From Nitrospirota bacterium (GTDB lineage Bacteria > Nitrospirota > Thermodesulfovibrionia > Thermodesulfovibrionales > JdFR-86): a DNA stretch of 64,000 bases. Under the pieces are notes generated by a model. The model saw only the letters and a list, made by a program, of their open reading frames with translations. It was not told the DNA's origin and searched no databases. Below are positions 1 through 64,000 of this stretch, piece by piece. Each line of letters opens with the position of its first letter. The stretch's first letter is position 1. Made by a program: the position numbers and the translations under genes. Location of the stretch: the NCBI GenBank assembly GCA_963721805.1, contig CAVRJY010000001.1, positions 1,152,001 through 1,216,000 of the forward strand, written 5' to 3'.

Positions 1-1005
1 GACCTCTCGAAGCTCCCTGAGGACGACCTCAACTACTGCGTCAACGCGTTCATGAACAACCCCTACGAGGGCTACCCGGCCGATAACATGCTGCAGTTTC
101 TGCTTAAGACCTTCGGCGAGGGGATAACCAATACGTTCCTGCGGCCTTATAACGAGAAGATCTGGAAGTACGACCCATCGTACATGGACACCCAGATGGT
201 CGAGCGCATACCGAAGCCCCCGAAAGAGGACATCCTCCGGAGCGCGAAGGGCGAGACGGTCGACGGCTACCTGCACCAGCTGTATTTTTCCTACCCCAAA
301 CGCGGTGGGATACAGGCCATCGTCGACGGTTTCATATCGAGGCTCGGCGATAAGGTCAGGATACACACCGGCTGCGCGGTCACGGGCGTAAAGAAGGCCG
401 GTACGGGGTTTTCAATAAGCGCCGGAGGGCGGGAGTTCAAGGCCGACCGGGTGGTCTCGACGATACCCGCCGGCCTGCTCGTCAGGCTTTATGACCGCAG
501 CCCCGAGGACGTCACGGAGGCCGCGAAGGCGCTAAGGTATAACTCCATCGTCATAGCGCTTGCGGACCTGAAGGTCGACAAGGCGGGCGATAACTTCGCG
601 TTCATGACAGCGGACAAGGAGGTCGTATTCCACCGGCTCTCTAAAATAGACTTCCTCGGTGAGGCGTACGGCAAGGGCACGGGCGCAAACCTCATGGTCG
701 AGGTCACGTACCGCCACGGCGACCTTATCGACGGCATGCCGGATAGCGAACTCCTGACGCGCATCACGGCGGGGCTTGAAAAGACCGGGTTCATAGACAC
801 GCCCGAGGACATAAACCGCATCGTGATCAAAAGGTTTGAGTACGCCTACGTGATATACGACATCGAACACCGCAAGAACATGGACCGCATACTCGGGTAT
901 TTCCGCTCGGAGGGGCTTGACCTCAACGGCCGCTTCGGCGAGTTTGAGTACCTCAACATGGACGCCGTGATACGGCATTCGATGCAGCTTTCGGGGAGGT
1001 TTTAA
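1..1005 (+). CDS. FAD-dependent oxidoreductase of polysaccharide loci (UDP-galactopyranose mutase/protoporphyrinogen oxidase-like), 5' partial
   Basis: Frame open from base 1; motifs FLRPYNEKIW, FSYPKRGG and C-terminal GRFGEFEYLNMD resemble the Glf/PPO-like family; glycan-locus context. Confidence 0.7.
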   Translation, partial: DLSKLPEDDLNYCVNAFMNNPYEGYPADNMLQFLLKTFGEGITNTFLRPYNEKIWKYDPSYMDTQMVERIPKPPKEDILRSAKGETVDGYLHQLYFSYPKRGGIQAIVDGFISRLGDKVRIHTGCAVTGVKKAGTGFSISAGGREFKADRVVSTIPAGLLVRLYDRSPEDVTEAAKALRYNSIVIALADLKVDKAGDNFAFMTADKEVVFHRLSKIDFLGEAYGKGTGANLMVEVTYRHGDLIDGMPDSELLTRITAGLEKTGFIDTPEDINRIVIKRFEYAYVIYDIEHRKNMDRILGYFRSEGLDLNGRFGEFEYLNMDAVIRHSMQLSGRF

Positions 1006-1011
1006 ATTACG

Positions 1012-1950
1012 ATGAACGCACTTATCACAGGCGGGGCGGGGTTCATAGGCAGCCACCTCGCGGACAGCCTCAGGGCCCGCGGCTATAACGTGGTCGCGCT
1101 CGACAACCTCTCTCTGGGCCGCATCGAGAACGTCAGCCACCTGATCGGCACAGGGGGCTTCGAGTTCGTCAAGGGCGACATACTCGACGAGGCGATGCTC
1201 GATGCGCTCTTTGCGAGATGCGGTTTCGAGGTCGTGTTCCATATGGCCGCGAACTCGGATATCGCGCGCAGCCGCGAGAACCCGGCCATAGACCTAAACA
1301 GCACCTTCATGACCACCTACCGCACCCTCGACGCGATGCGCCGGCATAACGTCAGACGGATAATCTTCGCCTCGACCAGCGCTGTATACGGCGAGGCGCA
1401 GGGGAGGCTCACCGAGACATACGGCCCCCTGCTGCCGGTTTCGCACTACGGGGCCGGGAAGCTCGCCTCAGAGGGCTTCATAAGCTCGTTCGGCGAAAAC
1501 TACGGCATAAGGGCATGGATCACCAGGTTTCCAAACGTGGTAGGCGAGCGAGCCACCCACGGCGTGATATTCGATTTCATAAACAAGCTCCGCAATAATC
1601 CCGCCGAACTCGAGGTCCTGGGCAACGGCGAGCAGTACAAGCCCTACCTGTACGTCAAGGACCTTGTAGACGCGATACTGTTCGTCTATGACAAGGCGGA
1701 CGCCAAGCTCAACCTCTACAACCTCGGCGTCGAGAGCCGCACGCGCGTGCGCGACATCGCGCGGATGGTCATAGAGGAGATGGGCCTCGGTGCGAAGATC
1801 AGGTACACCGGCGGCGACAGGGGCTGGGTGGGCGACGTCCCGGAGTTCAACTACGACCTCTCGAAGATCCACGCGCTCGGGTGGCGGGCGGCGGTAAACT
1901 CTGACGAGGCGGTCAGGAAATCCATCAGATACATCCTGGGCAAGCAATGA
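1012..1950 (+). CDS. NAD-dependent epimerase/dehydratase (extended SDR)
   Basis: TGGAGFIG Rossmann motif, STSAVYG, YGAGK catalytic YxxxK. Confidence 0.9.
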   Translation: MNALITGGAGFIGSHLADSLRARGYNVVALDNLSLGRIENVSHLIGTGGFEFVKGDILDEAMLDALFARCGFEVVFHMAANSDIARSRENPAIDLNSTFMTTYRTLDAMRRHNVRRIIFASTSAVYGEAQGRLTETYGPLLPVSHYGAGKLASEGFISSFGENYGIRAWITRFPNVVGERATHGVIFDFINKLRNNPAELEVLGNGEQYKPYLYVKDLVDAILFVYDKADAKLNLYNLGVESRTRVRDIARMVIEEMGLGAKIRYTGGDRGWVGDVPEFNYDLSKIHALGWRAAVNSDEAVRKSIRYILGKQ

Positions 1951-3236
1951 AACTCGCGATAGTGGCCGGAGGCAGGGGGACGAGGCTCGGGTTTAAGGAC
2001 ATCCCGAAGCCGATGGTCCCGCTTGCCGGAAAGCCGCTGCTGCAGTATCAGGTAGAACTCGCCCTGCGCTACGGGATAACGGAGATATACATACTCTCAG
2101 GCTTCATGGCCGGAGCCATAGTGGATTACTTCGGCGACGGCTCGGCCTTCGGGGCGAAGATCACCCACGTGGTCGAGGACGAGCCCAAGGGCACCGCCGG
2201 TGCGGTAGGGCTTTTGAAGGACGTGATCGACGAGCGGTTTATGGTCTTTTACGGCGACACCGTAATGGACGTCGACCTTGCGCGGATGATCGAATTCGAC
2301 CGCGCGCACGAAGGCGCTGACGCGACAATACTCGTCCACCCCAACGACCACCCGAAGGACAGCGACCTGCTCGAGGCCGACGAACTCGGCAACGTCACGG
2401 CGATGCACCCCAAGCCCCACGAGCCCGGCCGGTATTACCGCAACCTCGTAAACGCCGCGCTCTACGTACTCTCGCCGGAGGTCTTCAAATACATCCCGGC
2501 GGACAGGCCGACGGACTTCGGCAGGGACGTCTTCCAGCTGATGCTTGATGCGGGGCGGAGGATTGCAGCCTACAGGACGCCGGAATACATCAAGGACATG
2601 GGCACCCCCGAGAGGCTCAGGCACACCGAAGCCGACATTATCTCGGGCAAGGTCGGCCGCCTGAACCTCGCAAACCGGCGCAGGGCGATATTCCTCGACC
2701 GCGACGGCGTGATAAACCGCGACGTGGATAACCTCCGCAGGGTCAGGGACTTCGAGCTCCTGCCCGACGCGGCGCCCTCGATCAGGAAGATCAACGAGTC
2801 TGAGTACCTCGCGGTCGTGGCGACCAACCAGCCGGTCATCGCGAAGGGCTTTTGCAGCGTTGCCGAGCTGGAGCTTATCCACAGTCGGATGGAGACAGAG
2901 CTTGGCGCGGGCGGGGCGTACCTGGACGCGATCTACTACTGCCCACACCACCCGGAGCGGGGGTTTGCGGGCGAGGTGCCGGAGCTAAAGATCGATTGCG
3001 AGTGCAGGAAACCCAAGCCCGGCATGCTCTTGCGGGCGGCACGCGAGATGAACATCGACCTCGGCGGCTCGTACATGGTCGGCGACACGGCGAGAGACGT
3101 CGGGGCCGCCGCAACAGCGGGCGTAAAGTCGGTCTTCGTCGGAGAGACGGCCTCGCCTGCCTCTGGCGTGGCCGATTACAGGTGCGGCACGCTTGCGGAG
3201 GCCGTCGATTTGATACTGGAGGGTGAAAAGGCATGA
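1947..3236 (+). CDS. Fused heptose-1-phosphate nucleotidyltransferase (HddC-like) and heptose-1,7-bisphosphate phosphatase (GmhB, HAD-IIIA)
   Basis: N-terminal AGGRGTRL...PKPM nucleotidyltransferase motif; C-terminal FLDRDGVIN, CPHHP, CECRKPKPGM, MVGD motifs. Confidence 0.88.
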   Translation: MKLAIVAGGRGTRLGFKDIPKPMVPLAGKPLLQYQVELALRYGITEIYILSGFMAGAIVDYFGDGSAFGAKITHVVEDEPKGTAGAVGLLKDVIDERFMVFYGDTVMDVDLARMIEFDRAHEGADATILVHPNDHPKDSDLLEADELGNVTAMHPKPHEPGRYYRNLVNAALYVLSPEVFKYIPADRPTDFGRDVFQLMLDAGRRIAAYRTPEYIKDMGTPERLRHTEADIISGKVGRLNLANRRRAIFLDRDGVINRDVDNLRRVRDFELLPDAAPSIRKINESEYLAVVATNQPVIAKGFCSVAELELIHSRMETELGAGGAYLDAIYYCPHHPERGFAGEVPELKIDCECRKPKPGMLLRAAREMNIDLGGSYMVGDTARDVGAAATAGVKSVFVGETASPASGVADYRCGTLAEAVDLILEGEKA

Positions 3237-4210
3237 TAATCACGAGGACGCCGTTTAGGATTAGCTTCGCCGGCGGGGGCAGCGACCTGAAGGAATACTA
3301 CCGCGAGTACGGCGGTGCGGTGCTGAGCGTGGCGATAAACAAGTACGTGTTCCTCTCGATGCACCCGTATTTCCATTTCAACAAGTACTTCCTGAAGTAC
3401 TCCAAGAGCGAATTTAAAGACAGCGTCGATGAGATCGACCACAAGATAATCAGGACCGTCTTTAAGGACTACGGCGTGCGCGGCGTGGACTTCAACTCCA
3501 GCGCGGACGTGCCCTCCGGCACAGGGCTCGGCTCATCGAGCGCATTCACCGTGGGGCTGATAAACCTCTGCAACGCCTACACCAACAAATACATGTCCAA
3601 GGAGGACATCGCCAACTACGCCTGCGAGGTCGAGATCGAGAGGCTCGGCGAGCCCATCGGCAAGCAGGACCAGTACGGCTGCGCCATGGGAGGCATAAAC
3701 CTCATAGAGTTCAAGCAGGACGACAGCGTGACGGTCGAAAAGGTGCTCATGAGGCCCATGGACTACAAGACCATCCAGCGCAGGCTGCTGCTTTTCTATA
3801 CCGGAAAGACGCGTTCGGCCTCAGCTATCCTCACCGAGCAGAAGGCCAATACCGTCAGCAAGCAGGACAAGATCGACAACCTCCATAAGATGGTCGGGCT
3901 CGCGCACCAGCTCTATAAGGAGCTGCTGGCCGGCAATGTCGACGCGCTGGGGCAGATAATGCACCAGGGCTGGCTCTACAAAAGGGAGCTGGCCTCGGCG
4001 ATTACGGACAGCTCCATCGACTATTACTATGACCTCGCGATGAAAAACGGCGCCGAGGGCGGAAAGCTCCTCGGCGCCGGAGGCGGAGGGTTCTTCCTGT
4101 TTTACGTCAAGGAGGAAAACCACGAGAGGCTCAGACGCGCCATAAAGGACCTCGATGAGTACCCGTTTGAGTTCGACGGCCAGGGTACGACCGTGGTCTA
4201 CTACAAATAA
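3233..4210 (+). CDS. hddA: D-glycero-alpha-D-manno-heptose-7-phosphate kinase (GHMP kinase)
   Basis: RTPFRISFAGGGSD, PSGTGLGSSS, GKQDQY, GGKLLGAGGGGF. Confidence 0.9.
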   Translation: MIITRTPFRISFAGGGSDLKEYYREYGGAVLSVAINKYVFLSMHPYFHFNKYFLKYSKSEFKDSVDEIDHKIIRTVFKDYGVRGVDFNSSADVPSGTGLGSSSAFTVGLINLCNAYTNKYMSKEDIANYACEVEIERLGEPIGKQDQYGCAMGGINLIEFKQDDSVTVEKVLMRPMDYKTIQRRLLLFYTGKTRSASAILTEQKANTVSKQDKIDNLHKMVGLAHQLYKELLAGNVDALGQIMHQGWLYKRELASAITDSSIDYYYDLAMKNGAEGGKLLGAGGGGFFLFYVKEENHERLRRAIKDLDEYPFEFDGQGTTVVYYK

Positions 4211-4224
4211 CGGAGGGATTGGGT

Positions 4225-4812
4225 ATGGACTTCACCGGCGGCATAGAGGGCTACCTCGGCAGGCTCAAGGTCGTGCTGGACGCCATGGACCGCAAGGAGA
4301 TAGACGCGTTCCTAAACGCCCTCCTGGAGGCCCACCAGAAAGGGGCGAACATCTTCATCATGGGCAACGGCGGGAGCGCCTCGACCGCGTCGCACTTCGC
4401 GTGCGACATAAACAAGGGCGTCTCGCTCGGCATGGAGAAGCGCTTTAAGGTGATCGCGCTTACGGACAACATGGCGACGATCCTCGCCTACGGCAACGAC
4501 GAGGGCTACGAGAGCATATTCGTCGAGCAGATGAGGAACTTCGTCCGCCCCGGCGACCTCGTGATCGGCATATCCGGCAGCGGGAACTCCAAGAACGTCC
4601 TTCGCGCCATAGAGCATGCAAACGCGGTCGGGTGCGTGACGGTGGGCATAACCGGATACGGAGGGGGGAAACTCCGCCAGATGGCGAAGCTCAGCGTAAA
4701 CGCAAACGTGATGGACATGCAGCTTTCCGAAGACGTGCACATGGTCCTCGTGCATATGGCTATGCAACTTTTGAAGGCCGCGCTGAACCCTGCGGACGGG
4801 GCCAAGTGCTGA
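4225..4812 (+). CDS. gmhA: Phosphoheptose isomerase (SIS domain)
   Basis: GNGGSASTASHFACD, ISGSGNSKNV, EDVH; GGAGG RBS 8 nt before ATG 4225. Confidence 0.9.
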   Translation: MDFTGGIEGYLGRLKVVLDAMDRKEIDAFLNALLEAHQKGANIFIMGNGGSASTASHFACDINKGVSLGMEKRFKVIALTDNMATILAYGNDEGYESIFVEQMRNFVRPGDLVIGISGSGNSKNVLRAIEHANAVGCVTVGITGYGGGKLRQMAKLSVNANVMDMQLSEDVHMVLVHMAMQLLKAALNPADGAKC

Positions 4813-5813
4813 CAAGACAGGAGAATTCCAGCCTGGACGTCAAGTGGCTCCCTGAGCAGGTCGTAAAGCTCAACGCCACCTATAGAAGCGGGCTCGGCTT
4901 TATAAAGGAAGACGGCAAGGTGGACCAGGTTGTAAGCGAGGCCGAGGTTTCGCTTTTCATCCATTCCCTGATAAGGCTCGTCGGAGCGACCCGCATCCTC
5001 GAGGTCGGCACTTATAACGGCTACACGACGTGCTACATGGCCTCGGCTGCCAGGGAGTTAAAGCCTGACGCAAAGGTCATTACCATCGACCCGTCGGACC
5101 CTGGCCACCTGTGGGAGGGCTCCGAGATAGCCAAGAATATCGTATGGATCAACAAGACCGTCCAGGATGCCTATGACGAGATAAAGCACCTGACCTTTGA
5201 CCTTATATTTATCGATTCATTGCACAGATACAGCCAGCTTGCGTGGGAACTCGGCAACCTCGACCCTCTGCTGCGGTCCGGGGGTTATTTCGTGATGCAT
5301 GACACGCTGGTCCATGACGGGCTCGGCGCATGCGTCTCACAGTTATACGATAACCCAAGGTTTGAGGTCATAACTTTCAACACGCCGAGGAAATACAACG
5401 AAATACTCGCCGTCGAGGCCATAACTCCGGGGCTGACCGTAGCAAGGAAGATTGCCAGCGGAAGCCCTTACCTGTTTACAGATCCGAACCTGATGGGGAT
5501 AGAGAAAGGGTTTCATTCGGGCAGCAGGCCGCTGTTGAGAAAAAAGCTCATCCAAAAACACGAGGGATATTACGATGCCCTTAATAGCCCAGTAGAGGCG
5601 CTGTTTGCCGGGGGTAAAAATGATGAGGCTTTAAATGCGGCGGACTCACTGCTTGCCGAAGACCCGCAAAACTACGTCGCCTGGAACAACAAGGCTGTGG
5701 TCCTAAACGCGATGGGCCGCGCGGGGGAGGCCGTCGAGTGTTTCAAGAAGGCCCTTTCCATCAGGGCCGACTATGACTCGGCCGCCAAGAACCTCGGCTT
5801 GCTCGGGGACTGA
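4806..5813 (+). CDS. Class I SAM-dependent methyltransferase (Methyltransf_24-like) with C-terminal TPR
   Basis: LEVGTYNGYTT motif I, FIDSLH, VMHD; C-terminal AWNNKAVVL...A...F.KAL TPR; GTG start overlaps the gmhA stop. Confidence 0.75.
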   Translation: MLTRQENSSLDVKWLPEQVVKLNATYRSGLGFIKEDGKVDQVVSEAEVSLFIHSLIRLVGATRILEVGTYNGYTTCYMASAARELKPDAKVITIDPSDPGHLWEGSEIAKNIVWINKTVQDAYDEIKHLTFDLIFIDSLHRYSQLAWELGNLDPLLRSGGYFVMHDTLVHDGLGACVSQLYDNPRFEVITFNTPRKYNEILAVEAITPGLTVARKIASGSPYLFTDPNLMGIEKGFHSGSRPLLRKKLIQKHEGYYDALNSPVEALFAGGKNDEALNAADSLLAEDPQNYVAWNNKAVVLNAMGRAGEAVECFKKALSIRADYDSAAKNLGLLGD

Positions 5814-5869
5814 AAGTTTCATGCGCCCTGAGATCGCGGATCATAACTGGATAGGAGGGCATTTTTTAT

Positions 5870-6739
5870 ATGGATAGCCGGGCGCCTATAATCACATTCG
5901 GGGCCGGGAGGTCGGGCTCGACGCTCCTATGCGATATATTCGACAGCCACCCGAAGATCTCCTACGGCAGCGAGAGCCTGTTTACGCCGGCGCGCATGTG
6001 GGAGATATTCTTCGACCCAATGAAGGACATCTTCATGACACAGGACAGGGACTACGCCGGGTTCATGCGCTGGCACTACTGGTGGAACCTATACCGGGGC
6101 CGCCACAGCATGGAGATGCCGGAATACATGCGCGAACAGGAAAAGAGGATCTGCGGGCTTATAGCGCAGATGGTCCTCGACGCCTTCGACCTCGACCCCA
6201 CCTCGATGGCCTGGGGATTTAAGGAACTCTGGAACGGCTCCTGCGAGCTCAGCCAGAAGTTCGACTGGGAGATATACGACAAGCTCTTCCCCCGCGCCTG
6301 GTGGGTACATAACATGCGAAACCCGTTTACTTTCATCCCCTCCTCAATCGGGCTGGAGACTGTTGAGCATGCTATCACGCGCGACCTGATGTTCAGCAAG
6401 ATCGAGCTCTGGATGTCCGTGGTGCGGCATTCGAGGACCCGCAAGGCGCACCCGCGGTGCTTCGAGGTCAGGTATGAGGATCTGACCAAGAATCCAAAGG
6501 CCGCCCTTATGCCGCTCCTGAACGCCGTGGGAGTGGGCTGGGACGATAAATGCATGAGCGCGACGCGTAAGACCCATGTCCCGTCGACGAGAAACTACAA
6601 GGTCGAATTCATGGAGGTATACAGGCAGGGCGAGATATGCGTGCCGGGCTTCTACGAACTCGTAGAGGAGTTCGGTTACGTCGACGAGATAAAGGCCATG
6701 GGCATACCGCTCGTGGATGACCGCAAAGGCGGGTGCTGA
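5870..6739 (+). CDS. Sulfotransferase family protein
   Basis: GAGRSGSTLL (5'-PSB loop), WGFKE, RNP, VRYEDL. Confidence 0.82.
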   Translation: MDSRAPIITFGAGRSGSTLLCDIFDSHPKISYGSESLFTPARMWEIFFDPMKDIFMTQDRDYAGFMRWHYWWNLYRGRHSMEMPEYMREQEKRICGLIAQMVLDAFDLDPTSMAWGFKELWNGSCELSQKFDWEIYDKLFPRAWWVHNMRNPFTFIPSSIGLETVEHAITRDLMFSKIELWMSVVRHSRTRKAHPRCFEVRYEDLTKNPKAALMPLLNAVGVGWDDKCMSATRKTHVPSTRNYKVEFMEVYRQGEICVPGFYELVEEFGYVDEIKAMGIPLVDDRKGGC

Positions 6740-6814
6740 TGAGTGTGCAGCGCTGTTGCATAACAGGGATCGTTTTGTTATATTTATGAGATTCTCTCGG
6801 AGGAGGGCTGTGAA

Positions 6815-7585
6815 ATGCAGGTTGTGATACTATGCGGCGGCAAGGGCACCAGGATGAGGGAAGAGACCGAGTTCAAGCCCAAGCCGCTCGTCGAGATAGG
6901 CGGCATGCCGGTCCTCTGGCACATCATGAAGATATACTCCCACTACGGGTTCAACGATTTCGTGCTATGCCTCGGCTACAAGGGGACGATGATCAAGGAG
7001 TATTTCATGAACTTCGAGTGGCTCGCCAACGACTTTACGCTCGAACTCGGCAAGGGCAAGGGCAGGGTCAAGCACCATGTGCACGAACTCGACGACTGGA
7101 AGATCACCTTTGCCGACACCGGGGCCGAGACCGAGACCGGCGGCAGGGTCAACCGGATCGAGAAGTACCTCAAGGGCGACAGCTTCTTCCTGACATACGG
7201 AGACGCCCTGGCCGACGTCAACATAAAAGACCTGCTGGCGTTCCACAAATCCCAGAAAAAGATCGCCACGCTGACAGGGATTAACCCCCCGTCGCGCTTC
7301 GGCGTGCTCGAGGTCAAGGGCGGGGTGGCCGAGAGCTTCCGCGAAAAGCCGGTGCTCGAGGGGCTCGTAAACGGAGGGTTCTTCGTCCTTAACCGCAAGA
7401 TATTCGAGTTCCTCGACGAGGACTGCACGTTCGAGCAGCAGCCGCTCAAGACGCTCGCCTCAGCCGGTCAACTCGCGGTCTTCCACCACCAGGGTTTCTG
7501 GCAGTGCATGGACACGTTCAAGGAAGTCGAGACGTTCAACAGGCAGTGGGACGAAGGCAAACGGCCATGGGTGACGTGGGAGTAG
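6815..7585 (+). CDS. rfbF: Glucose-1-phosphate cytidylyltransferase
   Basis: ILCGGKGTRMREET..KPKPLVEIG, LTYGD, GFWQCMDT. Confidence 0.93.
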   Translation: MQVVILCGGKGTRMREETEFKPKPLVEIGGMPVLWHIMKIYSHYGFNDFVLCLGYKGTMIKEYFMNFEWLANDFTLELGKGKGRVKHHVHELDDWKITFADTGAETETGGRVNRIEKYLKGDSFFLTYGDALADVNIKDLLAFHKSQKKIATLTGINPPSRFGVLEVKGGVAESFREKPVLEGLVNGGFFVLNRKIFEFLDEDCTFEQQPLKTLASAGQLAVFHHQGFWQCMDTFKEVETFNRQWDEGKRPWVTWE

Positions 7586-7598
7586 AGGGCTGAGCGCG

Positions 7599-8678
7599 AT
7601 GTTCGGCGATATCTATAAGGACAGGACCGTGCTCGTCACGGGCCACACGGGCTTCAAGGGCTCGTGGCTGTCTCTGTGGCTTCGCCGCCTCGGGGCCAGG
7701 GTCGTGGGCTACGCCCTCGAGCCTGCGACAGACCCCAACCATTTCGATCTCCTGCGACTCGACATGGCATCGACGATCGGGGACATCAGGGACAGGGCCG
7801 GGCTTGAAAAGGTCTTTGAGACCTACAAGCCCGAGGTGGTGTTTCACCTCGCGGCCCAGCCGCTCGTGAGGGCTTCCTACCTGGATCCAGTCACAACCCT
7901 GGAGACGAACGTCATCGGCACGGCCAACGTACTGGAGGCGTGCAGGACCGCGCCTTCGGTCAGGGCCGTCGTGAACATCACCAGCGACAAATGCTATGAA
8001 AACCGGGAGTGGCTGTACGGCTACAGGGAGATAGACCCGATGGGCGGCTACGACCCCTACAGCGCGTCAAAGGGCTGCGCGGAACTGGTGACGAACTCAT
8101 ACCGGCGGTCGTTTTTCAGCCCTGAGGCATACGGGAAGAAACACGGCGTCCTGCTTGCGAGCGCGAGGGCCGGCAACATCATAGGCGGCGGCGACTGGTC
8201 AACCGACAGGCTGGTGCCCGATATGATAAGGGCCGCTGTCGCGGGGGCGAAGGTCTCGATAAGGAGTCCCAGGGCGATCCGGCCCTGGCAGCACGTGCTG
8301 GACCCTCTGGCCGGATACCTCATGCTCGGCCGCAAGCTGCTCGAAGGCGACGCCGCGTTTGCCGATGCTTGGAACTTCGGCCCGGACGAGGCGAGCTGCA
8401 TCGAGGTGGAACGGATAGTTAAGGGCGCACGTGCGGTTTGGGACAGGATCGATTACGAGAAGGCCGAGGACCCGGCCGGGCCTCACGAGGCCGGGCTCCT
8501 GAAGCTCGACTGCTCGAAGGCAAGGACCGTTCTGGGCTGGAGGCCGCTGTGGAAAATAGAGGACGCGCTCGATGCGACCGTCGGGTGGTACAGGGAGTTT
8601 TACGCAAGCGGCGCGGCCCGAAGCGCTCTGGACCTCGACCGGTACTCTGCCGCGCTGAGCGCAAGGGCCTCTTCTTAG
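7599..8678 (+). CDS. rfbG: CDP-glucose 4,6-dehydratase
   Basis: TGHTGFKGSW, HLAAQPLV, TSDKCY, YSASK, RPWQHVL. Confidence 0.95.
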   Translation: MFGDIYKDRTVLVTGHTGFKGSWLSLWLRRLGARVVGYALEPATDPNHFDLLRLDMASTIGDIRDRAGLEKVFETYKPEVVFHLAAQPLVRASYLDPVTTLETNVIGTANVLEACRTAPSVRAVVNITSDKCYENREWLYGYREIDPMGGYDPYSASKGCAELVTNSYRRSFFSPEAYGKKHGVLLASARAGNIIGGGDWSTDRLVPDMIRAAVAGAKVSIRSPRAIRPWQHVLDPLAGYLMLGRKLLEGDAAFADAWNFGPDEASCIEVERIVKGARAVWDRIDYEKAEDPAGPHEAGLLKLDCSKARTVLGWRPLWKIEDALDATVGWYREFYASGAARSALDLDRYSAALSARASS

Positions 8679-8732
8679 CCCCGCGGCCTGGCAAAGAACT
8701 GCACAGCCAGAGGCGCCGGCATCCCCTGGCCG

Positions 8733-9329
8733 TTAACCCTGCGGTTTCGTCTTAAGCTGCTGCTCTTTGATCAGGTCCGAGTGGCAGGAGGTGTCGATAA
8801 TGAACTCGAAATTGCTGTTGCTCTCTATCAGGCCCAGCACGTCATAGCCCTTGGCCGATGCGTCCTTGAGGTATCTGCATGTCTCAAAATCGTTTTTCTG
8901 GATCGCCATGACCTCGGCCAGGGTCACCATGGCCGTGACGTCGTCGCCGTCGAGGTTCAGCGCGGTGCGGAGGTCGACCTCTGCATCGTCGACGCGGTTG
9001 AGGCGCATCAGCAGTATGGCCCTGTCGGTGTATGCGGGTTCGAGGTCCGGCTGTAGCGTCAGGGCAATGTCGTAATCGGCGAGCGCGTCTTTGTAGTCGT
9101 CCGTCTCGCGATACGCGGTGGCCCTCTGAGCGTGGAGCCATGCGCTCGTGTCATATTTCTTGAGGCCCTCGGTGGTCTTCTCTATGACCTTGGGCCAGTC
9201 GCCCCAGTACGTGGCGTCGATCTCTTCGGCCAGCGTCTCGGCGCGTTCGGAGGCGGTTGAGCACGAAAACAGGATCGCGCAGCAGGCGAACAGGAGCAGC
9301 GCCTTAAGCCTGAGTGTGCCTCCCAGCAT
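8733..9329 (-). CDS. TPR-repeat lipoprotein
   Basis: Signal peptide with lipobox LFSC; TPR-like helices (ALADYDIAL, AEVDLRTAL). Confidence 0.75.
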   Translation of the reverse strand: MLGGTLRLKALLLFACCAILFSCSTASERAETLAEEIDATYWGDWPKVIEKTTEGLKKYDTSAWLHAQRATAYRETDDYKDALADYDIALTLQPDLEPAYTDRAILLMRLNRVDDAEVDLRTALNLDGDDVTAMVTLAEVMAIQKNDFETCRYLKDASAKGYDVLGLIESNSNFEFIIDTSCHSDLIKEQQLKTKPQG

Positions 9330-9335
9330 GGGATA

Positions 9336-9344
9336 ATTATACCA
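9336..9344 (-). promoter_or_regulatory. Extended -10 promoter (TGGTATAAT) 6 nt before ATG 9329; probably leaderless
   Basis: Perfect TGnTATAAT; no Shine-Dalgarno between it and the ATG. Confidence 0.6.
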
Positions 9345-9420
9345 GAAACAGGCTTGCTTTACTGCTACAGCCGGCATCTGCTAAAATTTAAGTTGCCCAA
9401 AAAACGGGGGACCGGAAATC

Positions 9421-10341
9421 ATGTCAGAGAAGAAAGCCATAGGAATAGATATAGGCGGGACAAACCTGCGGGTCGCGCTCGTCTCGGCGGCCGGCGAGGT
9501 GCTCACCAAGGTCAAGGTTTCCTCTACGGGGGACATCATGGCCGCGATAGGCCGCGCCGTCGACGGGATGCTCGACGACGACGTGGTGGGGATAGGCGTC
9601 GGAGTGGCCGGGCTGATCGACCGCGAGGGCAGGCGGGTGCTCACCTCCCCGAACCTGCAGAACATCGAGGGCCTCGCTCTGGGCGAGATAGTGCCCGGCA
9701 GGCGCGTGGTCATTGAAAACGACGCCAACGCGGCCGCTATAGGCGAGCGCTGGATGGGCGCGGGGCGCGAGTTCAGAAACTTCGTCCTCCTTACGCTCGG
9801 CACCGGCATAGGCTGCGGGATCGTGCAGGACGGCACGCTGCTGCCCGTGCCCGCCGAGGCCGGGCACATGAGCATCCACGCCGCCGGAGAGCGCTGCCCG
9901 TGCGGCAACTACGGCTGCCTCGAACAATACAGCTCCGCGCGCGCCATAACGAACCGCATCCTGGGCGCCATCGAGAAGGGCACCGCCAGCATCCTGAAGG
10001 ATTACCATCAGGGCAACGTATACAAGATCACGCCCGAGGACGTGTACAAGGCCGCGTTCGAGGGTGATTCGCTCTCGCGAGAGACGCTCCGCGAGGCCGG
10101 GAGAAACCTCGGCGTCGGCATCGCGAACATGATAAACATCTTCGGCCCCGATGCCGTGATACTCACCGGGGGGCTCACGCGCGCCTGGGACATATACATC
10201 GTCGAGGCCATCCGCGAGGCGTCCAGGCGGGCCTTCCGCGAGATCTTCGAGAAGGCGCGGATAATCCAGTCCGGCCTTGGAGACGACGACACCGGCATCA
10301 TCGGGGCTGCGGCGCTTATCCTGCACACTGAAGATCGCTGA
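9421..10341 (+). CDS. glk: ROK family sugar kinase (glucokinase-like)
   Basis: [34 protein letters not shown]. Confidence 0.88.
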
Positions 10342-12146
10342 TGCCCGATACCTACGACATCGGGAAGATCAGAAACTTCTCGATCATCGCCCACATAGAC
10401 CACGGCAAGTCCACGCTCGCCGACCGCCTGCTTGAGCAGACCGGGGCCCTGACCCACCGTGAGATGTCCGCGCAGGTGCTGGACTCGATGGACCTCGAAC
10501 GCGAGCGCGGCATCACGATCAAGGCCCACTCGGTGCGCCTCAACTATAAGGCCAGGGACGGACAGGACTACGTCTTGAACCTCATCGACACGCCGGGCCA
10601 CGTGGACTTCTCGTACGAGGTCTCGCGCAGCCTCGCGTCGTGCGAGGGCGCGCTGCTGGTCGTGGATGCCGCGCAGGGCGTCGAGGCCCAGAGCCTCGCA
10701 AACGCCTACCTCGCCATAGACAACAACCTCGAGATCGTCCCGGTCATCAACAAGATCGACCTGCCTTCGGCCGAACCCGAGCGCGTCAAGGAGCAGATCA
10801 ACGATACGCTGCCGATTGACGCCAAGGACGCCCTGCTCGTGAGCGCCAAAACAGGGCTCGGCATAGACGAGACGCTCGAGGCGATCGTCCGCCTGCTGCC
10901 TCCGCCCGAGGGCGACTCCTCCAAGCCGCTTAAGGCCATGGTTTTCGATTCGTGGTTTGACAACTACCGCGGGGCGATAATGCTCGTCAGGGTCTTTGAC
11001 GGCGAAGTCAAACAGGGCACGAAGATCCTTCAGATGAGCACCGGCGGCGTATACGAGGTCGACGAGGTAGGGTACTTCACCCCGAAGCCCCTCAGGGCCG
11101 AATCGCTCCGGGCCGGAGAGGTCGGGTACATCACGGCCGGGATCAAGAACGTCCAGGACACGCGCATAGGCGACACGATAACCGAGGCCGAGAGCCCTAC
11201 GACCGAGCCCTGCCCTGGGTACAAGGAGATCAAGCCGATGGTCTTCAGCGGGCTGTACCCGACGGACATGAACCAGTACGCCCCGCTGCGCGACGCGCTC
11301 GAGAAGCTCAGACTGAACGATTCGTCTTTCGTCTACGAGCCGGAGAGCTCCATAGCGCTCGGGTTCGGTTTCAGGTGCGGCTTCCTCGGGCTCCTGCACA
11401 TGGAGATCATCCAAGAAAGGCTCGAGCGCGAGTTCAACCTCTCGCTCATCACCACCACGCCCACCGTCAGCTACCGCGCCACCGATACGAAGGGCGAGGT
11501 CACGATCATCCACAACCCGGCCCAATGGACCGGCAACTACGCCCTGCTCGAGGAGCCTTACGTCAAGATCGTGATCTTCGTGCCGGAGCGCTTCGTCGGC
11601 TCGGTGCTCGAACTCTGCCAGTCGAAGATGGGCGTGCAGAAGGAGTTCACCTACATCGGCAAGGAACGCATCATGGTAGTTTACGAGATGCCCCTGAGCG
11701 AGATCCTCTGGGACTTCTACGATAAGCTCAAGTCGGTCTCGAAGGGCTACGCCTCGATGGACTACGAGCTGGCCGGATACCGCGAGGCGGACCTCCAGAA
11801 GCTGGACATAATGATTAATACCCAGATCGTCGACGCCCTTTCCTTGATTGTCCACCGTGACAAGGCTTATTATAGGGGCAGGCAGATCGTGGACAACCTG
11901 AGGGAATCCATACCCCGTCAGATGTTCGAGATCGCGATACAGGCCTCGATCGGCGGGAAGGTGATCGCGCGCCAGACCGTGAAGGCCATGCGCAAAGACG
12001 TGCTGGCCAAGTGCTACGGCGGCGACATAACCCGCAAGCGCAAGCTCCTCGAGAAGCAGAAGGAAGGCAAGAAGCGCATGAAACAGGTCGGCAGCGTGGA
12101 GCTTCCGCAGGAGGCGTTCCTCTCGGTCTTGAAGACCGGCGAATGA
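10341..12146 (+). CDS. lepA: Elongation factor 4
   Basis: [46 protein letters not shown]. Confidence 0.98.
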
Positions 12147-12171
12147 TGGCCCAGGAGCAAGAAGGAGACAG

Positions 12172-12786
12172 ATGAATAAAGAGCGCAAGCGGGTCCTGCT
12201 CGAATACGCCGAGGCGATCGCCACGGCTGTCATCCTCGCGTTGTTCATCAGGGCCTACGTGGTCCAGGCGTTTAAGATCCCCACCGGCTCTATGGTCGCC
12301 ACCCTGCTTCCCGGCGACCACCTGCTCGTAAACAAATTCATCTACGGCACCGACATCCCCTTCACGCACATCGTCATACTCAAGGTCAGGGACCCCAGGC
12401 GCGGCGACGTCATCGTGTTCAAGTACCCCGAGGACCCGTCCCGCGACTTCATCAAGCGCGTGATCGGCGTCGGCGGCGATACGGTAGAGGGGCGCGACAA
12501 GCAGGTCTTCGTAAACGGCCAGCCGCTTGATGAACCGTACGTCCAGCACGCCGACCCGGACATGCACCCGCCGCAGCAGGACAAGCGCGACACCTTCGGC
12601 CCGGTCAAGGTCCCCGATGGCAAGTATTTCATGATGGGCGACAACCGGGACTTCAGCTATGACAGCCGTTTCTGGGGGCCGGTGGACAGGGAGGCAATCC
12701 AGGGCAAGGCTCTGGTAATCTATTGGTCCTGGGACGGACAGGAACACTTCCCGCGTTTCTCGCGGATCGGAAAGGTGGTACATTAG
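12172..12786 (+). CDS. lepB: Signal peptidase I
   Basis: IPTGSM, FIKRVIG, MGDNRDFSYDSRFWG; follows lepA. Confidence 0.96.
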   Translation: MNKERKRVLLEYAEAIATAVILALFIRAYVVQAFKIPTGSMVATLLPGDHLLVNKFIYGTDIPFTHIVILKVRDPRRGDVIVFKYPEDPSRDFIKRVIGVGGDTVEGRDKQVFVNGQPLDEPYVQHADPDMHPPQQDKRDTFGPVKVPDGKYFMMGDNRDFSYDSRFWGPVDREAIQGKALVIYWSWDGQEHFPRFSRIGKVVH

Positions 12787-12788
12787 CC

Positions 12789-13115
12789 ATGAAGTATGCA
12801 TTTAACGTTATCCTCACGCTCGCGATCGTGGGTTCTTTCTTCTATGGCATCTATCTTTTCGGGATGCCGTATTACCGCTATTACGCCTTTGACTCCGCGG
12901 TGCAGGACTCCTCGAAGTTCCACAGTTACAGGGCCGTTGACGTCCAGAAGGACCTCGTCGAAAAGGCGAAGGACCTCGGCCTGCCCCTTGACGAGAACAC
13001 CATAAATGTTTCGGGCAGTTTCGGTAAATACGTGATACAGGCGAAATGGTCTGAGACGGTTGACGTAGTTGGCCTGTACCAGTACGTATACCACTTTGAG
13101 TCACACGCGCCGTAG
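12789..13115 (+). CDS. Small membrane-anchored hypothetical protein (possibly DUF4845-like)
   Basis: N-terminal TM helix; tightly packed between lepB and ribE. Confidence 0.65.
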   Translation: MKYAFNVILTLAIVGSFFYGIYLFGMPYYRYYAFDSAVQDSSKFHSYRAVDVQKDLVEKAKDLGLPLDENTINVSGSFGKYVIQAKWSETVDVVGLYQYVYHFESHAP

Positions 13116-13118
13116 CTG

Positions 13119-13769
13119 ATGTTTACCGGGCTGGTGCATGGGATGGGAGGCGTCGCGGCGCTCCGCAGGCAGGGGCCGGGGGCGGTGCTGCGCGTTGACA
13201 CGAAGGGCCTGATCGGCGAGCCGGCGATAGGCGACAGCATCGCGATAAACGGGGCATGCCTGACCGTGACCCGCATAGAGGGGCAGGTCGTTGACTTCGA
13301 CGTCTCGGCCGAGAGCCTCAAACACACGGTCCTGGGCGACCTCCGCCCCGGCGAGCGCGTGAACGTCGAGCCCTCGCTGAGGGCCTCGGACCGCATGGGC
13401 GGCCATATCGTCAGCGGCCACGTCGACGCTGTAGGCACGATCCGCTCCGCCGCGCGGGAGGGCGACGCCGTGCGGGTTACGATAGACGTCCCGCGCGCAA
13501 TCGCCGCTGAACTCGTGCCCAAGGGCTCGGTCGCGGTAGACGGGATAAGCCTGACCGTGGTGGAAGTGGGCGAGTCGTCATTTACGCTGGTCATCATACC
13601 GCACACCGCGGCCCAGACGACGATCGGCGTCAAGGCGCCGGGCATGCGGGTGAACATAGAGACTGACATCATCGGCAAGTACGTTGCGAAGTATCTGGCC
13701 GCGCATGCCTCAAAGGGCGACAGCGCGCTTACGGATAAATTGAAGCGCTCGGGATTCATGGGCGCATGA
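13119..13769 (+). CDS. ribE: Riboflavin synthase alpha chain
   Basis: MFTGLV N-terminus, GDSIAINGACLTV, GGHIVSGHVD. Confidence 0.95.
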   Translation: MFTGLVHGMGGVAALRRQGPGAVLRVDTKGLIGEPAIGDSIAINGACLTVTRIEGQVVDFDVSAESLKHTVLGDLRPGERVNVEPSLRASDRMGGHIVSGHVDAVGTIRSAAREGDAVRVTIDVPRAIAAELVPKGSVAVDGISLTVVEVGESSFTLVIIPHTAAQTTIGVKAPGMRVNIETDIIGKYVAKYLAAHASKGDSALTDKLKRSGFMGA

Positions 13770-13801
13770 GAAAATAGATCGAAAGGGCGCAAAGGGCTGA
13801 A

Positions 13802-15013
13802 ATGAAGAAATACAAGTTCAACACGATAGAAGAGGCCATCGAGGACATGCGCGAGGGCCGCATGGTCATACTCGTCGACGACGAGGACAGGGAGAACGAG
13901 GGCGACCTCACGATGGCGGCCGAGAAGGTGACGCCCGAGGCGATAAACTTCATGGCCAAGCACGGCCGCGGCCTGATATGCCTCTCGCTCACGCAGGAGC
14001 GCGTGGCCGCGCTCAAGCTCCCGATGATGTCCGAGGACAACACCTCGCAGTTCGGCACCGCCTTCACCGTATCGATTGAGGCCAAGCGCGGCGTCACGAC
14101 CGGCATCTCGGCCGCCGACCGCTCGGTCACTATACAGACCGCTATCCACCCCGACACGCGCCCCGAGGACCTGGCCAAGCCGGGCCACGTATTCCCGCTC
14201 CGGGCCAAGCCCGGCGGGGTGCTCCAGCGCGCGGGACAGACCGAGGGCTCGGTGGACCTCGCAAGGCTTGCCGGGCTCAACCCCGCCGGAGTGATCTGCG
14301 AGATCATGTCCGAGGACGGCACTATGGCCCGTGTGCCCGAGCTTATGGAGTTCGCCAAGACCCACGACCTGAAGATCTGCACCGTAAAGGACCTGATCAC
14401 CTACCGGATGAGCAAGGAGACGCTCGTGCGCCGCGTGGCCGACGTCAGCCTCCCGACCGAGTACGGCGATTTCCGCGCCATAGCCTACACCAGCGACCTC
14501 GACCCCAAAACTCACGTCGCGCTCGTCAAGGGCGAGATCAGGTCCGAGGACGACATTCTCGTACGCGTCCACTCCGAGTGCCTCACCGGCGACGTCTTCG
14601 GCTCGCGCCGCTGCGACTGCGGCGCGCAGCTCCACAAGGCGATGAAGCGGATCGAAAAAGAGGGCAAAGGCGTCATCCTCTACATGCGACAGGAGGGCAG
14701 GGGCATTGGGCTCGAAAACAAGCTCAAGGCCTACGAGCTCCAGGACATGGGCATGGACACCGTAGAGGCCAACATCAAGCTCGGCTTCGAGGCCGACCTG
14801 CGCGACTACGGCATCGGCGCGCAGATACTCGTTAACCTTGGCGTCCGCTCGATGAGGCTCATCACCAACAACCCGCGCAAGATCGTCGGGCTTGAGGGGT
14901 ACGGGCTCAAAGTCGCCGAGCGTGTCTCGATCGAGACCGCGCCGGATGAGAAGAATATAGCCTACCTCAAGACCAAGAAGAAGAAGCTTGGTCACATGCT
15001 GGAAAATGTGTAG
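13802..15013 (+). CDS. ribBA: Bifunctional DHBP synthase / GTP cyclohydrolase II
   Basis: [35 protein letters not shown]. Confidence 0.97.
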
Positions 15014-15030
15014 AGTTTGAAAGCGCTCTT

Positions 15031-15155
15031 GAAAGCGCTCCAAATCGCTTGATACTGCGTCACGTCTCGGAAATCCGTCCTCGATGTACGTCACAGTACA
15101 CCGTCGGACGTTTTCCTCGCCGTTTCCTTGTCTGAAGCCGATTTGGGCGCGCTTT
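15031..15155 (+). repeat. Palindromic repeat element, copy A
   Basis: GAAAGCGCTCCAAATCGCTTGATACTGCGTCA...GTACGTCACAGTACAC...CCTTGTCTGA...GATTT...CGCGCTTT; aligns with copies at 16005-16150, 61471-61594 and 63281-63405. Confidence 0.85.
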
Positions 15156-15442
15156 GCGAAGTACGCGGCCCAGCCGCTGCCTCCGCGCCTCGCGGTCAAC
15201 GGCTTAGTTGAATCTGCCATCGTCGCTTTAGTTATATACATAGCTACCGCGTGCGCGCCCGCGTATTTTTTTAGAGCGTTCAAATGAACAAGCAAAACGC
15301 ACCTTTAACCCTGCGGAAAACTTGCATTTTCTGCGACCTCCCGTGTTCAGGCGTTCAGAAACGTTTTTCACGCTGCCTCCCGGTTTCTGCCTCGCTAATA
15401 TGTCTGCTAAATACTTCATGCGCGATTGTAGAACCAAAGGGC

Positions 15443-15512
15443 GGAACCCGTCCATGGGAACTGGTTCCTGGGAACCAGTTCCATGGAACCGGTTCCTAGG
15501 AGTCGGTTCCGC
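15443..15512. repeat. Five tandem 14-bp units with palindromic consensus GGAACCGGTTCCnn
   Basis: ggaacccgtccatg / ggaactggttcctg / ggaaccagttccat / ggaaccggttccta / ggagtcggttccgc. Confidence 0.85.
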
Positions 15513-15672
15513 TAAGTGGTCAAGCCCAACAGCGGTGCGGGTTTGCGCCTGACCGTAATTAGTTTGTGCACAATCGTCCTATCGCAATTGATATTTAAAT
15601 TGTTGCGGATCGACCTGAGTAGGAGTAAGATTTTTTATGGTATCGATCCATATCTAAAGGAGGACAATTGCT

Positions 15673-15951
15673 ATGGGAGTCGTAGCCAGGTCAAACGAGA
15701 ACCTGAAGAAATGTATCTGTATGAAGTGCCCCAGCTATACGTTCACATGTAAGATGCTGAATATGCCGGGGAATATCATGGCGATGATGGGCGACGTTTC
15801 CAAAAAGATCGAGCTGGAGGCCATGTTTTGTGCGTTTGAAAAAAGCTCATGTATAAAGGAGGAAAAAGGCTGTATCTGCGGGACTTGTGCAGTCCACAAG
15901 GAAAACAAGCTCGAAAAAGGATTTTACTGCATCGCAACCGGCGGAAAATAA
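15673..15951 (+). CDS. Small Cys-rich putative metal-binding protein (DUF2769-like)
   Basis: CICMKCPSY, MFCAFEKSSCI, GCICGTCAVH, FYC; strong AAGGAGG RBS. Confidence 0.8.
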   Translation: MGVVARSNENLKKCICMKCPSYTFTCKMLNMPGNIMAMMGDVSKKIELEAMFCAFEKSSCIKEEKGCICGTCAVHKENKLEKGFYCIATGGK

Positions 15952-16004
15952 GCACTCTCAAAGCCATTTCCTGGGTGTTCCCTGGCCTGGCATGGACAGG
16001 CGTT

Positions 16005-16150
16005 AAATCGCGAGAAATCGCGCCAGACAAGGGGCCAGCTGGCCCTTTCTTCAGGATAGGTGCCCGTGGCACCCGACGGTGTACTGCGACGTACTCCGAG
16101 GGCGCGTCTTTGAATCTCTGACGCAGTATCACGTGATTTGACGCGCTTTG
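16005..16150 (-). repeat. Palindromic repeat element, copy B (inverted relative to A, with extra internal hairpins)
   Basis: Reverse complement CAAAGCGCGTCAAATCACGTGATACTGCGTCA...GTACGTCGCAGTACACCGTCGG...CCTTGTCTGGCGCGATTT. Confidence 0.8.
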
Positions 16151-16172
16151 AAGTCCCACACTTTTAAGATTC

Positions 16173-16181
16173 TGTTATAAT
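16173..16181 (+). promoter_or_regulatory. Extended -10 promoter (TGTTATAAT) 8 nt before the uppP ATG; probably leaderless
   Basis: TGnTATAAT consensus; no SD. Confidence 0.6.
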
Positions 16182-16189
16182 CAACGGTT

Positions 16190-16960
16190 ATGTTAGAAGC
16201 TATTGTATTGGGTATTATCCAGGGGATTACGGAATTTCTGCCGGTTAGCTCCACCGCGCATCTTGTGCTCGTGCCGTGGTTTCTGGGCTGGACCGGGCTG
16301 GTCGATTCGCTCGCGTTCGACGTCGCCCTGCACGCCGGGACCCTTCTGGCTATCCTGATCTGCTTCTGGCGCGATATCGTGGACATCCTCACCCGCCGAA
16401 TGTACCTAGCGGTGCTGATAATCTTCGCGACCATACCGGCCGGTGTGGTCGGCATCACGCTCCAGCACAAGATCGAGCACGAGTTCCGCACGCCGCTGGT
16501 CATAGCCGCGGGGCTGATTATCTTTGCCGTGGTGATGTTCATCGCGGACCGGGGCTTCAAGCGCCGCAACATGAACGATATCGGGTTTGGAAACGCGCTC
16601 TTCATCGGCTGCTGTCAGGCCATCGCGGTCATACCCGGAGTATCGCGCTCCGGCTCAACTATAACCGGCGGCCTGCTTACCGGCCTTCGTCGCGACGAGG
16701 CCGCGAGGTTCTCGTTCCTGCTCTCGATCCCCGTCATCGCCGGCGCGGCCCTGCTTGAGGGCCGCAAGATATTCAAGAGCCCGGAGCAATACGACATGTC
16801 GCTGCTCGCGGCCGGGTTCGTCGCATCCGCTATTACGGGAGTCCTCGCGATAAAGTTCCTGATGGGCTTCCTCAAACGCCACTCGATGAACCTGTTTGTC
16901 GCATACCGCTTCGCGCTCGGCGCGCTGATCCTCGTATGGTGGAAATGGTTCGCCGTGTAA
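16190..16960 (+). CDS. uppP: Undecaprenyl-diphosphatase
   Basis: QGITEFLPVSSTAH, PGVSRSGST, AARFSFLL. Confidence 0.96.
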   Translation: MLEAIVLGIIQGITEFLPVSSTAHLVLVPWFLGWTGLVDSLAFDVALHAGTLLAILICFWRDIVDILTRRMYLAVLIIFATIPAGVVGITLQHKIEHEFRTPLVIAAGLIIFAVVMFIADRGFKRRNMNDIGFGNALFIGCCQAIAVIPGVSRSGSTITGGLLTGLRRDEAARFSFLLSIPVIAGAALLEGRKIFKSPEQYDMSLLAAGFVASAITGVLAIKFLMGFLKRHSMNLFVAYRFALGALILVWWKWFAV

Positions 16961-19047
16961 GTGAGGAGGTCACCGGGGTCTGCGCTATCCTCGGAAGCCT
17001 TTATCTGGGCATCTGCCTCCTGAGCTACGATGCTTGGGACAACGCGTTGTTCGCATACTCCGAGGCCCCGGTGCACAATATGGGCGGTGTCGTCGGCGCA
17101 TACCTGGCCGACGCGATGGCGGGCACGCTCGGCATTGGCGCGGCGGCGATTCCGGTATTCCTGCTCTCATACGGGATCAAGTGCCTGCTAGGCCGCGAAC
17201 ACTTCAAGGTCCATGCGCTCGGGGCCGTGCTCTTCGTTTTTTCGGCCGCGCTGTGGGCCGCGCTGCTCTCCGGCTCCCTCGGCATACAGTATGACATCGG
17301 CGGCATAGTCGGCAGGGTCGCGGGCTCCGCGCTTCAGGCGTCCATTTCTCAGGTCGGCGCGTATATCGTCGCTCTCGCCGGACTCCTGTCCTCGATCATT
17401 ATGCTGAGCCCCGTCTCGCTCATCCATCTGATAATGAACTCGCGCCGCGAGGCCGTACCGGTTAAGGCCAGGCAGGAGGAACTTTTCAGCAAGACCCCCG
17501 AGCCAGCAGAACCCATCGAGTTCGAGGAAGAGAACGAGGAATATGAAATTGTAGTGCCGGATACCACGCCTGTGGCGATGGCAGCCGAGCCGCTTTCGCT
17601 TCCGCTCGATGCATACGAGCCGCTTACGACGCATCGCAAGGTAAAAGAGGGCGGCTACGTGCTCCCGCCGCTGGACTTCCTCAAGCAGTACGAGCCTGCG
17701 CAGCGCGCTACAAAGGAAGAGCTTCAGCAGCGCTCGGCATTATTGGAGGCCAAGCTCGGGGACTTCGGGGTGCAGGGCAAGGTCGTGCAGGTCCATACCG
17801 GCCCGGTCGTTACTATGTACGAGTTCGAGCCCGCGCCCGGCGTGAAGATCAACCGCATCGTCTCGCTCTCGGACGACCTCGCGCTCACGCTCAAGGCGCG
17901 GAGCATCCGCATTTCGACGATGCCGGGCAAGTCCACCATCGGCATCGAGATCCCGAACGACAAGCCCGAGACCGTCTCGCTCCGCGAGATGCTGTCTTCG
18001 GAGCCCTTCAGGCGCGGGGGCTCGATGCTCACATTCGCGCTCGGCAAGGACATATTCGGCAACCCTGTGGTCACCGACCTTCAGCGCATGCCGCACCTAC
18101 TCGTGGCCGGCGCGACTGGCTCGGGCAAGAGCGTCTCGATCAACTCGATGGTGATGAGCCTGCTATACCGCGCCTCCCCTGACGAGGTCAAGATGCTGAT
18201 GATAGACCCCAAGCTCATCGAGCTATCGGTATACGACGGCATACCGCACCTGATCGCCCCTGTCGTGACCAGCCCCAAGGAGGCCACCGAGATGCTCAGG
18301 CGCATGGTCTTCGAGATGGAGCGGCGCTACAGGATGATCGCCGAGAAGGGCGTCCGCAACATCGACAGCTATAACGCCGATGTCCCCGAGGGGGAGCGCC
18401 TGCCTTATATCGTCGTATTCATCGACGAGCTCGCGGACCTGATGTACGCCTCCGCCTCCACGGTCGAGGAATCCATAGCGCGGCTCGCGCAGATGGCCCG
18501 CGCCTCGGGCATACACCTGGTGCTCGCGACGCAGCGCCCATCGGTGGACGTCATCACCGGGCTGATCAAGGCCAACTTCCCGGCGCGCATCGCGTTTCAG
18601 GTGACCTCGCGCATCGACTCTCGCACGATCATCGACACCCAGGGCGCGGAGCACCTGATCGGCCGCGGGGACATGCTCTTCATGCTCCCCGGCACGAAGC
18701 TCGTGCGGCTTCACGGCGCGCTAGTGACCGAGGGCGAGGTCAAGAGCGTCGTGGACTTCGTCAAGGCCCAGGGCAAGCCGGACTACAGCGTGATGGAGGC
18801 TATAGCGGAGGCCGAGCAGGAGGCCGCGGTCGTGGCCGAGGCCGAGGGGGACCGCGACGAGCTATACATCAAGGCCGTGCAGCTAGGCGAGAGCACCGGC
18901 GAGGTCTCGATAAGCTCGATCCAGCGCAGGCTGAAGGTCGGGTATAACCGCGCCGCGCGCATCATGGAGCTGATGGAGGAAGACGGCCTCGTCGGCCCTC
19001 CCAAGGCCGCCGGCAAACCGCGCGATTACCTCGGGCGCAGGATTTAA
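16936..19047 (+). CDS. ftsK: DNA translocase FtsK
   Basis: 4TM N-terminus, PHLLVAGATGSGKS, IDELAD, ATQRPSVDV, gamma domain QRRLKVGYNRAAR. Confidence 0.96.
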   Translation: MVEMVRRVSEEVTGVCAILGSLYLGICLLSYDAWDNALFAYSEAPVHNMGGVVGAYLADAMAGTLGIGAAAIPVFLLSYGIKCLLGREHFKVHALGAVLFVFSAALWAALLSGSLGIQYDIGGIVGRVAGSALQASISQVGAYIVALAGLLSSIIMLSPVSLIHLIMNSRREAVPVKARQEELFSKTPEPAEPIEFEEENEEYEIVVPDTTPVAMAAEPLSLPLDAYEPLTTHRKVKEGGYVLPPLDFLKQYEPAQRATKEELQQRSALLEAKLGDFGVQGKVVQVHTGPVVTMYEFEPAPGVKINRIVSLSDDLALTLKARSIRISTMPGKSTIGIEIPNDKPETVSLREMLSSEPFRRGGSMLTFALGKDIFGNPVVTDLQRMPHLLVAGATGSGKSVSINSMVMSLLYRASPDEVKMLMIDPKLIELSVYDGIPHLIAPVVTSPKEATEMLRRMVFEMERRYRMIAEKGVRNIDSYNADVPEGERLPYIVVFIDELADLMYASASTVEESIARLAQMARASGIHLVLATQRPSVDVITGLIKANFPARIAFQVTSRIDSRTIIDTQGAEHLIGRGDMLFMLPGTKLVRLHGALVTEGEVKSVVDFVKAQGKPDYSVMEAIAEAEQEAAVVAEAEGDRDELYIKAVQLGESTGEVSISSIQRRLKVGYNRAARIMELMEEDGLVGPPKAAGKPRDYLGRRI

Positions 19048-19154
19048 CCGAGCCCAGCTGTATGCCGCCACGGTGCATTTTCCTGCATGTTTGTTTTAAA
19101 ATATCAGACTAAATTCATATGGAGCATTCTGTGAATATACAGAGGGAGGAAGAC

Positions 19155-21597
<2,443 letters not shown>

Positions 21598-21601
21598 AGC
21601 T

Positions 21602-21636
21602 CATTTAAAATTCTCGTTTCCCTTGAATTTTAAATG
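21602..21636. other. Perfect 12-bp inverted repeat CATTTAAAATTC-N11-GAATTTTAAATG after ahcY
   Basis: Directly visible AT-rich hairpin. Confidence 0.6.
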
Positions 21637-21656
21637 GGTAGCGGAAGGGTTAATTC

Positions 21657-21694
21657 AAAGCACCCGTTGGAGCCATCCAACGGGTGCTTTTTTT
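21657..21694 (+). terminator. Rho-independent terminator after ahcY (possibly bidirectional)
   Basis: AAAGCACCCGTTGGA-GCCA-TCCAACGGGTGCTTT followed by a T run, between convergent genes. Confidence 0.85.
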
Positions 21695-22076
21695 ACTTTA
21701 GCGTCGAGAAAATCGGCGGGAGGCGGCGGGGCTTGCCGTCAAGGCCGGTGTGCGCGATGGTCACGACCGCCTCGGCTATCAGGAGGTCGCCCTTGAGGAT
21801 CAGGTGCCGAAGCCTCAGCGACGCAGGCCGGACCTCCTGCACCTCGGTAGTGATATGCAGGATGTCGCCCAGGCGGGCTGGCTTGCGGTAGTCGACCTCG
21901 ACGCGCGCCACGACGTACAGCTCGCCCGCCGCATGGCGCTCCGCGATGTCGAGGCCGTTGGCGGCCAGAAACTCCGTACGCGCGCGCTCGAGGTATCTCA
22001 GGTAATTTCCGTAATAGACCACGCCTCCGGCGTCTGTGTCCTCATAGTAGATCTTGACCTCGAATCTGTGGGGCAT
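21693..22076 (-). CDS. ybgC: YbgC/FadM-family acyl-CoA thioesterase
   Basis: IYYEDTDAGGVVYYGNYLRYLERARTE. Confidence 0.88.
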   Translation of the reverse strand: MPHRFEVKIYYEDTDAGGVVYYGNYLRYLERARTEFLAANGLDIAERHAAGELYVVARVEVDYRKPARLGDILHITTEVQEVRPASLRLRHLILKGDLLIAEAVVTIAHTGLDGKPRRLPPIFSTLK

Positions 22077-22078
22077 GG

Positions 22079-22201
22079 TTATCTCTTCCTCAGTCGCCAC
22101 TCGGGCACAGGCGCGTCGACCGTGTATATCGGGTTTGCCATCGTCCACCAGCCCTCCTGCGGCTTCGAGGTAAACAGGAACTTGCGCCGCGTAGTTCCCA
22201 T
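22079..22201 (-). CDS. Putative 40-aa small protein MGTTRRKFLFTSKPQEGWWTMANPIYTVDAPVPEWRLRKR (not in ORF track)
   Basis: ATG overlaps the pepF stop (TGATG) and the TAA ends 2 nt before the ybgC ATG, filling the gap exactly. Confidence 0.4.
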   Translation of the reverse strand: MGTTRRKFLFTSKPQEGWWTMANPIYTVDAPVPEWRLRKR

Positions 22202-23958
22202 CACGCCTCCAGGGAGCTTATCATGTCCCCGACCACGCGGAATCCCCCGCGCCAGAACTCGGGGTCGTGCATCGGCACCCCGGCCTCGCTAAGTATATCG
22301 GCCGGGCTCTGCGCGCCGCCATGGCGCAAGATAGTCAGTATCCCCTCTGCCGCCTGCTGGCCCTGCTCCTGATACCGGCGGTATAGCGCGAGCGAGAGCA
22401 GCATCCCGAAGCTGTACGCATAGCAGTAAAACGGCGTGTGGTACATATGCGGGATCGCGAGCCACTCGCTGTGGAAGACCTCATCGACCTCGACCGCGTC
22501 GCCGAACTGGCGCGAGAGCGTTCGGCCGTATAGCGCGCTCAGCTCTTCTATCGTTGCGCCCTCCGAGACCGCCTTATGGGCCTCGGTCTCGAATATAGTG
22601 AAGTAAGCCTGGCGCAGCACCGTGGCGTAGACGTTATCGACTGTCTCGGCGATGATGTCGCGCCGGGCCCCGGGGTCGGTCTCGGCCTTAAGGAGCGCGT
22701 CCGTCAGCAGCATCTCGCTGAAAACCGATGCGGTCTCGGCCAGCGGGAGCGGGGCGTTGTACGTCAGCAGCGAATGCCCGGAGGCCAGCATCGCGTGCAC
22801 CGCATGGCCGAGCTCGTGCGCGAGCGTCGCGACCTGCCGGGGCTCGCCGGTGTAGTTGACCAGCACCCATGGGGTGAGCGAGGGGAGCACGCCGTAGCAA
22901 AACGCGCCGCCGCGTTTTCTGGCGCGGGGCTCCGAGTCGATGTGGCGCGCGTCGAAGACGCGCCGGGCGAGCTCCGAGGCCTCGGGCGAGAACTTCCCGA
23001 GGCACTGAAGCACCATCTCCACGGCCTCGCCATACGGGATGCGGCGCTCCTGCTTCTTGCGTATCGGGGCGTAGAGGTCGAACCGCCTGAGTTTAGGAGA
23101 CCCCAGCCATCCGGCCTTCATCCTGAAGTAGCGGTGGAATACCGGGGCCTCCTGCTCGCAGACCTCCAGAAGCGTGCTTATCACTGCATCCGGGATGTCG
23201 TTTGAGAGGTTGCGCACCGCTATGGGCGATCTGAATTTCCTGAGCGTCATGTTCTCGCTCGCCCAGTCCATAGCGGTGTGGACGTATATCTGCCCGAGCA
23301 CCGCGCTGTCTTCGGCATAGGGCTTGAACTGCTCGCGGTACGCGGCCTCGCGGACGCTGGCCTCGGGGTGGCGGACGTATGCCATCAGGGCGTCGCGCGT
23401 AAGCTCAAGCTGCTTGCCCTCGAGCTCTATATGGTATTTGTATTTGTTCGTGAGCATGTCGTATATGCGGGTTATCGCGTTCGGGCCGTGGAGGTTCTTA
23501 AGCGCTATGATGCGCTCCTCCGGCTCGGTGAGCGTATGGTCCTTAAACAACCGCTCCTGGTAAAGGTAATAGGCGTTATCCCCGGTGCCGGACATCAGCC
23601 TCTGAGCTGCTTCCTCAGGAAGCGACTTCCACCAGAGCGTCAGGAACAGGACGCGGTTGCTTGCGTCCGCAAGCGCCTGCTCGGACCGCGAGACGAACGA
23701 GAGCGCGGTGGTGTTTAGCGTGTCCTCCGAAAACCAGAGCTGCCCGTATGCGCCTATGCGTGTCGCTGTCTCGGCGAACTCCACGAGCGCCCGCATTACG
23801 GCCGAGAACGCCTCGGCCGTTATATCGGGTGAGAGTGTCGGACGCAAGGCCTCTATCGCGGCGGTTGCGGCTTCCAGCTTGGAGTATGCATCTGCGATGG
23901 CCTGCGGATTGTCGGGCGGGAAAAGGTCAGTAAGATTCCATTTTTGCGGCTCCATCAA
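22201..23958 (-). CDS. pepF: M3B oligoendopeptidase F
   Basis: TLAHELGHAVH zinc motif, LAETASVFSE, W..IPH.Y..PFYCYAY. Confidence 0.92.
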   Translation of the reverse strand: MMEPQKWNLTDLFPPDNPQAIADAYSKLEAATAAIEALRPTLSPDITAEAFSAVMRALVEFAETATRIGAYGQLWFSEDTLNTTALSFVSRSEQALADASNRVLFLTLWWKSLPEEAAQRLMSGTGDNAYYLYQERLFKDHTLTEPEERIIALKNLHGPNAITRIYDMLTNKYKYHIELEGKQLELTRDALMAYVRHPEASVREAAYREQFKPYAEDSAVLGQIYVHTAMDWASENMTLRKFRSPIAVRNLSNDIPDAVISTLLEVCEQEAPVFHRYFRMKAGWLGSPKLRRFDLYAPIRKKQERRIPYGEAVEMVLQCLGKFSPEASELARRVFDARHIDSEPRARKRGGAFCYGVLPSLTPWVLVNYTGEPRQVATLAHELGHAVHAMLASGHSLLTYNAPLPLAETASVFSEMLLTDALLKAETDPGARRDIIAETVDNVYATVLRQAYFTIFETEAHKAVSEGATIEELSALYGRTLSRQFGDAVEVDEVFHSEWLAIPHMYHTPFYCYAYSFGMLLSLALYRRYQEQGQQAAEGILTILRHGGAQSPADILSEAGVPMHDPEFWRGGFRVVGDMISSLEA

Positions 23959-25070
23959 TGCCTCCTCAGGCTCAGGCCCCGCGCAATGCGCGCGATGCCG
24001 GGCGTATGGCGTTTGATCGCCCTGTGCGGGCAGATCTCAAGACAGCAATAACAGCGGATGCACTTCTCGTAATCGAACTGCAGGCCGCTGCCGGTGTTGG
24101 TGATGGCCTTCGCCGGGCAGATATTTATGCACTCGCCGCAGAGCTTGCATATGGACGGGACGCTGCGCGGCCTCACGGTGATGTGCCGCCGCATGAATCC
24201 GTGCGCAAAGCGGGGGCCGAAGAGCAGGTCCTTCGTGTCCGGCCTTACGAATCCCTTGACGTGCGGAAGGCTGCCGGATACCGCGCAGTCAAGCGGCATG
24301 CCCAACCGCTCTGCGGCCCGGTTCGTAAGCAGCTCGCGCGGCTCAATACCGAGCATCCGGCATACCGCGACGTCGATAGAGAGAGCTTCGTTGCTCCCCA
24401 TCAGGGCGCCCAGGTGGCGCGGCGTGCCCCCCGCGCCCGGGCCGTCGCCCTCGAGGCAGAGGATGCCGTCCATAAGGTTTATTGCCGGGTTCACGGTCTT
24501 ATATATCGTGGCCAGAAGCTCCGCGAAGAGCTCGCGGTTCTCTCCGATGCGGAAGTGCCACTCCGGCTTGCGCATCCCGACTACGCAGCCGAAGAGGTTC
24601 TTCACCGCGAGCGTCAGGCCCATCTGGCCATGCGCCTTGAGCTTCGGCAGGTTGATCACCAGATCGGCGTCGAGCACGTCTCCGGAGAGTTCGAGCGTCG
24701 CCCACTTGCCTTCGAGCGCAACCGGCCTCGACGGCCCGAGCTCACGTAGATCGACATCCAGCCCCTCGAGCGCGTGGAATACGCCAGTCTTGCGCATGAT
24801 GCGCTCAAACGAGCAGATCGGAGGGCTGTCGGAAACCTGCACCAGAGCCCCGCGCCCGAGAGTATATTCCACTGCGGCGCGTATGACGAGCGGGTGCGTC
24901 GTGACCGCCTGCTCGGGGGTCGTCGCGGCGAGGAAATTGGGCTTTATAAGCACATGCATGCCCCTCTCGATCCTGCCCTGGTCGAGCCGCACCATGATAG
25001 AGAAGACCTCGGCCCTGAGCTGGTCGTAGTCGTATGAGGACGCTGTAACGATGACTTCCGGCATCATCAT
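23955..25070 (-). CDS. DUF362 protein with C-terminal 2x[4Fe-4S] ferredoxin domain
   Basis: VLIKPN, TTHP, NLPKLKAH, AVKNLFG; CKLCGECINICP and CIRCYCCLEICP. Confidence 0.88.
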   Translation of the reverse strand: MMMPEVIVTASSYDYDQLRAEVFSIMVRLDQGRIERGMHVLIKPNFLAATTPEQAVTTHPLVIRAAVEYTLGRGALVQVSDSPPICSFERIMRKTGVFHALEGLDVDLRELGPSRPVALEGKWATLELSGDVLDADLVINLPKLKAHGQMGLTLAVKNLFGCVVGMRKPEWHFRIGENRELFAELLATIYKTVNPAINLMDGILCLEGDGPGAGGTPRHLGALMGSNEALSIDVAVCRMLGIEPRELLTNRAAERLGMPLDCAVSGSLPHVKGFVRPDTKDLLFGPRFAHGFMRRHITVRPRSVPSICKLCGECINICPAKAITNTGSGLQFDYEKCIRCYCCLEICPHRAIKRHTPGIARIARGLSLRRH

Positions 25071-25099
25071 ATTTTACAGTATGGCGCGGCATTCGTGAA
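25071..25099 (-). promoter_or_regulatory. Sigma70-like promoter TTCACG-17-TAAAAT just upstream of the DUF362 gene
   Basis: 17-nt spacer; the third in-frame ATG (25064) lies 6 nt downstream of the -10. Confidence 0.45.
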
Positions 25100-25139
25100 A
25101 TCATTATAATAATCAAATGAGGTTCAGGTTAATATCCAG

Positions 25140-25715
25140 ATGAAGGTCACGGCCGGCGCAATGAAGGGCAAAAGAATATCCGCGGCTGGCGTGGGCGGCG
25201 CATCGGAGTTCGGCGCGCTTCGGGCCACCGGGGCGAAGGTCCGCGAGGCGATATTCAATATCCTCGGCCCGATGATCGAGGGCGCGCGGTTTCTGGACCT
25301 CTACGCCGGCACCGGCGCGGTCGGCATGGAGGCGATGAGCCGGGGCGTGAGCCAGGTCGTCTTTGTCGAGGCCGACCCGGCCAGGGCCAAGCGCCTCCAA
25401 ACGCTCCTGTGCGACTGCGGCTGCAGGCTCAAGTCCGTGATCGTAAACCGCAGGGCCTCGGAGTACGTCATCGACGCTGCCGCGAAGGGCGCCAGATTCG
25501 ACGTCATATTCATCGACCCTCCATACCATACCGGCGAGCTTTCCACTGTACTGATGGCGATGGCGTCCTCCGACATCCTGTCCCCGGACGGCGTGCTTCT
25601 GGTCGAGCACATAAAGAAGGCCGCGCTCCCGGACGAGCTCGGCAGCCTCCGCAAGCGCAAGTCATACAAATACGGCGACACGATGCTTACACAGTACAGG
25701 AGGCTATCGGAGTGA
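25140..25715 (+). CDS. rsmD: 16S rRNA m2G966 methyltransferase
   Basis: VREAIFNIL, FLDLYAGTGAVGMEAMSRG, FIDPPY, YGDT. Confidence 0.93.
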   Translation: MKVTAGAMKGKRISAAGVGGASEFGALRATGAKVREAIFNILGPMIEGARFLDLYAGTGAVGMEAMSRGVSQVVFVEADPARAKRLQTLLCDCGCRLKSVIVNRRASEYVIDAAAKGARFDVIFIDPPYHTGELSTVLMAMASSDILSPDGVLLVEHIKKAALPDELGSLRKRKSYKYGDTMLTQYRRLSE

Positions 25716-26194
25716 AAAAGACCGCCGTATACCCGGGGAGCTTCGACCCGCTCACGAACGGACATCTGGACCTGGTGAAGCGGGGCCTCAGGATATTCGA
25801 CGAGATAGTGATAGCGGTGGCCGTCAGCTCGCGCAAGGGGACGCTCTTCACGCTGGAGGAGCGCATCGCGCTGCTTAAAGAGGCGGTCTCTGAGTATCAA
25901 AACGTATCGGTCGAGTCATTCGACACGCTGCTTGTCGATTATGTCAAAAAGAAGGACGCGGTAGCTATTATCAGGGGCCTGCGTGCGGTCTCGGACTTCG
26001 AGTACGAGATGCAGATGGCGCTCATGAACCGCAAGATGGAGCACAACGTCGAGACCGTATTCATGATGCCGTCGCTTAGGTACATCTTCCTCTCATCGAC
26101 CATAGTCAAGGAGGCCGCCTCGTTCGGCGGCGCGGTCGAGGGGCTCGTGCCCGAGCACGTAGCGGCCGCGCTCAAGTCCAAGTTCACGGGATGA
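25712..26194 (+). CDS. coaD: Pantetheine-phosphate adenylyltransferase
   Basis: YPGSFDPLTNGH, IRGLRAVSDFEYE, SSTIVKE. Confidence 0.97.
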   Translation: MKKTAVYPGSFDPLTNGHLDLVKRGLRIFDEIVIAVAVSSRKGTLFTLEERIALLKEAVSEYQNVSVESFDTLLVDYVKKKDAVAIIRGLRAVSDFEYEMQMALMNRKMEHNVETVFMMPSLRYIFLSSTIVKEAASFGGAVEGLVPEHVAAALKSKFTG

Positions 26195-27844
26195 TCATCT
26201 CCGTCTAACCGCGCCGTTGCCATCGTTCGTGCGGCCCTCCGCGGCATAGACCTCCGCCAGCAGCCGTCTCGGCCTCGGGTCAGCGGGGTCCTGGGCGATC
26301 AGCCCCTGCGCGGTCGCCTCCAAGGCGCCCCAGAGCGCCCCCTTGTCGAGCCCCGCGAGCGCGGGCGCGGCATCCACTCTCACGAAGACGAGCGCGACGC
26401 CGTCCTGGTAACTGAGCTTCCATGAGGGGTCCTTAAGGAGCTTGAAGACCAGCCCCGGCACGTTTAGGGTATTGGGGTCGAAGGGATGGATCATGACAGT
26501 GGCGATCCCCCATCTTTTAAATACCTCGTCTTGGTCCCCCATGTATGCGCGTGAGTATTCGTTCAGCACGCCCGCATCGAGCGCGCGGCCGTCGATGAAG
26601 TCCTGCTGCGCGGGATAGAGCCCCCACGTGACGATGTCGCCCCACTCATACGGGTGAAAGATCCGGGGCGGAAGGCCGCGATTTTTGATATACGCGATCG
26701 CGCCCGCCGGGATGCTGGCCCTCGCCGGGCCGCCGACGGCCAGCGCGTTATAGGGATACAGAATTGTGCCGAGCACCGCCATCAGCGCGCCGAGCGCCGC
26801 AATCTGGAGGCCGGGCATGCGGCCCTTGAGCCCCCCGCAGCAGACCGCAAGCTGCCTTGCGCATATGACCGTGGCCACGAGAAAAAACAGGATGCAGAAC
26901 CTGAAATGGGCGTAGCCCTCATACCCGAAGCCAGCAAGCAGCATGGCGTGCGCCGGGTCGACCCTGCGCCACGTAAGGAGCACGGCCGCCGCGACGGCCG
27001 CCCCGAACCCGAGCACGACGTACGGGAGCGAGGGAGAGGCTTCATAAGCCGCGTACTGCCAAAGCGGCAGGTACTCGTTGATCGTCTGCACGGTCGAGCT
27101 GCGCATCTCGGCCGCGTTTACGGCGAGGGCCTCGAACCCGGCCGGGTTTATGCCGGCCGAGAGCATCATCACGGCGCAGAGCGCCAGGAAGCGCAGCAGC
27201 AGTCCGCTGGCCAGCGGCTCGCGCCTGAGGGCGGCCCTCCCAAGCTCGGCCAGCGCATATACGGCGATGACCGCGTGACCCAGCATATAGCCCCGGTGCA
27301 CGTTGGCCCAGATTACCATCAGCGCCGGCCCGGCCGCGAGCAGCCACCAGGACAGCATCTTTCCTGCGCGCAGCCTGGCCGTAACAGCATCCATGTACCC
27401 TACGATCGCGACGACGAGCGTGAAGGAGATGAGCTGCGGTCTGAGGTCGTCATAGAAGCGGAGCAGATAGACCGAGGGCAGGGTGATGATGAGCGCGGCC
27501 ACGGGGTCGAGACCCTCGTGCACTGCAAGCCGCCAGGCCGCGAATATCCCAAACGCAAGCAGCGCGGCCTTAAGCGCGACCAGCCCATAGAGCCCCGCAG
27601 CGGCGTATGCGGCGTAGATGATGACCTGCGCGAGCCAGAAACCCTTCAGCACGACGTCGGTCCTGATGTTTGGAGCAATTTGCGCTGAGGTATATGAAAA
27701 CGGGTCCTGCTGCGGCAGGGCGTGGTGCTCAGCAATCCATTTGCCGGTGCCCAAGTGCCACCATAAGTCCCCGGTCCCGAGCGGGGTCAGGAAGGCCAGC
27801 AATACGAACGCGAAGAATATAACCGGTATGACCAGTCGCCTCAT
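26195..27844 (-). CDS. Polytopic membrane protein with DLWWHL motif (possible GT-C-type glycosyltransferase/ligase)
   Basis: Many TM helices, GDLWWHL..G, RPQ, WANVHRG, FIDGR motifs; 3 nt downstream of the acyl-CoA ligase gene. Confidence 0.6.
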   Translation of the reverse strand: MRRLVIPVIFFAFVLLAFLTPLGTGDLWWHLGTGKWIAEHHALPQQDPFSYTSAQIAPNIRTDVVLKGFWLAQVIIYAAYAAAGLYGLVALKAALLAFGIFAAWRLAVHEGLDPVAALIITLPSVYLLRFYDDLRPQLISFTLVVAIVGYMDAVTARLRAGKMLSWWLLAAGPALMVIWANVHRGYMLGHAVIAVYALAELGRAALRREPLASGLLLRFLALCAVMMLSAGINPAGFEALAVNAAEMRSSTVQTINEYLPLWQYAAYEASPSLPYVVLGFGAAVAAAVLLTWRRVDPAHAMLLAGFGYEGYAHFRFCILFFLVATVICARQLAVCCGGLKGRMPGLQIAALGALMAVLGTILYPYNALAVGGPARASIPAGAIAYIKNRGLPPRIFHPYEWGDIVTWGLYPAQQDFIDGRALDAGVLNEYSRAYMGDQDEVFKRWGIATVMIHPFDPNTLNVPGLVFKLLKDPSWKLSYQDGVALVFVRVDAAPALAGLDKGALWGALEATAQGLIAQDPADPRPRRLLAEVYAAEGRTNDGNGAVRRR

Positions 27845-27847
27845 AGT

Positions 27848-29263
27848 CTACCTCCTCAACTTTCCGCTCGCGGTGCGGGGCAGGGCGGACACTATCTCGA
27901 TGGCCTTCGGGACCTCGTACGACGCGAGCATGCGATAGCAGTAACGGCGTATCCCGTCGGCAGCCGTATCCGGGTCGGCCCCTTCGCGCAGGACGACCCT
28001 CGCTGCCGGGAGCTGCCCGTAATGCGGATGGGGCTCGGCGTAAACGATTGATTCCAGCACGAGCGGGTGGCGGTTTAGGACATCCTCGACCTCCGCGGCG
28101 AAGACCTTCATCCCGGCGAAGTTGATCACGTCCTTGGTCCTCCCGACGATGAAGAGAAACCCGTCGCGGTCGATCCGCCCTATGTCGCCGGTGCGGAACC
28201 AGCCGTCCTTCAATATCTCACTCCGCGTCCTGAAGGGTGAGTAATAGGCGTCCAGCATGCCGGGGCCGCGCAGCCATATCTCCCCCGCTCCGGTCTCGTC
28301 CGGTGCCTCTATGCGCAGTTCGTAGTCCGGCAGCGTGCGGCCGACGGACCCGGGCGGGTTGCCCGGAAATCTGATAAACGGGAGCCCAACCTCTATGATG
28401 CCGTAGGCCTCGCTGAGTTCCATGCCGAACTTGACCCTGAACGCCCCGGCCAGCTCGTCCGGGAGCTTCATCGCGGTCGATACCGCGAGCCTCACTCCGC
28501 TGAGCGCATCGCGGGGGACGAACCCGGCGCTTGTGAGCATGCGGTAGTGAAACGGCGAGGCATAGATAAGCGTGCCGCGCCGCGACGTGACGGCCTCTAG
28601 CATCGAGTCCGGGAAGCGTCTAGTGGAGCATACCAGTATCGTCGCGCCCTTGCGCAGAAAAAGCAGTATCGTCACGACGAAGTGAAAGCTCATCGAGAGC
28701 ACCCAGACTATCCTGTCACTGGGTGTGATCATAAGACCCCGCTGGGCCGCGTCCGTGCGCTCGTGGATCGCTCGGTGAGAGAGCACCACGCCCTTGCTCG
28801 ACCCGGTGGTGCCGGAGCTGAAGCGTATGAACGCGGGGTCGAGGCCGCAAAACCCCTCGGGAGGGGCGGCTGCGGCGCGCCGCTCGATGATAAAACCTGC
28901 CAGACCGTCCGCATCAAGAGGCGCTGCGGCGGGGTATAGGGTGCTATTGGAGATCACGAACTCCACGCCGATCTTCTCGATGATCTCGTCCGTCTCGGCC
29001 TCGCTCTGCTCCGGCGCTATCGGGACGATCACGGCGGAGAGCGAGAGCACCGCGAGGCTGCATGCGATATACTCGACCCCGTCGTCGCACTTAAGCGCGA
29101 CGCGGTGGCATGGGAGCACGCCGTGGCCCGCGAGAGATAAGGCTATGCGCTCCGAAAGCGCGATGAGCTCTGAATACGTCACCTCGCGGCCCCCGTCGGC
29201 TACCGCGATATTCCCGGCATATGGCGCGGACTCTGCCTTTATCGTCTCGAATATGTTTTGCAT
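27848..29263 (-). CDS. AMP-binding acyl-CoA/acyl-ACP ligase
   Basis: FSSGTTGSSKG, EAYGIIE, GWFRTGDIG, PRTASGK. Confidence 0.9.
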   Translation of the reverse strand: MQNIFETIKAESAPYAGNIAVADGGREVTYSELIALSERIALSLAGHGVLPCHRVALKCDDGVEYIACSLAVLSLSAVIVPIAPEQSEAETDEIIEKIGVEFVISNSTLYPAAAPLDADGLAGFIIERRAAAAPPEGFCGLDPAFIRFSSGTTGSSKGVVLSHRAIHERTDAAQRGLMITPSDRIVWVLSMSFHFVVTILLFLRKGATILVCSTRRFPDSMLEAVTSRRGTLIYASPFHYRMLTSAGFVPRDALSGVRLAVSTAMKLPDELAGAFRVKFGMELSEAYGIIEVGLPFIRFPGNPPGSVGRTLPDYELRIEAPDETGAGEIWLRGPGMLDAYYSPFRTRSEILKDGWFRTGDIGRIDRDGFLFIVGRTKDVINFAGMKVFAAEVEDVLNRHPLVLESIVYAEPHPHYGQLPAARVVLREGADPDTAADGIRRYCYRMLASYEVPKAIEIVSALPRTASGKLRR

Positions 29264-29264
29264 G

Positions 29265-30389
29265 CTATCTGAGCCTGGCCGCCGCTATGCCTGCCTGCTC
29301 GCCGATGCTGAGGCATGCGCCCATGACGCGCGTCGAACCGAGGGCCTCATGCGTGGCCGAGATGCACCGCCCTGCCATGAACAGGTTTGTTATCCCCTTG
29401 GCCTTCATGCACCCAGGCGGTATCTCGTAATAATCGCCGGGCGGAGGATACCGAAGCACGGTCGGCCTACCGAGCCGCCAGAGCTCTATCGGCCACGCGT
29501 TTTTCACGGCGCCGTCGTCGAACTTTCGGGCTGAGAGTATGTCTTGTTCGGTCAGGACGTACTCGCCCTCGATCCTCCGGGTTTCCCGGACCCCAAGCAT
29601 TACTTTTTCTATCGCGCTTCGGCCGAACTCCGGCAGCCCCTCGCGTATCGCGGCGAACAGCAGCCCTGCGTCCCGCGCCGCGTCCTTTGCGGAAGCGTCA
29701 TTCTCTATGCTGAACTTGAGGTACCCAACAGATCCCGAGGCCGTGAACTGCGCGTATCTGAGCCGCTCCGGGAGCGTGCCGTGCACCGTGGCGCGGCTTA
29801 CGAGAAACGATACCCTTAGAGGCAGCATCTCGTCGGATACGGCGATGCCGTTTATCCGCACGATGCAGCCGGAGGGCTGACGCACGGCCGAGGGCAATAT
29901 CCCGGCCCCTGCCAGCGCGGCAAGCGAGCCGTCCCCTGTGCAGTCTATCGCGGCAAGGGCTGTTATCTCTCCGGCGTTAGTGACGACCTTCGTTATGCTT
30001 GCGCCCTCGCGCCCGGCCCTGACCGCCTCGGTATCGAACCGGATCTCTAGTCTCCCGGCCTCGGCCCGGCATAGTCCCGTAAGCACCTCGATGAGCTGTC
30101 CGGCCTCGTAAGGCAGGACGTATACAGAGCCAACCTTCAGCGGTCTCGAGGCAGGCGAGAGCCGCATCAGCGCTGCCGCGACCTCCCGGCTGATCCCGTC
30201 ATTGAGAGTCGCGCGGTCTGCTTCCTCGCCCGTGCCGTACAGGCCGCATATCTGATGGAGCATGCCCCCTATGCCGCCGAGCCTCGCGGTGCGCTCGACC
30301 AGGACGGTCGACGCACCGCTACGCGCCGAGGCAACCGCCGCCGCCACGCCCGCCACGCCGCCTCCGGCCACCAGCACGTCGCACCTCAT
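29265..30389 (-). CDS. FAD-dependent oxidoreductase (FAD_oxidored family)
   Basis: DVLVAGGGVAG, IDCTGDG, GVRETRRIEG, AGRCIS, RVMGAC..GEQAG. Confidence 0.88.
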   Translation of the reverse strand: MRCDVLVAGGGVAGVAAAVASARSGASTVLVERTARLGGIGGMLHQICGLYGTGEEADRATLNDGISREVAAALMRLSPASRPLKVGSVYVLPYEAGQLIEVLTGLCRAEAGRLEIRFDTEAVRAGREGASITKVVTNAGEITALAAIDCTGDGSLAALAGAGILPSAVRQPSGCIVRINGIAVSDEMLPLRVSFLVSRATVHGTLPERLRYAQFTASGSVGYLKFSIENDASAKDAARDAGLLFAAIREGLPEFGRSAIEKVMLGVRETRRIEGEYVLTEQDILSARKFDDGAVKNAWPIELWRLGRPTVLRYPPPGDYYEIPPGCMKAKGITNLFMAGRCISATHEALGSTRVMGACLSIGEQAGIAAARLR

Positions 30390-31684
30390 CGCGGCTGCCC
30401 CAGTCCCGCTAGGACCGTCGCCTCTATCCCGGCAGCCTCCTGCTCCGTGATCAGGCCCTCGAGCCACGAAAGCGTGAGGTGCAGCCTCTGGCCGAAGCGC
30501 GTGAAAAAAAGCCCGAGCCCCGGAGGGGAAGGGACGCGCGGCATATGGAAGCAGTCCTTAATCTCGTGCCCCATGAACCGCTCTCCGAGGTATGCGCTCC
30601 TGCCGATATACGAGAAGCAGAACGAGGCGAGCGTACCTTTGAAAGGCAGGTTCAGCGCGGCGCTCAGGGCCGGCAGCGGTGCTATGCGCATGAGGTGGCT
30701 CGCTTCGGCTATGTCGCGAAGCGTGCCGTCCTTAACGTGCTCGAACATCTGGGCCTTGAGCGAGCCTATAAGCCTCGCGCGGTCCGCGAGCTCATCGGGC
30801 CCTATCTTGAAAAACAGGTAAGTTACATAGTTAAAGAAGAGTTCTTTCCTTATGTCCTCGGCCGAGCGCGCATCGACAGTGACAGGCACCAGGTAGTTGG
30901 GCGAGGCGATCCCGCGCGACTTAAATACCCTGTCCACGGCCGGGACGACAGAGGCCAGCAGATACGGCATCTCAAAGAGGTATCCGGCCTCCTCCGAGGC
31001 CATTTTAAGGATGGCCGCGCTCTGTGCGGCATCAAACCCGAGCACTCGATACCTGAATCCGGGCCGGGCCGCGGCTGGCATCGGCAGGCACCGGGGCATA
31101 GGCCTTCCTAGCGCGATCAGCTTGCGGTTGATATTGCGGCCGGCCAAAAACTTCCGGCTCCAGCCGTCTAAGAGCGCGTCCTGAGTGAGGTTCACTCCTT
31201 GCGGCGCGGTGCCGCTTTGGTACAGATCGTTAATCAGCCAGAGGAAGGCCTCGGCCCCGCGCGCGTCAAACAGGCGGTGGTCGAAGGTGATCGCGAAGTG
31301 GCTGGTACCTTCTCGAGCCCGGATATAATGGTACGCCAGGTGGGTGTTTTCGTCCCTGAAGCCGCGGTTCGCGGCTGCCTCGAGGAGCGGCATCGGATCG
31401 CCGTCGTGCACGCTGAGGTCTGCCTTGCCGGATTTGCGCGGCATGCGCCAGTACGGGCAGAGGTTGAAATCGCGGCTGACGCGTCCGCTTAAGACCGGCA
31501 GCGCTTCGTGCATGCGGTCAAGCACGTCTCGCAGCGCGTGCTCGTCTATCTGGCCATTGAGCCTGAATACTATCTGCGAGGAGTTGCCGGAGCAGGTCGT
31601 GCGCTTCATCGCATAGTCCAGCATCGAGACGACCCAGTCGGGGCCCGTCAAGTAGCGCTTTCGCTTGGCTGACGGGACGCGCAT
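30386..31684 (-). CDS. CoA/ACP-dependent acyltransferase of the condensation-domain/CAT fold
   Basis: HxxxD motif in FDHRLFDARG; LPVLSGRV and PVTVDAR segments typical of the fold. Confidence 0.65.
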   Translation of the reverse strand: MRVPSAKRKRYLTGPDWVVSMLDYAMKRTTCSGNSSQIVFRLNGQIDEHALRDVLDRMHEALPVLSGRVSRDFNLCPYWRMPRKSGKADLSVHDGDPMPLLEAAANRGFRDENTHLAYHYIRAREGTSHFAITFDHRLFDARGAEAFLWLINDLYQSGTAPQGVNLTQDALLDGWSRKFLAGRNINRKLIALGRPMPRCLPMPAAARPGFRYRVLGFDAAQSAAILKMASEEAGYLFEMPYLLASVVPAVDRVFKSRGIASPNYLVPVTVDARSAEDIRKELFFNYVTYLFFKIGPDELADRARLIGSLKAQMFEHVKDGTLRDIAEASHLMRIAPLPALSAALNLPFKGTLASFCFSYIGRSAYLGERFMGHEIKDCFHMPRVPSPPGLGLFFTRFGQRLHLTLSWLEGLITEQEAAGIEATVLAGLGQPR

Positions 31685-31691
31685 CGCGCCT

Positions 31692-31943
31692 CTAAACGCG
31701 CTGCTTTGCGCTTATGAACGCGGCAAGCGAGCGGATCGAGGAGAAGTCCTCCTTGCTGAGGTTGTGCTCGATCAGGCGCAGGCCGAAGTCTTTCTCGATA
31801 GAGACGATCACCTCGACGAGCCCCAGAGAATCGATGCCGAGCGTGTGCAGCGGGGCCTCGGCCGGGATCGCGGCAGCCTCGAGCCCGGTGATCGACGAGA
31901 CCGTGCCGGTCAGCCGTTTTTCTATCTCAGCGATATCCGCCAC
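31692..31943 (-). CDS. Acyl carrier protein
   Basis: LGIDSLGLVE phosphopantetheine site. Confidence 0.9.
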   Translation of the reverse strand: MADIAEIEKRLTGTVSSITGLEAAAIPAEAPLHTLGIDSLGLVEVIVSIEKDFGLRLIEHNLSKEDFSSIRSLAAFISAKQRV

Positions 31944-31955
31944 AGAAGCCGGTGC

Positions 31956-32243
31956 TCAGCCCTTGCCGCTGGTGTTGTCGTAGATGAAGTTGGCAAGCGT
32001 GTCTATAGAGTAAAACAGCTCCTTGCCCTGCTCCATGTCCTTTACTTCCACGCCGAAATTGCGTTGCAGGAGCACGACGATCTCGACCGCGTCGAGGGAG
32101 TCGAGGCCGAGCCCGGCGCCGAAGAGCACCTCGTCGTCCTTTATCTCCTCGGGCTTGATGTCATCGAGCGAGAGTTCGTCGACGAGCATCGACTTGAGCT
32201 TCTTCCTTATCCCGGCCAGCGCCTCTTCCTTTGTATTGTCCAT
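31956..32243 (-). CDS. Acyl carrier protein
   Basis: LFGAGLGLDSLDAVE, the APE-cluster ACP style. Confidence 0.92.
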   Translation of the reverse strand: MDNTKEEALAGIRKKLKSMLVDELSLDDIKPEEIKDDEVLFGAGLGLDSLDAVEIVVLLQRNFGVEVKDMEQGKELFYSIDTLANFIYDNTSGKG

Positions 32244-32261
32244 CGCGTGCTCCTCTGCTGG

Positions 32262-33161
32262 TTATTCGTTATCTCCCCAGATGTCGTGAAATACGAACCA
32301 CTGGTAAGGGTATTGCTCCACGTACCGCTCGAGTATCGCGGCATACTGCCGCACGCAGCCTTTTATGTCGTCACGCCGGGTCTTTCGCGTGAACTGCCCG
32401 GTTGTGATCACGTTTGAGAAATCCACGACGTACTTGCGCTCGGAGACCTTTGCCGATAGCATCACGAAGACCGGGCAGCCTGCCGCCGCTGCTATCGCGA
32501 ACGCGCCGTAAGGCAGGCGGGCCGTATCGCCCAGAAACGTGACCTCCCCGGTCCTGTGCCCATACCCGCGGTCGCCCATGATCGAGACGAGGCCGCCGTT
32601 TTTGATCGCCTCCAGCGCCTCCAGCGCGCCCGAGAAGTCCTTGGGGTCCAGGATCCTCAGCCAGTCGCGCTCCTCGTAGAGCCTCAGGGCCTCGCTTACG
32701 GCCGCGTTTTCCTCAGGCCGCATCATCAGATAGACCGGCCTCCCCAAGCCTCCGAGCGCCGGCATCGTCATCTGCCAGTTGCCGATATGGGCAGTCAGGA
32801 GCACCGCACCGCGGTCCGATTCGCCTAAAACCCTAATCATTTTATCATATCCGGCCACCTCGGTGTCGAAGAGCGAGAGCCCGGAATCGGTTGAAACATA
32901 GCGGTCCACAAGGTTTTTTCCCTGGCTGACATAGAGCCGCAAGACTCCGAGGCAGCGCCTGATGAAACCGCTTGCGGGAAAGCGCCTGCGTATATACGCA
33001 TCGCTCGCGCGGAACGCCGCGCGGTCAAGCAGGAGATAGTAGGCGCAGACGGGATATAAAAATGCATACGCGGCCTTAAGTCCGGAGGTCTTGAGCACGG
33101 CGCGGAAAAACCAGAACCCCAGCCGGTTGCCGCGCTTCTTGGGGGGCATCTCCTGCGTCAT
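32262..33161 (-). CDS. LpxL/HtrB-like lipid acyltransferase
   Basis: LLTAHIGNWQ, IMGDR, YPYQWFVFHDIW. Confidence 0.85.
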   Translation of the reverse strand: MTQEMPPKKRGNRLGFWFFRAVLKTSGLKAAYAFLYPVCAYYLLLDRAAFRASDAYIRRRFPASGFIRRCLGVLRLYVSQGKNLVDRYVSTDSGLSLFDTEVAGYDKMIRVLGESDRGAVLLTAHIGNWQMTMPALGGLGRPVYLMMRPEENAAVSEALRLYEERDWLRILDPKDFSGALEALEAIKNGGLVSIMGDRGYGHRTGEVTFLGDTARLPYGAFAIAAAAGCPVFVMLSAKVSERKYVVDFSNVITTGQFTRKTRRDDIKGCVRQYAAILERYVEQYPYQWFVFHDIWGDNE

Positions 33162-34351
33162 GCTGGCTTCCGCTTTTCGAAGGCATGCGCTATGAAGAAA
33201 AACGCCGAGGCCATCAATATCGAGGCCACCGGGGCTATAACCAGCGAGCCGAGCAGCCACTCGTAGAGCCTCTGGTGAAACTGCGCAAATACGGTCTCAA
33301 ATGTAAGGTCCGTAAGCCAAGCCCCGTGGCGCATGTAATAGCCCAGCTCTATGCAGAGCGCCGGGGTGAACGGGGCCATGAAGACGTGCTGGACGTTCAG
33401 GGCCACGATCTTGTTAAGGTTCAGCCTGACCGAGACGTAGAGTATCGCTGCGGTGTGCAGGAACAGCAGCGGGATTATCGCCAGAAACGAGCCGACCGCG
33501 GCAGCGGCAGCGAGCCCCTCAGGGGTCGCGTTTTCCTTTATAAGGTGGCGTATGAGCTTAAGCGGGTTGAAGATCAGCCCTATGTCGAACTTTGGCGCTG
33601 GCGCTAGCCGCTTGTGCCCGAAAGGCAGGAGCCGCAGGCCTATCAGCATCGAGTGCACGCGCGTGAGCCTGAGGTTGTCCATGACCGGCCTGAAGCTCGA
33701 GACGCGCTGCCCGGCCGGGGGGTAGTATACCCCGATCCCGACCGAGCGGAGCCTGAGCCCGGCCCAGGCCGCCTTGGCTAGCACCTCGGCCTCGAAGTCA
33801 TAGCGGCGCCCCTTGAACTTAAGTAAGTTTAGCTGTCTTACAGGATATGCCCGAAAACCGCTCTGGCAGTCGTCTATATGCTGGCCGGTCTCGATCCTGA
33901 GCCAGAAGTTCGCGAACCTACGGCCGAACCGGCTCGAGCGCGGGATGTTCTCGACGCTGAAGTCACGCGAGCCGACCACGAGGCTCAGTTCGTCGTCTTG
34001 AAGCATCGGGATGAACTTCGCGATATCGCCGGGGTCGTGCTGTCCGTCGGCGTCAATCGTGATCATATACTTGCCGCCCTGAAGCTCGACGAAGCGCGAG
34101 GCGGTGAGTATCGCCTGGCCCTTGCCCATGTTGGCGTGGTGGCGGAGCACGACAGCGTCTAAGTTCGAGATGAGTGCGCCTGCGTCGGCGTCGGTCGAGC
34201 CGTCGTCTATGACGACGACGCGGCCGGGGAGCATCCGGCAGCAGCCCTCGACGACAGCCCTAAGCGTCGGGGCGTTGTTATAGACCGGCACCGCGGCCCA
34301 GACGAGATCGGTGCCGATTGTCTCAGTTGCTGCGCTTGCGCTTGCGTTCAT
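33158..34351 (-). CDS. Glycosyltransferase family 2 fused to DUF2062
   Basis: PVYNN, IDDGSTD, IDADGQH, DCQSGFRAYP; hydrophobic C-terminal domain. Confidence 0.88.
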   Translation of the reverse strand: MNASASAATETIGTDLVWAAVPVYNNAPTLRAVVEGCCRMLPGRVVVIDDGSTDADAGALISNLDAVVLRHHANMGKGQAILTASRFVELQGGKYMITIDADGQHDPGDIAKFIPMLQDDELSLVVGSRDFSVENIPRSSRFGRRFANFWLRIETGQHIDDCQSGFRAYPVRQLNLLKFKGRRYDFEAEVLAKAAWAGLRLRSVGIGVYYPPAGQRVSSFRPVMDNLRLTRVHSMLIGLRLLPFGHKRLAPAPKFDIGLIFNPLKLIRHLIKENATPEGLAAAAAVGSFLAIIPLLFLHTAAILYVSVRLNLNKIVALNVQHVFMAPFTPALCIELGYYMRHGAWLTDLTFETVFAQFHQRLYEWLLGSLVIAPVASILMASAFFFIAHAFEKRKPA

Positions 34352-35678
34352 GTAGCATCATATCCCAGAGCGTGCCTGTATGGCCGAGCTTGTGGAGCAC
34401 TTGCAGCCCGCTGTCTATCGAGTCGGGCGGGAATATGCAGTGGCGCACGCCTTTAAACGCCTCGGTCAGCCTCTGCGTGAGCCATTCGGGGTCGACAGTG
34501 GGCGATAGGTAATAGGTCGGGGCCAGCAGGTCGGTCTCGGGCGTTATCACGCCTTCCCTAAGCGCGATATCAGCAAGCGGGGTGTTGGGGAATATGCGTA
34601 TGCCCATGTATATGAAGACCACGCTGTTGCGCAGCGAGAGGAGGTTTGCTATCCCCTCCTCGGCGGTCTCGGGGGTCTCGCCGGGGCAGCCGAACATCAC
34701 GAAATGCGAGCAAGGGATCGACTCGGCCGCGAAGAGGTCGTTTGCGGCCACGACGTCCGCGAAAGTGAAGTTCTTGCCCATGCGCCTGAGCGTTACGTCG
34801 GTCGATGCGTCCGTGCCGATCTCGACCGCTGCGAGCCCTGAGCGCTTCATAAGGCCGACAGCCTCGGCATCGAGGCCCTTGGGCCTGAAGAATCCCGACC
34901 ACGGAACCCGCGTATCGCGGCGGACCATCTCGCGAACAAGATTAAGATACTCGCCGCCCTCGTCGTTGAATACCGAATCGACGAAGAATATCGTCTTGCA
35001 GGCGTGCGTGTCGCGCAGCAGTATCATGTCGTCCACTACCGAGGGGACATGGCGCGGGCGGATGGCATGGCCCTCCAGAAGCGGATACGTGCAGTAGACG
35101 CAATGGGAAGTGCAGCCGCGCTTGCTCTGCACCGAGGCGATATTGCCGCTTTTGAGGTAAAACTCCATGAGGGTTGCGTCATAAGCGGCAGAGGGTATCG
35201 CCAGCCCCGTGAGACTGCGGGTAGAGTAGATCAGGCGGTCCTCGGGGTATACATCCCGGCTGGCGTTCTCGGCGAATACGACCACCAGGGCCTCGCTCTC
35301 GCCGACGAAGCCGTAGTCCGCTCCGGTTACGTCGAGTATCTCCTGCGGCATGAGCGAAAACCCCGCACCACCGAGGATGATCTTAGCCTGCGTGAGGGCC
35401 CTCAGGCGCGTGACGATCTCGCGCACGTGGTCGATGTAGTACTGCTTGTTCATGTAGTTTACGTTGTCGATGTTGCGGATCGAGATGCCGAGCAGCTCCG
35501 GACTGAACTCAGCCACCGCTGTCTCTATCGCGGCCATCGAGCTCCCCTCGCGCAGGTAGTCGAGCTGGCGCACCTCGTGTCCGGCCGATGTGAGAGCCGA
35601 GGAGATCATCGCGAGCCCGAGCGGGTAGACCGGGTAGGGCGAGGTCGCGATGTTGGACGAAAGCAGCAGTACGCGCAT
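34323..35678 (-). CDS. B12-binding radical SAM protein (lipid-biosynthesis type)
   Basis: PYPVYPLGL N-terminus, ISIRNIDN, KRGCTSHCVYCTYP, FFVDSVFN. Confidence 0.9.
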   Translation of the reverse strand: MRVLLLSSNIATSPYPVYPLGLAMISSALTSAGHEVRQLDYLREGSSMAAIETAVAEFSPELLGISIRNIDNVNYMNKQYYIDHVREIVTRLRALTQAKIILGGAGFSLMPQEILDVTGADYGFVGESEALVVVFAENASRDVYPEDRLIYSTRSLTGLAIPSAAYDATLMEFYLKSGNIASVQSKRGCTSHCVYCTYPLLEGHAIRPRHVPSVVDDMILLRDTHACKTIFFVDSVFNDEGGEYLNLVREMVRRDTRVPWSGFFRPKGLDAEAVGLMKRSGLAAVEIGTDASTDVTLRRMGKNFTFADVVAANDLFAAESIPCSHFVMFGCPGETPETAEEGIANLLSLRNSVVFIYMGIRIFPNTPLADIALREGVITPETDLLAPTYYLSPTVDPEWLTQRLTEAFKGVRHCIFPPDSIDSGLQVLHKLGHTGTLWDMMLHERKRKRSN

Positions 35679-36946
35679 TACCTGTTCTCCCGGCGGAGGG
35701 CCTCGCGCCTGGCTCCGCGCTTCGGCCTGATCGATTTATACGTCCCGTCGGCCTGCTCCTTGGCGATGACCTTCATAAACAGCCGCGCCATCCTGAGCTC
35801 CTGGCTGCTCTCGCCGTAGAAGGTCTGCCATGCGTAGTGGTATAGCTCCTGCAAGCGCTCGGGGCTCATCTTCGCGGGCTTGAAAACGACGTCCCCGCCG
35901 GTATACCTGCGCCAGTCGTTGTGCAGGATGCGTCCCTCGTCCGCGAGGCTCTGGCGGATCGGCGTGTGCGGAAACGGGGTCAGGATCGTGAACTCCGCGA
36001 GGTCGAGCTTGATCTCCAAAAGGAAGTCCACGAGCCGCTTGATATAGTCCTCGTCGTGGTCGTCCATGCCCAGTATGATCGTGCCCTCCACGCCGATGCC
36101 GCGCTCCTGCAAGCGCTTGACGCGCTTGCGGATATGGTTGGAGGTATCGAATATCGCCTGGTAGACATACCAGCACCCTGCCTCGGCCGCGAGGTCGAGT
36201 ATCTCGTCGTTGTCCTTGATCGGGTGCGATATCCACTTGCGCTTAAGCGGTATCAGGGCGCGAAACAGGGCCTTCTCCCACTCGTCGTTCTGCGCGAGGG
36301 AATTGTCCACCAGAAAGAGGCGGTTGTTGTCTATGGATTCGATTTCCTTTACAACGATGTCGAGGTCGCGGGGACGGAACTTCCTCCCTCCCAGAAACGG
36401 CGTGCAGCACGGGAAGCAGTTGAAGCGGCAGCCGCGTGAGGCGTGCATGAGATCCACCATCTGCACGCCGCGATAGTTATAGAGCTCGCGGTTGAGGATG
36501 CTGCGCCGCGCCGGGCCGATCTGGCTTGCGTCCGGGAAGTTCTGCGTGAAGTCGTAGACCTTCTTGAGCTGCTTCTTTCTGAGGTCGTCTATCACCGCGC
36601 CGAAGCGGCCCTCGGCCTCGCCGAGGAATACCGAGTCAGAGTGCGCCATCGTCTCTTCGGCATGCAGCTGGGTCGCGATGCCGCCGAATATCACCGGCAC
36701 CCCCGCCTCGCGGAAGCGGTCCGCGATCTCCCATCCGCGCGGTATCTGGCAGGTGAGCATCGAGGATATCGCCACGAGGTCGACGTCCGTGTCAAACGGG
36801 ACCGGCTCTACGTTTTCGTCATAGAACTTAAGCTCGACGTCCTCCGGCACGGTCGCTGCGAAACAGACCGGCCCGTGCGGGGGCAGGTGAAACTCGGTCT
36901 GCCGGTTGAGCTTGGGCCACTTTGGATATATGAGCCGTATCTTCAC
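35678..36946 (-). CDS. B12-binding radical SAM protein
   Basis: Cobalamin-binding N-domain (GGIAT, GEAE), SRGCRFNCFPC, LTPFPHT. Confidence 0.88.
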   Translation of the reverse strand: MKIRLIYPKWPKLNRQTEFHLPPHGPVCFAATVPEDVELKFYDENVEPVPFDTDVDLVAISSMLTCQIPRGWEIADRFREAGVPVIFGGIATQLHAEETMAHSDSVFLGEAEGRFGAVIDDLRKKQLKKVYDFTQNFPDASQIGPARRSILNRELYNYRGVQMVDLMHASRGCRFNCFPCCTPFLGGRKFRPRDLDIVVKEIESIDNNRLFLVDNSLAQNDEWEKALFRALIPLKRKWISHPIKDNDEILDLAAEAGCWYVYQAIFDTSNHIRKRVKRLQERGIGVEGTIILGMDDHDEDYIKRLVDFLLEIKLDLAEFTILTPFPHTPIRQSLADEGRILHNDWRRYTGGDVVFKPAKMSPERLQELYHYAWQTFYGESSQELRMARLFMKVIAKEQADGTYKSIRPKRGARREALRRENR

Positions 36947-37557
36947 TTCTGGTGCACCTCGCTGTAAATTTTCGAGAGTTCCTGATCAATATCCAGGGGC
37001 GCATCGCCCCGGCCTATAAGCATGTATATCGCCTCGCGCCCGTCAGCCTCGCCGACGAGCATCGAGTCCGCCTCGCCGGAGCCGATCATATCGCCTGCCA
37101 TCGAGACGAGCGACCCGAGCGCTCCCTTGGCCGAGCTTGCGTAAAGCAGCGGCCCGAGCAGGCCGAAGTGTATCGCGGCCTCCCCAAGCGGGCTTGAGGG
37201 CAGGGTATAGATAAACAGGCTCGCGCGCCCCAGCGTGCGGCCCCCTTCGAGGTAGTCGCGGAAGTAAGCCGCGTCGGTGGCTATCGAGCCGGTCGAGTTG
37301 GTGCCGATTATGCCGATGTCCTGCTTGAATCCCATCGAGTACGAAACGCCGGCGTCCTTAAGTGCGAGCGCGACTGCGTGGCAGACGTTCCTCGATACGT
37401 CATCGAGCCTTCCGAAGTTCTTAAACGGATACGCGAATAACGATTTGCACGTAAAACGGCCGCTGGGGTCGACCTCTTCGCACCTGCTGCGCTCGCCGCT
37501 TCGGATCGCGCCGTACCTGCCTCCGCTGATCCAGCCTATGCCCTTGATCTCGATCAC
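36943..37557 (-). CDS. Short ketosynthase-N-terminal/chain-length-factor-like protein
   Basis: FGRLD, SLFIYTLPSSPLGEAAIHFGLLGP; no catalytic Cys/His; GTG overlaps the KS stop. Confidence 0.75.
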   Translation of the reverse strand: MIEIKGIGWISGGRYGAIRSGERSRCEEVDPSGRFTCKSLFAYPFKNFGRLDDVSRNVCHAVALALKDAGVSYSMGFKQDIGIIGTNSTGSIATDAAYFRDYLEGGRTLGRASLFIYTLPSSPLGEAAIHFGLLGPLLYASSAKGALGSLVSMAGDMIGSGEADSMLVGEADGREAIYMLIGRGDAPLDIDQELSKIYSEVHQK

Positions 37558-38678
37558 CGGGCGGCCACCACGAGGGCCGCGTTTATCCCGCTGAAGCCCG
37601 AGTTGGTCATGAGCGCCATCTTCGTGCGGTCGATTCCAACCGCCTTCGGCGAGACCCATCCCGCCGCGAGTTCGTCCGGCTCCGAGAGGTTTACGGTAGG
37701 CGGTGTTGTGCCTTCTTTGAGCGCGCGCAGCGCGATTATGAGCTCAAGCATCCCGGCCGCGCCCATCGTGTGGCCCAGCGCGCCCTTGACCGAATAAACC
37801 GGCCGGGGCGCTTCATTGAAGACCGCGCGGAACGCCCTCATCTCCATCGCGTCGTTATACGCGGTGCCTGTCCCGTGGGCCGAGATCATCCCGATTGCGG
37901 AGGAGTCGCATCCCGCCATCCTGAGCGCCTTGGTTGCGGCGAGTATCAGGCCCTCGCTCTCGCGCGAGGGGCCGGTCATGTGGTTGGCGTCGTCGCTGAG
38001 GCCCCAGCCCGCGACCTCGCCGAGCACCTCGCGGCCTTCAGATTCCGCCCGCTGTTCGCTCATCAAAAGCGCGTACCCGGCGGCATCGCCGAGGCTCAGG
38101 CCCTCGCGAGTGCGGTCAAACGGCCTCGCGAATCTACGGTCCATGGCCATCAGCGACGAAAAACCCGAAAACACGAACTCCGTGACCGCATCGCACGCGA
38201 TGACCAATACCGAATCCGCGCGGCCTGAGCATATCATCGACGCGCCGCGCGCTATCGCGGCCGAGCCCGAGGCGCATGCCGCGGATACCACCATCGAGGG
38301 GCCGGCCACGCCTGCGAGCGAGGCTGCCTTCTCAAGCAATCTAACCGGCGCGCAGGCGTCCTGCGGTATGCCTGTCTCGCCCAGTATCCGGCGCTCTAAA
38401 AGGTCGATCTCGCCCTTGGTAGTTGCGAGTATCAGGGCGGAGTCCGCTGGCGCGGGTATTACGCCAAGCAGGCGCTGAAGCATCTGGAGCACGAGCGAAT
38501 CGCCGTCGTGGTATCTGAGCGACATGATCGTTGCGGCGTTCTCTGACATGAAGGCCGAGGTGTTAAACCTCTCGATCTTCCCTATGGCGCTTTGGCCTGA
38601 CGTGATCGCGTCCCAGCAGGCATCGAGCCCGGGGCCGAAGGGCGTGAGCATATCGTATGCGGTGACGACTGCCTTCAT
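37554..38678 (-). CDS. Beta-ketoacyl-ACP synthase (KS)
   Basis: SAACASG, DANHMTGP, HGTGT, KGALGHTMGAAG. Confidence 0.92.
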   Translation of the reverse strand: MKAVVTAYDMLTPFGPGLDACWDAITSGQSAIGKIERFNTSAFMSENAATIMSLRYHDGDSLVLQMLQRLLGVIPAPADSALILATTKGEIDLLERRILGETGIPQDACAPVRLLEKAASLAGVAGPSMVVSAACASGSAAIARGASMICSGRADSVLVIACDAVTEFVFSGFSSLMAMDRRFARPFDRTREGLSLGDAAGYALLMSEQRAESEGREVLGEVAGWGLSDDANHMTGPSRESEGLILAATKALRMAGCDSSAIGMISAHGTGTAYNDAMEMRAFRAVFNEAPRPVYSVKGALGHTMGAAGMLELIIALRALKEGTTPPTVNLSEPDELAAGWVSPKAVGIDRTKMALMTNSGFSGINAALVVAAR

Positions 38679-39157
38679 CCGAGGTCCCTGAACTCTCCGT
38701 CGAGCCAGCGTTTCCTGAACCGCACCAGCAGCTCCGGCGCCACGAGGCAGACGCTGCCGCTTGCAGCGTCGGTCAGGACCTGCACCCTGTAGCCGCTCGT
38801 CGCGAGCGTGCCGTCCGCCCTGGTAATCCTGAATTCGGTGTTTATCTTGGCCGCCTCGTTCCATATGATCGAGGCAGCTACTGAAAATTCCTCGTCGAGC
38901 GTGAGGGGGCAGAAGTAATCGATATGGAGTTCGGCTATGGGGGCGCGGAGTCCGGCCTTGAAATAGTCCTCGAACCCGAGACCGCATCTTCGGCCTAGTT
39001 CGGTCGAGGCCTCCTCGAAAAACTGCGGGTAGCGGCCGAACCACGATATGCCCATTACGTCGGCATCGCTGAAGCTCACGCGCCGCCGGATCTCGAAGCT
39101 CACCGGCTCGGGCGAGCCCGGCATGCGCTCGAAATATGCTGTCCTCCGGCGTCTCAT
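38675..39157 (-). CDS. 4HBT-type acyl-CoA/ACP thioesterase
   Basis: VSFSDADVMGISWFGRYPQFFE hotdog motif. Confidence 0.85.
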   Translation of the reverse strand: MRRRRTAYFERMPGSPEPVSFEIRRRVSFSDADVMGISWFGRYPQFFEEASTELGRRCGLGFEDYFKAGLRAPIAELHIDYFCPLTLDEEFSVAASIIWNEAAKINTEFRITRADGTLATSGYRVQVLTDAASGSVCLVAPELLVRFRKRWLDGEFRDLG

Positions 39158-39537
39158 CGTTGCGGTGCCTCGTCGAGCGATACGCGGAGCTTGATCTCAG
39201 AGACGCGCGCACCCGCCCGGCTCCACTGCGCCTTGATATCGAACTCGCCGGACTCCATCAGAGGGCCGCACTCGCAGAGCACCTCTTCGGCCGGGAGCAC
39301 AGGGGCCATAAACTTGGCGTTAATGACCTTTATGATGCGCACCGGCCTTCCGCTCCAGGTCGCGATCATACCGGCCGCGCATTCCATCTGGCATACGCCG
39401 GGCAGGACCTTCGCGCCGGGGAAGTGGCCCTGAAACCCTACGAAGTCTTCGGGAAACGAGAAGCGCGCGGAAAGCCTGCCGGACTCGAGCCCGAGACCGG
39501 ACATGCATCTGAGCGCATCGGACCTGAGGCGGTTCAA
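39154..39537 (-). CDS. FabZ/ApeI-like 3-hydroxyacyl-ACP dehydratase
   Basis: FQGHFPGAKVLPGVCQME, AKFMAPVLP. Confidence 0.85.
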   Translation of the reverse strand: MNRLRSDALRCMSGLGLESGRLSARFSFPEDFVGFQGHFPGAKVLPGVCQMECAAGMIATWSGRPVRIIKVINAKFMAPVLPAEEVLCECGPLMESGEFDIKAQWSRAGARVSEIKLRVSLDEAPQR

Positions 39538-40208
39538 TCGAGTATCTCCTTGACTTTCACGGTCAGGCTGTAGCCGTATTGATAGTTCTGTAAAAGCACG
39601 CCACGATTGATGATTTTACCATTTTTGCGCTCCGGCCCGAAATACAGCACCCGCCAGCGCAGGTCGTTCTCGACGAAATACGCCTTCTCGACCAGCGAGC
39701 CCTCGGCTCCGGCGAAGACGTATTTCATGATCCCGCCGTCCGTGCGTTCGTTGACTACCAGCTCATTGCCGTCCCACCAGCTCCACCAGCCCGCGCCCGA
39801 GGGTGTCGTATCGAAGTATATGCGCCTGATGTCCTCACCTATCTTCGCCCCGAAACTGCCTTTGCCTCCGCGCTCTAGCATAGGCAGGACGAAGCGCGTC
39901 GTCGTGCCGCTTCGGTCCCCGCTAAGCTCAAAGAGCTTCATGCCCATAGGGTTGAGGCAGGCCACAGCGAAAGTGCCCGCTGATTGGTCGAGCTCAAGCT
40001 CGCCTATGCCCGTGATCTCCTGCGGGCCGAAGCCGAAGGTCACGCTGCTTAGGAGCTTCAACTGCTGTGGTATCGCGGCCCTGTATTGCGCGATAACCTG
40101 TGCGGGGTCGTGCGAGGGCATCGGCGTGCGCCCGACCGGGGCGAAGGGAAGGGCGGCGGCGCAGGCCGAAAGCGCGAGCGCCGCGATCATGAGTATCAAG
40201 GCCCTCAT
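39534..40208 (-). CDS. Lipoprotein (DUF3261-like)
   Basis: Lipobox LSAC; PMGMKLFEL motif; APE-cluster context. Confidence 0.65.
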   Translation of the reverse strand: MRALILMIAALALSACAAALPFAPVGRTPMPSHDPAQVIAQYRAAIPQQLKLLSSVTFGFGPQEITGIGELELDQSAGTFAVACLNPMGMKLFELSGDRSGTTTRFVLPMLERGGKGSFGAKIGEDIRRIYFDTTPSGAGWWSWWDGNELVVNERTDGGIMKYVFAGAEGSLVEKAYFVENDLRWRVLYFGPERKNGKIINRGVLLQNYQYGYSLTVKVKEILD

Positions 40209-42610
40209 TTAGTGCGCACCACGAGGAACATGCGGCAGAGCGCGGGGACTAGCGTTATCGAGCTTAGCCAGCCGATAAGCAGGCTGATGCTCATCGCGAG
40301 TCCCATCGAGAACAGCGCGGGGTGGCGCGCGAACAGCAGGACTGCGGTGCCGATCACGGTCGAGACCGCCGATAGCGATATGCCGAGCACCGTGCCGAGG
40401 TTAAGCCTCTCGTGGTGCTGGTATGTTATCCCGATCCCGAAATCCACGACTATTCCGGCGGTGACGATGCTCGCTATTATGTTGGCGATGTTCACCGGGA
40501 CGTTCATCACGGCCATGATCCCCAGCAGCCATATCGTGCTTGCGGCCACGGGTATTAAGGCTATCAGCGCGGCCTTGAGGTTCCTGAAAAACAGCGCGGT
40601 AAGTATGATGTTGGCCGCGATCGCGAGCGGCACGAGCAGGTATGCCTCGCGGCTCGTGAAGATCGAGATAGAGCGCGAGAGCGCGCGCCGCGAGAGCACG
40701 AACGCTCCGGGCTGGTCCTTCGTTATCGCATCGACCTTGCGCAGGGACTCAGCGTCGTCGGGGAAGAACGATAGCACCTGGTACTGGCCGCCGCTTTGGT
40801 GGACGAACCGCTCCTTGAGCCTGCCGAGCAGCTCGTCTATCGAGCCCGAGTCGATGGATTTGGGGTAGAGGTTGTCAAAGAACGGGCCGAATGCGTCGGC
40901 CGAAAAACCGTAGCGGGCGCCCTCGGATTTGATGAGCGATTTAAGCCTGTCTTCGCGGCCGCCGCGCCAGAACGCGTTCCAGCGGCCGATGTTCGCGCTG
41001 CGCTTTTCTCCGGAGGGCCAGAGCATCGAGAAGCTTACGAAGTTGCCGATCCCCGAGGCGGTCGCCATCTCGTACGCGCGGTCGCTCTGCCTGAGCGCGT
41101 CTTCGTAGGTCTTGCCGCTCAGCACGAGTATGGCCTGGCTGTCGGTGCCCCCCCATGCCTCGTGAAACCGCGCCTCCGCGTCCTTGACGTACTGCTCGGT
41201 GCCGTCAAGCTGTGCCACGTTGCTCTCGACGTGCACCCCGAAAGCGCAATACAGGAGCACGGCCGTGGCCACCAGCCACAACGCCACCATGGCGCGGCTG
41301 GAGCCGAACGTGCGTTCGAGGTGGCGCTCCAAAAACGAATGGTAAAGCGCGCCCTCGCGTCTCCACCGGAGCGCGTGCGGCAGGATGAACATCGCAAGGA
41401 AGACCGAGGCGGCGATGCAGACCATCGAGAATACCGCGAGCTGGCGGTAGCCCTCGATGCGCGACAGAAGCAGCACGCCGAAGCTCGCAGCGGTCGTGAT
41501 CGCGTCGATGAAGATGAGCCTCGCGAGCTTGACCGTGTTCCGGTCGTCGAGCAGGCCCTTCTTCGCGGCGATGTAGGAATATATGCCGTAGTCTATCGTG
41601 ATGCCGCCTATGACCGTCCCGAACCCTATCACGACCGATGCGAGGTCCCCAAGCAGCATCCCGGTGATGTTGATCGAATATATGACGCCGATCATCGGGA
41701 TCGCGAATACGAGCCCGACCCTGGGGTCGCGGAAGACGCCCAGAAAGAGTATCAGAAACGCGGCCGAGGCGATCAGCGACGTGAGCTTCACGTCGCGCTC
41801 GATCACGCGCTGGTTGCTCACCGTATGGAAGTGCCCGCCCACGGCGTCGACGGTTACGTTAGGCGGGAGAGCCTTGATCTCGCGTTCGACATACTGCACG
41901 AGGCGCTTGCTTCCGATGCTGTCGGTCATAGGGATCGAGGTCTGCGCGATGACGAGCGCATGGCGGCCGTCGAGGCTCACGAGGTGGCCGCCCTCGATCA
42001 TGAGCTGGTAGCCCATCGAATCCGATAGGGCCTTAAATTTACGCAATGCCTGCAATCGCAGCCCGAGAGGGTCGGAGCGCGACATCGAGCCCATCAGGAT
42101 GCTCTCGGGCTTGAACGATTGTAGGTATATCTGGCGCATCCGGGCCGAGATACCGTCTGGCGTGATCATGCGGTCGATATCCTTCAGGTCATTGTCGGTG
42201 CTCACCGAGGCCACGTATCCCATGAATTCACCCGACATCATCGAGCCCGGGGAAAACCCGGTCACGACCTCCGAGAACATCGGCGGCTTTAGCGCGGCCG
42301 CGAATCGGTCGACCGCGGCGAAAAGCTCCTCGTGCCCGCCCTGTCCGGGGTCTTTGAGCGAGACCGAGAACACGACCTTCCCCGAGAGGTTGGTCTCGCG
42401 CAAAAACGTCATGTCGCGCCTGATCTCCGGCTCGTCCGGGAGCATAAGGTCTATGTCGCCCCTGAAGCGGTGAAACCCGAGGCTGGCAGCGGCTATGACC
42501 GTGAGCGCCAGAAGGCCGAGCAGGACGCCCTTGCGGTGCCGCTCTATCGCATGGTAGAGGGCAAGTACGGCGCGTTCAAACACCGCGCTCGACCTTGAAG
42601 TCACCGTCAT
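40205..42610 (-). CDS. MMPL/RND family lipid exporter (alternative GTG start 42583)
   Basis: Two repeats of TM + large loop + TM bundle; GITIDYGI and GIVVDFGI motifs. Confidence 0.88.
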   Translation of the reverse strand: MTVTSRSSAVFERAVLALYHAIERHRKGVLLGLLALTVIAAASLGFHRFRGDIDLMLPDEPEIRRDMTFLRETNLSGKVVFSVSLKDPGQGGHEELFAAVDRFAAALKPPMFSEVVTGFSPGSMMSGEFMGYVASVSTDNDLKDIDRMITPDGISARMRQIYLQSFKPESILMGSMSRSDPLGLRLQALRKFKALSDSMGYQLMIEGGHLVSLDGRHALVIAQTSIPMTDSIGSKRLVQYVEREIKALPPNVTVDAVGGHFHTVSNQRVIERDVKLTSLIASAAFLILFLGVFRDPRVGLVFAIPMIGVIYSINITGMLLGDLASVVIGFGTVIGGITIDYGIYSYIAAKKGLLDDRNTVKLARLIFIDAITTAASFGVLLLSRIEGYRQLAVFSMVCIAASVFLAMFILPHALRWRREGALYHSFLERHLERTFGSSRAMVALWLVATAVLLYCAFGVHVESNVAQLDGTEQYVKDAEARFHEAWGGTDSQAILVLSGKTYEDALRQSDRAYEMATASGIGNFVSFSMLWPSGEKRSANIGRWNAFWRGGREDRLKSLIKSEGARYGFSADAFGPFFDNLYPKSIDSGSIDELLGRLKERFVHQSGGQYQVLSFFPDDAESLRKVDAITKDQPGAFVLSRRALSRSISIFTSREAYLLVPLAIAANIILTALFFRNLKAALIALIPVAASTIWLLGIMAVMNVPVNIANIIASIVTAGIVVDFGIGITYQHHERLNLGTVLGISLSAVSTVIGTAVLLFARHPALFSMGLAMSISLLIGWLSSITLVPALCRMFLVVRTK

Positions 42611-43208
42611 TGAGCGGGGCGTCGATCACGGTATTGATGAAGTTGATCGTCGTGACGTCCTTGCCGGTCTCCTCGATCCTGATTCCCTTTAGGTACTTCT
42701 CGTCGTCCCTGAACGTGACGATGATGCGTTTGATCACGCTCCTGGCGGGGTTCTTCGAGTTAGGCGTAAATTCGAGCGCGAGCGGGGCGTGGCTCAGCAC
42801 GCGGACGTCGTTGTCCTCCGTTAGCGCGGCGAAGTCCCCGGTAAACCAGACATTCAACTGGTTCAGGACGTTTTTGAGTATCGGGTTTCCGACGAGCGAG
42901 ACCTCTTGCACCTTGCCGGATTCCTCGTCCCACTGGCGGATGAATTTGTCCGTCATGAGCACGCCGTAGCGGATCGGGCTGTCGACGTGCCATGCGACCT
43001 TGTTGGGTTTCTGGAGGTAAATGCGCCCCTTGATCGTGAGGCGGTGCTTGAACATCGCGAGGTCCTTCTCCTGCACGAAATCGGTCTTGAGCGTCTTAAA
43101 CGCCGAGACGTGCGAGCCTATAGTGCGCAGGAGCGCCGGGACGTCCTCGGCCGCATACAGCGGCGTTGCGATGAGCAGAAGGCATATAACTGCAAGTGCG
43201 CGCCGCAT
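42576..43208 (-). CDS. LolA-like periplasmic lipid/lipoprotein carrier
   Basis: Signal peptide; DFVQEK, G.IYLQKP.KVAW..DSP. Confidence 0.82.
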   Translation of the reverse strand: MRRALAVICLLLIATPLYAAEDVPALLRTIGSHVSAFKTLKTDFVQEKDLAMFKHRLTIKGRIYLQKPNKVAWHVDSPIRYGVLMTDKFIRQWDEESGKVQEVSLVGNPILKNVLNQLNVWFTGDFAALTEDNDVRVLSHAPLALEFTPNSKNPARSVIKRIIVTFRDDEKYLKGIRIEETGKDVTTINFINTVIDAPLNDGDFKVERGV

Positions 43209-44683
43209 CAATTGAGCCCCTTCTGCCAGATCTTGATCTCGCCCTGGGCGATCGTGGCCTCGCCGTTTTGGACCGTGCCGTGCACCAGGCCGAACTCGCC
43301 GAACTTGCCGAGCTTTCGGACATGGACGCGGAGCCTGTCGCCGGCCCTCGCCGTGCCCGTGATCTCGAAATCCTTGACCCCGATCAGGAAGCCATCGCCT
43401 GAGCCGCCCTCGCGGCCCATCGTGCGAAAGCCGTGTTGCGCCGCGATGGCCTGCGCGACGATCTCGACGTACGCGGGCTCGCCGAGCCTGCCGTCGGCCT
43501 CGACGAAGATATTGTCCGCGCCGATGTCGGCCTCGACCGTGGCCGAACGCTCGCCGACCTCGACGAGTCGGCTGATGAGCAGCATCGGCGGGCGGTGCGG
43601 CACGAGCATCGAGGCCTCGGCCGGTACGGTCATGATCTCGTGCTGCCGCGCGATGTTCCTCCAGCACAGGGGGTCGGAGGCGAGGTAGTCGCCGGTCATC
43701 TGAAACGCCGCGCCCCGGCAGCCGTAGCAGTTGTCGATCCGCTCGCACTGGCGGCACGGACCCTTGATCGTCTGCCTATAGCTCTTGAGGTCTCCGATCA
43801 CCTCGCTCTCGCGGATGATCTCCCTAAGCGGCTTTTGCCGGATGTTGCCGACCGGGATCGTGACCCCCACGCATGGCTGCACGTCACCGAGCGCGTTTAC
43901 GGCGCACGAGAAGCGGTGCCTGAGGCACTCGCCTCCCGCGAGCGGCGGCTGCGGCGTCCAGTCCTTGCCGTACTCGCGGTCTATGCCCGCAAGTTCGGTG
44001 AAGAGTTCCTTCACGCGGTCGCTCTCGACATAGAGGTTGTCGTTTTCGCGCGCGTTTCCCTGTGGGGTGATCATCTCGAAGTAGGGGTTCAGACCGTTTT
44101 TGCGGAGCCAGCGCCACATGGCCGGAAGCTCGGCGAGGTTCTGGCGGCAGACGATAGTGCTGATCCCAAGCTCGCTGCCCTCCGAGGGATACCCGGCCTC
44201 GCGCAGGTTCCTGAATGCCTCCTGTATCTGAAGGTACGCGCCTTTCTTGCCGGAGAGCGTGTCCTGGAGCTTCTCGTCGAAGGTGTTCATCTTAAGCGCT
44301 ACGGTCACGCCGTGGGCATGGAGACGCCGCGCGTTCTCTAAGGTCATGTTAGTCCCGTTCGTGAAGATCTCGACCGACATCCCGTGCAGCCGGATGAAGT
44401 CTATCATCCCGGTGATGTGGCGGTAGAGCATCGGCTCGCCGCCGAGGATGATGATCTTCCTCGCGCCGAGCTCTCGGGCCTGCATGATGATGCCCTCGGC
44501 CTCCTCGCGCGTAAGCTCGATGCGCGGGTCGGCGGTCTTCGCTGCATAGCAGTAGACGCAGCGGAAGTTGCAGGCCTGGTTGAACTCTATCTCCATCGAG
44601 AGCAGGCGTCCCTCGCGGACCGCCTCCTCGACCTCGGCCTGCGAGAACTCCGCCCCGTATACGCGTCGATCGCAACTGCTCAT
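43208..44683 (-). CDS. Radical SAM/SPASM protein fused to a C-terminal hotdog (ApeP/FabZ-like) domain
   Basis: CNFRCVYC, GGEP; SPASM Cys (C..GDVQPC..CRQC....C.GCRG..DPLC); C-terminal LVPHRPPMLL...EIVAQAIAA. Confidence 0.88.
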   Translation of the reverse strand: MSSCDRRVYGAEFSQAEVEEAVREGRLLSMEIEFNQACNFRCVYCYAAKTADPRIELTREEAEGIIMQARELGARKIIILGGEPMLYRHITGMIDFIRLHGMSVEIFTNGTNMTLENARRLHAHGVTVALKMNTFDEKLQDTLSGKKGAYLQIQEAFRNLREAGYPSEGSELGISTIVCRQNLAELPAMWRWLRKNGLNPYFEMITPQGNARENDNLYVESDRVKELFTELAGIDREYGKDWTPQPPLAGGECLRHRFSCAVNALGDVQPCVGVTIPVGNIRQKPLREIIRESEVIGDLKSYRQTIKGPCRQCERIDNCYGCRGAAFQMTGDYLASDPLCWRNIARQHEIMTVPAEASMLVPHRPPMLLISRLVEVGERSATVEADIGADNIFVEADGRLGEPAYVEIVAQAIAAQHGFRTMGREGGSGDGFLIGVKDFEITGTARAGDRLRVHVRKLGKFGEFGLVHGTVQNGEATIAQGEIKIWQKGLN

Positions 44684-44686
44684 ATA

Positions 44687-45983
44687 TTATTTCCTCATAT
44701 CTAGAAACCTGATGGGTTTTCGGGAGTTGCCCGGATATATGCGTCCCATGATCTCGTCGTCAGCGACTATCACGACCTCCGGCCTGACGCGCAGGCGGGC
44801 TTGCAGCGCGTTCGTCACGTCCACGGGCGAGCCGCCGAACTCCGGGCTGACCGATATCAGCACGCGAAGCTCGTCGGAGAGCTCGTAGCCGCCGGATGAG
44901 ACCTCAAGGCAGTACTCGCTCACGCCCGACGATGGCGTCTAACACCTCAAACACCATGTTCGGATAGAGCGTCGTGCCTCGAAACTTCATCATCTGCTGC
45001 TTGCGGCCGAGGATCGGCCCTATGCGCGGCGTGTTGCGGCCGCACGAGCAGGGCTCGCTGACCAGAAAGCTCACGTCCCCGGTGCGGAACCTCAGCAGAG
45101 GCATCCCCTCGATCCCGAGCGGCGTGAGCACGATCTCTCCGGCCTCTCCGTCCGCAACGCGGCCTCCGGCGTCATCCACGATCTCGACTATAGCGAGTTC
45201 GGGGTGGAGGTGCCCGCCGCAGCCCCCGGTGCATTCGCAAAACGAGCTGATCGTCTCGGACGAGGCGTAGGTCGAAAATACCTTTGCACCATCCCATGCC
45301 TCGGCGAGCCTCTGCCCCAGCGGCGAGGGGCGCAGGTCGCGACCGCGCACCGGCTCGCCTATGCAGATCAGCCGCTTCACGCCGGATGCAGCCTCAGCGA
45401 GCCCTGAGCCGGAGAGGAACCTGCCGAGCTTCGCGAGGAACGATGGCACGCCGACTATGGCCGTGGGCCTGAGGCGCGAGATGATCTCGGCGTGGCTCTC
45501 CAGCGTGTTGAGGCCGTTACGGATCGCGGCCGCGCCTATCGCCCTGACGCCGAGGTAATACGCGAGCCCGGCTATGAAGCACCGGTCCATAGTGCAGGTA
45601 AGCAGGACGGTGTCCTCGGCCGTGAGCCCGGTCGACGCGAACGAGAGCTGCTCGTTATATGCGAGCCGGTCGAGGTCAGCTCTAGTGTACATGATGCGCG
45701 TCGGCCTGCCTGTGGTGCCTGAGGAGAGCACGATGTCCTCGATCTTCGAGACCGGCACCGATAGCAGCTCGTCGTTGTGGTCGCTAAACGCCTTCTTGTC
45801 AGTCAGCGGAAAATCCGCAAGGAGGTCGAGACCGAGCGGGCCCGTGGGAATATCCTTCAGCAGCCTGCGGTAATAGGGCGAGCGCTCCGCGATATAGCGC
45901 AGGTGCTCGCCCAGCAGGCGTTCCTGCATCGCGCGTATCTCGGCGGGAGTGCCGAACTCGATGGCTCCGGGCTTTGGGTTCAT
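44687..45983 (-). CDS. Phenylacetate-CoA ligase family protein, with an apparent +1 frameshift at ~44926
   Basis: SSGTTGRP, TYASSE, GMPLLRFRTGD, GTTLYP; removing one G gives ...DAIVGVSEYCLEV..., joining ORF 44687-44923. Confidence 0.85.
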
Positions 45984-46741
45984 GAGCCGGCCTCCATCAG
46001 GTCGAGTTCGTGCTGGATCGTATCGCGTATGCGGTTTTTGAGCGTGAAGACCTGCATGCCCTTGTAGTCTTCCTGTTGGACGGCCGGAAGCCTTCTGACG
46101 CGGATCGTACCGGGCCGGAGCATTAGCGAGCCCTTGCGGGGTATGTCCTCGCTGCCAGAGATGCAGACAGGCACTATCGGCGCGCCGCACTGAAGCGCGA
46201 GCCGCGCGAACGCCCCGTTGAAGCTCCCCATCCGCCTGCTTGCCGAGCGCGTCCCCTCGGGGAAGAACGCTATCGATACGCCCTGTCCGAGCAGTTCGCG
46301 GCAGCGTGAGAAAAACTCGTCCGGGTCCATGCGCTTGATGTTTAGATACCCCGCGGCCTTCGCGAACTGCCCGATCACCGGGATCTTGAACGGCCATACG
46401 TTTACGATCTGCACGATCTCGTAAGGGAACACGCACAGCAGGTATGCGTCCGAGGCCGAACGGTGGTTGCAGACGAATATATACGGCGCGCCCGTATCTG
46501 ACGCGTCGCCATGGTCCTCGTACCTGAGCCTGATGAACGGATACGGCATCGAGGTCACGATCTTTCCATAGAGGCTGATCGCGCGGCGGAAGTACCGCAT
46601 CGCGGTGCGGTGGCTCACGAAGGGCGCGCGTACCGCCACCCCTAGCGTCAGCAGCGGGATCGCCATGGCCGAGGCGGCCAGTATCAGGGCGTAGCTGTAG
46701 ATGCTGAGCGCCAGATGCCCTATCCGCCCTGCTGATTGCAC
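45980..46741 (-). CDS. PlsC-like lysophospholipid acyltransferase
   Basis: NHRSASD (HxxxxD), FFPEGTRS. Confidence 0.9.
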   Translation of the reverse strand: MQSAGRIGHLALSIYSYALILAASAMAIPLLTLGVAVRAPFVSHRTAMRYFRRAISLYGKIVTSMPYPFIRLRYEDHGDASDTGAPYIFVCNHRSASDAYLLCVFPYEIVQIVNVWPFKIPVIGQFAKAAGYLNIKRMDPDEFFSRCRELLGQGVSIAFFPEGTRSASRRMGSFNGAFARLALQCGAPIVPVCISGSEDIPRKGSLMLRPGTIRVRRLPAVQQEDYKGMQVFTLKNRIRDTIQHELDLMEAGS

Positions 46742-46743
46742 GG

Positions 46744-47001
46744 CTATCCGGCCATCTTCTGAGCTATGAATTTGTAGATGTCCGCAAGGGTGCGTATCTC
46801 CCTCACGCTCGCCTCGTCTCGGATGCTCACGCCGAAGGCCTTCTGGAGCGCGACGACGAGGTCGACCACGTCGAGGCTGTCGAGGCCGAGCTCGGTGAAG
46901 ATGTTGGCCTCGGGCACCAGCCTCGCGGGCTCGATCTCGAATGAGTCCTCGAAGACCTTGTTAGTTTTTTCTATGATTTCACGTTCTGTCATCTCAGTCA
47001 C
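46744..47001 (-). CDS. Acyl carrier protein
   Basis: LGLDSLDVVDLV. Confidence 0.92.
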   Translation of the reverse strand: MTEMTEREIIEKTNKVFEDSFEIEPARLVPEANIFTELGLDSLDVVDLVVALQKAFGVSIRDEASVREIRTLADIYKFIAQKMAG

Positions 47002-48230
47002 CTTTCTTCATCCGGCTGGAGCTTCCTGCATACGAGTGCGGAGTTTATCCCGCCGAAGGCGAAACAGTTTTTCAGTATGGTATTTATCGTCGCGTCCCTC
47101 CGGGCGGTCACGTGGTCTATGCCCGCGCAGTCGTCAGCGACGTTCTTGAGGTTCAGCGTCGGGTAGATCACGCCGCGCCGCATCATCTCGAGCGTTGCGA
47201 TCAGCTCCAGCGCGCCCGAGGCCCCCAGCGTGTGGCCCATGTAGCCCTTGAGGCTGCTCACCGGCGTGCCGTCGCCTATGACCTCGCGGATAGCGGCCGC
47301 TTCCTCCGCGTCGCCCTGCAATGTTGCTGTGGCGTGCGCATTGACGTAGTCCACTTCCGGGGCGGTGATGCCTGCCTCGGCCATAGCGGTGCTCATGCAG
47401 TATGCCATCGAGCCCCGGTCTGACTGGCTCATGTGGCTGCCGCTCCCGCTCGTGGCATAGCCGGTGATCTCGGCGTATATATGCGCCCCGCGCGAGACGG
47501 CGCGCTCGTAGTCTTCGAGCACCAAAATCCCCGAGCCCTCGCCGCATACGAGGCCGTCGCGATCACGGTCGAAGGGGCGGGGGGTGGCCTCCGGGCTGTC
47601 GTTATACCCCGCGGATGTGGCGTATAGCACGTCGAACGAGCCGGTCACGGTCGGGTGGAGCTCCTCGGCCCCGCCGCAGAGCAGGACGTCCTGCCGCCCG
47701 ATGCGGATCATGTCATACCCGGTTCCTATCGCCTGAAGCGCTGAGGCGCAGGCCGCGGCGGTGTCCATGATAAGCCCGTTTAAGTTCAGGTACTGCGAGA
47801 CGTTTGCGGCTGCGGTATGGGCCACGCACTGAAAGAACATCGTGGAGTTTAGCTTTGAGATGTCGTGGGCCGGGAGCATCGTCTCGAACACGTCGCTTAT
47901 GCTCTTGGCGCTGCCCATCGTCGAGCCTACGATGCACCCGGCGCGGCGCTCGGGCAGCTCGGTTATGCCCGCATCAGCCAGCGCAAGCCCCGCGGCCTGT
48001 GCGGCGAATATGCTCATGCGGCCCATCGTGCGGCGCTTCTGCCTTGGGATGAGCTTTTCGTCCGTGACCTCAGCAGGCGCTCCGACGAGGCTTTTTAGCC
48101 CCTTGTATGCCTCCCATCCGGGCATCCTGCGCACGCGGCTCTCCCCTGAGGCGATACCGGACATCATCGCCTCGGTGCCCTTCCCAAAGGGCGAGACCGC
48201 GCCCATCCCCGTGATGACGACGCGCCTCAC
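46998..48230 (-). CDS. Beta-ketoacyl-ACP synthase (FabF/ApeR-like)
   Basis: RVVITGMG, AAACASA, HATAT, KGYMGHTLGASG, FAFGG. Confidence 0.93.
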   Translation of the reverse strand: MRRVVITGMGAVSPFGKGTEAMMSGIASGESRVRRMPGWEAYKGLKSLVGAPAEVTDEKLIPRQKRRTMGRMSIFAAQAAGLALADAGITELPERRAGCIVGSTMGSAKSISDVFETMLPAHDISKLNSTMFFQCVAHTAAANVSQYLNLNGLIMDTAAACASALQAIGTGYDMIRIGRQDVLLCGGAEELHPTVTGSFDVLYATSAGYNDSPEATPRPFDRDRDGLVCGEGSGILVLEDYERAVSRGAHIYAEITGYATSGSGSHMSQSDRGSMAYCMSTAMAEAGITAPEVDYVNAHATATLQGDAEEAAAIREVIGDGTPVSSLKGYMGHTLGASGALELIATLEMMRRGVIYPTLNLKNVADDCAGIDHVTARRDATINTILKNCFAFGGINSALVCRKLQPDEER

Positions 48231-49726
48231 CGGCCGAGCCCCCGTTCTATGAAGCCGTCGAGCGTTGCGCCGTCGAGCACCGAGCGCGCCACGATGAACG
48301 AGGACATCATCGCCCCGATTATGCCGGGCAATAGCGAACTCTGCCCGGCGGCGAGGAGGTTTCGCAGCGGGAGCTCCGAGCGCAGGTTGATCTGCCCGAG
48401 CTTCTGCTTGATGCCATAGGCCGAGCCGTCGGGGCTGTGCAGGTAGTCCCTGAAGGTAAGCACGCTCGCGGAATCGAGCACCTCGATCTTCGATGAATAT
48501 TGGGGGAGCATCGCGCATATGCGCTCTATCATGCGGCCGGTCTTGGCCGCCTTGAATTGCCGGTAGTCCTCCGGCCGCTTGCCGGTCGTCGTGTCTGCCC
48601 ATCGTGCGGCGGAGTCGACCGAGGCGGGCTCAAAGAGGCTCAGCACCTTGCGGGGCCTGCCGTGCACCAGCTCGATGGATTTCATCAGCAGTATCGCGGA
48701 GTCCGGTATGCCCTGATCGAGCATGCGGTTGATGTCCGCTTCGGGCATAATGGTCAGCAGCGAGCGGCCGAAGTCCGCCTCCTCGAACTCATCCGGCAAT
48801 ACCGAGAAGACCGAGAAGAAACCCGTAGAGGACTCAAACGAGCTGACGCGCTCCCTGAACGCCGGGGATACGCACCCCGGAGGCAGGAGGTCGATGATCC
48901 CCTTGGGGTGGATCGTGAATACGCAGTGGCCGGCCGCGATCTCCTCTCCGGTGCTGAGGATAAAACGCTTTACGCGCTTGCCCTCGATCTCGGCGAGTTC
49001 GCTGATACGGCAGCCGGTCTGGATCTCGATGTCCAGCCCCCTGGCGCGGGCCTTGAACGCCTTGATGAACGCCTCGCCGCCGTCTTTGACGCGCGCCATC
49101 GACTCGTACAGCCCGATGCTCATCCTCGCGTGGTTCGCGAACGAGACCTCGGAGGGCTTGGTGCCGTAGCACATCGCGAATACCGACAGCAGGGCATGGA
49201 GCGTGCGGTTTGGGCTCAGCGAGTCCAGTACGCTTTGGAGGCTCACGAAATCCTCCTCGATATGGGTGTGCTTGGCGCACAGCCTGCGGAGGTCCATCGA
49301 GGGCGTCCGGGAGCATACGTCGCGGAGCATCATGAAATATTTATCTATCGCGGCGGCCTCGGAGGGGAAATACCCCGAGAGCTTTCGCCTTATGCGGTCT
49401 ATTCCGGCGGGGATGTCATACCTGAGCCCTGTGTCTTCGAACAGGAGGGAGCTCGCGGAGTCTTCCTGAAGGAACTCAGGCTCGATCATCCCCTCGATGC
49501 CGAGCACGCGGAGGATGTCGTTGAGGATGCCGCCCGGCTCGAGCCCGCCGCTAAAGTGAAACCCCGTATCGAACGGGACGCCCTGCAGCCTGAAGCGGGA
49601 CATCGAGCCGCCGATTATAGGGGCTGCCTCGATAAGCAGGACCTTGCGGCCGTTGAGGCCGAGTATGAGCGCCATCGTCATGCCGCTGATGCCGCTGCCT
49701 ACGACAATGGAGTCGAACCTCCGCAT
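48227..49726 (-). CDS. Phytoene desaturase (CrtI)/retinol-saturase-like FAD oxidoreductase
   Basis: VVGSGISG, FDTGFHFSG, GSAYG, AGQS..PG..GA. Confidence 0.85.
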   Translation of the reverse strand: MRRFDSIVVGSGISGMTMALILGLNGRKVLLIEAAPIIGGSMSRFRLQGVPFDTGFHFSGGLEPGGILNDILRVLGIEGMIEPEFLQEDSASSLLFEDTGLRYDIPAGIDRIRRKLSGYFPSEAAAIDKYFMMLRDVCSRTPSMDLRRLCAKHTHIEEDFVSLQSVLDSLSPNRTLHALLSVFAMCYGTKPSEVSFANHARMSIGLYESMARVKDGGEAFIKAFKARARGLDIEIQTGCRISELAEIEGKRVKRFILSTGEEIAAGHCVFTIHPKGIIDLLPPGCVSPAFRERVSSFESSTGFFSVFSVLPDEFEEADFGRSLLTIMPEADINRMLDQGIPDSAILLMKSIELVHGRPRKVLSLFEPASVDSAARWADTTTGKRPEDYRQFKAAKTGRMIERICAMLPQYSSKIEVLDSASVLTFRDYLHSPDGSAYGIKQKLGQINLRSELPLRNLLAAGQSSLLPGIIGAMMSSFIVARSVLDGATLDGFIERGLGR

Positions 49727-49731
49727 GCGCC

Positions 49732-50454
49732 CTACATCGCCAGACCGCCGTTTACGGCGATCACCTGTCCATGGATGTACATCTCGGGCTCGGTGCAGAG
49801 GAAGTTCACGACCGAGGCGACCTCGCCGACCGAGCCCACGCGGTTAAGCGGGATCAGCGGTATCACCTGCTCCTTGGGTATGTGCGCGGTCATGTCCGTA
49901 TCGATGAAGCCGGGGGCCACGACGTTTACGAGTATGCCGCGCTTGCCGACCTCGCGGGCGAGCGCCTTCGCGGCCCCGATCAGCCCGGCCTTCGAGGCGG
50001 AGTAGTTCACCTGCCCGGCCTGCCCGATCTGGCCCGAGGCCGATGAGATCACGACTATGCGGCCCTTCCTGCGCCTGAGCATCTCAAAGACCACGGGCTT
50101 GACGACATTGAAAAACCCGTCGAGGTTCGTCGAGAGCACCGCGTCCCATTCGTCTTTTTTCATCATCGCCATGAGGTTGTCGCGCGCGATGCCGGAGTTG
50201 TAGACGAGCACCGCGGGTGTTGCGGATTCGAGCCTGCCTGCAAGCGCGGCCGCGGTCTCGTCATAGGACGCGACGTCAAACGCAATGAGCTCACAGCTGC
50301 GGCCCATGGCCTCGATCTCGGATTTCACCTCGGAGGCGGCCACGGAATTTTGTTTGTACGTGAGCCATATATCGAACCCGGAGCCCGCAAGCCGCAGCGC
50401 TATTGCCCGTCCGATGCCGCGGCTTCCGCCCACGACCAGTGCGATTTCGGCCAT
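49732..50454 (-). CDS. fabG: 3-oxoacyl-ACP reductase
   Basis: GGSRGIG, GIARD, YSASK, VAPGFIDTDM. Confidence 0.93.
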   Translation of the reverse strand: MAEIALVVGGSRGIGRAIALRLAGSGFDIWLTYKQNSVAASEVKSEIEAMGRSCELIAFDVASYDETAAALAGRLESATPAVLVYNSGIARDNLMAMMKKDEWDAVLSTNLDGFFNVVKPVVFEMLRRRKGRIVVISSASGQIGQAGQVNYSASKAGLIGAAKALAREVGKRGILVNVVAPGFIDTDMTAHIPKEQVIPLIPLNRVGSVGEVASVVNFLCTEPEMYIHGQVIAVNGGLAM

Positions 50455-50480
50455 GTCTCTCCCCTGTGGTACGCTTAGAT

Positions 50481-50533
50481 ATTACAATAATACGGTAATG
50501 TTAATTATCCCTGAAAATCGCCCGGTTTTTCAA
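50481..50533 (-). promoter_or_regulatory. Putative internal promoter (TTGAAA-18-GATAAT) with an ATTAC-N9-GTAAT palindrome downstream, upstream of fabG
   Basis: The only sizeable (~95 bp), AT-rich gap inside the cluster. Confidence 0.45.
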
Positions 50534-50549
50534 CCGAATCCGGGGCTTA

Positions 50550-51578
50550 TCAGGGTTTTTTCAACGATATCCAGCCCCTTGAGCCCGCGCAGTCGAGCCT
50601 CAGGCAGCGGATGGATTTAAGGGGGACGGCGGGGGAGGGCTCATATAGTTTGATCCCCGAGGGGTTTTCAGTGACGGGGTTCGGGAACCCGGCCCCGCGC
50701 CGCAGCATCAGGGCCGAGGCCGTGAGGTGAAACGCGCTTGAGCTCATAGAGCTGCCGAATACCGGCGAGTATGAGGCCACGGGCATGCCGTCAGGTATAG
50801 CGGCCAGGTACCCGGACTCGTCCGGGAGCATGCCGTCCGTGTCGATAACGAGCAGGCTTTCTGTCGCCGCGTTTTCATCGAACCCGACCGCAGCGATCCG
50901 GGCGATAGCATCGCCTGAGCTTTGAGGGCCGAGAAGGAAAAAGGCCGCGCCTTCGCCGGGCACGCAGCCCGTCCGGTTAAACCCGAAGGGCGAGATCCGC
51001 TCAGATGGGTGGAGCATCCGGCCAGCGACATGCCCGAGCACCTCGCCGTACTGCTCGACGCCGCCCACTAAGACATGCTTGCACCTGCCCTCGCCAATCC
51101 AGAGCCCGGCAAGCACGAGCGCGTGGTGCAGCGAGAATGCGAACTCGGTGATCGTCACAGTCGGCCCCTGTATGCCGAGCACGGATGAGATGTATGACGC
51201 GGCGGCGTTGTGCACGGAGTTGGAAAACGTGGTCGGCGATACGCCCGCATCCCCGTAGTCGAGGATGTCGTCCAGAAACTCGAAGGTCGTGACGTGCGCG
51301 CCTAGCGCTGTAGAGACTATCACGCCGGTATCGGCTGGGTCGATTGCGCCGAAGCTCGCGGCCTCGGACGCGGCGAGCACGGCCATCTTGCTTAGCTTGT
51401 CCGCGCGGCGGATTTTTTTTAGGGAAGGGTCCGTGACCCCGTCGAGCGATACGCGGCAGGCGTACCGCCCCTTCTCATCGGGTGCGGCGAAGCTCCGGGA
51501 GTTAATGAGCGCGTCTTCGAAGCTCTCAATTCCGCGCCCGCCCGCGAATATCGTCCCTATACCTAGTATGTCGATCAT
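50550..51578 (-). CDS. Ketosynthase chain-length-factor-like protein
   Basis: IRRADKLSKMA, VSPTTFSNSVHNAAAS, PGEGA; lacks the catalytic Cys. Confidence 0.82.
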   Translation of the reverse strand: MIDILGIGTIFAGGRGIESFEDALINSRSFAAPDEKGRYACRVSLDGVTDPSLKKIRRADKLSKMAVLAASEAASFGAIDPADTGVIVSTALGAHVTTFEFLDDILDYGDAGVSPTTFSNSVHNAAASYISSVLGIQGPTVTITEFAFSLHHALVLAGLWIGEGRCKHVLVGGVEQYGEVLGHVAGRMLHPSERISPFGFNRTGCVPGEGAAFFLLGPQSSGDAIARIAAVGFDENAATESLLVIDTDGMLPDESGYLAAIPDGMPVASYSPVFGSSMSSSAFHLTASALMLRRGAGFPNPVTENPSGIKLYEPSPAVPLKSIRCLRLDCAGSRGWISLKKP

Positions 51579-52747
51579 GAATAGAGCCCTATTACGAGCG
51601 CGGAGTTGTTGCCCCCGAACGCGAGCGAAGTGGATATCGCATGCCTGCCCTCGACGGCGGTCCTTTGCGTAAGCGGCGTGATCGGGATGCCCTCGTCCCG
51701 GTTTTGAAACCCGGCAGAGGCCGGGAGCCATCCCTCACGGAGCCCCATCGCCGTGAACGCAGCCTCGAGCCCTCCTGCAGCGCCGAGCGTGTGGCCTGTG
51801 TAGCCCTTGGTCGAGAGCACCTTTGCATCGTTGCCGAAAATATTGGCGAGCACCGCGCCCTCGACCTTGTCGTTCTCCATCGTGCCGGTGCCATGGGCAT
51901 TGACGAACGCGATCTCAGCGGGCGATATCGCGGCCTCCTGCATCGCGCGGTATATCGCCTTCGTGAGCCCCCGGCCCCCGGGGTGGGGAGAGGTCAGGTG
52001 GTATGCGTCGGCCGCTGTGCCGTAGCCGAGCAAGCGGAGGTCAGCCCTCGCGCCTCGCCTTCGGGCCGAGCCTTCGCTCTCGAGCACGAGCACGCCCGCG
52101 CCCTCGCCGAGGTTGAGGCCGCGCCTGTCGCGGTCGAAAGGCGAGCAGAGGCCGGGGTTGACTATCCCGAGGCTGGAAAACCCGCAGTACGGTATCCGGT
52201 TGAGTTCGTCCGTGCCCCCGGCTATCGCGATCTCACACAGCCCGGCCCTGATCCATGAGAGCGCGACGCCTATCGCATCGGTGCCGGATGAGCACGCGTT
52301 TGCGACGGTCATACGAGGCCCGCGAAGGCCAAGCATTTTTGCCAGCGCGGCGGCCGGGTTGCCCTTCAGGAACCGCTCTACCGCGTCCATCGGGGCGTCG
52401 CCCGCCCGGCGGTATTCGCTGTAAAACGCGAGGTCATTGAGCTCGCAGGCTACCGTGGTGCCGATAGCGATGCCCGCGCCCGCCATATCGCCCTGCTCGA
52501 GCCCGGCGTTCTCAAGCGCCTGCCTGACAGCATGCAGAGCGAGCCCCAAAGACCGCTGACCAGTCAGATGGTATTTATCCGGTAAATTTCGCACCTCGAA
52601 GACCGGGTGCCGAAGCGGGGTTTTAAACAGGGTGGGGGGCGCTGCGTTTCTCCTCGATGCCTCGAATGAGGCGAGGGTCTCCCGGTACCCGGCCCCCAGA
52701 GCCGAGATCATGCCCATGCCGCTTATGACGACCCCGCGCTCCCGCAC
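51575..52747 (-). CDS. Beta-ketoacyl-ACP synthase (ApeO-like KS)
   Basis: ANACSSG, DAYHLTSP, HGTGT, KGYTGHTLGAAG, AFGG. Confidence 0.93.
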   Translation of the reverse strand: MRERGVVISGMGMISALGAGYRETLASFEASRRNAAPPTLFKTPLRHPVFEVRNLPDKYHLTGQRSLGLALHAVRQALENAGLEQGDMAGAGIAIGTTVACELNDLAFYSEYRRAGDAPMDAVERFLKGNPAAALAKMLGLRGPRMTVANACSSGTDAIGVALSWIRAGLCEIAIAGGTDELNRIPYCGFSSLGIVNPGLCSPFDRDRRGLNLGEGAGVLVLESEGSARRRGARADLRLLGYGTAADAYHLTSPHPGGRGLTKAIYRAMQEAAISPAEIAFVNAHGTGTMENDKVEGAVLANIFGNDAKVLSTKGYTGHTLGAAGGLEAAFTAMGLREGWLPASAGFQNRDEGIPITPLTQRTAVEGRHAISTSLAFGGNNSALVIGLYS

Positions 52748-52752
52748 GTATC

Positions 52753-53352
52753 TTAAAGCAGCAACAGGCCCAGCCGCAGGCGTATGCTGTTGAGCGGGCC
52801 GTTGGGGCGCGAGGTGCCAGCGTTCGAGATATGGTGGTAGCGGCAGTTGAGGTCGACAGCTACGTGCCTGCCCCAGAGTTCCATATCGGTCGGCCACTTG
52901 ACGCCCGCGCCGAACTGGTACGAGCCGTCCCACTCGCGGCTGAGTTCGGGGACGTGGAGGTTCGTGTAGACCGGCCCGCCTCCGCCGAAAACGTAGGGGA
53001 CGAAACCCTTGGGAGAGGTGAAGTTCCATATGGCGAAGAAGTGAAGCCCGACGATGACCGCGCTCTCGGGGCTGTATACGTAGCTGACCGGAAGCTCGAC
53101 CGCGAATTCGTGGCGGCCGCGATACCAGGAGTCCCCGCCGATCTCGCCGGTCAGGAAATACCCGTAACGTCCCACCAGGTCTATGGCCTCAACGCGCGAG
53201 CGCGTCGCGCCCATGCCGGGGATCGTCTCGCCATATCCGGTGAACAGGCCCCATTCGTCCTTTGCGGTGAGGAAGGCGTCCCGCGTGTCAGCGAGCGCGG
53301 GGGCCGCTGTGCATATAAGCAGCAACAGTGCAAAAAGTACGCGCCTGTGCAC
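52753..53352 (-). CDS. Outer-membrane acyloxyacyl hydrolase / PagL-like beta-barrel
   Basis: Signal peptide (APALA), amphipathic beta strands, YHHISNAG..PN...N catalytic motif. Confidence 0.82.
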   Translation of the reverse strand: MHRRVLFALLLLICTAAPALADTRDAFLTAKDEWGLFTGYGETIPGMGATRSRVEAIDLVGRYGYFLTGEIGGDSWYRGRHEFAVELPVSYVYSPESAVIVGLHFFAIWNFTSPKGFVPYVFGGGGPVYTNLHVPELSREWDGSYQFGAGVKWPTDMELWGRHVAVDLNCRYHHISNAGTSRPNGPLNSIRLRLGLLLL

Positions 53353-53354
53353 CG

Positions 53355-53798
53355 CTATTTTCTCCTGAGCGCCATGACGATTATGAGCCCTACGCCCACC
53401 GTAAGCGCGCTGTCGGCCACGTTGAACGCGGGCCAGTAGTGGTTGCCTATGTGAAAATACAGGAAGTCGTGCACGCTGCCGATACGGATGCGGTCCGTCA
53501 GGTTTCCGGCCGCGCCCCCGAGGATCAGCGAAAGGCTCAGCGGGTGCTCCATGCCCTTTACGAGCATGTATGAGATCACTAATATGGCAACGCTCGCCAT
53601 CGTGATGAAAAAACCGTTGCCCAATGTTACGCCCATGCTGAAGGCCGCCCCGGTGTTGTGCATGTGCACGAGGTCGAGGACCGGCAGCACGTGCACAGAG
53701 TCGCCCGGCGCGATCCGGGCCTGGACGATATACTTTGTCACCTGATCGAGCAGGTATACGCCCGGTATCACGAGCGCGGCTGTAGTCCATTTTTTCAT
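53355..53798 (-). CDS. lspA: Lipoprotein signal peptidase
   Basis: DQVTK, NTGAAFS, GGAAGNLTDR, WPAFNVADS. Confidence 0.96.
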   Translation of the reverse strand: MKKWTTAALVIPGVYLLDQVTKYIVQARIAPGDSVHVLPVLDLVHMHNTGAAFSMGVTLGNGFFITMASVAILVISYMLVKGMEHPLSLSLILGGAAGNLTDRIRIGSVHDFLYFHIGNHYWPAFNVADSALTVGVGLIIVMALRRK

Positions 53799-56566
53799 GA
53801 GATCGCGTTGTGACAGCGGACGCAGATCTCGGGGTGGCCCTCGATGCTGCCTACCTCGGACGTCCAGTTCCAGCACCGCTGGCACTTGGCCCCGGCCGCG
53901 CGCTTTATGCCGATCTTCAGCCCCTCAATAGTGGGGCTTTCATATGCGCCATCAGCGGGCTCGGCCACGATGGCCTCGGATACGATGAACAGCGAGGGCA
54001 GAAACGCGGCCTGTGCCCGCAGCAGCTCGCGGTCGGCCTCGTCCTTGGGCCATACAGCAACCGAGGCCTCAAGCGCGTTTCCGATAAACCGCTCCGCGCG
54101 CCTGAGTTCGAGCGCCTTATTGACCTCGTCTCTGATGGCTATGAGCCGCGCCCATTTCCCTTCAAGCTCAAGGTCGATAAAGGCATCCCTTGCGACCGGG
54201 AAACCAGCCAGAAACACGCTCTCGGCCGGTTTGTTTTTGGTATGCTGCCAGACCTCCTCGGCCGTGAAAGACAGCACAGGGGCCATCAGACGGGTCATGG
54301 TCATCAGGATCTCGTTTAAGACCCACTGGGCCGCGCGCCGCCCGGCGGAGTCCTTCCTGAACGTATAGAGGCGGTCTTTGAGGATGTCGAGGTAGAAGCT
54401 GCTCATGTCCACTATGCAAAAGCGGTAGAGGCTTTGGTAGACCTCGTGGAAGTTAAATGCCTCGTAGCTCTCGGTGACCTTCTTCGTAAGCCCTTCAAGC
54501 CGGGACATCGCCCAGCGGTCGATCTCTAGCAGGCTGCCGGAGTAGTCAGCGCCGTCGAAGTCGTTCAGGTTCCCAAGCAGGTACTTCTCTGTGTTGCGGA
54601 TCTTGCGGTATGCCTCGACGAGGCGGTCGAGGATCTCCTTTGAGATGCGGATGTCGCCGCAGTAGTCCTCGGCCGCGACCCACAGGCGGAGTATCTCGGC
54701 CCCGGAGTTCTTGATGATGTCCTGCGGCGCGACGACGTTTCCGAGGGACTTCGACATCTTCTTGCCCTTGCCGTCCACGGTGAAGCCGTGCGTCAAAACG
54801 GTGCGGTAAGGGGCCGATCCGCGCGTCCCTATCGAGGCCAGCAGCGAGCTTTGGAACCACCCGCGGTGCTGGTCCGAGCCCTCGAGGTACAGATCCGCGG
54901 GCCAGGTGAGCCCGTATCTTTCGTTGAGCACGCAGGCGTGGCTCACGCCGGAGTCGAACCAGACGTCGAGGATGTCTTTCTCCTTCTCGAACTCCGCCCC
55001 GCCGCACTTCGGGCACTTCCAGCCCGGAGGCAGAATCTCTGCGCTCTCGCGCTCGAACCACACGTCAGCGCCGTGCTCCGTTATCATCGCGACCGTGCGG
55101 TCCAGGACTTCCGCATCCGATGCGAGCCTGCCACAGCCCTTGCAATGAAATAGCGCTATCGGCACGCCCCATGTCCTCTGGCGCGAGATGCACCAGTCCG
55201 GGCGGGCCTTGACCATGTTATGTATGCGCTCACGGCCCCATGTCGGGACCCACTGCACGCGGTCGATCTCGGCGAGAGCTTTTTCGCGGAGGCCTTCGTG
55301 CTCCATCGATATGAACCACTGCTCGGTCGCGCGGAATATGACCGGCTTCTTGCACCGCCAGCAGTGGGGGTATGAGTGCTGTATCTTGTCGGAGTTCAGC
55401 AGCGCGCCGCGCTCGGTCAGAATTTCGAGCACGAGCTTGTTGGCCTCGAATACCGGCCTGCCCTCAAGGGCCTCGACGCCCGAGCCCCTGAACTTCCCGT
55501 ACTGATCGACCGGGGCCAGTATGTCGAGCCCCTCGCGCACTCCGACCTTGTAGTCGTCCTCGCCATGTCCGGGCGCGATATGCACTATGCCGGTGCCGTC
55601 CTCGGTCGAGACGAAGTCCCCGTGGGTGACGGTAGATATGCGGTCGAGGAATGGATGGCGCGCGCGGACGCCTATCAGTGTATCGCCGCGTAGGGTCAGC
55701 GCGACCTTTTTCGTTATAGCTGTCTTTGCGCAGAACGAGTCGGCGAGCGCGGAGGCGACGATGTAATGCGGCCCTCCGGCGTCCAGCGCCGAGTATTCGA
55801 TATCAGGGTTCACCGCGAGGGCGAGGTTGGCCGGTATCGTCCACGGCGTCGTCGTCCAGATCACGATATAGGCCTCCTTGCCCGCAAGGCCTAACTTCGC
55901 GAGGTCAGCGTCCTCGATGCGGAAGCGGACGAATATCGAGGGGGATTCCTTGTCCGCGTACTCGACCTCGGCCTCGGCCAGCGCTGTGACGCACGAGGCG
56001 CACCAATGCACCGGCTTCTTGCCCTTATAGACATACCCGCGTTTGACGAACTCCATCAGCTCCCCGGCGATGCGGCCCTCGTACTTGAAGTCCATCGTGA
56101 GGTACGGGGCCTCCCAGAAGCCGAACCCGCCGAGGCGCTTGAACTCCTCGCGCTGGATGTCTACGAACTTCGCGGCGTACTCGCGGCACATCTTGCGCCG
56201 CTCGAGCACGCCGATCTCGGATTTCTTCTTGCCGAGCTGCTTGTCGACCTCGAGCTCGATCGGCAGGCCGTGGCAGTCCCAGCCCGGCACGTACGGGGCA
56301 TAGAGGCCGCGCATCGAGTTGTACTTGACGATGATGTCTTTGAGGATCTTGTTAAGCGCGTGGCCTATGTGGATATGGCCGTTTGCATACGGCGGGCCGT
56401 CGTGGAGGATGTAGGACGGCTTGCCCTTGTTCGATTCGACCAGTTTTTCGGCGATGCGGCCTTTAAGCCAGAAGGCGAGCATCTCCGGCTCGCGCTGGCT
56501 GAGGTTGGCCTTCATGGGGAAGGCGGTTTCGGGCAAATTTAGGGTATCCTTGTAATCTTTTTCCAT
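53795..56566 (-). CDS. ileS: Isoleucine--tRNA ligase
   Basis: HDGPPYANG.IHIGH, WCISRQR, KMSKS, C-terminal CQRCW..CVRC. Confidence 0.98.
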   Translation of the reverse strand: MEKDYKDTLNLPETAFPMKANLSQREPEMLAFWLKGRIAEKLVESNKGKPSYILHDGPPYANGHIHIGHALNKILKDIIVKYNSMRGLYAPYVPGWDCHGLPIELEVDKQLGKKKSEIGVLERRKMCREYAAKFVDIQREEFKRLGGFGFWEAPYLTMDFKYEGRIAGELMEFVKRGYVYKGKKPVHWCASCVTALAEAEVEYADKESPSIFVRFRIEDADLAKLGLAGKEAYIVIWTTTPWTIPANLALAVNPDIEYSALDAGGPHYIVASALADSFCAKTAITKKVALTLRGDTLIGVRARHPFLDRISTVTHGDFVSTEDGTGIVHIAPGHGEDDYKVGVREGLDILAPVDQYGKFRGSGVEALEGRPVFEANKLVLEILTERGALLNSDKIQHSYPHCWRCKKPVIFRATEQWFISMEHEGLREKALAEIDRVQWVPTWGRERIHNMVKARPDWCISRQRTWGVPIALFHCKGCGRLASDAEVLDRTVAMITEHGADVWFERESAEILPPGWKCPKCGGAEFEKEKDILDVWFDSGVSHACVLNERYGLTWPADLYLEGSDQHRGWFQSSLLASIGTRGSAPYRTVLTHGFTVDGKGKKMSKSLGNVVAPQDIIKNSGAEILRLWVAAEDYCGDIRISKEILDRLVEAYRKIRNTEKYLLGNLNDFDGADYSGSLLEIDRWAMSRLEGLTKKVTESYEAFNFHEVYQSLYRFCIVDMSSFYLDILKDRLYTFRKDSAGRRAAQWVLNEILMTMTRLMAPVLSFTAEEVWQHTKNKPAESVFLAGFPVARDAFIDLELEGKWARLIAIRDEVNKALELRRAERFIGNALEASVAVWPKDEADRELLRAQAAFLPSLFIVSEAIVAEPADGAYESPTIEGLKIGIKRAAGAKCQRCWNWTSEVGSIEGHPEICVRCHNAIS

Positions 56567-56576
56567 GTTCAGTGCG

Positions 56577-57587
56577 TTACCTTCTTCTGGGAGTTGGTGG
56601 CGTATAGGCCGGCTCCTCTGAGTCGGAGTCGGGGTCGTTGTCGCTGCTGTTGTCTTCGTTGTCAAACTGGTCGTTGTACGCGGGCTCCTCCGAGATAGGC
56701 GGTCTGACCGCCCTCGCGGGCCTCCGGCGCTCGGCGCCCGGTATAGGCATCTGCGGCCGGGACACGCGCATATTGACGGGCCGTCTTACGGGCGTATTGG
56801 GCAGCGCCTTGACTCCCCCGGCCGTTTCGAATGTCTCGAGCATGGTAAGCGCGCCCTTATCGTCATAGTGGAAAAAGTAGTTCTTGATCCCGGCCAGGGC
56901 CATGATGCGTATGGCGGCGCGCTGGAGTTCCATGCCGCTGAACTCGGTCGAGACGGGCAGGTCAGGCGTGTTGCCGTAGAGCTTCACCGTGAAGCCGCCC
57001 TCCTTGGCCAGCGCGTTGAGCACGGCCGACATCGGGGTGTTTACGATCTTCACGCTCGCGAGGCCCCCCTTGACCGAGACCTCCATGGCGGGCATGGCCT
57101 CTGGCGAGGCTTCATTGGCAAGCCCGGCGGTCGCGTTCGCGACGGCTGGGACAGGGCTATTGGCCAAGGCAGCGGCGTCCCTGGCCGCAACGGGCGCGTT
57201 TAGGACCGCTGGATGTTGCGCGGCTGGGGGCGTCTTGGGGAGCGGCCGCAGCCTGCCTGCCGGCGATGAGGGTATCCGCCGCCCCCTGAGCACTTGCGAG
57301 GGCGCCGCCGGTGCGGACGCTATGGGCGGCGCGATCTCGGCCGGTGACGCCTCGTTTGAGATCGCGTTCTGGCTGGCGAAGACCGGAGGTGGCAGCAATG
57401 CCCGGCCCCTTGTACGCGGGGCCCTTGGGTATGTGGCGCGCCGGGGCGGGGATACGGTATTGATGATCTTCGCATTTCTGAACTGGGCGTCGCTGGAATC
57501 CGAGTCGTCCTCGGCCATGGCCGCGCCTGCGGTCAGCACCGCGAGCGTCAGAGCGGCCAGCGCGAGCCCCAGTATCTTAAGCCGCAT
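56577..57587 (-). CDS. Secreted Pro/Ala-rich hypothetical protein with a secretin/STN-N-domain-like segment
   Basis: Signal peptide (AMA-E); low-complexity linker; folded segment VKIVNTPMSAVLNALAKEGGF...; acidic tail; start overlaps the fusA stop. Confidence 0.6.
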   Translation of the reverse strand: MRLKILGLALAALTLAVLTAGAAMAEDDSDSSDAQFRNAKIINTVSPPRRATYPRAPRTRGRALLPPPVFASQNAISNEASPAEIAPPIASAPAAPSQVLRGRRIPSSPAGRLRPLPKTPPAAQHPAVLNAPVAARDAAALANSPVPAVANATAGLANEASPEAMPAMEVSVKGGLASVKIVNTPMSAVLNALAKEGGFTVKLYGNTPDLPVSTEFSGMELQRAAIRIMALAGIKNYFFHYDDKGALTMLETFETAGGVKALPNTPVRRPVNMRVSRPQMPIPGAERRRPARAVRPPISEEPAYNDQFDNEDNSSDNDPDSDSEEPAYTPPTPRRR

Positions 57588-59675
57588 TATTTTTCCTCTT
57601 CATCTTTTTTGCGCTCGTCCACGAGCTTCTGCGTCAGGTGCGAGGGAAGCTCGTCGTAGTGCGAGAATTCCATATGATACGTGCCCCGGCCGGCCGTCAT
57701 GCTCTGGAGATGGTTTGCGTAGGTGAGCATCTCCGACATCGGGACAGCCGCGGATATGACCTGCTTGTTGCCCTGCGCGTCCATGCCGTGCACCTTGCCG
57801 CGCCGCGAGTTCAGGTCCCCGATGATCGTGCCCATCGCCTCCTCGGGCACCGTGATCGCTACCTCCATCATCGGCTCGAGGATGACCGGCTTGGCGTCCA
57901 TGAACGCCTTTTTGATCGCGAAGCTCCCGGCGATCTTAAACGCCATCTCAGAGGAGTCGACCGCGTGGTATGAGCCGTCGAAGACCGATACCCTCAAATC
58001 CACGACCGGGAACCCGGCATAGAGGCCCTTGTGCATCGCCTCCTGTATGCCCTTGTCCACGGCAGGGATGTAGTTGCGCGGTATCGAGCCGCCAACGATC
58101 TTGTCGACGAACTCGTAGCCGGTCCCGCGCGGCAGCGGCTCGATCTTTATCCAGCAGTCGCCGAACTGCCCCTTGCCGCCGGACTGCTTCTTGTACCTTC
58201 CCTGGGCCTCGGACTTCGCGCGGATCGTCTCGCGGTACGGGATCTTCGGGGCCTTCATCAGGACCTCGACGCCGAACTTGCGCTTGAGCTTCTCCAGCGT
58301 TACCTCGAGGTGGACCTGCCCCATCCCGGCGATGTGCATCTCCTTGGCCTCCTCGTCGCGCGTGAAGCGGAGCGTCGGGTCCTCCTCGAGCACCTTGTGC
58401 AGCCCGGTGGCGATCTTGTCCTCGTCGCCCTTGTTCCTGGCCTCGATCGCGTAGGAGATCATCGGCTCGGCGAAGTCCACCGCATCGAATGCGATCTTCT
58501 GGGCCTCGTCCGAAAGCGTGTTGCCGGTGTGCGTGTCTTTGAGCTTCGCCACAGCGCCGATCTCGCCGGGGCCGAGGGACTTGACCGGGGTGTTTTTCTT
58601 GCCCTGCATCACGAATATCTGCCCTATGCGCTCGGAGGCCTCGGTCGAGGAGTTGTAGACCGTGGAGTCCGCGTTGATCGTGCCGGAATAGACGCGGAAG
58701 AGCGAGAGCTTTCCGGCATAGGGGTCTGCGATGGTCTTAAATACGAACGCCGAGAGCGGGGCGTTCGGCTCGGGGCTGCGGGTGGCCTCGGAGCCGTCCT
58801 TGGGGTTCTTGCCGGTGATCGGCATCTTCTCGGCGAACTCCACCGGGGAGGGCAGGCACATCACTATTGCCTCGAGCAGCCTGTGGATGCCCATGTTCTT
58901 GATAGCGGAGCCCACGACGACAGGCACGAATATGCGCTTGCGCGAGCCCTCGCGCATCCCGAGGAGGATCTCGTCCTCGGTGAGCGCGCCGGTCTCCAGG
59001 TATTTCTCTATGAGCGAGTCGTCGCCCTCGGCGGCCTTCTCTATTAGCTTTGTCCTGAGTTCCTCGGCGCGGTCCCTGAGATCGGCGGGTATGTCAACCT
59101 CCTCGGCGGCCTTTCCGGTGCCGGGGCAGAGGAACGACCTCATGGACATCAGGTCCACGACGCCCTTGAAATTCTCGGCCGAGCCCATCGGGAAGTTAAG
59201 CGCGATGGCGGGCTTGCCGTAGGTCTTCTCTATGTTCTGGAGCGCGGCGTCGAAGTCCGCGCCCTCGCGGTCGACCTTGTTGACGAAGACGAGCGTCGGG
59301 ACGCCGAAGTCCTCGGCGTACTTCATGAGCCGCTCGGTCTCGCCCTTGATGCCGCTCTCAGCGCTCGCGAGCACGACCGCGCCGTCCGCGACCCTGAGGG
59401 CGCCCCTAGCGTCCTCGAGGAAGTTTATGAAGTCCGGGCGTGTCGATGATCGTGATATTGTGGCCCTTCCACGTGCAGTGCGATGGGGACGACGAGATCG
59501 TGATCTTGCGGCTGATCTCCTCCGGCTCGAAGTCGGTTACGGTCGTTCCGTCAAGCACGGTGCCGAGGCGGTCTATCGCGCCCGCGCCGAATAGCATCGC
59601 CTCGACCAGAGTGGTCTTGCCCGAGTTGCTGTGTCCGATTACCGCGATGTTCCTGATTTTGTCGATCTCTGCCAT
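57587..59675 (-). CDS. fusA: Elongation factor G paralogue (EF-G2 type), with an apparent +1 frameshift at ~59433
   Basis: IRNIAVIGHSNSGKTT, DTPG, NKVD, GMGQVHLE, KKQSGGKGQFG, DGSYHAVDSSE; removing one base gives DTPGFINFLEDARGALRVADGAVV. Confidence 0.9.
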
Positions 59676-59699
59676 AGTGATGTTTTTAAAAAACCCCCT

Positions 59700-60137
59700 C
59701 TATGATTTATTGTCTTCGACTATCTGCGTGATGACGGGCAGTTGCGCGTCACCGGGCTTGTGCAGAAAGACAGACCAGAGCTTGACCAGCAAAAGCGCGA
59801 GGATGAGCAATCCGAAACCCGTGACGGCCGAGACCATCTCGGGGTCCCTGCCGGGGAAATATGCAGCGAGGAAGTCCTTGCCGATGACAGCGCCAACGAT
59901 CAGGCCGAGGACGGGTATGCCGTAGGCGATGAGCGCGCCCTTTATGTGGCCCGAGGGCATCTCGATCAGGACGCGCTGGCCCTCGTGCGCGCCGGGCGCG
60001 TTTATGGCCTCGATCTCCATGCCGCCCTCGGCCGCGGAGCAGATGCCGCCCGAGCACTTCTCGCACATGGGCGTCCGCTGCACTTTAACGCGCGCGATAC
60101 GGCCGTTTATGCCCGTTACAACCCCGCACTCTTCCAT
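59700..60137 (-). CDS. rseC: RseC/MucC family membrane protein
   Basis: MEECGVV, CEKCSGGIC, AYGIP..GL TM pair. Confidence 0.82.
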   Translation of the reverse strand: MEECGVVTGINGRIARVKVQRTPMCEKCSGGICSAAEGGMEIEAINAPGAHEGQRVLIEMPSGHIKGALIAYGIPVLGLIVGAVIGKDFLAAYFPGRDPEMVSAVTGFGLLILALLLVKLWSVFLHKPGDAQLPVITQIVEDNKS

Positions 60138-60190
60138 AGTGTCTAATTCTAGCATAACTATATAACCGTTAGGCGGGTAGGCGGCGGGGG

Positions 60191-60230
60191 AAAAACCGCG
60201 CCCCCGGCCCGGTCCGGGCGCGAGGGCGCG
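60191..60230 (-). terminator. GC-rich hairpin plus U-run downstream of the small Cys/His ORF
   Basis: Minus strand CGCGCCCTCG..CCCG-GAC-CGGG..CGGGGGCGCG-GTTTTT. Confidence 0.5.
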
Positions 60231-60247
60231 ATGAGTGGCTTTAAAGG

Positions 60248-60409
60248 CTATTTGCTATGGCTTGAGCAGAACTTCGCGCCGGCCGGGGCCATGCGCTTGC
60301 AGCGCGTCCCGGCGGCGGTCTTGGCCGCGCACTGCGCCGGGGCCTTTTCCTTCCTGGCGGTCGTGCCGCACTTCGATTTCTTTGATCCTCCTCCGCAACA
60401 TCCTGCCAT
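60248..60409 (-). CDS. 53-aa basic Cys/His protein MAGCCGGGSKKSKCGTTARKEKAPAQCAAKTAAGTRCKRMAPAGAKFCSSHSK (DUF5763-like C3H zinc finger; not in ORF track)
   Basis: AGGAGG RBS ~8 nt upstream; CxxxTxxGxRCx(10)CxxH pattern; downstream hairpin. Confidence 0.7.
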   Translation of the reverse strand: MAGCCGGGSKKSKCGTTARKEKAPAQCAAKTAAGTRCKRMAPAGAKFCSSHSK

Positions 60410-60577
60410 GCCCATGCCCTCCTGCGTGGTGATATAAGCGGGCTCATGCCCATCGGCTGTAAGTATATCCCCGGCGTCGCATATCTATCAAGGTTTTTCT
60501 TCGGCCGGGCTGCGCGCGCAATTTCATTAATATGACAAAATGCTCAGGGTCGCACCGGATCGGGTGCGGGGGCTTCC

Positions 60578-60607
60578 TTGACTAAAGAAAATTACATTTG
60601 GTAGGTT
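60578..60607 (+). promoter_or_regulatory. Sigma70-like promoter for dksA (TTGACT-18-TAGGTT)
   Basis: Near-consensus -35, TG extension, AT-rich region. Confidence 0.5.
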
Positions 60608-60637
60608 ATTAGGACTAAATTTTATGAGGTTCAATAT

Positions 60638-61398
60638 ATGCCTGCAAAGAAGAAGAGTATAAAGAAGAAAGCCCCGGCCGCCAAGGCCGCGCCCAAGAAG
60701 GCGGTTGCCAAGAAAACCGTGACGAAGAAAGCTGCGCCCAAAAAGGCCGTTATTGCCAAGAAGGCGGCACCGGCGAAGCAGGCCAAGAAGGCGTGGCCGT
60801 CCCGGTGAAGAAGGCCGTTAAAAAGGCCGCGCCGGTTAAGGCTGCTCCAAAGAAGGTAGTCCCGAAGAAGGCAGCGCCGAAGAAGGCAGTCCCCAAGAAG
60901 GCAGTCCCCAAGAAGGCAGTCCCCAAGAAGACCGCTCCTGTTAAGGTCGCCCCGAAGAAGGTTGCGCCAGTTAAGGCACCGGTCGCACCGCCGCAGCCCG
61001 TGGTCGCGGCCCCGAAGGGCCCGCCGAGGAAACTCACCGCGCGCGACAAGCGCATCCTTAAGATCAAAAATACGCTCCTTATGCAGAAGCATACGCTGCT
61101 GAGCGAGGCCGAGGTGGCCATGAACGCCCTGCCCGAGCAGACGATATTCCCGGACTTGGGGGACCAGGCCTCGGCCGAGACCGACCGCAACTTCATGCTC
61201 CGCCTTCGCGGCCGCGAGCAGAAGCTTATAAAGAAGATCGAAGAGGCCATCGAGCGCATCGACACCTGGACCTACGGCATGTGCGACAACTGCGGCGATG
61301 AGATCGAGATCAGCAGGCTGGAGGCCCGTCCGGTCACGACGATGTGTATCGACTGCAAGACCGAACAGGAAGAGGAAGAGAGACTGCAGGGGGATTAA
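60638..61398 (+). CDS. dksA: RNA polymerase-binding protein DksA with a histone-H1-like Lys/Ala/Pro N-terminal extension; apparent -1 frameshift at ~60793
   Basis: PDLGDQAS, CDNC..RLEARP..CIDC; upstream frame MPAKKKSIKKKAPAAKAAPKK... joins if one G is added (AAG GCG GTG GCC). Confidence 0.9.
60880..60930 (+). repeat. 15-bp coding tandem repeat AAGAAGGCAGTCCCC x3 (KKAVP)
   Basis: Directly visible. Confidence 0.8.
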
Positions 61399-61413
61399 GA
61401 GCTAGATATTCCC

Positions 61414-61446
61414 AAAAGGCGGAGCAGCAATGCTCCGCCTTTTTTT
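61414..61446 (+). terminator. Rho-independent terminator after dksA
   Basis: AAAAGGCGGAGCA-GCAA-TGCTCCGCCTTTTTTT. Confidence 0.9.
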
Positions 61447-61470
61447 GTTGCTCTCATGTGGCTCTGGGAG

Positions 61471-61639
61471 GAAAGCCGCGCTAAAGTCGCGTGATACTGC
61501 GTCACAACTCGCAGCCCGATCCTCAACGTATGTCCATATACGCCTCCGGTCGGTCTGCTCGTTGTTCCTTGTCTGACGCGATTTATCGCGCTTTGGTGAT
61601 GCCTATGCGGGATCGTGCGAGCGGTCAACGGCATTGATT
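61471..61639 (+). repeat. Palindromic repeat copy C (61471-61594) plus inner 29-bp module (61611-61639); left arm of the ATPase cassette
   Basis: GAAAGCCGCGCTAAAGTCGCGTGATACTGCGTCA...CCTTGTCTGACGCGATTTATCGCGCTTT, then GATCGTGCGAGCGGTCAACGGCATTGATT. Confidence 0.88.
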
Positions 61640-61798
61640 TATTCCTCATTCTTTCGGATATACACTGCTCCGACGATGCCCACCCGTTTTCGATGGAATT
61701 TATTTGGTTAAATTGCATCTGATGACTATTTTATCTGTCTCAATATACATGTGATATACTACTGCAATAATATGGTAGACCATAGAAAGGGTTAATCA

Positions 61799-63178
61799 GT
61801 GCTGCGTTATCAGGATATATTTGTCCCTGGAGGATTTCCTCATTATACTTATAGTTCGCGTATAGAATTGAAGCTTGAAGAGAAGCTGTCTGCTGTTAAA
61901 GAAAATTTATGTAAGCTTGTCGCAGTTACTGGGCAAACGAAATGCGGTAAAACCGTTCTTGCGCGAAAAGTTTTTCCACGAGATACTTCAATTTGGATAG
62001 ATGGAGGTACAGTTTCTGAGGAAAATCATTTCTGGCAAGTTATCGTTGACCAGCTAGATCTATTTCAGTTAGTAGGCAGAGAGGTCACGGAAGATTCGAC
62101 TAGTAAGTTTGGTGGCAAGGGAACAGCTGAAGCCAATTTCTTTGTCGCTAAAGGTTCTGGTGAGTTAAGTGCCGGAATAGAGAAATCTCATGGCTCATCG
62201 AAAAAAAGCAGTCGATCGTTATCCTCACGTGTCGTAGCTCTCCGTGGCTTGCGTATTAATATCCCACTGGTAATAGATGACTTTCACTACATCCCTCGCG
62301 AAATACAAGGAACTTTAATACGTGCTTTGAAACCCCTTATTTTCGATGGCCTGCCTGTTGTTATCATCGCCATCCCTCACCGTCGTTACGATGCGTTAAA
62401 AGTAGAGAAAGAAATGACTGGTAGAATCTCACCAATCGATATACCTACGTGGTCGGATACAGAGCTTCAATTTATCTCAAAAACTGGCTTTGAACTTCTT
62501 AATTATAGAGTATTATCAGGTTCCTCCGATCAGCATTCTTCGGAATCTGTTGGCAGTCCTTTATGGTCGGCGACAGATATGAAGAGCATTGCGGGAGCAG
62601 GTATTGGATTGCTTAATTACAGGGTACCTGCAGAGTTCGAAAAGCAACTTTCATCAGAATCTATTGGTAGTCCTCATCTGATGCAGGATTTTTGCCGTGG
62701 CCTATGCAAGCTGCTAAATATTTCGCATAAGAAGTCACCTGAAGTACTAGTGGTGAGCAGAAATCAAGTTGAAAAAGTTTTTCGGGATGTTGCAGAGACC
62801 ATTGGACGGCCAATATTCGAGAAGCTAGCACATGGACCTCGCCAGCGTACAGATCGTATTCAGCGGAGATTAAAGGATGGACGTACTGTAGATATATACG
62901 GATTAGTATTATCTGCACTTGCCTATATTAGACCAGGTTTGGTTAGTCTTGAGTATGAGGCGCTTCGCGCTGCAATCAAGGCTGTTTCGGCGGAGCATAT
63001 ACCTCAGTTGCATGAAGTTGAGCGTGTTCTAAAATACATGACTACTATTGCATCTACAGATCAGAGTTCATCACCAGTAATTGATTTTGATGGAGCAGAT
63101 AAAAGGCTGCATATAACGGATCCATTTTTTGCTTTTTATTTACGTTGGGGTGATATTTCAGAAGATGTTTTTGAGTGA
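61799..63178 (+). CDS. Orphan P-loop (AAA+/STAND-like) ATPase, AT-rich
   Basis: Walker A GQTKCGKT, Walker B LVIDDFH, GSPHLMQ, C-terminal DPFFAFYLRW; base composition clearly more AT-rich than the flanks. Confidence 0.85.
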   Translation: MLRYQDIFVPGGFPHYTYSSRIELKLEEKLSAVKENLCKLVAVTGQTKCGKTVLARKVFPRDTSIWIDGGTVSEENHFWQVIVDQLDLFQLVGREVTEDSTSKFGGKGTAEANFFVAKGSGELSAGIEKSHGSSKKSSRSLSSRVVALRGLRINIPLVIDDFHYIPREIQGTLIRALKPLIFDGLPVVIIAIPHRRYDALKVEKEMTGRISPIDIPTWSDTELQFISKTGFELLNYRVLSGSSDQHSSESVGSPLWSATDMKSIAGAGIGLLNYRVPAEFEKQLSSESIGSPHLMQDFCRGLCKLLNISHKKSPEVLVVSRNQVEKVFRDVAETIGRPIFEKLAHGPRQRTDRIQRRLKDGRTVDIYGLVLSALAYIRPGLVSLEYEALRAAIKAVSAEHIPQLHEVERVLKYMTTIASTDQSSSPVIDFDGADKRLHITDPFFAFYLRWGDISEDVFE

Positions 63179-63236
63179 AGTGTGTATTTGTAAACGCCTA
63201 CTGAAAGAGGTGAAAAGTAGACAATTTTGTTTTTCT

Positions 63237-63405
63237 AATCAATGCTGTTGACCGCTCGCACGATCACTCTGAAGCAGCTTAAAGCGCGATAAATCGCGTC
63301 AGACTAGGAACGACGAGGAAAACGTCCGCAAGTGTACTGAGACGTACTCTGGAGGACGGTTTCCGATGCCGTGACAACGTATCACGCGTATTTAGCGCGA
63401 CTTTC
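63237..63405 (-). repeat. Inner 29-bp module (63237-63265) plus palindromic repeat copy D (63281-63405); right arm of the ATPase cassette
   Basis: AATCAATGCTGTTGACCGCTCGCACGATC is 28/29 identical to the reverse complement of 61611-61639; AAAGCGCGATAAATCGCGTCAGAC matches the end of copy C. Confidence 0.88.
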
Positions 63406-63411
63406 AGAAAA

Positions 63412-64000
63412 CTACTCTCGGTCGCGACGTATCCCCATCTTCTCCGATAAAGAGTCGCCAAGTATATTGAAGCTCAGCGCCGCGAGCATTATCGCGAGGC
63501 CGGGGAAAACGGTCATCCACGGCGCGGACAGCATGTAAGATCTAGACGAGCTGATCATCGCGCCCCAGCTCGGCGACGGCGGCTGGGTGCCGAGCCCAAG
63601 GAAGCTCAGCGAGGCCTCGGTGAGTATGAACCCACCGACCTTGAGCCCCATCATAACGAGCCCAAGCGGTATGCACTGAGGAAGCAGGTGCACAGTGATG
63701 ATGCGCATATGCCCGCAGCCTATCGCGCGCGCCGCGTCAATGAACGGTTCAGAGCGGAGCTTCAGGACGTGGCTTCGGATCAGCCTCGCAAACGATGCCC
63801 ATCCGACCGAGGCTATCGCGATCATCGAGGTATAGGTGCCGGGCGGGAGCACGACCGCTATCCCGATAGCCAGCAGCAGCGAGGGGAACGAGAGCACGAG
63901 GTCGGCCATCGCGACGAGCGCGGTATCTACCCTTCCGCCGAAATACCCGGCGCTGAGCCCTACCGCAAGCCCGATGCCCAGCGATATCAGCGCCGCCAGA
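63412..64000 (-). CDS. Peptide/nickel ABC transporter permease (OppC/DppC family), 5' partial
   Basis: GYFGG..D, FIDAARAIG EAA loop, EASLSFLGLG, PSWG.MI. Confidence 0.92.
   Translation of the reverse strand, partial: LAALISLGIGLAVGLSAGYFGGRVDTALVAMADLVLSFPSLLLAIGIAVVLPPGTYTSMIAIASVGWASFARLIRSHVLKLRSEPFIDAARAIGCGHMRIITVHLLPQCIPLGLVMMGLKVGGFILTEASLSFLGLGTQPPSPSWGAMISSSRSYMLSAPWMTVFPGLAIMLAALSFNILGDSLSEKMGIRRDRE

Follow-up and report, generated by a model that had tools for sequence, protein, structure and literature searches.

Islands of the kuste3335-3352 type are often labelled 'ladderane'. Such an island was described for Kuenenia and Desulfotalea psychrophila, and ladderanes were not found in D. 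psychrophila despite its syntenic copy (Rattray 2009, PMC2649909). For ladderanes themselves, the favoured candidate is another set, the six genes kuste3603-3608 (PMC10139942; 2026 bioRxiv), which is described as exclusive to ladderane producers and lacks export and glycosyl genes (PMC10139942). For aryl-polyene lipids (APEL), the structure and the roles of ApeD and ApeJ have been described (10.1101/2020.12.19.423268). In the flexirubin system, FlxY has been proven to act as a 4-coumarate:CoA ligase and forms a pair with a TAL (PMC3992019).

The operon analyzed here lies in a window (the whole stretch of DNA under analysis, 64,000 nucleotides) from a Nitrospirota bacterium. Its 27 co-oriented genes run on the minus strand from 53352 to 26195 (Table 1), with overlaps at 16 of the 26 gene junctions and a widest intergenic gap of 95 bp. 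It likely builds an aryl-polyene (flexirubin-type) outer-membrane lipid, not a ladderane. Judged by gene content, the cluster is a member of the widespread 'ladderane-like' island described in 2009. It is common, not rare, being carried, like its second B12 radical SAM enzyme (B12b), by 38/301 and 44/301 sampled genomes. A 19-gene core is kept in identical order in 7 of 10 fetched relatives (identity mostly about 35-78%), so that the arrangement is not due to chance.

Table 1. Genes of the operon, listed from first to last (paired bit scores: score/model cut-off).
Feature	Position	Strand	Evidence
PagL-family outer-membrane beta-barrel, acyl hydrolase-like	52753..53352	-	PF09411 45.8 bits
KS3, catalytic ketosynthase, ApeO/polyene-KS-like	51575..52747	-	PRK09185 287 bits
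CLF2, non-catalytic KS partner	50550..51578	-	KS N-terminal domain only
Ketoreductase, FabG/ApeQ/FlxB-like	49732..50454	-	FabG 287/273 bits, FlxB 282/340
CrtI/phytoene-dehydrogenase-like flavoprotein	48227..49726	-	PF01593, PF13450
KS2, ApeR-like ketosynthase	46998..48230	-	PRK09116 428/470
ACP3, ApeF-like	46744..46992	-	PF00550; 33% to ApeF
PlsC/ApeD-like acyltransferase	45980..46741	-	PF01553; 28% to ApeD
PaaK/FlxY-like aryl-acid ligase, two pieces	44687..45983	-	frameshift near 44925
Radical SAM/SPASM enzyme with fused ApeP-like dehydratase half	43208..44683	-	PF04055, PF13186, PF22817
LolA-like periplasmic carrier	42576..43208	-	PF03548; flexirubin LolA2 model 93/125 bits
MMPL/RND exporter, ApeM-like, HpnN-like	40205..42583	-	HpnN model E 5e-22
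Lipoprotein, weakly DUF3261 (ApeN)-like	39534..40208	-	PF11659 E 0.0017, under cut-off; lipobox in sequence
ApeI-like dehydratase half, catalytic His (GHFP)	39154..39537	-	33% to ApeI
Thioesterase, ApeK-like	38675..39157	-	PF13279; 29% to ApeK
KS1, third catalytic ketosynthase	37554..38678	-	FabF 213/494, AmcF 204/325 bits
CLF1, short non-catalytic KS partner	36943..37557	-	PF00109 fragment
B12b, B12-type radical SAM, unnamed family	35678..36946	-	CX3CX2C and invariant extra Cys
B12a, B12 radical SAM, TIGR04072 member, TsrM-like	34323..35678	-	607 bits, full length
GT2-DUF2062 glycosyltransferase	33158..34351	-	PF00535 + PF09835; 29% to ApeJ 11-230 (N-half)
LpxL-type acyltransferase	32262..33161	-	PF03279; 25% to ApeJ 261-550 (C-half)
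ACP2, ApeE-like	31956..32243	-	PF00550; 38% to ApeE
ACP1, accessory module	31692..31943	-	PF00550
Condensation/PapA5-type acyltransferase, accessory module	30386..31684	-	HxxxD motif
FAD oxidoreductase, accessory module	29265..30389	-	PF12831, 220 bits
Acyl-AMP/CoA ligase, accessory module	27848..29263	-	PF00501 + PF13193
Polytopic membrane protein, coupled to operon	26195..27844	-	no Pfam/NCBIfam match

An earlier note on this DNA had listed three KS, two CLF-like proteins, three ACPs and three radical SAM enzymes, together with FabG, a dehydratase, a thioesterase, a PaaK-like ligase and an acyl-CoA ligase, acyltransferases of PlsC and LpxL type, GT2-DUF2062, CrtI-like and FAD oxidoreductases, LolA and MMPL. 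Pfam and NCBIfam bear this inventory out, with the dehydratase being of FabA/ApeI type, the thioesterase a 4HBT protein, the second ligase an AMP-binding enzyme and the FAD oxidoreductase a PF12831 flavoprotein. The claimed condensation-type acyltransferase lacks a Pfam match and is backed by its HxxxD motif and its ESM Atlas neighbours (PF00668/PapA_C at 0.98); ACP1 adjoins this gene in every related region compared. The types of the radical SAM enzymes (two B12, one SPASM) were confirmed, but B12b scores 28.7, below the Pfam B12-binding cut-off of 32.1. The count of three is correct for the window but misses two further pathway-linked B12 enzymes, B12c and B12d, which are encoded at other loci of this genome, as is a deacetylase. 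Also overlooked was the first gene of the operon (PagL family). Homologues occur in the clusters of eight relatives, so by this comparison the gene accompanies the cluster in some of them. The last gene probably lies outside the pathway, because it has paralogues at three other genome sites and none of the 20 related regions compared showed it; its Atlas neighbours are unnamed.

The exported glycolipid and the aryl-polyene-like core proposed in that note are supported. Among the 17 proteins tested from the canonical Ape cluster, 11 have homologues here (E < 1e-5), namely ApeD, E, F, I, J (both halves), K, M, O, P, Q and R. ApeH, ApeL, ApeN, ApeG and the putative ApeA gave no significant match in the cluster, the LolA and DUF3261 assignments coming from Pfam only, and ApeC did not significantly match CLF1 or CLF2. 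The ketoreductase is 44% identical to ApeQ, and the exporter 23% to ApeM over 680 aa. The catalytic Cys and the two His motifs are present in all three KS and missing from the two KS-fold CLF proteins. KS2 (44% to ApeR over 409 aa) forms a clade with ApeR in the KS tree (support 98/94) and likely extends the starter. KS3 is 40% identical to ApeO over 262 aa and does not resolve with it in this tree, while KS1 is a clade of its own (100/100). CLF2 comes after KS3 in relatives and shares a single frame with it in one frameshift-rich assembly (G267); KS1 and CLF1 are naturally fused in L006. We infer that CLF2 partners KS3 and CLF1 partners KS1. The CrtI-like flavoprotein scores far below the cut-offs of the CrtD/CrtI models, and the dehydratase has no specific affinity among FabZ structures.

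The route to the starter probably differs from that of the ape clusters, which make 4-hydroxybenzoate via ApeH and UbiC. A significant match to ApeH was not found here, and a FlxY-like ligase is present instead. Neither UbiC (PF04345) nor a PF00221 lyase was found in this genome (94% complete, which sets the scope of the genome-wide domain searches), and the ligase is retained. Of the 42 genomes that carry the cluster and a FlxY-like ligase, 33 have only the SPASM enzyme, eight only a lyase, none both and one neither. Of the 80 genomes carrying B12b, kin among which are not independent, 40 have the SPASM enzyme alone, 19 have the lyase alone, one has both and 20 have neither; in the Desulfobacteraceae-phylum sample alone the split is weak (1/9/14/19, p 0.06). 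The lyase is at most 16 kb from B12b in 12 of 20 lyase genomes, and in genome G518 it occupies the slot between ligase and ApeP, which is the SPASM position here. This complementarity across cluster genomes is new. From this pattern, the SPASM enzyme likely makes the arylacrylate starter, a role overlooked earlier, and a radical enzyme thus likely takes the place of an ammonia-lyase with which sister clusters likely produce the aromatic starter. Four lyases were tested and scored under every curated cut-off, so that their substrate may be Tyr, Phe or His. The best models for the SPASM domain are AhbD/NirJ2 (137/500 bits), and it does not resemble any known deaminase among the NCBIfam models.

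A less probable reading, which we doubt, has the SPASM enzyme working at the dehydratase step, where it would desaturate, decarboxylate or C-C couple the chain carried by ACP. An arylacrylate would then not be the starter, the exported glycolipid would be the same, and the exclusion of the lyase would do no more than mark two lineages with different products. Its fusion to an ApeP-like half (24% to ApeP; the C-terminal part matches 6qsr_B) is kept in 120/120 among the matches listed. The ApeI half has an invariant His (10/10) and Gln at the catalytic Glu position (9/10), and thus needs an ApeP partner. The ligase tree explains the SPASM/lyase split by one change only. The B12b tree, however, requires four changes, of which at least two are forced, independent switches, and stand-alone SPASM orthologues (frames of 344-381 aa) occur in seven genomes. 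In G518, the lyase lies directly before a free ApeP gene, and the SPASM-ApeP fusion can thus be a positional accident. We retain the starter-supply reading. Its wider form is tentative and goes beyond what we expect: the SPASM family may substitute, without being homologous, for the MIO-type tyrosine/phenylalanine ammonia-lyase and provide a radical route to coumarate-type starters. The route would serve a clade of aryl-polyene lipid pathways that is widespread among anaerobes, and in which as many as five radical SAM enzymes would remodel a fatty-acid-type lipid. If so, the 'ladderane-like' islands gain a product class and become separate from the true ladderane genes.

The PaaK-like ligase reported earlier is present, but as a gene split by a frameshift near 44925, and it is the sole FlxY-like ligase of this genome. 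FlxY is its best NCBIfam model, and the N-terminal piece alone scores 388 bits (cut-off 520). Intact relatives have 434-463 aa, and the match to 4/4 of them changes frame near this position. The frameshift may be an assembly error or real. If the ligase is truly broken, the cluster could be decaying or silent here, a reading in which the location of B12c, B12d and the deacetylase at other loci and the failure to find B12b in 5/5 same-family genomes would also find a place. We consider this improbable: the 26 other frames are open and full length, GC3 of the cluster is like that of housekeeping genes, the remote genes are intact (49-65% identity), and an unrelated EF-G2 gene in the window has a one-base frameshift too, which suggests assembly indels.

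B12a passes the TIGR04072 test that had been proposed for it (cut-off 360) and has the FAS/PKS gene context of that family; on TIGR04428 it reaches 144/500 bits. By sequence and fold, its best match is the tryptophan C2-methyltransferase TsrM (6WTE; E 1e-36, TM 0.84, 24-29% identity), along with the BzaD model. Arg68 is equivalent to TsrM Arg69 (lower axial cobalamin position) and invariant in 30/30. TsrM Arg69 favours methyl transfer from methylcobalamin (PMC8992657). In contrast, Val/Ile stands in 30/30 at the position of TsrM Glu273, a ligand of the unique iron that keeps SAM off the cluster there, so that true radical chemistry is possible for B12a. That the TIGR04072 enzyme is TsrM-like, with this Arg and without this Glu, is a new finding. 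CobS is present in the genome. B12b is among the most conserved cluster proteins, with AprD4 as best fold match (TM 0.76).

Kinship with the anammox/deltaproteobacterial island, which the earlier note had pointed out, is upheld by TIGR04072 and by Rattray 2009; its emphasis on ladderanes is not. The host is dsrA-positive (over cut-off), its homologues are labelled Nitrospirota, and hydrazine synthase (HZS_alpha) was not found in its genome. Ladderane production is unlikely, because the host is not an anammox bacterium and the syntenic Desulfotalea cluster yields no ladderanes. We give very little weight to the reading that the radical SAM enzymes cyclise the polyene into small rings (ladderane-like cyclobutanes, cyclopropanes or a cyclopentane), even though it would turn the cluster into a tractable model for ladderane chemistry. 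TIGR04072 membership, the Kuenenia-like synteny of CrtI-like, PaaK-like and membrane-protein genes (PMC2649909) and up to five radical SAM enzymes per pathway, with a HemN-like one added in some relatives, are consistent with it. So is the PDB ranking, where KS3 and CLF2 have chains B and C of 9s5h, possibly the anammox KS heterodimer, first and second (KS3: 9s5h_B 223, 6kxd 209, 6qsp 193 bits). The KS1 match to the cispentacin AmcF model is not specific, since KS3 scores higher (238), both missing the cut-off; on the AmcG model, CLF1 has no match and CLF2 reaches 30/80. As to a cyclase role for B12a, its nearest solved relative is a methylase, with ring-contracting OxsB more distant (TM 0.71). 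The genes described as ladderane-exclusive are another set (PMC10139942), and sister clusters carry aromatic lyases, which speaks for an aryl product.

For the aryl-polyene lipid, we propose the following pathway, which we hold with moderate confidence. The SPASM enzyme would convert an aromatic amino acid or arylpropionate to an arylacrylate, by radical deamination or desaturation, and the FlxY-like ligase would activate it. KS2, then KS3:CLF2, would elongate the chain on ACP2/ACP3 with FabG to a conjugated polyene, using an ApeI:ApeP-type dehydratase with His from the ApeI-like half and Glu from the SPASM-fused domain. KS1:CLF1 and the CrtI-like flavoprotein may make or modify a second chain. 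B12a would methylate an electron-rich sp2 carbon, probably of the phenol ring, substituting for the missing ApeB, while B12b, which adjoins lyase or ligase in other genomes, probably works at the starter end. As in APEL, PlsC would acylate lyso-phosphatidylglycerol, GT2 add HexNAc and the LpxL-like enzyme acylate the sugar. The accessory module (ligase, ACP1, FAD enzyme, remote B12c, condensation acyltransferase and remote deacetylase) may add a further acyl group, and MMPL, LolA and the lipoprotein would export the product.

The apeA-R clusters of E. coli CFT073 and X. doucetiae share their 11 homologues with this locus at 23-44% identity, as well as LolA- and DUF3261-like genes. In contrast to APEL, ApeJ is split in two genes here, the methyltransferase ApeB and ApeG are missing, ApeH and ApeC lack a significant match, and KS1:CLF1, two flavoproteins, the radical SAM enzymes and a second ligase module are extra. 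The flexirubin cluster of Chitinophaga pinensis (flxA-Y + darAB, PMC3992019) has FlxY, FlxB and LolA2 counterparts, which are best or near-best NCBIfam models here, all under cut-off. Several KS, a deacetylase, an acyltransferase, a glycosyltransferase and an exporter occur in both as well. The flexirubin cluster differs in its ammonia-lyase (FlxA family), which sister clusters have and which the SPASM enzyme likely replaces here. As no DarA/DarB-type genes are among the cluster ORFs, this locus would not be expected to yield a dialkylresorcinol ester. A type III PKS is encoded at another locus of the genome.

Anammox Cluster I (kuste3603-3608: amxACP, amxFabZ, amxFabF heterodimer, PDH, B12 radical SAM) has a similar KS/CLF heterodimer logic and likewise includes a B12 radical SAM and a PDH-like flavoprotein; here, however, the host is no anammox bacterium, genes for glycosyl transfer, acyl transfer and export are added, and the dehydratase is of the two-part ApeI/ApeP type. 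The kuste3335-3352/D. psychrophila island, compared by its published description, is also close. It shares several FabF/CLF paralogues, ACPs, FabZ-like and FabG proteins, the phytoene-dehydrogenase-like gene, 'phenylacetyl-CoA ligase', radical SAMs, a glycosyltransferase, an Mmp-like protein and a polysaccharide deacetylase (remote here). In contrast to that island, the window lacks the SAM methyltransferase and VacJ, and our organism has five linked radical SAM enzymes, the ACP/ligase/condensation accessory module and the SPASM-ApeP fusion.

The 27-kb cluster had been described in the earlier note from its gene content, and this inventory is borne out by Pfam and NCBIfam scans. For B12a, one of its two B12-type radical SAM enzymes, the note suggested a test against the TIGRFAM lipid-biosynthesis B12/radical SAM model; B12a passes this model, TIGR04072, with 607 bits (cut-off 360). 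All 27 genes of the operon are on the minus strand; the first is a PagL-family gene and the last encodes a membrane protein. The operon follows ileS-lspA after a 2-bp gap. Overlaps occur at 16 of the 26 junctions, and the widest intergenic gap measures 95 bp. A promoter scan yielded five sites (2.6 +/- 1.5 in shuffles), one of them in the 95-bp gap before fabG. The terminal membrane protein gene was excluded from the cluster because it has paralogs at three other places and no counterpart was observed in the 20 related regions examined. Pfam, NCBIfam and ESM Atlas neighbors revealed no family for its product; the Atlas neighbors are unnamed, some having TPR tails.

The PaaK-like ligase gene, for which FlxY is the best NCBIfam model (FlxY-like ligase), is in two pieces. 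In alignments with four intact relatives, one frame fits up to about position 44925 and another frame beyond it. When contigs from three DNA runs were aligned to 38000-47500, no listed piece spanned 44925, the nearest stopping at 44903. An EF-G2 paralog in the window carries a similar one-base shift, which suggests indel errors in this assembly and makes an assembly indel plausible also for the ligase. Two further genes lie toward the end of the window, one for an AAA/TniB-like ATPase and one for a protein that we take, from its C-terminal Cys motif, to belong to the DksA/TraR-like zinc-finger family.

Coordinates of genes and loci in the window, the host genome (G000, contigs C1 and C2) and relatives
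Feature	Position	Strand	Remarks
PagL-family gene	window 52753-53352	minus	operon start
FlxY-like ligase	window 44687-45983	minus
SPASM enzyme	window 43208-44683	minus	ApeP-like C-terminus
B12b	window 35678-36946	minus
B12a	window 34323-35678	minus	TIGR04072
Unnamed polytopic membrane protein	window 26195-27844	minus	operon end; paralogs C1:1321297, 1509798, 393521
EF-G2 paralog	window 57587-59675	minus	frameshift near 59406; another EF-G match at C1:271815
DksA/TraR-like protein (presumed)	window 60793-61398	plus	long Lys/Ala/Pro-rich histone-like N-terminal repeat
AAA/TniB-like ATPase	window 61799-63178	plus	window end; GC ~50% vs 60% background
Deacetylase and B12d, adjacent	C1:935574-937837 (L066:7572-9934)		orthologs, 49% and 60%; downstream of chemotaxis operon
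B12c, standing alone	C2:470227-471675 (L067:7225-8676)		ortholog, 65%
Second small lipid/polyketide locus	L040:9356-15827 (C1 ~1121355-1127826)		~25 kb before window
Different TIGR04072 cluster type	L030:68-6804; L031:12467-19864; L035		G021, G045, G034; common order
HemN-like (class C) radical SAM	L021:10543-11928; L020:2339-3751; G196		between ACP2 and deacetylase
Dak2-DegV fusions	L073:16458-18137; L076:2330-4126; L081:14339-16060; L087:1953-3314; L090:14387-16135		fatty-acid kinase-like

The cluster is real, intact-looking and common, and the window holds one more copy of it. It is present in all 10 extracted relative regions, with a 19-gene core in identical order in seven of them. TIGR04072 was passed in 11 of 61 related genomes. 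At E<=1e-100, an ortholog of B12b, the other B12-type enzyme, is present in 38 genomes out of 301 from the host phylum and in none of five from the host family; the phylum of a Desulfobacteraceae record has one in 44 out of 301. Neither GC nor GC3 lends support to a recent acquisition by horizontal transfer, despite the patchy distribution. The labels of homologs suggest that the host belongs to Nitrospirota. Its genome (94% complete) has dsrA, cobS, genes of the futalosine pathway and one AcpS, while an aromatic ammonia-lyase, a chorismate lyase and an HZS_alpha domain were not found in it.

The new and testable point of the cluster is the proposed exchange of an aromatic amino-acid lyase for a radical SAM/SPASM enzyme. 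This SPASM enzyme has an ApeP-like hot-dog domain as its C-terminus, a fusion shared by 120 of the 120 homologs listed. In a relative (G518), a gene for an aromatic amino-acid lyase (564 bits against PF00221) takes exactly the slot of this gene, with the FlxY-like ligase on one side and a separate ApeP gene on the other. Both enzymes were searched for in 80 of the 82 B12b-positive genomes: 40 have only the SPASM enzyme, 19 only the lyase (G612 was kept here although its only copy is high-scoring and probably catabolic), one has both and 20 have neither. In the genome with both (G591), the SPASM match is the weakest (44%) and lies on another contig. Among the 42 ligase-bearing B12b genomes, the corresponding numbers are 33, 8, 0 and 1. 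Split by phylum, the 80 genomes give 31, 5, 0 and 1 for that of the host and 9, 14, 1 and 19 for that of the Desulfobacteraceae record (p 0.06). Five further genomes, each checked for both enzymes, have either only the SPASM enzyme (four) or only the lyase (one). Of the 20 genomes with a lyase, 12 have its gene at most 16 kb away from B12b, and in six the distance is no more than ~300 bp.

Two trees point in opposite directions. In the ligase tree (17 rows), a single change (89/89) accounts for the distribution of SPASM enzyme and lyase, which counts against an exchange. The B12b tree (39 rows, leaving out the 20 genomes with neither enzyme and most of the largest family, and with G591 labeled as lyase) needs four changes, at least two of which are forced by well-supported branches, and this counts for it.

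The substrate of the lyase is probably tyrosine, because the best structure match of the G518 lyase is a tyrosine aminomutase and because the G067 lyase has a His-Leu motif, which we take to be that of TALs. All four lyases tested score below every curated cut-off. The exchange suggests that the starter is aromatic; the SPASM enzyme is predicted to supply the same kind of arylacrylate starter as the lyase. It would do so by radical deamination, for which DesII is a precedent, or by desaturation. The ApeP fusion may be positional, since stand-alone SPASM orthologs exist in relatives. The ApeI half has kept its His but the catalytic Glu is usually replaced by Gln (roles that we assume from FabZ), so that it still needs an ApeP partner. 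The PDB comparison did not discriminate between ApeI and FabZ types for the dehydratase. That the SPASM enzyme substitutes for the extra ApeR-like ketosynthase (KS) of variant clusters was rejected, as G600 and G232 have both. Neither the SPASM-ApeP fusion nor the exchange was found described in the literature searched, the coverage of which excluded most subscription journals. If the exchange holds, it would add a new radical SAM reaction, define a pigment-lipid class of anaerobes and weaken the case for the related Kuenenia genes as ladderane candidates.

B12a most likely methylates an electron-rich carbon. This prediction is made because TsrM is its best match by sequence (E 1e-36; also the top match in a plasmid search) and by fold, and because an Arg of TsrM is kept. 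The predicted structure (pLDDT 89) has a TM score of 0.84 to TsrM, 0.71 to OxsB and 0.68 to TokK and CysS; BzaD is the next NCBIfam model. Arg69 of TsrM corresponds to Arg68 of B12a (counted from the alignment), a residue that all 30 sequences compared (20 of the 120 homologs listed and 10 from loci) share; every one of them has Val or Ile at the position of Glu273. For TsrM, it is reported that the Arg promotes transfer of the methyl group of methylcobalamin and that SAM is kept off the cluster by the Glu (PMC8992657). The hybrid active site of B12a would leave radical chemistry open. In ape clusters, the usual ring methylase is ApeB, which is missing from the window cluster. B12b is among the best-conserved proteins (74-97% across the 120 homologs listed). 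An additional Cys is invariant in it, and GxES, presumably the usual motif in such radical SAM enzymes, is absent; its modeled fold is nearest to AprD4 (TM 0.76). A complex of B12a and B12b has lost weight because the neighbors of B12b in G338, G417, G460 and at one G608 locus are lyase or ligase genes and not B12a; the genomes with B12b within ~300 bp of the lyase are six others.

Since 2009, such islands have counted among the candidates for the biosynthesis of ladderanes. The type was found in Desulfotalea, Geobacter and Pelobacter (Rattray 2009, PMC2649909); ladderane-like islands are often labeled "ladderane" in many anaerobes, and expression of similar clusters is reported for non-anammox phyla (PMC9902471). 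According to PMC2649909, ladderanes were looked for in D. psychrophila and none were detected. Kuenenia candidates expressed in E. coli are reported to have given no product, and the CrtI-like proteins not to be phytoene desaturases (PMC4790861). The current favorite is the six-gene set kuste3603-3608, stated to be still without linking evidence (PMC10139942; 10.64898/2026.05.19.726425; PMC13459092). The main text of the preprint does not name the source of PDB entry 9s5h, which ranks high for KS3 and for CLF2, its presumed non-catalytic partner. KS1 was considered as a cyclizing KS of the cispentacin type and rejected, its match being below the cut-off and not specific; plasmid searches gave only Streptomyces-type KS matches (32-37%), and the window cluster falls outside the cispentacin KS family as described in PMC10698177. 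A ladderane pathway is neither demonstrated nor probable.

The pathway extends beyond the window, with orthologs of a deacetylase, B12c and B12d at other loci of the host genome. Relatives carry this polysaccharide deacetylase together with the two further B12 radical SAM enzymes (B12c, HpnR-like, 239 bits; B12d, HpnJ-like, 181 bits; both under cut-off), and sometimes also a HemN-like radical SAM enzyme and a methyltransferase. B12b is also present in 30 of 31 genomes with B12c and in 31 of 35 with a B12d match (23 of 24 at >=60% identity, a threshold of our own), although kin among these genomes do not count as independent. The G232 cluster lacks ACP1, the condensation acyltransferase, the FAD enzyme, the second ligase and B12c together, and absence of the first four is also noted in G600 and G518; the five therefore behave as an accessory module. 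Class C radical SAM enzymes, to which the HemN-like one belongs, include cyclopropanases, e.g., Jaw5 (PMC13459092). Dak2-DegV fusions recur in five clusters without FlxY-like ligase in the sample from the Desulfobacteraceae phylum.

Two other kinds of lipid loci were noticed. The locus before the window codes for a methyltransferase, a U32-peptidase-like protein, an ACP, a FabF-like KS, a TIGR04072-like B12 radical SAM enzyme that scores 298 bits (under the cut-off) and shares the TsrM-type Arg, and finally a type III PKS; the product of the locus may be a methylated alkylresorcinol or pyrone. The different TIGR04072 cluster type comprises two KS, three B12 radical SAM enzymes, a stand-alone DUF2062 protein, an acyltransferase, FabG, an ACP and MMPL, and neither a PaaK nor a SPASM gene was seen in the stretches examined.

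For comparison with aryl-polyene systems, one canonical ape cluster served as reference, its names being assigned by us from gene order and PMC8253772. At E <1e-5, 11 of its 17 proteins were matched, including both ApeJ halves, while ApeC, ApeG, ApeH, ApeL, ApeN and the putative ApeA had no match. In a KS tree (25 sequences), KS2 groups with ApeR (98/94), KS1 is in a clade of its own and KS3 is unresolved with respect to ApeO. Fusions of KS1 with CLF1 (in L006) and of KS3 with CLF2 (in G267, an error-rich assembly) suggest these pairings. In the APEL of Xenorhabdus doucetiae, ApeD transfers a conjugated acyl chain onto lyso-phosphatidylglycerol, and ApeJ adds GalNAc and next the aryl polyene (10.1101/2020.12.19.423268); both steps are likewise encoded in the window cluster. 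FlxY is described as a 4-coumarate:CoA ligase working with the TAL FlxA (PMC3992019). In the strict sense, the cluster belongs neither to the ape family, from which its starter genes set it apart, nor to the flx family, since it lacks FlxA. We conclude that it encodes a glycolipid pathway of the flexirubin/APEL-like kind, in hosts that are likely anaerobes, and is predicted to work like an aryl-polyene lipid system.

Follow-up and report, generated by a model that had tools for sequence, protein, structure and literature searches.

A radical SAM/SPASM enzyme fused to a predicted dehydratase half in a lipid cluster of a Nitrospirota bacterium

In the 64,000-nucleotide window analysed here, from a Nitrospirota bacterium, one gene (43208..44683; this and all other cluster genes described lie on the minus strand) joins a radical SAM/SPASM enzyme to an ApeP-type hotdog domain in a protein of 491 aa. 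Conserved residues and a complex model indicate that the C-terminal domain is very probably the Glu half of a heterodimeric 3-hydroxyacyl-ACP dehydratase, paired with the product of 39154-39537 and forming polyene double bonds. The gene content of relatives suggests, with a probability of about 0.5, that the radical domain supplies or matures an aryl starter for the neighbouring FlxY-like ligase, in place of TAL/PAL.

Architecture of the fusion gene and its neighbourhood

The radical SAM barrel (aa 1-245, 43949..44683; PF04055 at aa 33-177, 82.6 bits) has intact C38/C42/C45 (44549-44572) and GGEP motifs and is followed by the SPASM domain (aa 246-345, 43649..43948; PF13186 at aa 253-314, 32 bits) and the hotdog domain (aa 352-487, 43223..43630), in which Glu407 is encoded at 43463-43465. 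The Pfam ApeP-like family (PF22817) spans aa 357-486 with an E value of 3.9e-5 and 23.7 bits, under its gathering cut-off of 27, and a newer precomputed version marks the domain. The AlphaFold model of the whole chain has a pLDDT of 87.6 and a pTM of 0.86. As the initial annotation had described, a single open frame connects a CxxxCxxC/SPASM domain (with CNFRCVYC) to a hotdog domain that has VPHRPPMLL and EIVAQ and lacks the His of FxGHFP, and the separate gene 39154-39537 contains FQGHFP.

The fusion is real. Both the Radical_SAM and the ApeP-like Pfam marks were present in 120/120 homologues among the matches listed (57-100% identity, 97-100% coverage), and of 80 loci taken from different species, 79 encode the two domains in a single ORF and the 80th is truncated by a contig end; the architecture that had been singled out for checking is thus confirmed. 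These homologues refute the loss of a stop codon at the junction through sequencing or assembly error, a negligible possibility despite frameshifts nearby in the assembly (in the ligase near 44925 and in an EF-G homologue near 59400). GC3 is steady across the junction, at 0.83-0.91. One DNA read set contained 0.28 of the sequence words, with contigs that span neither the junction nor the ligase break; no RNA set was listed.

The gene lies within a long lipid cluster, annotated with Pfam and NCBIfam. Upstream are the FlxY/PaaK-like CoA ligase for starter activation (44687..45983; frameshifted near 44925, with NF053551 scores of 389.5 + 30.7 bits in two frames against a cut-off of 520), a PlsC-type acyltransferase (45980..46741; PF01553) and a type II PKS/FAS block (46744..52756). 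The block comprises an ACP (46744-47001), a KS (46998-48230), a CrtD/CrtI-like flavoprotein (48227-49726), FabG (49732-50454), a CLF-like protein (50550-51578) and a further KS (51575-52756), the KS and CLF-like proteins being judged also by presence or absence of the KS triad motifs; the gene order from FabG to ACP is conserved. On the other side, an export module (39534..43205) holds LolA-like (42576-43205) and MMPL/RND (40205-42610) genes and a probable lipoprotein gene (39534-40208), named from the protein N-terminus and without a family match. Beyond the 39154-39537 gene follow a thioesterase (38675-39157), a KS (37554-38675), a CLF-like protein (36943-37659), a B12-binding radical SAM enzyme (35678-36946) and a TIGR04072 lipid-biosynthesis B12 radical SAM enzyme (34323-35678; 607 bits, cut-off 360). 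A block at 27848..34351 encodes GT2+DUF2062, an LpxL-like acyltransferase, two ACPs, an FAD oxidoreductase and an AMP-binding ligase, and includes a protein without family match (30386-31684).

The gene set of aryl polyene (APE) clusters (KS, CLF, ACP, DH I/P, KR and ApeM-type transporter) is completely present by homology, taking the APE core gene list and the ApeL/ApeM/ApeN roles for the export module from bioRxiv 10.1101/2020.12.19.423268. The cluster shares KS, CLF-like, ACP, KR and LolA/MMPL export genes with APE clusters, whereas the two B12 radical SAM enzymes, the CrtD-like flavoprotein and the FlxY-like ligase are additions. No product was reported for the cluster in the literature found, passages of PMC3543383 say nothing on it, and DarA/DarB dialkylresorcinol genes had no match among the scanned cluster ORFs. 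The end product is probably a glycosylated, outer-membrane-exported, aryl-polyene-like lipid of anaerobes.

A predicted split dehydratase

The best PDB sequence match of the fused hotdog domain is 6QSR_B (E 3e-5; E 4.5e-13 with a profile), and the folds agree (Z 18.1, rmsd 2.4 Å, 139 aligned). In ApeI:ApeP the dehydratase is divided over two proteins that form one active site (PMC8041823); examples are Xenorhabdus doucetiae 6QSR and A. baumannii ApeH-I/ApeP. The A. baumannii ApeI half is likewise joined to another pathway enzyme, whereas here it is ApeP that bears an N-terminal radical SAM/SPASM domain. The FabZ match (27 bits, cut-off 113) and the lack of FxGHFP set the fused domain apart from FabZ/FabA homodimers. 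It had been labelled non-catalytic-looking, correctly as regards the missing His; as a whole the label is ruled out by the catalytic-position Glu407, kept in 80/80 fusion sequences and 42/42 distant fusions. The domain would supply the catalytic acid and therefore constitute half an active site.

The complementary half is the predicted ApeI-type partner at 39154..39537, with His38 in FQGHFP. In its family the His is kept in 56/56 sequences, and the acid position is Gln in 53/56, with Glu only in the present copy. The fusion hotdog and this protein gave a complex score of 0.89 (best control 0.00), above a mark reached by 116/157 solved pairs and 2/215 mismatched pairs, which the present pair may pass through its likeness to 6QSR. 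Model runs share at least 97% of contacts, with a partner pLDDT of at least 89, and the modelled interface is limited to hotdog aa 362-441, taking in E407 and partner aa 36-40 (His38). Single-chain ApeP-ApeI fusions also occur naturally (P0192, P0219, P0250, L067 and L136). The hetero-oligomer implied in the initial annotation is thus reinforced at the level of prediction: the most likely partner of the fused hotdog is the product of 39154-39537, the two contributing Glu and His to one composite 3-hydroxyacyl-ACP dehydratase site that would introduce double bonds into a polyene.

The radical domain and its relatives

C38/C42/C45 and G81-G82-E83-P84 are invariant among 107 aligned homologues, and the superfamily hallmarks (CxxxCxxC, GGE, partial TIM barrel) are present and agree with the fold matches. 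The SPASM region, above its cut-off of 21.5 bits, has eight Cys invariant in the same alignment. C310/313/319/340 are probably the ligands of AuxII, and C253/271/322 (with C260 or H256) those of AuxI, judging from the pattern of co-loss across degenerate homologues. Fold searches returned generic SPASM enzymes only (13-22% identity), among them SuiB, CteB, SkfB, anSME and PqqE (Z 21.6-24.4), with SuiB at Z 24.4, rmsd 3.6 Å and 304 aligned. AhbD, NirJ2, TIGR04053, PqqE and MftC were among the top NCBIfam matches, every score being far under its cut-off (AhbD 137.5/500, PqqE 99/381, MftC 91/265), which places the domain outside these equivalogs; no NCBIfam cut-off was reached that would give it a family name, and the Atlas offered generic names only. 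It resembles the MftC/AhbD/NirJ/PqqE subgroup in these matches and in its SPASM fold, with Tyr C-beta abstraction by MftC as a mechanistic precedent, and differs in its lipid-cluster context, in that no precursor peptide was seen, and in a best score of 137 of 500.

A closer relative is kuste3343 of Kuenenia stuttgartiensis (44% identity, 153/344, over aa 1-342), our sequence P0491 being identified as this protein from where the gene starts according to supplement S2 of PMC4790861. It belongs to kuste3335-3352, proposed as ladderane or polyunsaturated-lipid genes (DP1855 in Desulfotalea psychrophila). Like the radical gene here, which adjoins a ligase, kuste3343 sits after a phenylacetyl-CoA-ligase-like gene; unlike it, kuste3343 is stand-alone (350 aa), and in loci of the kuste order the dehydratase gene is a canonical FabA/FabZ-type one and the ligase belongs to another subclade. 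One such locus (L085) additionally carries a homologue of AmxMT1 (8HD2). The kuste3343 protein was not detected upon expression in E. coli. The present cluster holds a 'ladderane-like' gene set, with the TIGR04072 gene, the kuste3343 homologue, the PaaK-like ligase and the phytoene-dehydrogenase-like (CrtD-like) gene. D. psychrophila has a syntenic cluster yet made no ladderanes (PMC2649909), and ladderanes are not expected from the present cluster.

Some relatives carry the radical enzyme or ApeP as a stand-alone protein, others a fusion whose radical site is dead, and the tether between the two halves is thus optional. Intact stand-alone enzymes nest within the fused clade, where a starred clade (96) mixes 15 fused and 9 stand-alone members; in all there are 27 intact stand-alone loci, 21 of them with KS/ACP/FabG genes. 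ApeP has other fusion partners, among them the ligase (L139), ApeI, and an acyltransferase together with a dead radical domain (P0232); the radical domain in turn occurs fused to B12 radical SAM domains (P0199, P0304). Intact fusion loci outnumber degenerate or cut ones 94 to 5 by genome count, and in intact fusions the radical domain is better conserved than the hotdog (~60% vs 47%). Among 42 distant full-length fusions, 30 are without CxxxCxxC and/or GGE and keep C310 and C340 (30/30 each), C313 (29/30), C319 (28/30) and Glu407 (30/30). SPASM and ApeP also occur together without Radical_SAM in a 57-member Atlas cluster, and SPASM is wholly absent in stand-alone-ApeP loci L137-L141. The radical site appears to have been lost more than once, the only use made of a hotdog tree with few columns and many open forks, in which the 'degenerate' label covers some N-terminally cut rows. 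A metagenome scan for the context of degenerate fusions gave three loci, two of them very short; relatives of G1173 added none, and cluster look-ups gave few names. The family thus grades from enzymes with an intact radical site, through those in which it is dead, to loci that have lost the domain altogether and in which a lyase takes over.

The lyase in question is an aromatic ammonia-lyase (PF00221). No radical-domain orthologue was found with the present query in any of 13 stand-alone-ApeP genomes (best match 92 bits), and the lyase occurs in 7/7 of those with a FlxY-like ligase and in 0/6 without one (best ligase scores 179-205 bits, vs 408-456 in clusters). It is found in 0/57 fusion genomes (0/56 relatives and none in the bacterium's own genome, 94% complete), a value near background because lyases are rare in such MAGs anyway, and in 1/25 genomes with a stand-alone radical enzyme. 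The lyase lies within the cluster in L137, L138, L140 and L141, between ApeP and LolA in L166, and next to the ligase in the degenerate-fusion locus L081. These lyases have Q at a motif position where the HutH-like L175 has E. The ligases of lyase-bearing loci fall in three places of the ligase tree, inside a starred clade that also holds fusion-linked ligases, and their motifs equal or nearly equal those of the latter. Because relatives without the radical enzyme carry this lyase, the radical enzyme is suggested to be a helper of the starter and not an editor of the chain.

This pattern was first seen post hoc in four ORFs, tested further only afterwards, and rests on about three lineages (two forced by starred branches), all MAGs; a genome-level Fisher test was set aside as overstated, kin not being independent. 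The G351 lyase is on a separate contig without an adjoining cluster gene, and that of G818 is cut by a contig end. Two genomes are exceptions: G998 has the ligase but lacks a lyase, and its stand-alone radical gene contains an in-frame TAG and is missing CxxxCxxC; G643 combines a divergent intact radical enzyme with a fragment of a lyase at the locus. In the stand-alone clade of L111-L116, L129 and L130, no FlxY-like ligase is encoded close to the radical gene (scores stay at or below 221 bits in the four genomes tested; another AMP-ligase in L112, L113 and L116). As a confounder, the B12 radical SAM enzyme (35678-36946) is also absent from a five-genome clade (0/5 vs 15/15 fused relatives), and lyase gain may reflect a changed product, not a replaced step.

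Candidate roles of the radical domain

In 72 of the 78 loci with enough upstream DNA, a FlxY-like ligase is encoded no more than 4 kb from the fusion. Strict adjacency is not absolute (15/25 for stand-alone loci). In the flexirubin module of Chitinophaga pinensis, FlxA (a TAL) and FlxY produce 4-coumaroyl-CoA, and FlxY accepts 3-phenylpropionate too (PMC3992019). The present cluster recalls this module in its FlxY-like ligase, which relatives without the radical domain pair with an MIO lyase; it differs in that the ligase is below the FlxY cut-off (also in whole homologues, at 408-456 bits) and that the radical domain is unrelated to FlxA, whose place it is only proposed to fill. On the starter-supply reading, the radical SAM/SPASM domain would be an active three-cluster enzyme feeding an aromatic starter to the ligase, and the fusion would bring this supply together with the dehydratase and ACP traffic without being obligatory. 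That the family, fused or as stand-alone kuste3343, is a radical TAL/PAL stand-in making an aryl-acrylate starter, possibly on a CoA- or ACP-bound unit beside the dehydratase, is a tentative proposal. MftC removes H from the C-beta of Tyr and forms a quinone methide by oxidation (PMC11350588); in the likeliest chemistry here, the 5'-deoxyadenosyl radical would similarly take a benzylic H from a C6-C3 unit derived from tyrosine. By this analogy the SPASM clusters could conceivably oxidise the radical to a quinone methide, the tautomer of which is a 4-coumaroyl-type CoA/ACP thioester; redox-neutral elimination of NH3/H2O after benzylic H abstraction seems unlikely, and so does another aryl acid as product. 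Since an MIO lyase needs no SAM, a radical route to the identical reaction would be wasteful. The frameshift in the cluster's own ligase is a further point against starter supply, and the starter of anammox-type loci may differ, because their ligases have different motifs.

The initial annotation had placed the radical enzyme at the dehydratase to modify ACP-bound enoyl or polyene intermediates during elongation; the modification might be ring formation, desaturation or cross-linking, as proposed for ladderane clusters. Such a role agrees with a fusion kept over several phyla with a short linker, with a whole-chain pTM that suggests fixed domain packing, with the homology to kuste3343, and with the published anammox-cluster hypothesis of radical steps on growing chains (PMC10139942; PMC13459092). 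We nevertheless regard it as doubtful, because the halves live apart, ApeP fuses elsewhere, the radical site is often lost with the hotdog kept, and loss of the radical domain accompanies gain of an ammonia-lyase, a starter-supply enzyme, which the model does not predict. Nor is any radical-domain residue named in the modelled dehydratase interface. What stands of the claim is a possible carrier-bound substrate, likelier the starter than the chain.

Unlikely, too, is an optional tailoring role, played once the starter is loaded or on the completed head group and perhaps shared with the B12 radical SAM enzyme at 35678-36946; lineages that gained a lyase would have dropped the tailoring on switching product. 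The co-loss with that enzyme in one clade, the natural fusions to B12 radical SAM domains and a TIGR04072-type gene adjoining the radical gene in the anammox-type order are consistent with it, whereas in the G301 phylum the B12 enzyme persists in 7/7 stand-alone-ApeP genomes, which lack the radical domain, and the ligase starter is left unexplained in 57 lyase-free genomes. Strict coupling to the 35678-36946 enzyme holds in one clade and fails in another, and that to the TIGR04072 enzyme is mixed.

More improbable is that operon neighbours were joined by read-through and the fusion became fixed for the sake of structure or expression, with the SPASM C-terminal cluster stabilising the hotdog and the radical chemistry serving another purpose such as cofactor or enzyme maturation. 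Cofactor and peptide maturases are indeed the nearest named families, AuxII-type Cys with Glu407 outlast the radical motifs in the degenerate fusions, and the Atlas cluster has SPASM and ApeP only; against this, the intact form dominates, its radical domain is the better conserved half, most intact stand-alone loci hold KS/ACP/FabG genes, and complete SPASM loss is tolerated in L137-L141.

The lipid cluster is conserved over anaerobic Nitrospirota, Geobacter relatives, Omnitrophota and PVC bacteria, and starter supply would be the first concrete function proposed for a radical SAM family listed among ladderane candidates since 2009 (kuste3343/DP1855). [quoted passage not shown] If true, the TAL/PAL stand-in would be a new radical SAM reaction, kuste3343 would leave the candidates for ladderane ring formation, and an aryl-acrylate starter would serve a new class of aryl-polyene-like outer-membrane lipids of anaerobes.

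A radical SAM-hotdog fusion in a conserved operon

The gene at 43208-44683(-) is a single frame of 491 aa, in which domain searches placed Radical_SAM (aa 33-177), SPASM (aa 253-314) and, with a score below cut-off, an ApeP-like hotdog (aa 357-486); its AlphaFold model had pLDDT 87.6 and pTM 0.86. Because frameshifts occur nearby in the same assembly, an artefactual origin had to be excluded. Radical_SAM and ApeP-like domains were both present in all 120 homologues listed (of 1973 matches, 8000 candidates scored) and shared one ORF in 79 of the 80 loci compared, each from a different species (the best 80 of 591 confirmed stretches), the 80th being cut by a contig end. These observations rule out an assembly artefact and bear out the domain fusion described in the initial annotation, which had considered a sequencing error. 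Fusion loci span Nitrospirota, Geobacter relatives, Omnitrophota, Verrucomicrobiota/Kiritimatiellia/Lentisphaeria and other deltaproteobacteria; judging by top matches and kinship, the window's genome probably belongs to Nitrospirota. The architecture was already visible in automatic annotation (homologue P0030), and the literature searched, which covers few subscription papers or supplements, contained nothing on a radical SAM-ApeP fusion. The fusion is real and conserved, and apparently uncharacterised.

The neighboring FlxY-like CoA ligase gene, 44687-45983(-), is frameshift-split near 44925 (homologues are one ORF of ~435 aa), reflecting either assembly error or recent inactivation. An EF-G homologue, 57587-59675(-), is likewise split near 59400, and the assembly may therefore contain indel errors. 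L088 (G191:C12), a whole-operon copy with many frameshifts, some inside the fusion, probably reflects the indel errors of a long-read assembly.

The operon order is rigid: FabG, CrtD-like flavoprotein, KS, ACP, acyltransferase, FlxY/PaaK-like ligase and the fusion, then LolA, MMPL, lipoprotein, ApeI-like, thioesterase, KS, CLF-like, two B12 radical SAMs and GT2. The cluster shares core genes with aryl-polyene clusters (core list from bioRxiv 10.1101/2020.12.19.423268) and resembles the anammox, Desulfotalea and Geobacter clusters of Rattray 2009. Domain and family profiles revealed no enoyl reductase in the scanned ORFs of the cluster, which makes a polyene product likely. A PagL-like beta-barrel gene, 52753-53358(-), heads the operon, and its homologues recur beside stand-alone radical genes in L111-L112, L116-L118 and L129. 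An extra module at the cluster end, 27848-31943(-), comprises the third ACP and a 432-aa protein that matched no family, along with an FAD oxidoreductase and an AMP ligase; similar genes adjoin the fusion in L161-L163. The 432-aa protein has a DHRLFD motif reminiscent of condensation domains. Nucleotide-sugar/heptose-type genes, labeled by eye from translations, run along 52-8678(+).

The hotdog half and its ApeI-like partner

FabZ active sites place His and Glu/Asp at the dimer interface (PMC10139942) and ApeI/ApeP is a heterodimer with one site (PMC8041823); residue roles were taken from these papers and from conservation. The fused hotdog lacks the His motif and keeps Glu407 in 80/80 sequences. 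The ApeI-like partner, 39154-39537(-), keeps His38 in 56/56, its acid position being Gln in 53/56, Leu once and Glu in the window's copy only; this Glu52 (GAA, 39382-39384(-)) could make up for the acid otherwise missing from the chain that bears the His.

The modeled complex of the two proteins scored 0.89 (best of three controls, 0.00), passing a mark reached by 116/157 solved and 2/215 mismatched pairs, and the score may stem from likeness to the solved complex 6QSR. Runs agreed in at least 97% of contacts with partner pLDDT of at least 89, and the named contacts involved hotdog aa 362-441 only, E407 and partner aa 36-40 among them. ApeP-ApeI fusions also occur naturally (P0192, P0219, P0250, L067, L136). 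Together, half-site conservation, the model and these fusions indicate a half-catalytic hotdog: the FxGHFP His is indeed missing, as first remarked, but the retained Glu407 argues against calling the domain non-catalytic. The fused hotdog and its partner very probably form a composite dehydratase. In one genome, a separate ApeP-ApeI double-hotdog gene (L067:5279-6148) lies in the same cluster as a radical-ApeP fusion.

Stand-alone and degenerate forms

The tether is optional. Searches scoring 3-13 candidates per genome, which may miss weak forms, detected stand-alone orthologues in 4/301 genomes of the window's own phylum (vs 32 fused), 15 strong stand-alone vs 2 fused in 401 genomes of the G301 phylum, 16 fused in 401 genomes of the G305 phylum and 15 in 201 genomes of the G303 class. 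In a quick tree of 90 rows, for which the fused rows were subsampled, a stand-alone clade nested within the fused one (starred 96). P0491, the homologue from K. stuttgartiensis, shares 44% identity with the fusion protein over 344 aa, and its N-terminus matches the anammox gene kuste3343 (supplement S2 of PMC4790861, translated by eye). Locus L085 (G208:C12:128500-148499) repeats the kuste3352-3335 order, which is near-complete also in L084, L086 and L087; all are in genomes of the window's phylum, and the cluster is therefore not anammox-specific. An AmxMT1 (8HD2) homologue occurs in these loci at E 3e-115.

CxxxCxxC together with GE was kept in 12 of 42 full-length fusion representatives and not in the other 30 (hand-picked from the best 150 matches, fragments left out), all with Glu407; this set over-weights fast-evolving forms, the fetched loci having 94 intact fusions vs 5 degenerate or cut. 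C310/313/319/340 persisted in 28-30 of the 30 degenerate fusions, and loss of C322 was accompanied by that of C253 in 7/7 cases, a co-loss suggesting that AuxI may be 253/271/322 and AuxII 310/313/319/340. Stand-alone ApeP occupied the same operon order in 13 loci, two of the proteins starting with MPLCPS, resembling a SPASM-tail remnant, and other fusions joined ligase to ApeP (L139), acyltransferase to dead radical-ApeP (P0232) and the radical domain to B12 radical SAM (P0199). The proposed tethering to the dehydratase thus fits the conserved fusion but is not obligatory. In distant radical-domain relatives (P0308, P0302, P0313, P0213, P0312), the fusion partner is TIR+GAF, ferredoxin+DUF3050, a tRNA-editing domain or an ABC ATPase.

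Ammonia-lyases and a possible role of the radical domain

FlxY is normally supplied with 4-coumarate by the TAL FlxA (PMC3992019). Despite its FlxY-like ligase, no aromatic ammonia-lyase was found in the window's own genome. The lyase link was first noticed in a few ORFs of stand-alone-ApeP clusters and then tested further. Unannotated ORFs of ~510-540 aa there were lyases (4/4 tested; also L140), and matches among 151 loci were L137, L138, L140, L141, L166 and L081, plus a fragment in L124. Genome-wide, lyases occurred in 0/56 fusion genomes (fetched fusions being intact by motif, the others full-length with a score of ≥680 bits), 7/13 with stand-alone ApeP, 0/2 with degenerate enzymes and 1/25 with a stand-alone radical enzyme. 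The seven are exactly those whose ligase adjoins ApeP; the other six lacked a FlxY orthologue (best 179-205 bits vs 408-456). Besides its degenerate fusion, G1173 carries a ligase and an intact radical gene as a separate pair.

The lyases form two types (~35% identical), score below the HutH cut-off and carry Q, which we take, partly on the basis of PMC3992019, to be the TAL/PAL-type motif 2, where HutH-like L175 carries E. In the ligase tree, the lyase-linked ligases occupy three places, all within the fusion-linked clade; 6/8 share its motifs and 2 have close variants. These motifs presumably line the aryl pocket, as in PaaK structures. L176 (G202:C1:50000-69999) holds an anammox-type-subclade ligase away from cluster genes, that genome's fusion operon lacking a ligase.

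We put the probability that the radical domain supplies the pathway starter at roughly 50%. It would abstract a benzylic H, as described for MftC (PMC11350588), after which either a coumaroyl-type thioester would arise by oxidation or an elimination would take place. The literature searched, again covering few subscription papers or supplements, contained nothing on radical SAM replacing ammonia-lyase. Against the starter link, the pattern rests on about three lineages, with MAG incompleteness and a low lyase background; G998 has a ligase, a broken radical gene and no lyase; G643 has both enzymes, its lyase a fragment; the G351 lyase is unlinked to cluster genes on its contig; eight stand-alone radical loci have no FlxY-like ligase; and a B12 enzyme was co-lost with the radical domain in a five-genome clade.

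The initial annotation instead had the domain tailoring the carrier-bound chain during elongation. Its carrier component would survive if the substrate were CoA- or ACP-bound, but the chemistry would then act on the starter, which is favored over the elongating chain, and elongation tailoring appears unlikely. Late tailoring is slightly less probable still, and a structural or unrelated role is improbable. The fusion's cluster represents a variant of an aryl-polyene-like type II PKS, and a starter-supplying function would give its radical SAM domain a testable new role.

Follow-up and report, generated by a model that had tools for sequence, protein, structure and literature searches.

Polar hairpin repeats bound low-GC gene slots in the genome of a Nitrospirota bacterium

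Introduction

How did an AT-rich ATPase gene come to lie between two inverted hairpin arms, with host-like genes on either side? The gene is found in a stretch of 64,000 nucleotides of a Nitrospirota bacterium (GenBank assembly GCA_963721805.1, contig CAVRJY010000001.1, positions 1,152,001 to 1,216,000), here called the window, and coordinates below are those of the window unless a contig is named. A preliminary description, made from the sequence alone, had taken the gene and its arms for a non-autonomous cassette, inserted or exchanged through hairpin repeats on which an enzyme acts in trans, by REP/REPIN-, HUH- or tyrosine-recombinase-like chemistry.

Results

The ATPase slot and the same locus in relatives

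The ATPase unit sits between two host genes. On the left is dksA (60793..61398, + strand; Pfam DksA_N and zf-dskA_traR), followed by its terminator; on the right, in convergent orientation, is an ABC permease gene (63412..64000, − strand; Pfam BPD_transp_1), the neighbour of dksA in relatives as well. An intrinsic-terminator-like hairpin lies 3′ of dksA (61414..61443, +), and the left arm starts 28 bp on. The inverted arms, 61471-61639 and 63237-63405, are 76.6% identical over 171 columns (BLASTN E 1.6e-26), and each consists of a 125-bp hairpin core followed by a 44-bp tail. On the left, the core (61471..61595, +; a member of the repeat family at E 2.9e-32) has its head towards host DNA, and the type II tail (61596..61639, +) faces the cargo and carries the conserved GGTCAACGGCWT motif at its end. 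On the right, the tail (63237..63280, −), also of type II, again faces the cargo, and 6 bp separate the head of the core (63281..63405, −) from the permease stop codon. The final 29 bp of the tail form a module identical at 28 of 29 positions between the arms, and the DNA fold of the outer 125 bp of each arm gave z-scores of −3.1 to −4.6 (200 shuffles, either strand; −3.1/−4.6 for the left core). Between the arms, a 459-aa P-loop ATPase of AAA_16/AAA_22-like type is encoded (61799..63178, +) with a GC/GC3 of 0.42/0.31, compared with 0.59/0.84 for dksA and 0.62/0.79 for the permease gene. Thus the inverted arms of about 170 bp, the self-complementary element of about 125 bp in each, the nearly identical inner module and the AT-rich cargo between host-like neighbours were all as the preliminary description had claimed.

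A second, shorter facing pair is present in the window (15032..16149), made of a full arm (15032-15206) and a tail-less arm (16003-16149), with a fragment of the inner module M described below (15228-15389). Module M is absent from the ATPase slot.

Homologues of the ATPase, about 418 aa long and 56-67% identical, are scattered over phyla, and a search of 250 further genomes from the phylum did not find the gene. Both the ATPase and its homologues matched the candidate defence model PDC-S59 weakly, no viral loci carrying ATPase relatives were found, and plasmid matches reached only 28-34%. The ATPase is most likely a passenger, a defence gene. It contains an in-frame tandem duplication of 38 codons (62450..62677, +), whose copies agree at 19 of 37 residues and which is absent from all 8 aligned homologues.

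To compare the locus, 30 genomes of relatives from outside the genus were searched, and 29 dksA loci were returned. The permease gene was present at 17 of them, no more than 117 bp from dksA in 16 and 424 bp away in one, and the remaining 12 had no permease within 1.5 kb. Neither the repeat nor the ATPase occurred at any of the 29 loci, so that 16 relatives show the empty state, with dksA and permease adjacent. Because the relatives' dksA loci lack both and the ATPase was not found in the 250 other genomes searched, the whole arm-ATPase-arm unit is an acquisition. The cargo is foreign and missing from this locus in the relatives, as had been proposed, and the finding that would have spoken against it, an ATPase conserved at the locus in relatives without the repeats, was not made. 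In one relative (G028), the dksA-permease gap (L032:1830-2290) holds a distantly similar hairpin element together with a second inverted-repeat element, and by eye the same gap has been used there independently.

Polarity and pairing of the repeat across the genome

An iterated nhmmer profile search of the genome under study (G000; 2.78 Mb, 94% complete) gave 239 hits, including a few opposite-strand duplicates or stand-alone relatives; 175 hits were full length, with a unit of about 175 bp. No match to the repeat was present in Rfam. By gene calls that rest on a crude, purpose-made ORF model, 162 of the 175 full copies overlap no called ORF. The core stem is conserved through compensatory changes; it has 18 pairs, with 96% of cells paired and 272 double changes in 147 copies, counts that are inflated by subfamily ancestry. 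Among truncated copies, 12 of 27 break at the central loop.

The two sides of the repeat differ in composition. The mean GC of the flanking 500 bp is 0.498 on the tail side and 0.603 on the head side, the tail side being lower in 157 of 175 copies, and GC falls below 0.50 on 90 tail sides but on only 2 head sides (background, 6.6% of windows). The drop is immediate at the tail, and the tail motif is almost invariant right up to the joint. When neighbouring copies within 5 kb were paired, 47 of the 78 pairs had their tails inward (p 5e-11); 39 of these 47 enclosed DNA with GC below 0.5, against none of the 31 other pairs, and none of the 20 close direct-orientation pairs enclosed low-GC cargo. 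With spacings up to 7 kb and partial arms admitted, about 58 slots result, three of them nearly empty. The repeat thus marks low-GC DNA in a non-random manner throughout the genome, and the contrary outcome foreseen in the preliminary description, repeats scattered in random orientation with no enrichment around low-GC genes, did not occur.

Heads face the 3′ end of a gene in 118 of 175 copies, 92 of them within 30 bp; the other 57 face a 5′ end, with the polarity kept. Slots lie between convergent genes in 23 of 58 cases, compared with 13% of all gene pairs. Unpaired full copies number 68 of 175, of which 40 have tail-side DNA of host-like GC; conversely, no tail borders 113 of the 199 low-GC patches. 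Contig C2 contains two large AT-rich islands (about 78 kb) without a single copy, with about 7 expected at genome density, which indicates that the repeat is not simply seeking AT-rich DNA. Paired arms are hardly more alike than random pairs (0.759 vs 0.747). A rule pairing type I with type II arms was rejected, as the 49 pairs comprised 22 I/II, 20 I/I, 5 II/II and 2 unclassified.

Some copies are rearranged. Partial junction duplications are seen at C1:1056547-1057310, where tandem tail-only units lie within one slot, and at C1:456398-456634, where three head fragments occur. A core-only unit with TG...CA ends is nested in arms or at the start of M (C1:1546530-1546657, C4:138188, C2:113234, C2:368195 and C6:7058); it is present in C1 and missing from the orthologous arm of C6.

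Cargo content and the inner module M

Of 134 distinct cargo ORFs, 100 were scanned after 34 likely shadow frames had been dropped, and a Pfam family was assigned to 52. Toxin-antitoxin-type ORFs numbered 17 (with DUF assignments of our own), and further families were restriction-modification enzymes, KAP NTPase, HNH, PLD, HEPN, Abi_C and IS transposases. A few host-like genes were also present. The contents of the slots, rich in toxin-antitoxin and defence genes, are mostly unrelated to each other. A small toxin-antitoxin-like gene pair occurs at both C5:81331-81821 and C4:351453-351945 (87% identical), with a tail beside one only.

Module M is a non-coding sequence of 345 bp with 57 hits, 48 of which follow immediately on a tail and point the same way. 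In 32 of the 58 slots one arm carries M, and in none do both arms (4.4 expected, P 0.01).

Allelic slots with different cargo

The small contigs of the assembly include diverged copies of regions of C1, which allowed slots to be compared between alleles. Contig C9 aligns with C1:844383-857787 (DNA identity 80-85%; protein identity 60-100%). Within this region, the slot at C9:10228-12448 corresponds to that at C1:854812-857159: the flanks are 83-85% identical, the arms stand at the same two positions in the same orientations, and the modules M are orthologous (90.5% identical, with a private insertion common to both). The cargo is unrelated except for one 60-bp patch, C9 carrying DUF4019 and others and C1 carrying DUF5677 together with a HepT gene. 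The breaks fall about 20 bp beyond the left tail and exactly at the end of M.

In a second case, C6 and the end of C1 overlap with 98% identity and differ in cargo. The left arm is present in C6 only and the right arm is common to both, and the two sequences begin to diverge about 50 bp within the upstream host gene, a pattern that fits what would be expected from allelic replacement by recombination. In addition, a 191-aa flavodoxin-like gene (named by eye) occurs at two loci with 88% identity, and the homology starts and ends at repeats.

The arm bodies have been overwritten in place by other copies, because three orthologous arm pairs are only 64%, 78% and 79% alike, with adjoining DNA at 86-92%, and a closer non-orthologous copy (81-95%) exists elsewhere for all three. 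The borders are therefore fixed, the cargo replaced and the arms overwritten, and no signature of unit transposition was observed. The exchange of cargo between fixed arms, put forward in the preliminary description, gains support from the C9/C1 pair. The evidence for exchange comprises two slots and one duplication, and it may also reflect independent fillings in a diverged lineage: C9, which may be a co-binned relative or an old duplication, is about 15% diverged, a distance at which two independent fillings look the same as replacement, and only two allelic comparisons are available. Regions of C1 also recur in diverged form, at 80-95% identity, on contigs C3, C7 and C8; more than one strain or relative is mixed in the assembly, despite a stated contamination of 0.71%. 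Neither excision nor an empty form showed up in three read sets, of which one gave thin contigs of the same strain, at a coverage too thin to show either.

Target duplications and candidate enzymes

The preliminary description had noted no obvious target-site duplication, and the wider search agreed: outside the heads, no duplication of 4-10 bp (shifts 0-2) exceeded a shuffled null in any of 49 pairs. No partner-specific overlap or duplication was found inside the tails of 46 slots either. With no target duplication, and pair arms no more alike than random, a cassette moving as a whole unit was not borne out.

The chemistries suggested earlier fared no better. No RAYT was found in the genome, the best score against the RAYT model being 40 bits for a cut-off of 80, and the six Y1 hits all belong to one IS200 with hairpin ends of its own, in six identical copies of 601 bp (L001-L006), each ending on both sides in the same 24-bp hairpin; REP/REPIN- or HUH-like chemistry is not supported by these searches. 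No IS200 copy is farther than about 1.2 kb from repeat copies, and some adjoin the M end. Among seven tyrosine recombinases, the four scanned were XerD, a XerC-like protein and two others at 64 and 35 bits, none reaching the 265-bit cut-off for an integron integrase, which lends no support to tyrosine-recombinase-like chemistry; the other three appear phage-type by eye. A dif-like site occurs once genome-wide at up to 4 mismatches from the dif consensus, and none lies at the arms.

Family searches of the genome for IS110, IS630, DDE_Tnp_1, DDE_Tnp_1_2 and IS1182-type transposases, reverse transcriptase and Ku gave no match, and no IS4/5/1182 transposase was found; the search for an IS91-type Y2 transposase matched neither this genome nor any control genome. 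The only serine recombinase lies in an island without repeats, and GIY-YIG is found only in a 654-aa, UvrC-sized frame. By eye, no enzyme recurs in the tail-side ORFs of the 68 unpaired copies. ComEC is encoded.

The resident IS30 (7 copies), IS481 (10 copies) and IS200 (6 copies) were rejected as candidates; each element has ends unlike those of the repeat and looks like a passenger in arms, modules or cargo. The IS30 element (1096 bp; C1:387254-388349 and six more) occupies one fixed position in the repeat core in 5 of its 7 copies. The ten copies of IS481 (C1:81101 and nine more) are near-identical, and most of those seen adjoin a short palindromic GGAACTGGTTCC-type array, which comes after truncated M modules.

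Origin and distribution of the repeat

Two contigs of another organism (L114 and L138) carry the core and tail between terminal inverted repeats beginning TAGAGCAT, whose TAG is, in our reading, the apparent stop codon of a neighbouring gene, once at each end. Terminal inverted repeats are also present in about 8 stand-alone copies of the genome under study, and stand-alone cores with other terminal repeats occur in G000, G003 and G013. None of the 175 polar copies has retained the ancestral terminus at either end. The ancestor of the repeat was a MITE; here its terminal inverted repeats are gone, and the hairpin core and polar tail remain.

A related hairpin is known from Geobacter metallireducens (Aklujkar et al. 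2009). That report describes Gmet_R1001-R1024 as 24 copies of an intergenic hairpin of about 113 bp, predicted to give short RNAs of no assigned function, and class 1 paired 'I' sites that lie 80-145 bp apart and enclose no genes (PMC2700814). The central palindrome of Gmet_R1001-R1024, which is also that of the stand-alone cores, matches 5 core relatives in our genome with at most 2 mismatches, and the CTGCGT...CCTTG skeleton around it agrees by eye. The hairpin superfamily is already published as unexplained 'short RNAs', and the intergenic hairpin and central palindrome are common to both families, but no polar tail, module M or bracketing of foreign genes is reported there (PMC2700814).

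No description of the polar, cargo-bounding form was found in the literature covered, which largely excludes subscription journals. An exact pattern found no polar form in 300 genomes of the class, and six pattern hits in GTDB included no real copy. Viral sequences contained no stretch with the repeat family, none of their 29 pattern hits being a real copy, and no member was found in plasmids. Two of 27 metagenome hits to the family were real, and three distant MITE hits occurred in 2 of 60 relatives.

Comparison with known systems

REP and REPIN elements are intergenic hairpins present in hundreds of copies, often near gene 3′ ends, and particular IS elements insert into them. The spacers within REPIN doublets are short, in contrast to the kilobase cargo of the slots, and no RAYT gene flanked by the repeat was found. 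Integron cassettes carry toxin-antitoxin pairs, defence genes and, in about half of cases, genes without a family, and their sites are hairpins with conserved unpaired bases. The slots resemble integrons in cargo spectrum and in a hairpin with conserved unpaired bases, but they are inverted pairs at about 58 loci instead of a direct-repeat array; there are no direct-orientation attC arrays, and no IntI was found. The repeat copies are short, non-coding, multicopy and intergenic as MITEs are, although terminal inverted repeats are seen in L114 and L138 and not in the polar copies. Composite transposons differ in that the slots have neither a flanking direct repeat nor near-identical bounding copies.

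MITE composites (TIME-COMP and IMU) resemble the slots in having two inverted non-autonomous elements around cargo and, putatively for the slots, an enzyme in trans; unit movement, 5-6-bp direct repeats and intact outer termini are described for them (PMC13367494), whereas the slots have no direct repeats, no intact outer termini, and arms that differ by about 25%. In Acinetobacter, pdif modules place toxin-antitoxin or defence-like modules between inverse sites served by host enzymes in trans, these being short XerC/XerD sites (PMC9771954). The arms here are 175-bp hairpins, no XerC/XerD dif-like site lies at the slot borders, and the single dif-like site is unlike the tail.

The closest parallels in behaviour come from Neisseria. 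Two reports describe NIME/dRS3 as intergenic mosaic repeats at syntenic positions, with a proposed exchange of neighbouring genes, and minimal mobile elements as alternative cargo that is spread by recombination and has conserved genes on either side (PMC1797815, PMC3787668). Both allelic slots (2 of 2) show such alternative cargo; recombination in flanking genes fits C6/C1, and C9/C1 breaks at the inner ends instead. According to the same reports, dRS3 is a 20-bp repeat whose arrays adjoin native surface genes, and it is conserved flanking genes, not terminal repeats, that define minimal mobile elements (PMC1797815, PMC3787668); the slots differ in having long polar arms precisely at both cargo borders. 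By analogy, the slots may work like NIME arrays or minimal mobile elements and look like a MITE-bounded composite. On the features compared here, they fall outside composite transposons, REPINs, integrons and pdif modules.

Discussion

We propose, with about even confidence, that the slots are fixed exchange sites, where a putative activity would make the joints at the inner ends and host recombination would spread the resulting alleles. The arms, derived from a small non-autonomous MITE, would form the fixed borders of a gene slot. New cargo would be joined at the inner ends, either at the tail motif or at the far end of M inside one arm only, by an activity that may recognise these ends and probably the hairpin, and filled alleles would then spread among strains when RecA-type recombination acts on the arms and on the host genes beside them, probably following natural transformation, in line with the presence of ComEC. 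We infer an enzyme acting in trans at the arms, and place its joining activity at the inner ends because the tail end is invariant, the M end is sharp and M is one-sided. Against this model stand 11 family searches of a 94%-complete genome with no candidate enzyme, the 68 unpaired copies among 175, and the lack of inner duplication in 46 slots.

If the repeats served only as homology anchors, RecA would act at one arm and illegitimate joining at the other end, with no dedicated enzyme, and polarity would arise from head-side changes damaging the adjacent host gene. Such a scheme accounts for overwritten arms, mosaic motif combinations, the repeat-bounded duplication, the C6/C1 tract that starts in a host gene and the preponderance of heads close to gene 3′ ends (118 of 175, 92 within 30 bp), and it agrees with the presence of ComEC and with no enzyme having been found; NIME arrays and minimal mobile elements have been proposed to act so (PMC1797815, PMC3787668). 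We consider it unlikely, given that C9/C1 breaks exactly at the end of the orthologous M and not within homology, that the tail motif is invariant to the joint, that M is never on both arms, and that the 57 heads facing a 5′ end keep the polarity.

The bracketing could also be secondary, a polar MITE or 3′-end RNA element having settled at the edges of pre-existing islands, with cargo turnover as ordinary hot-spot behaviour between convergent genes. We judge this improbable: the two AT-rich islands of C2 would be expected to hold about seven copies and hold none, the GC drop is immediate at the tail, and arm positions and M persist through a change of cargo, even though 23 of 58 slots lie between convergent genes (13% of gene pairs), in L114 and L138 the terminal TAG of the intact element is by our reading a neighbour's stop codon, the dksA gap of G028 carries an independent hairpin of distant similarity (by eye) and many copies are unpaired. 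Quite improbable, in our view, is that the slots are fossil MITE-bounded composite transposons, inserted whole by a since-lost transposase and decayed at the ends later. The relatives without the whole unit at dksA, the terminal inverted repeats of the ancestral element and the known movement of cargo in trans by inversely oriented MITE pairs (PMC13367494) would suit such an origin; yet there is no target duplication, no ancestral terminus in 175 copies, no excess likeness of paired arms (0.759 vs 0.747) and no IS630, IS4/5 or IS1182 transposase found, and the cargo differs between fixed arms.

A domesticated integron-like system, scattered along the chromosome, is conceivable though somewhat doubtful, in which a host or unannotated enzyme would recognise the hairpin-plus-tail end and the M end and swap or capture single foreign genes at about 58 separate slots. 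If true, the population would keep its defence cassettes as a library dispersed over many loci, and no known family of integrases or transposases would be involved. An enzyme acting at the inner ends would represent a new recombination activity; if there is none, immobilised MITEs would have turned into recombination anchors governing defence-gene turnover. In either case, a single repeat in a single orientation bounds about 58 small accessory islets of a 2.8-Mb genome, and alleles of a slot differ in cargo between borders that stay. This organisation of acquired genes fits no known system tested, and it suggests a role, open to testing, for the hairpins noted without function in Geobacter in 2009. 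What is new here is the allelic comparison, with C9 and C1 sharing arm positions around unrelated cargo.

Two reading frames near the ATPase slot appear interrupted. A Lys/Ala-rich N-terminal extension of dksA (60638-60810), with an ATG at 60638, is in a frame different from that of the remaining gene, and the change near 60790 is probably a frameshift or a sequencing indel. An EF-G-like gene (57587-59675) appears split into frames of 89 and 595 aa, probably by another frameshift.
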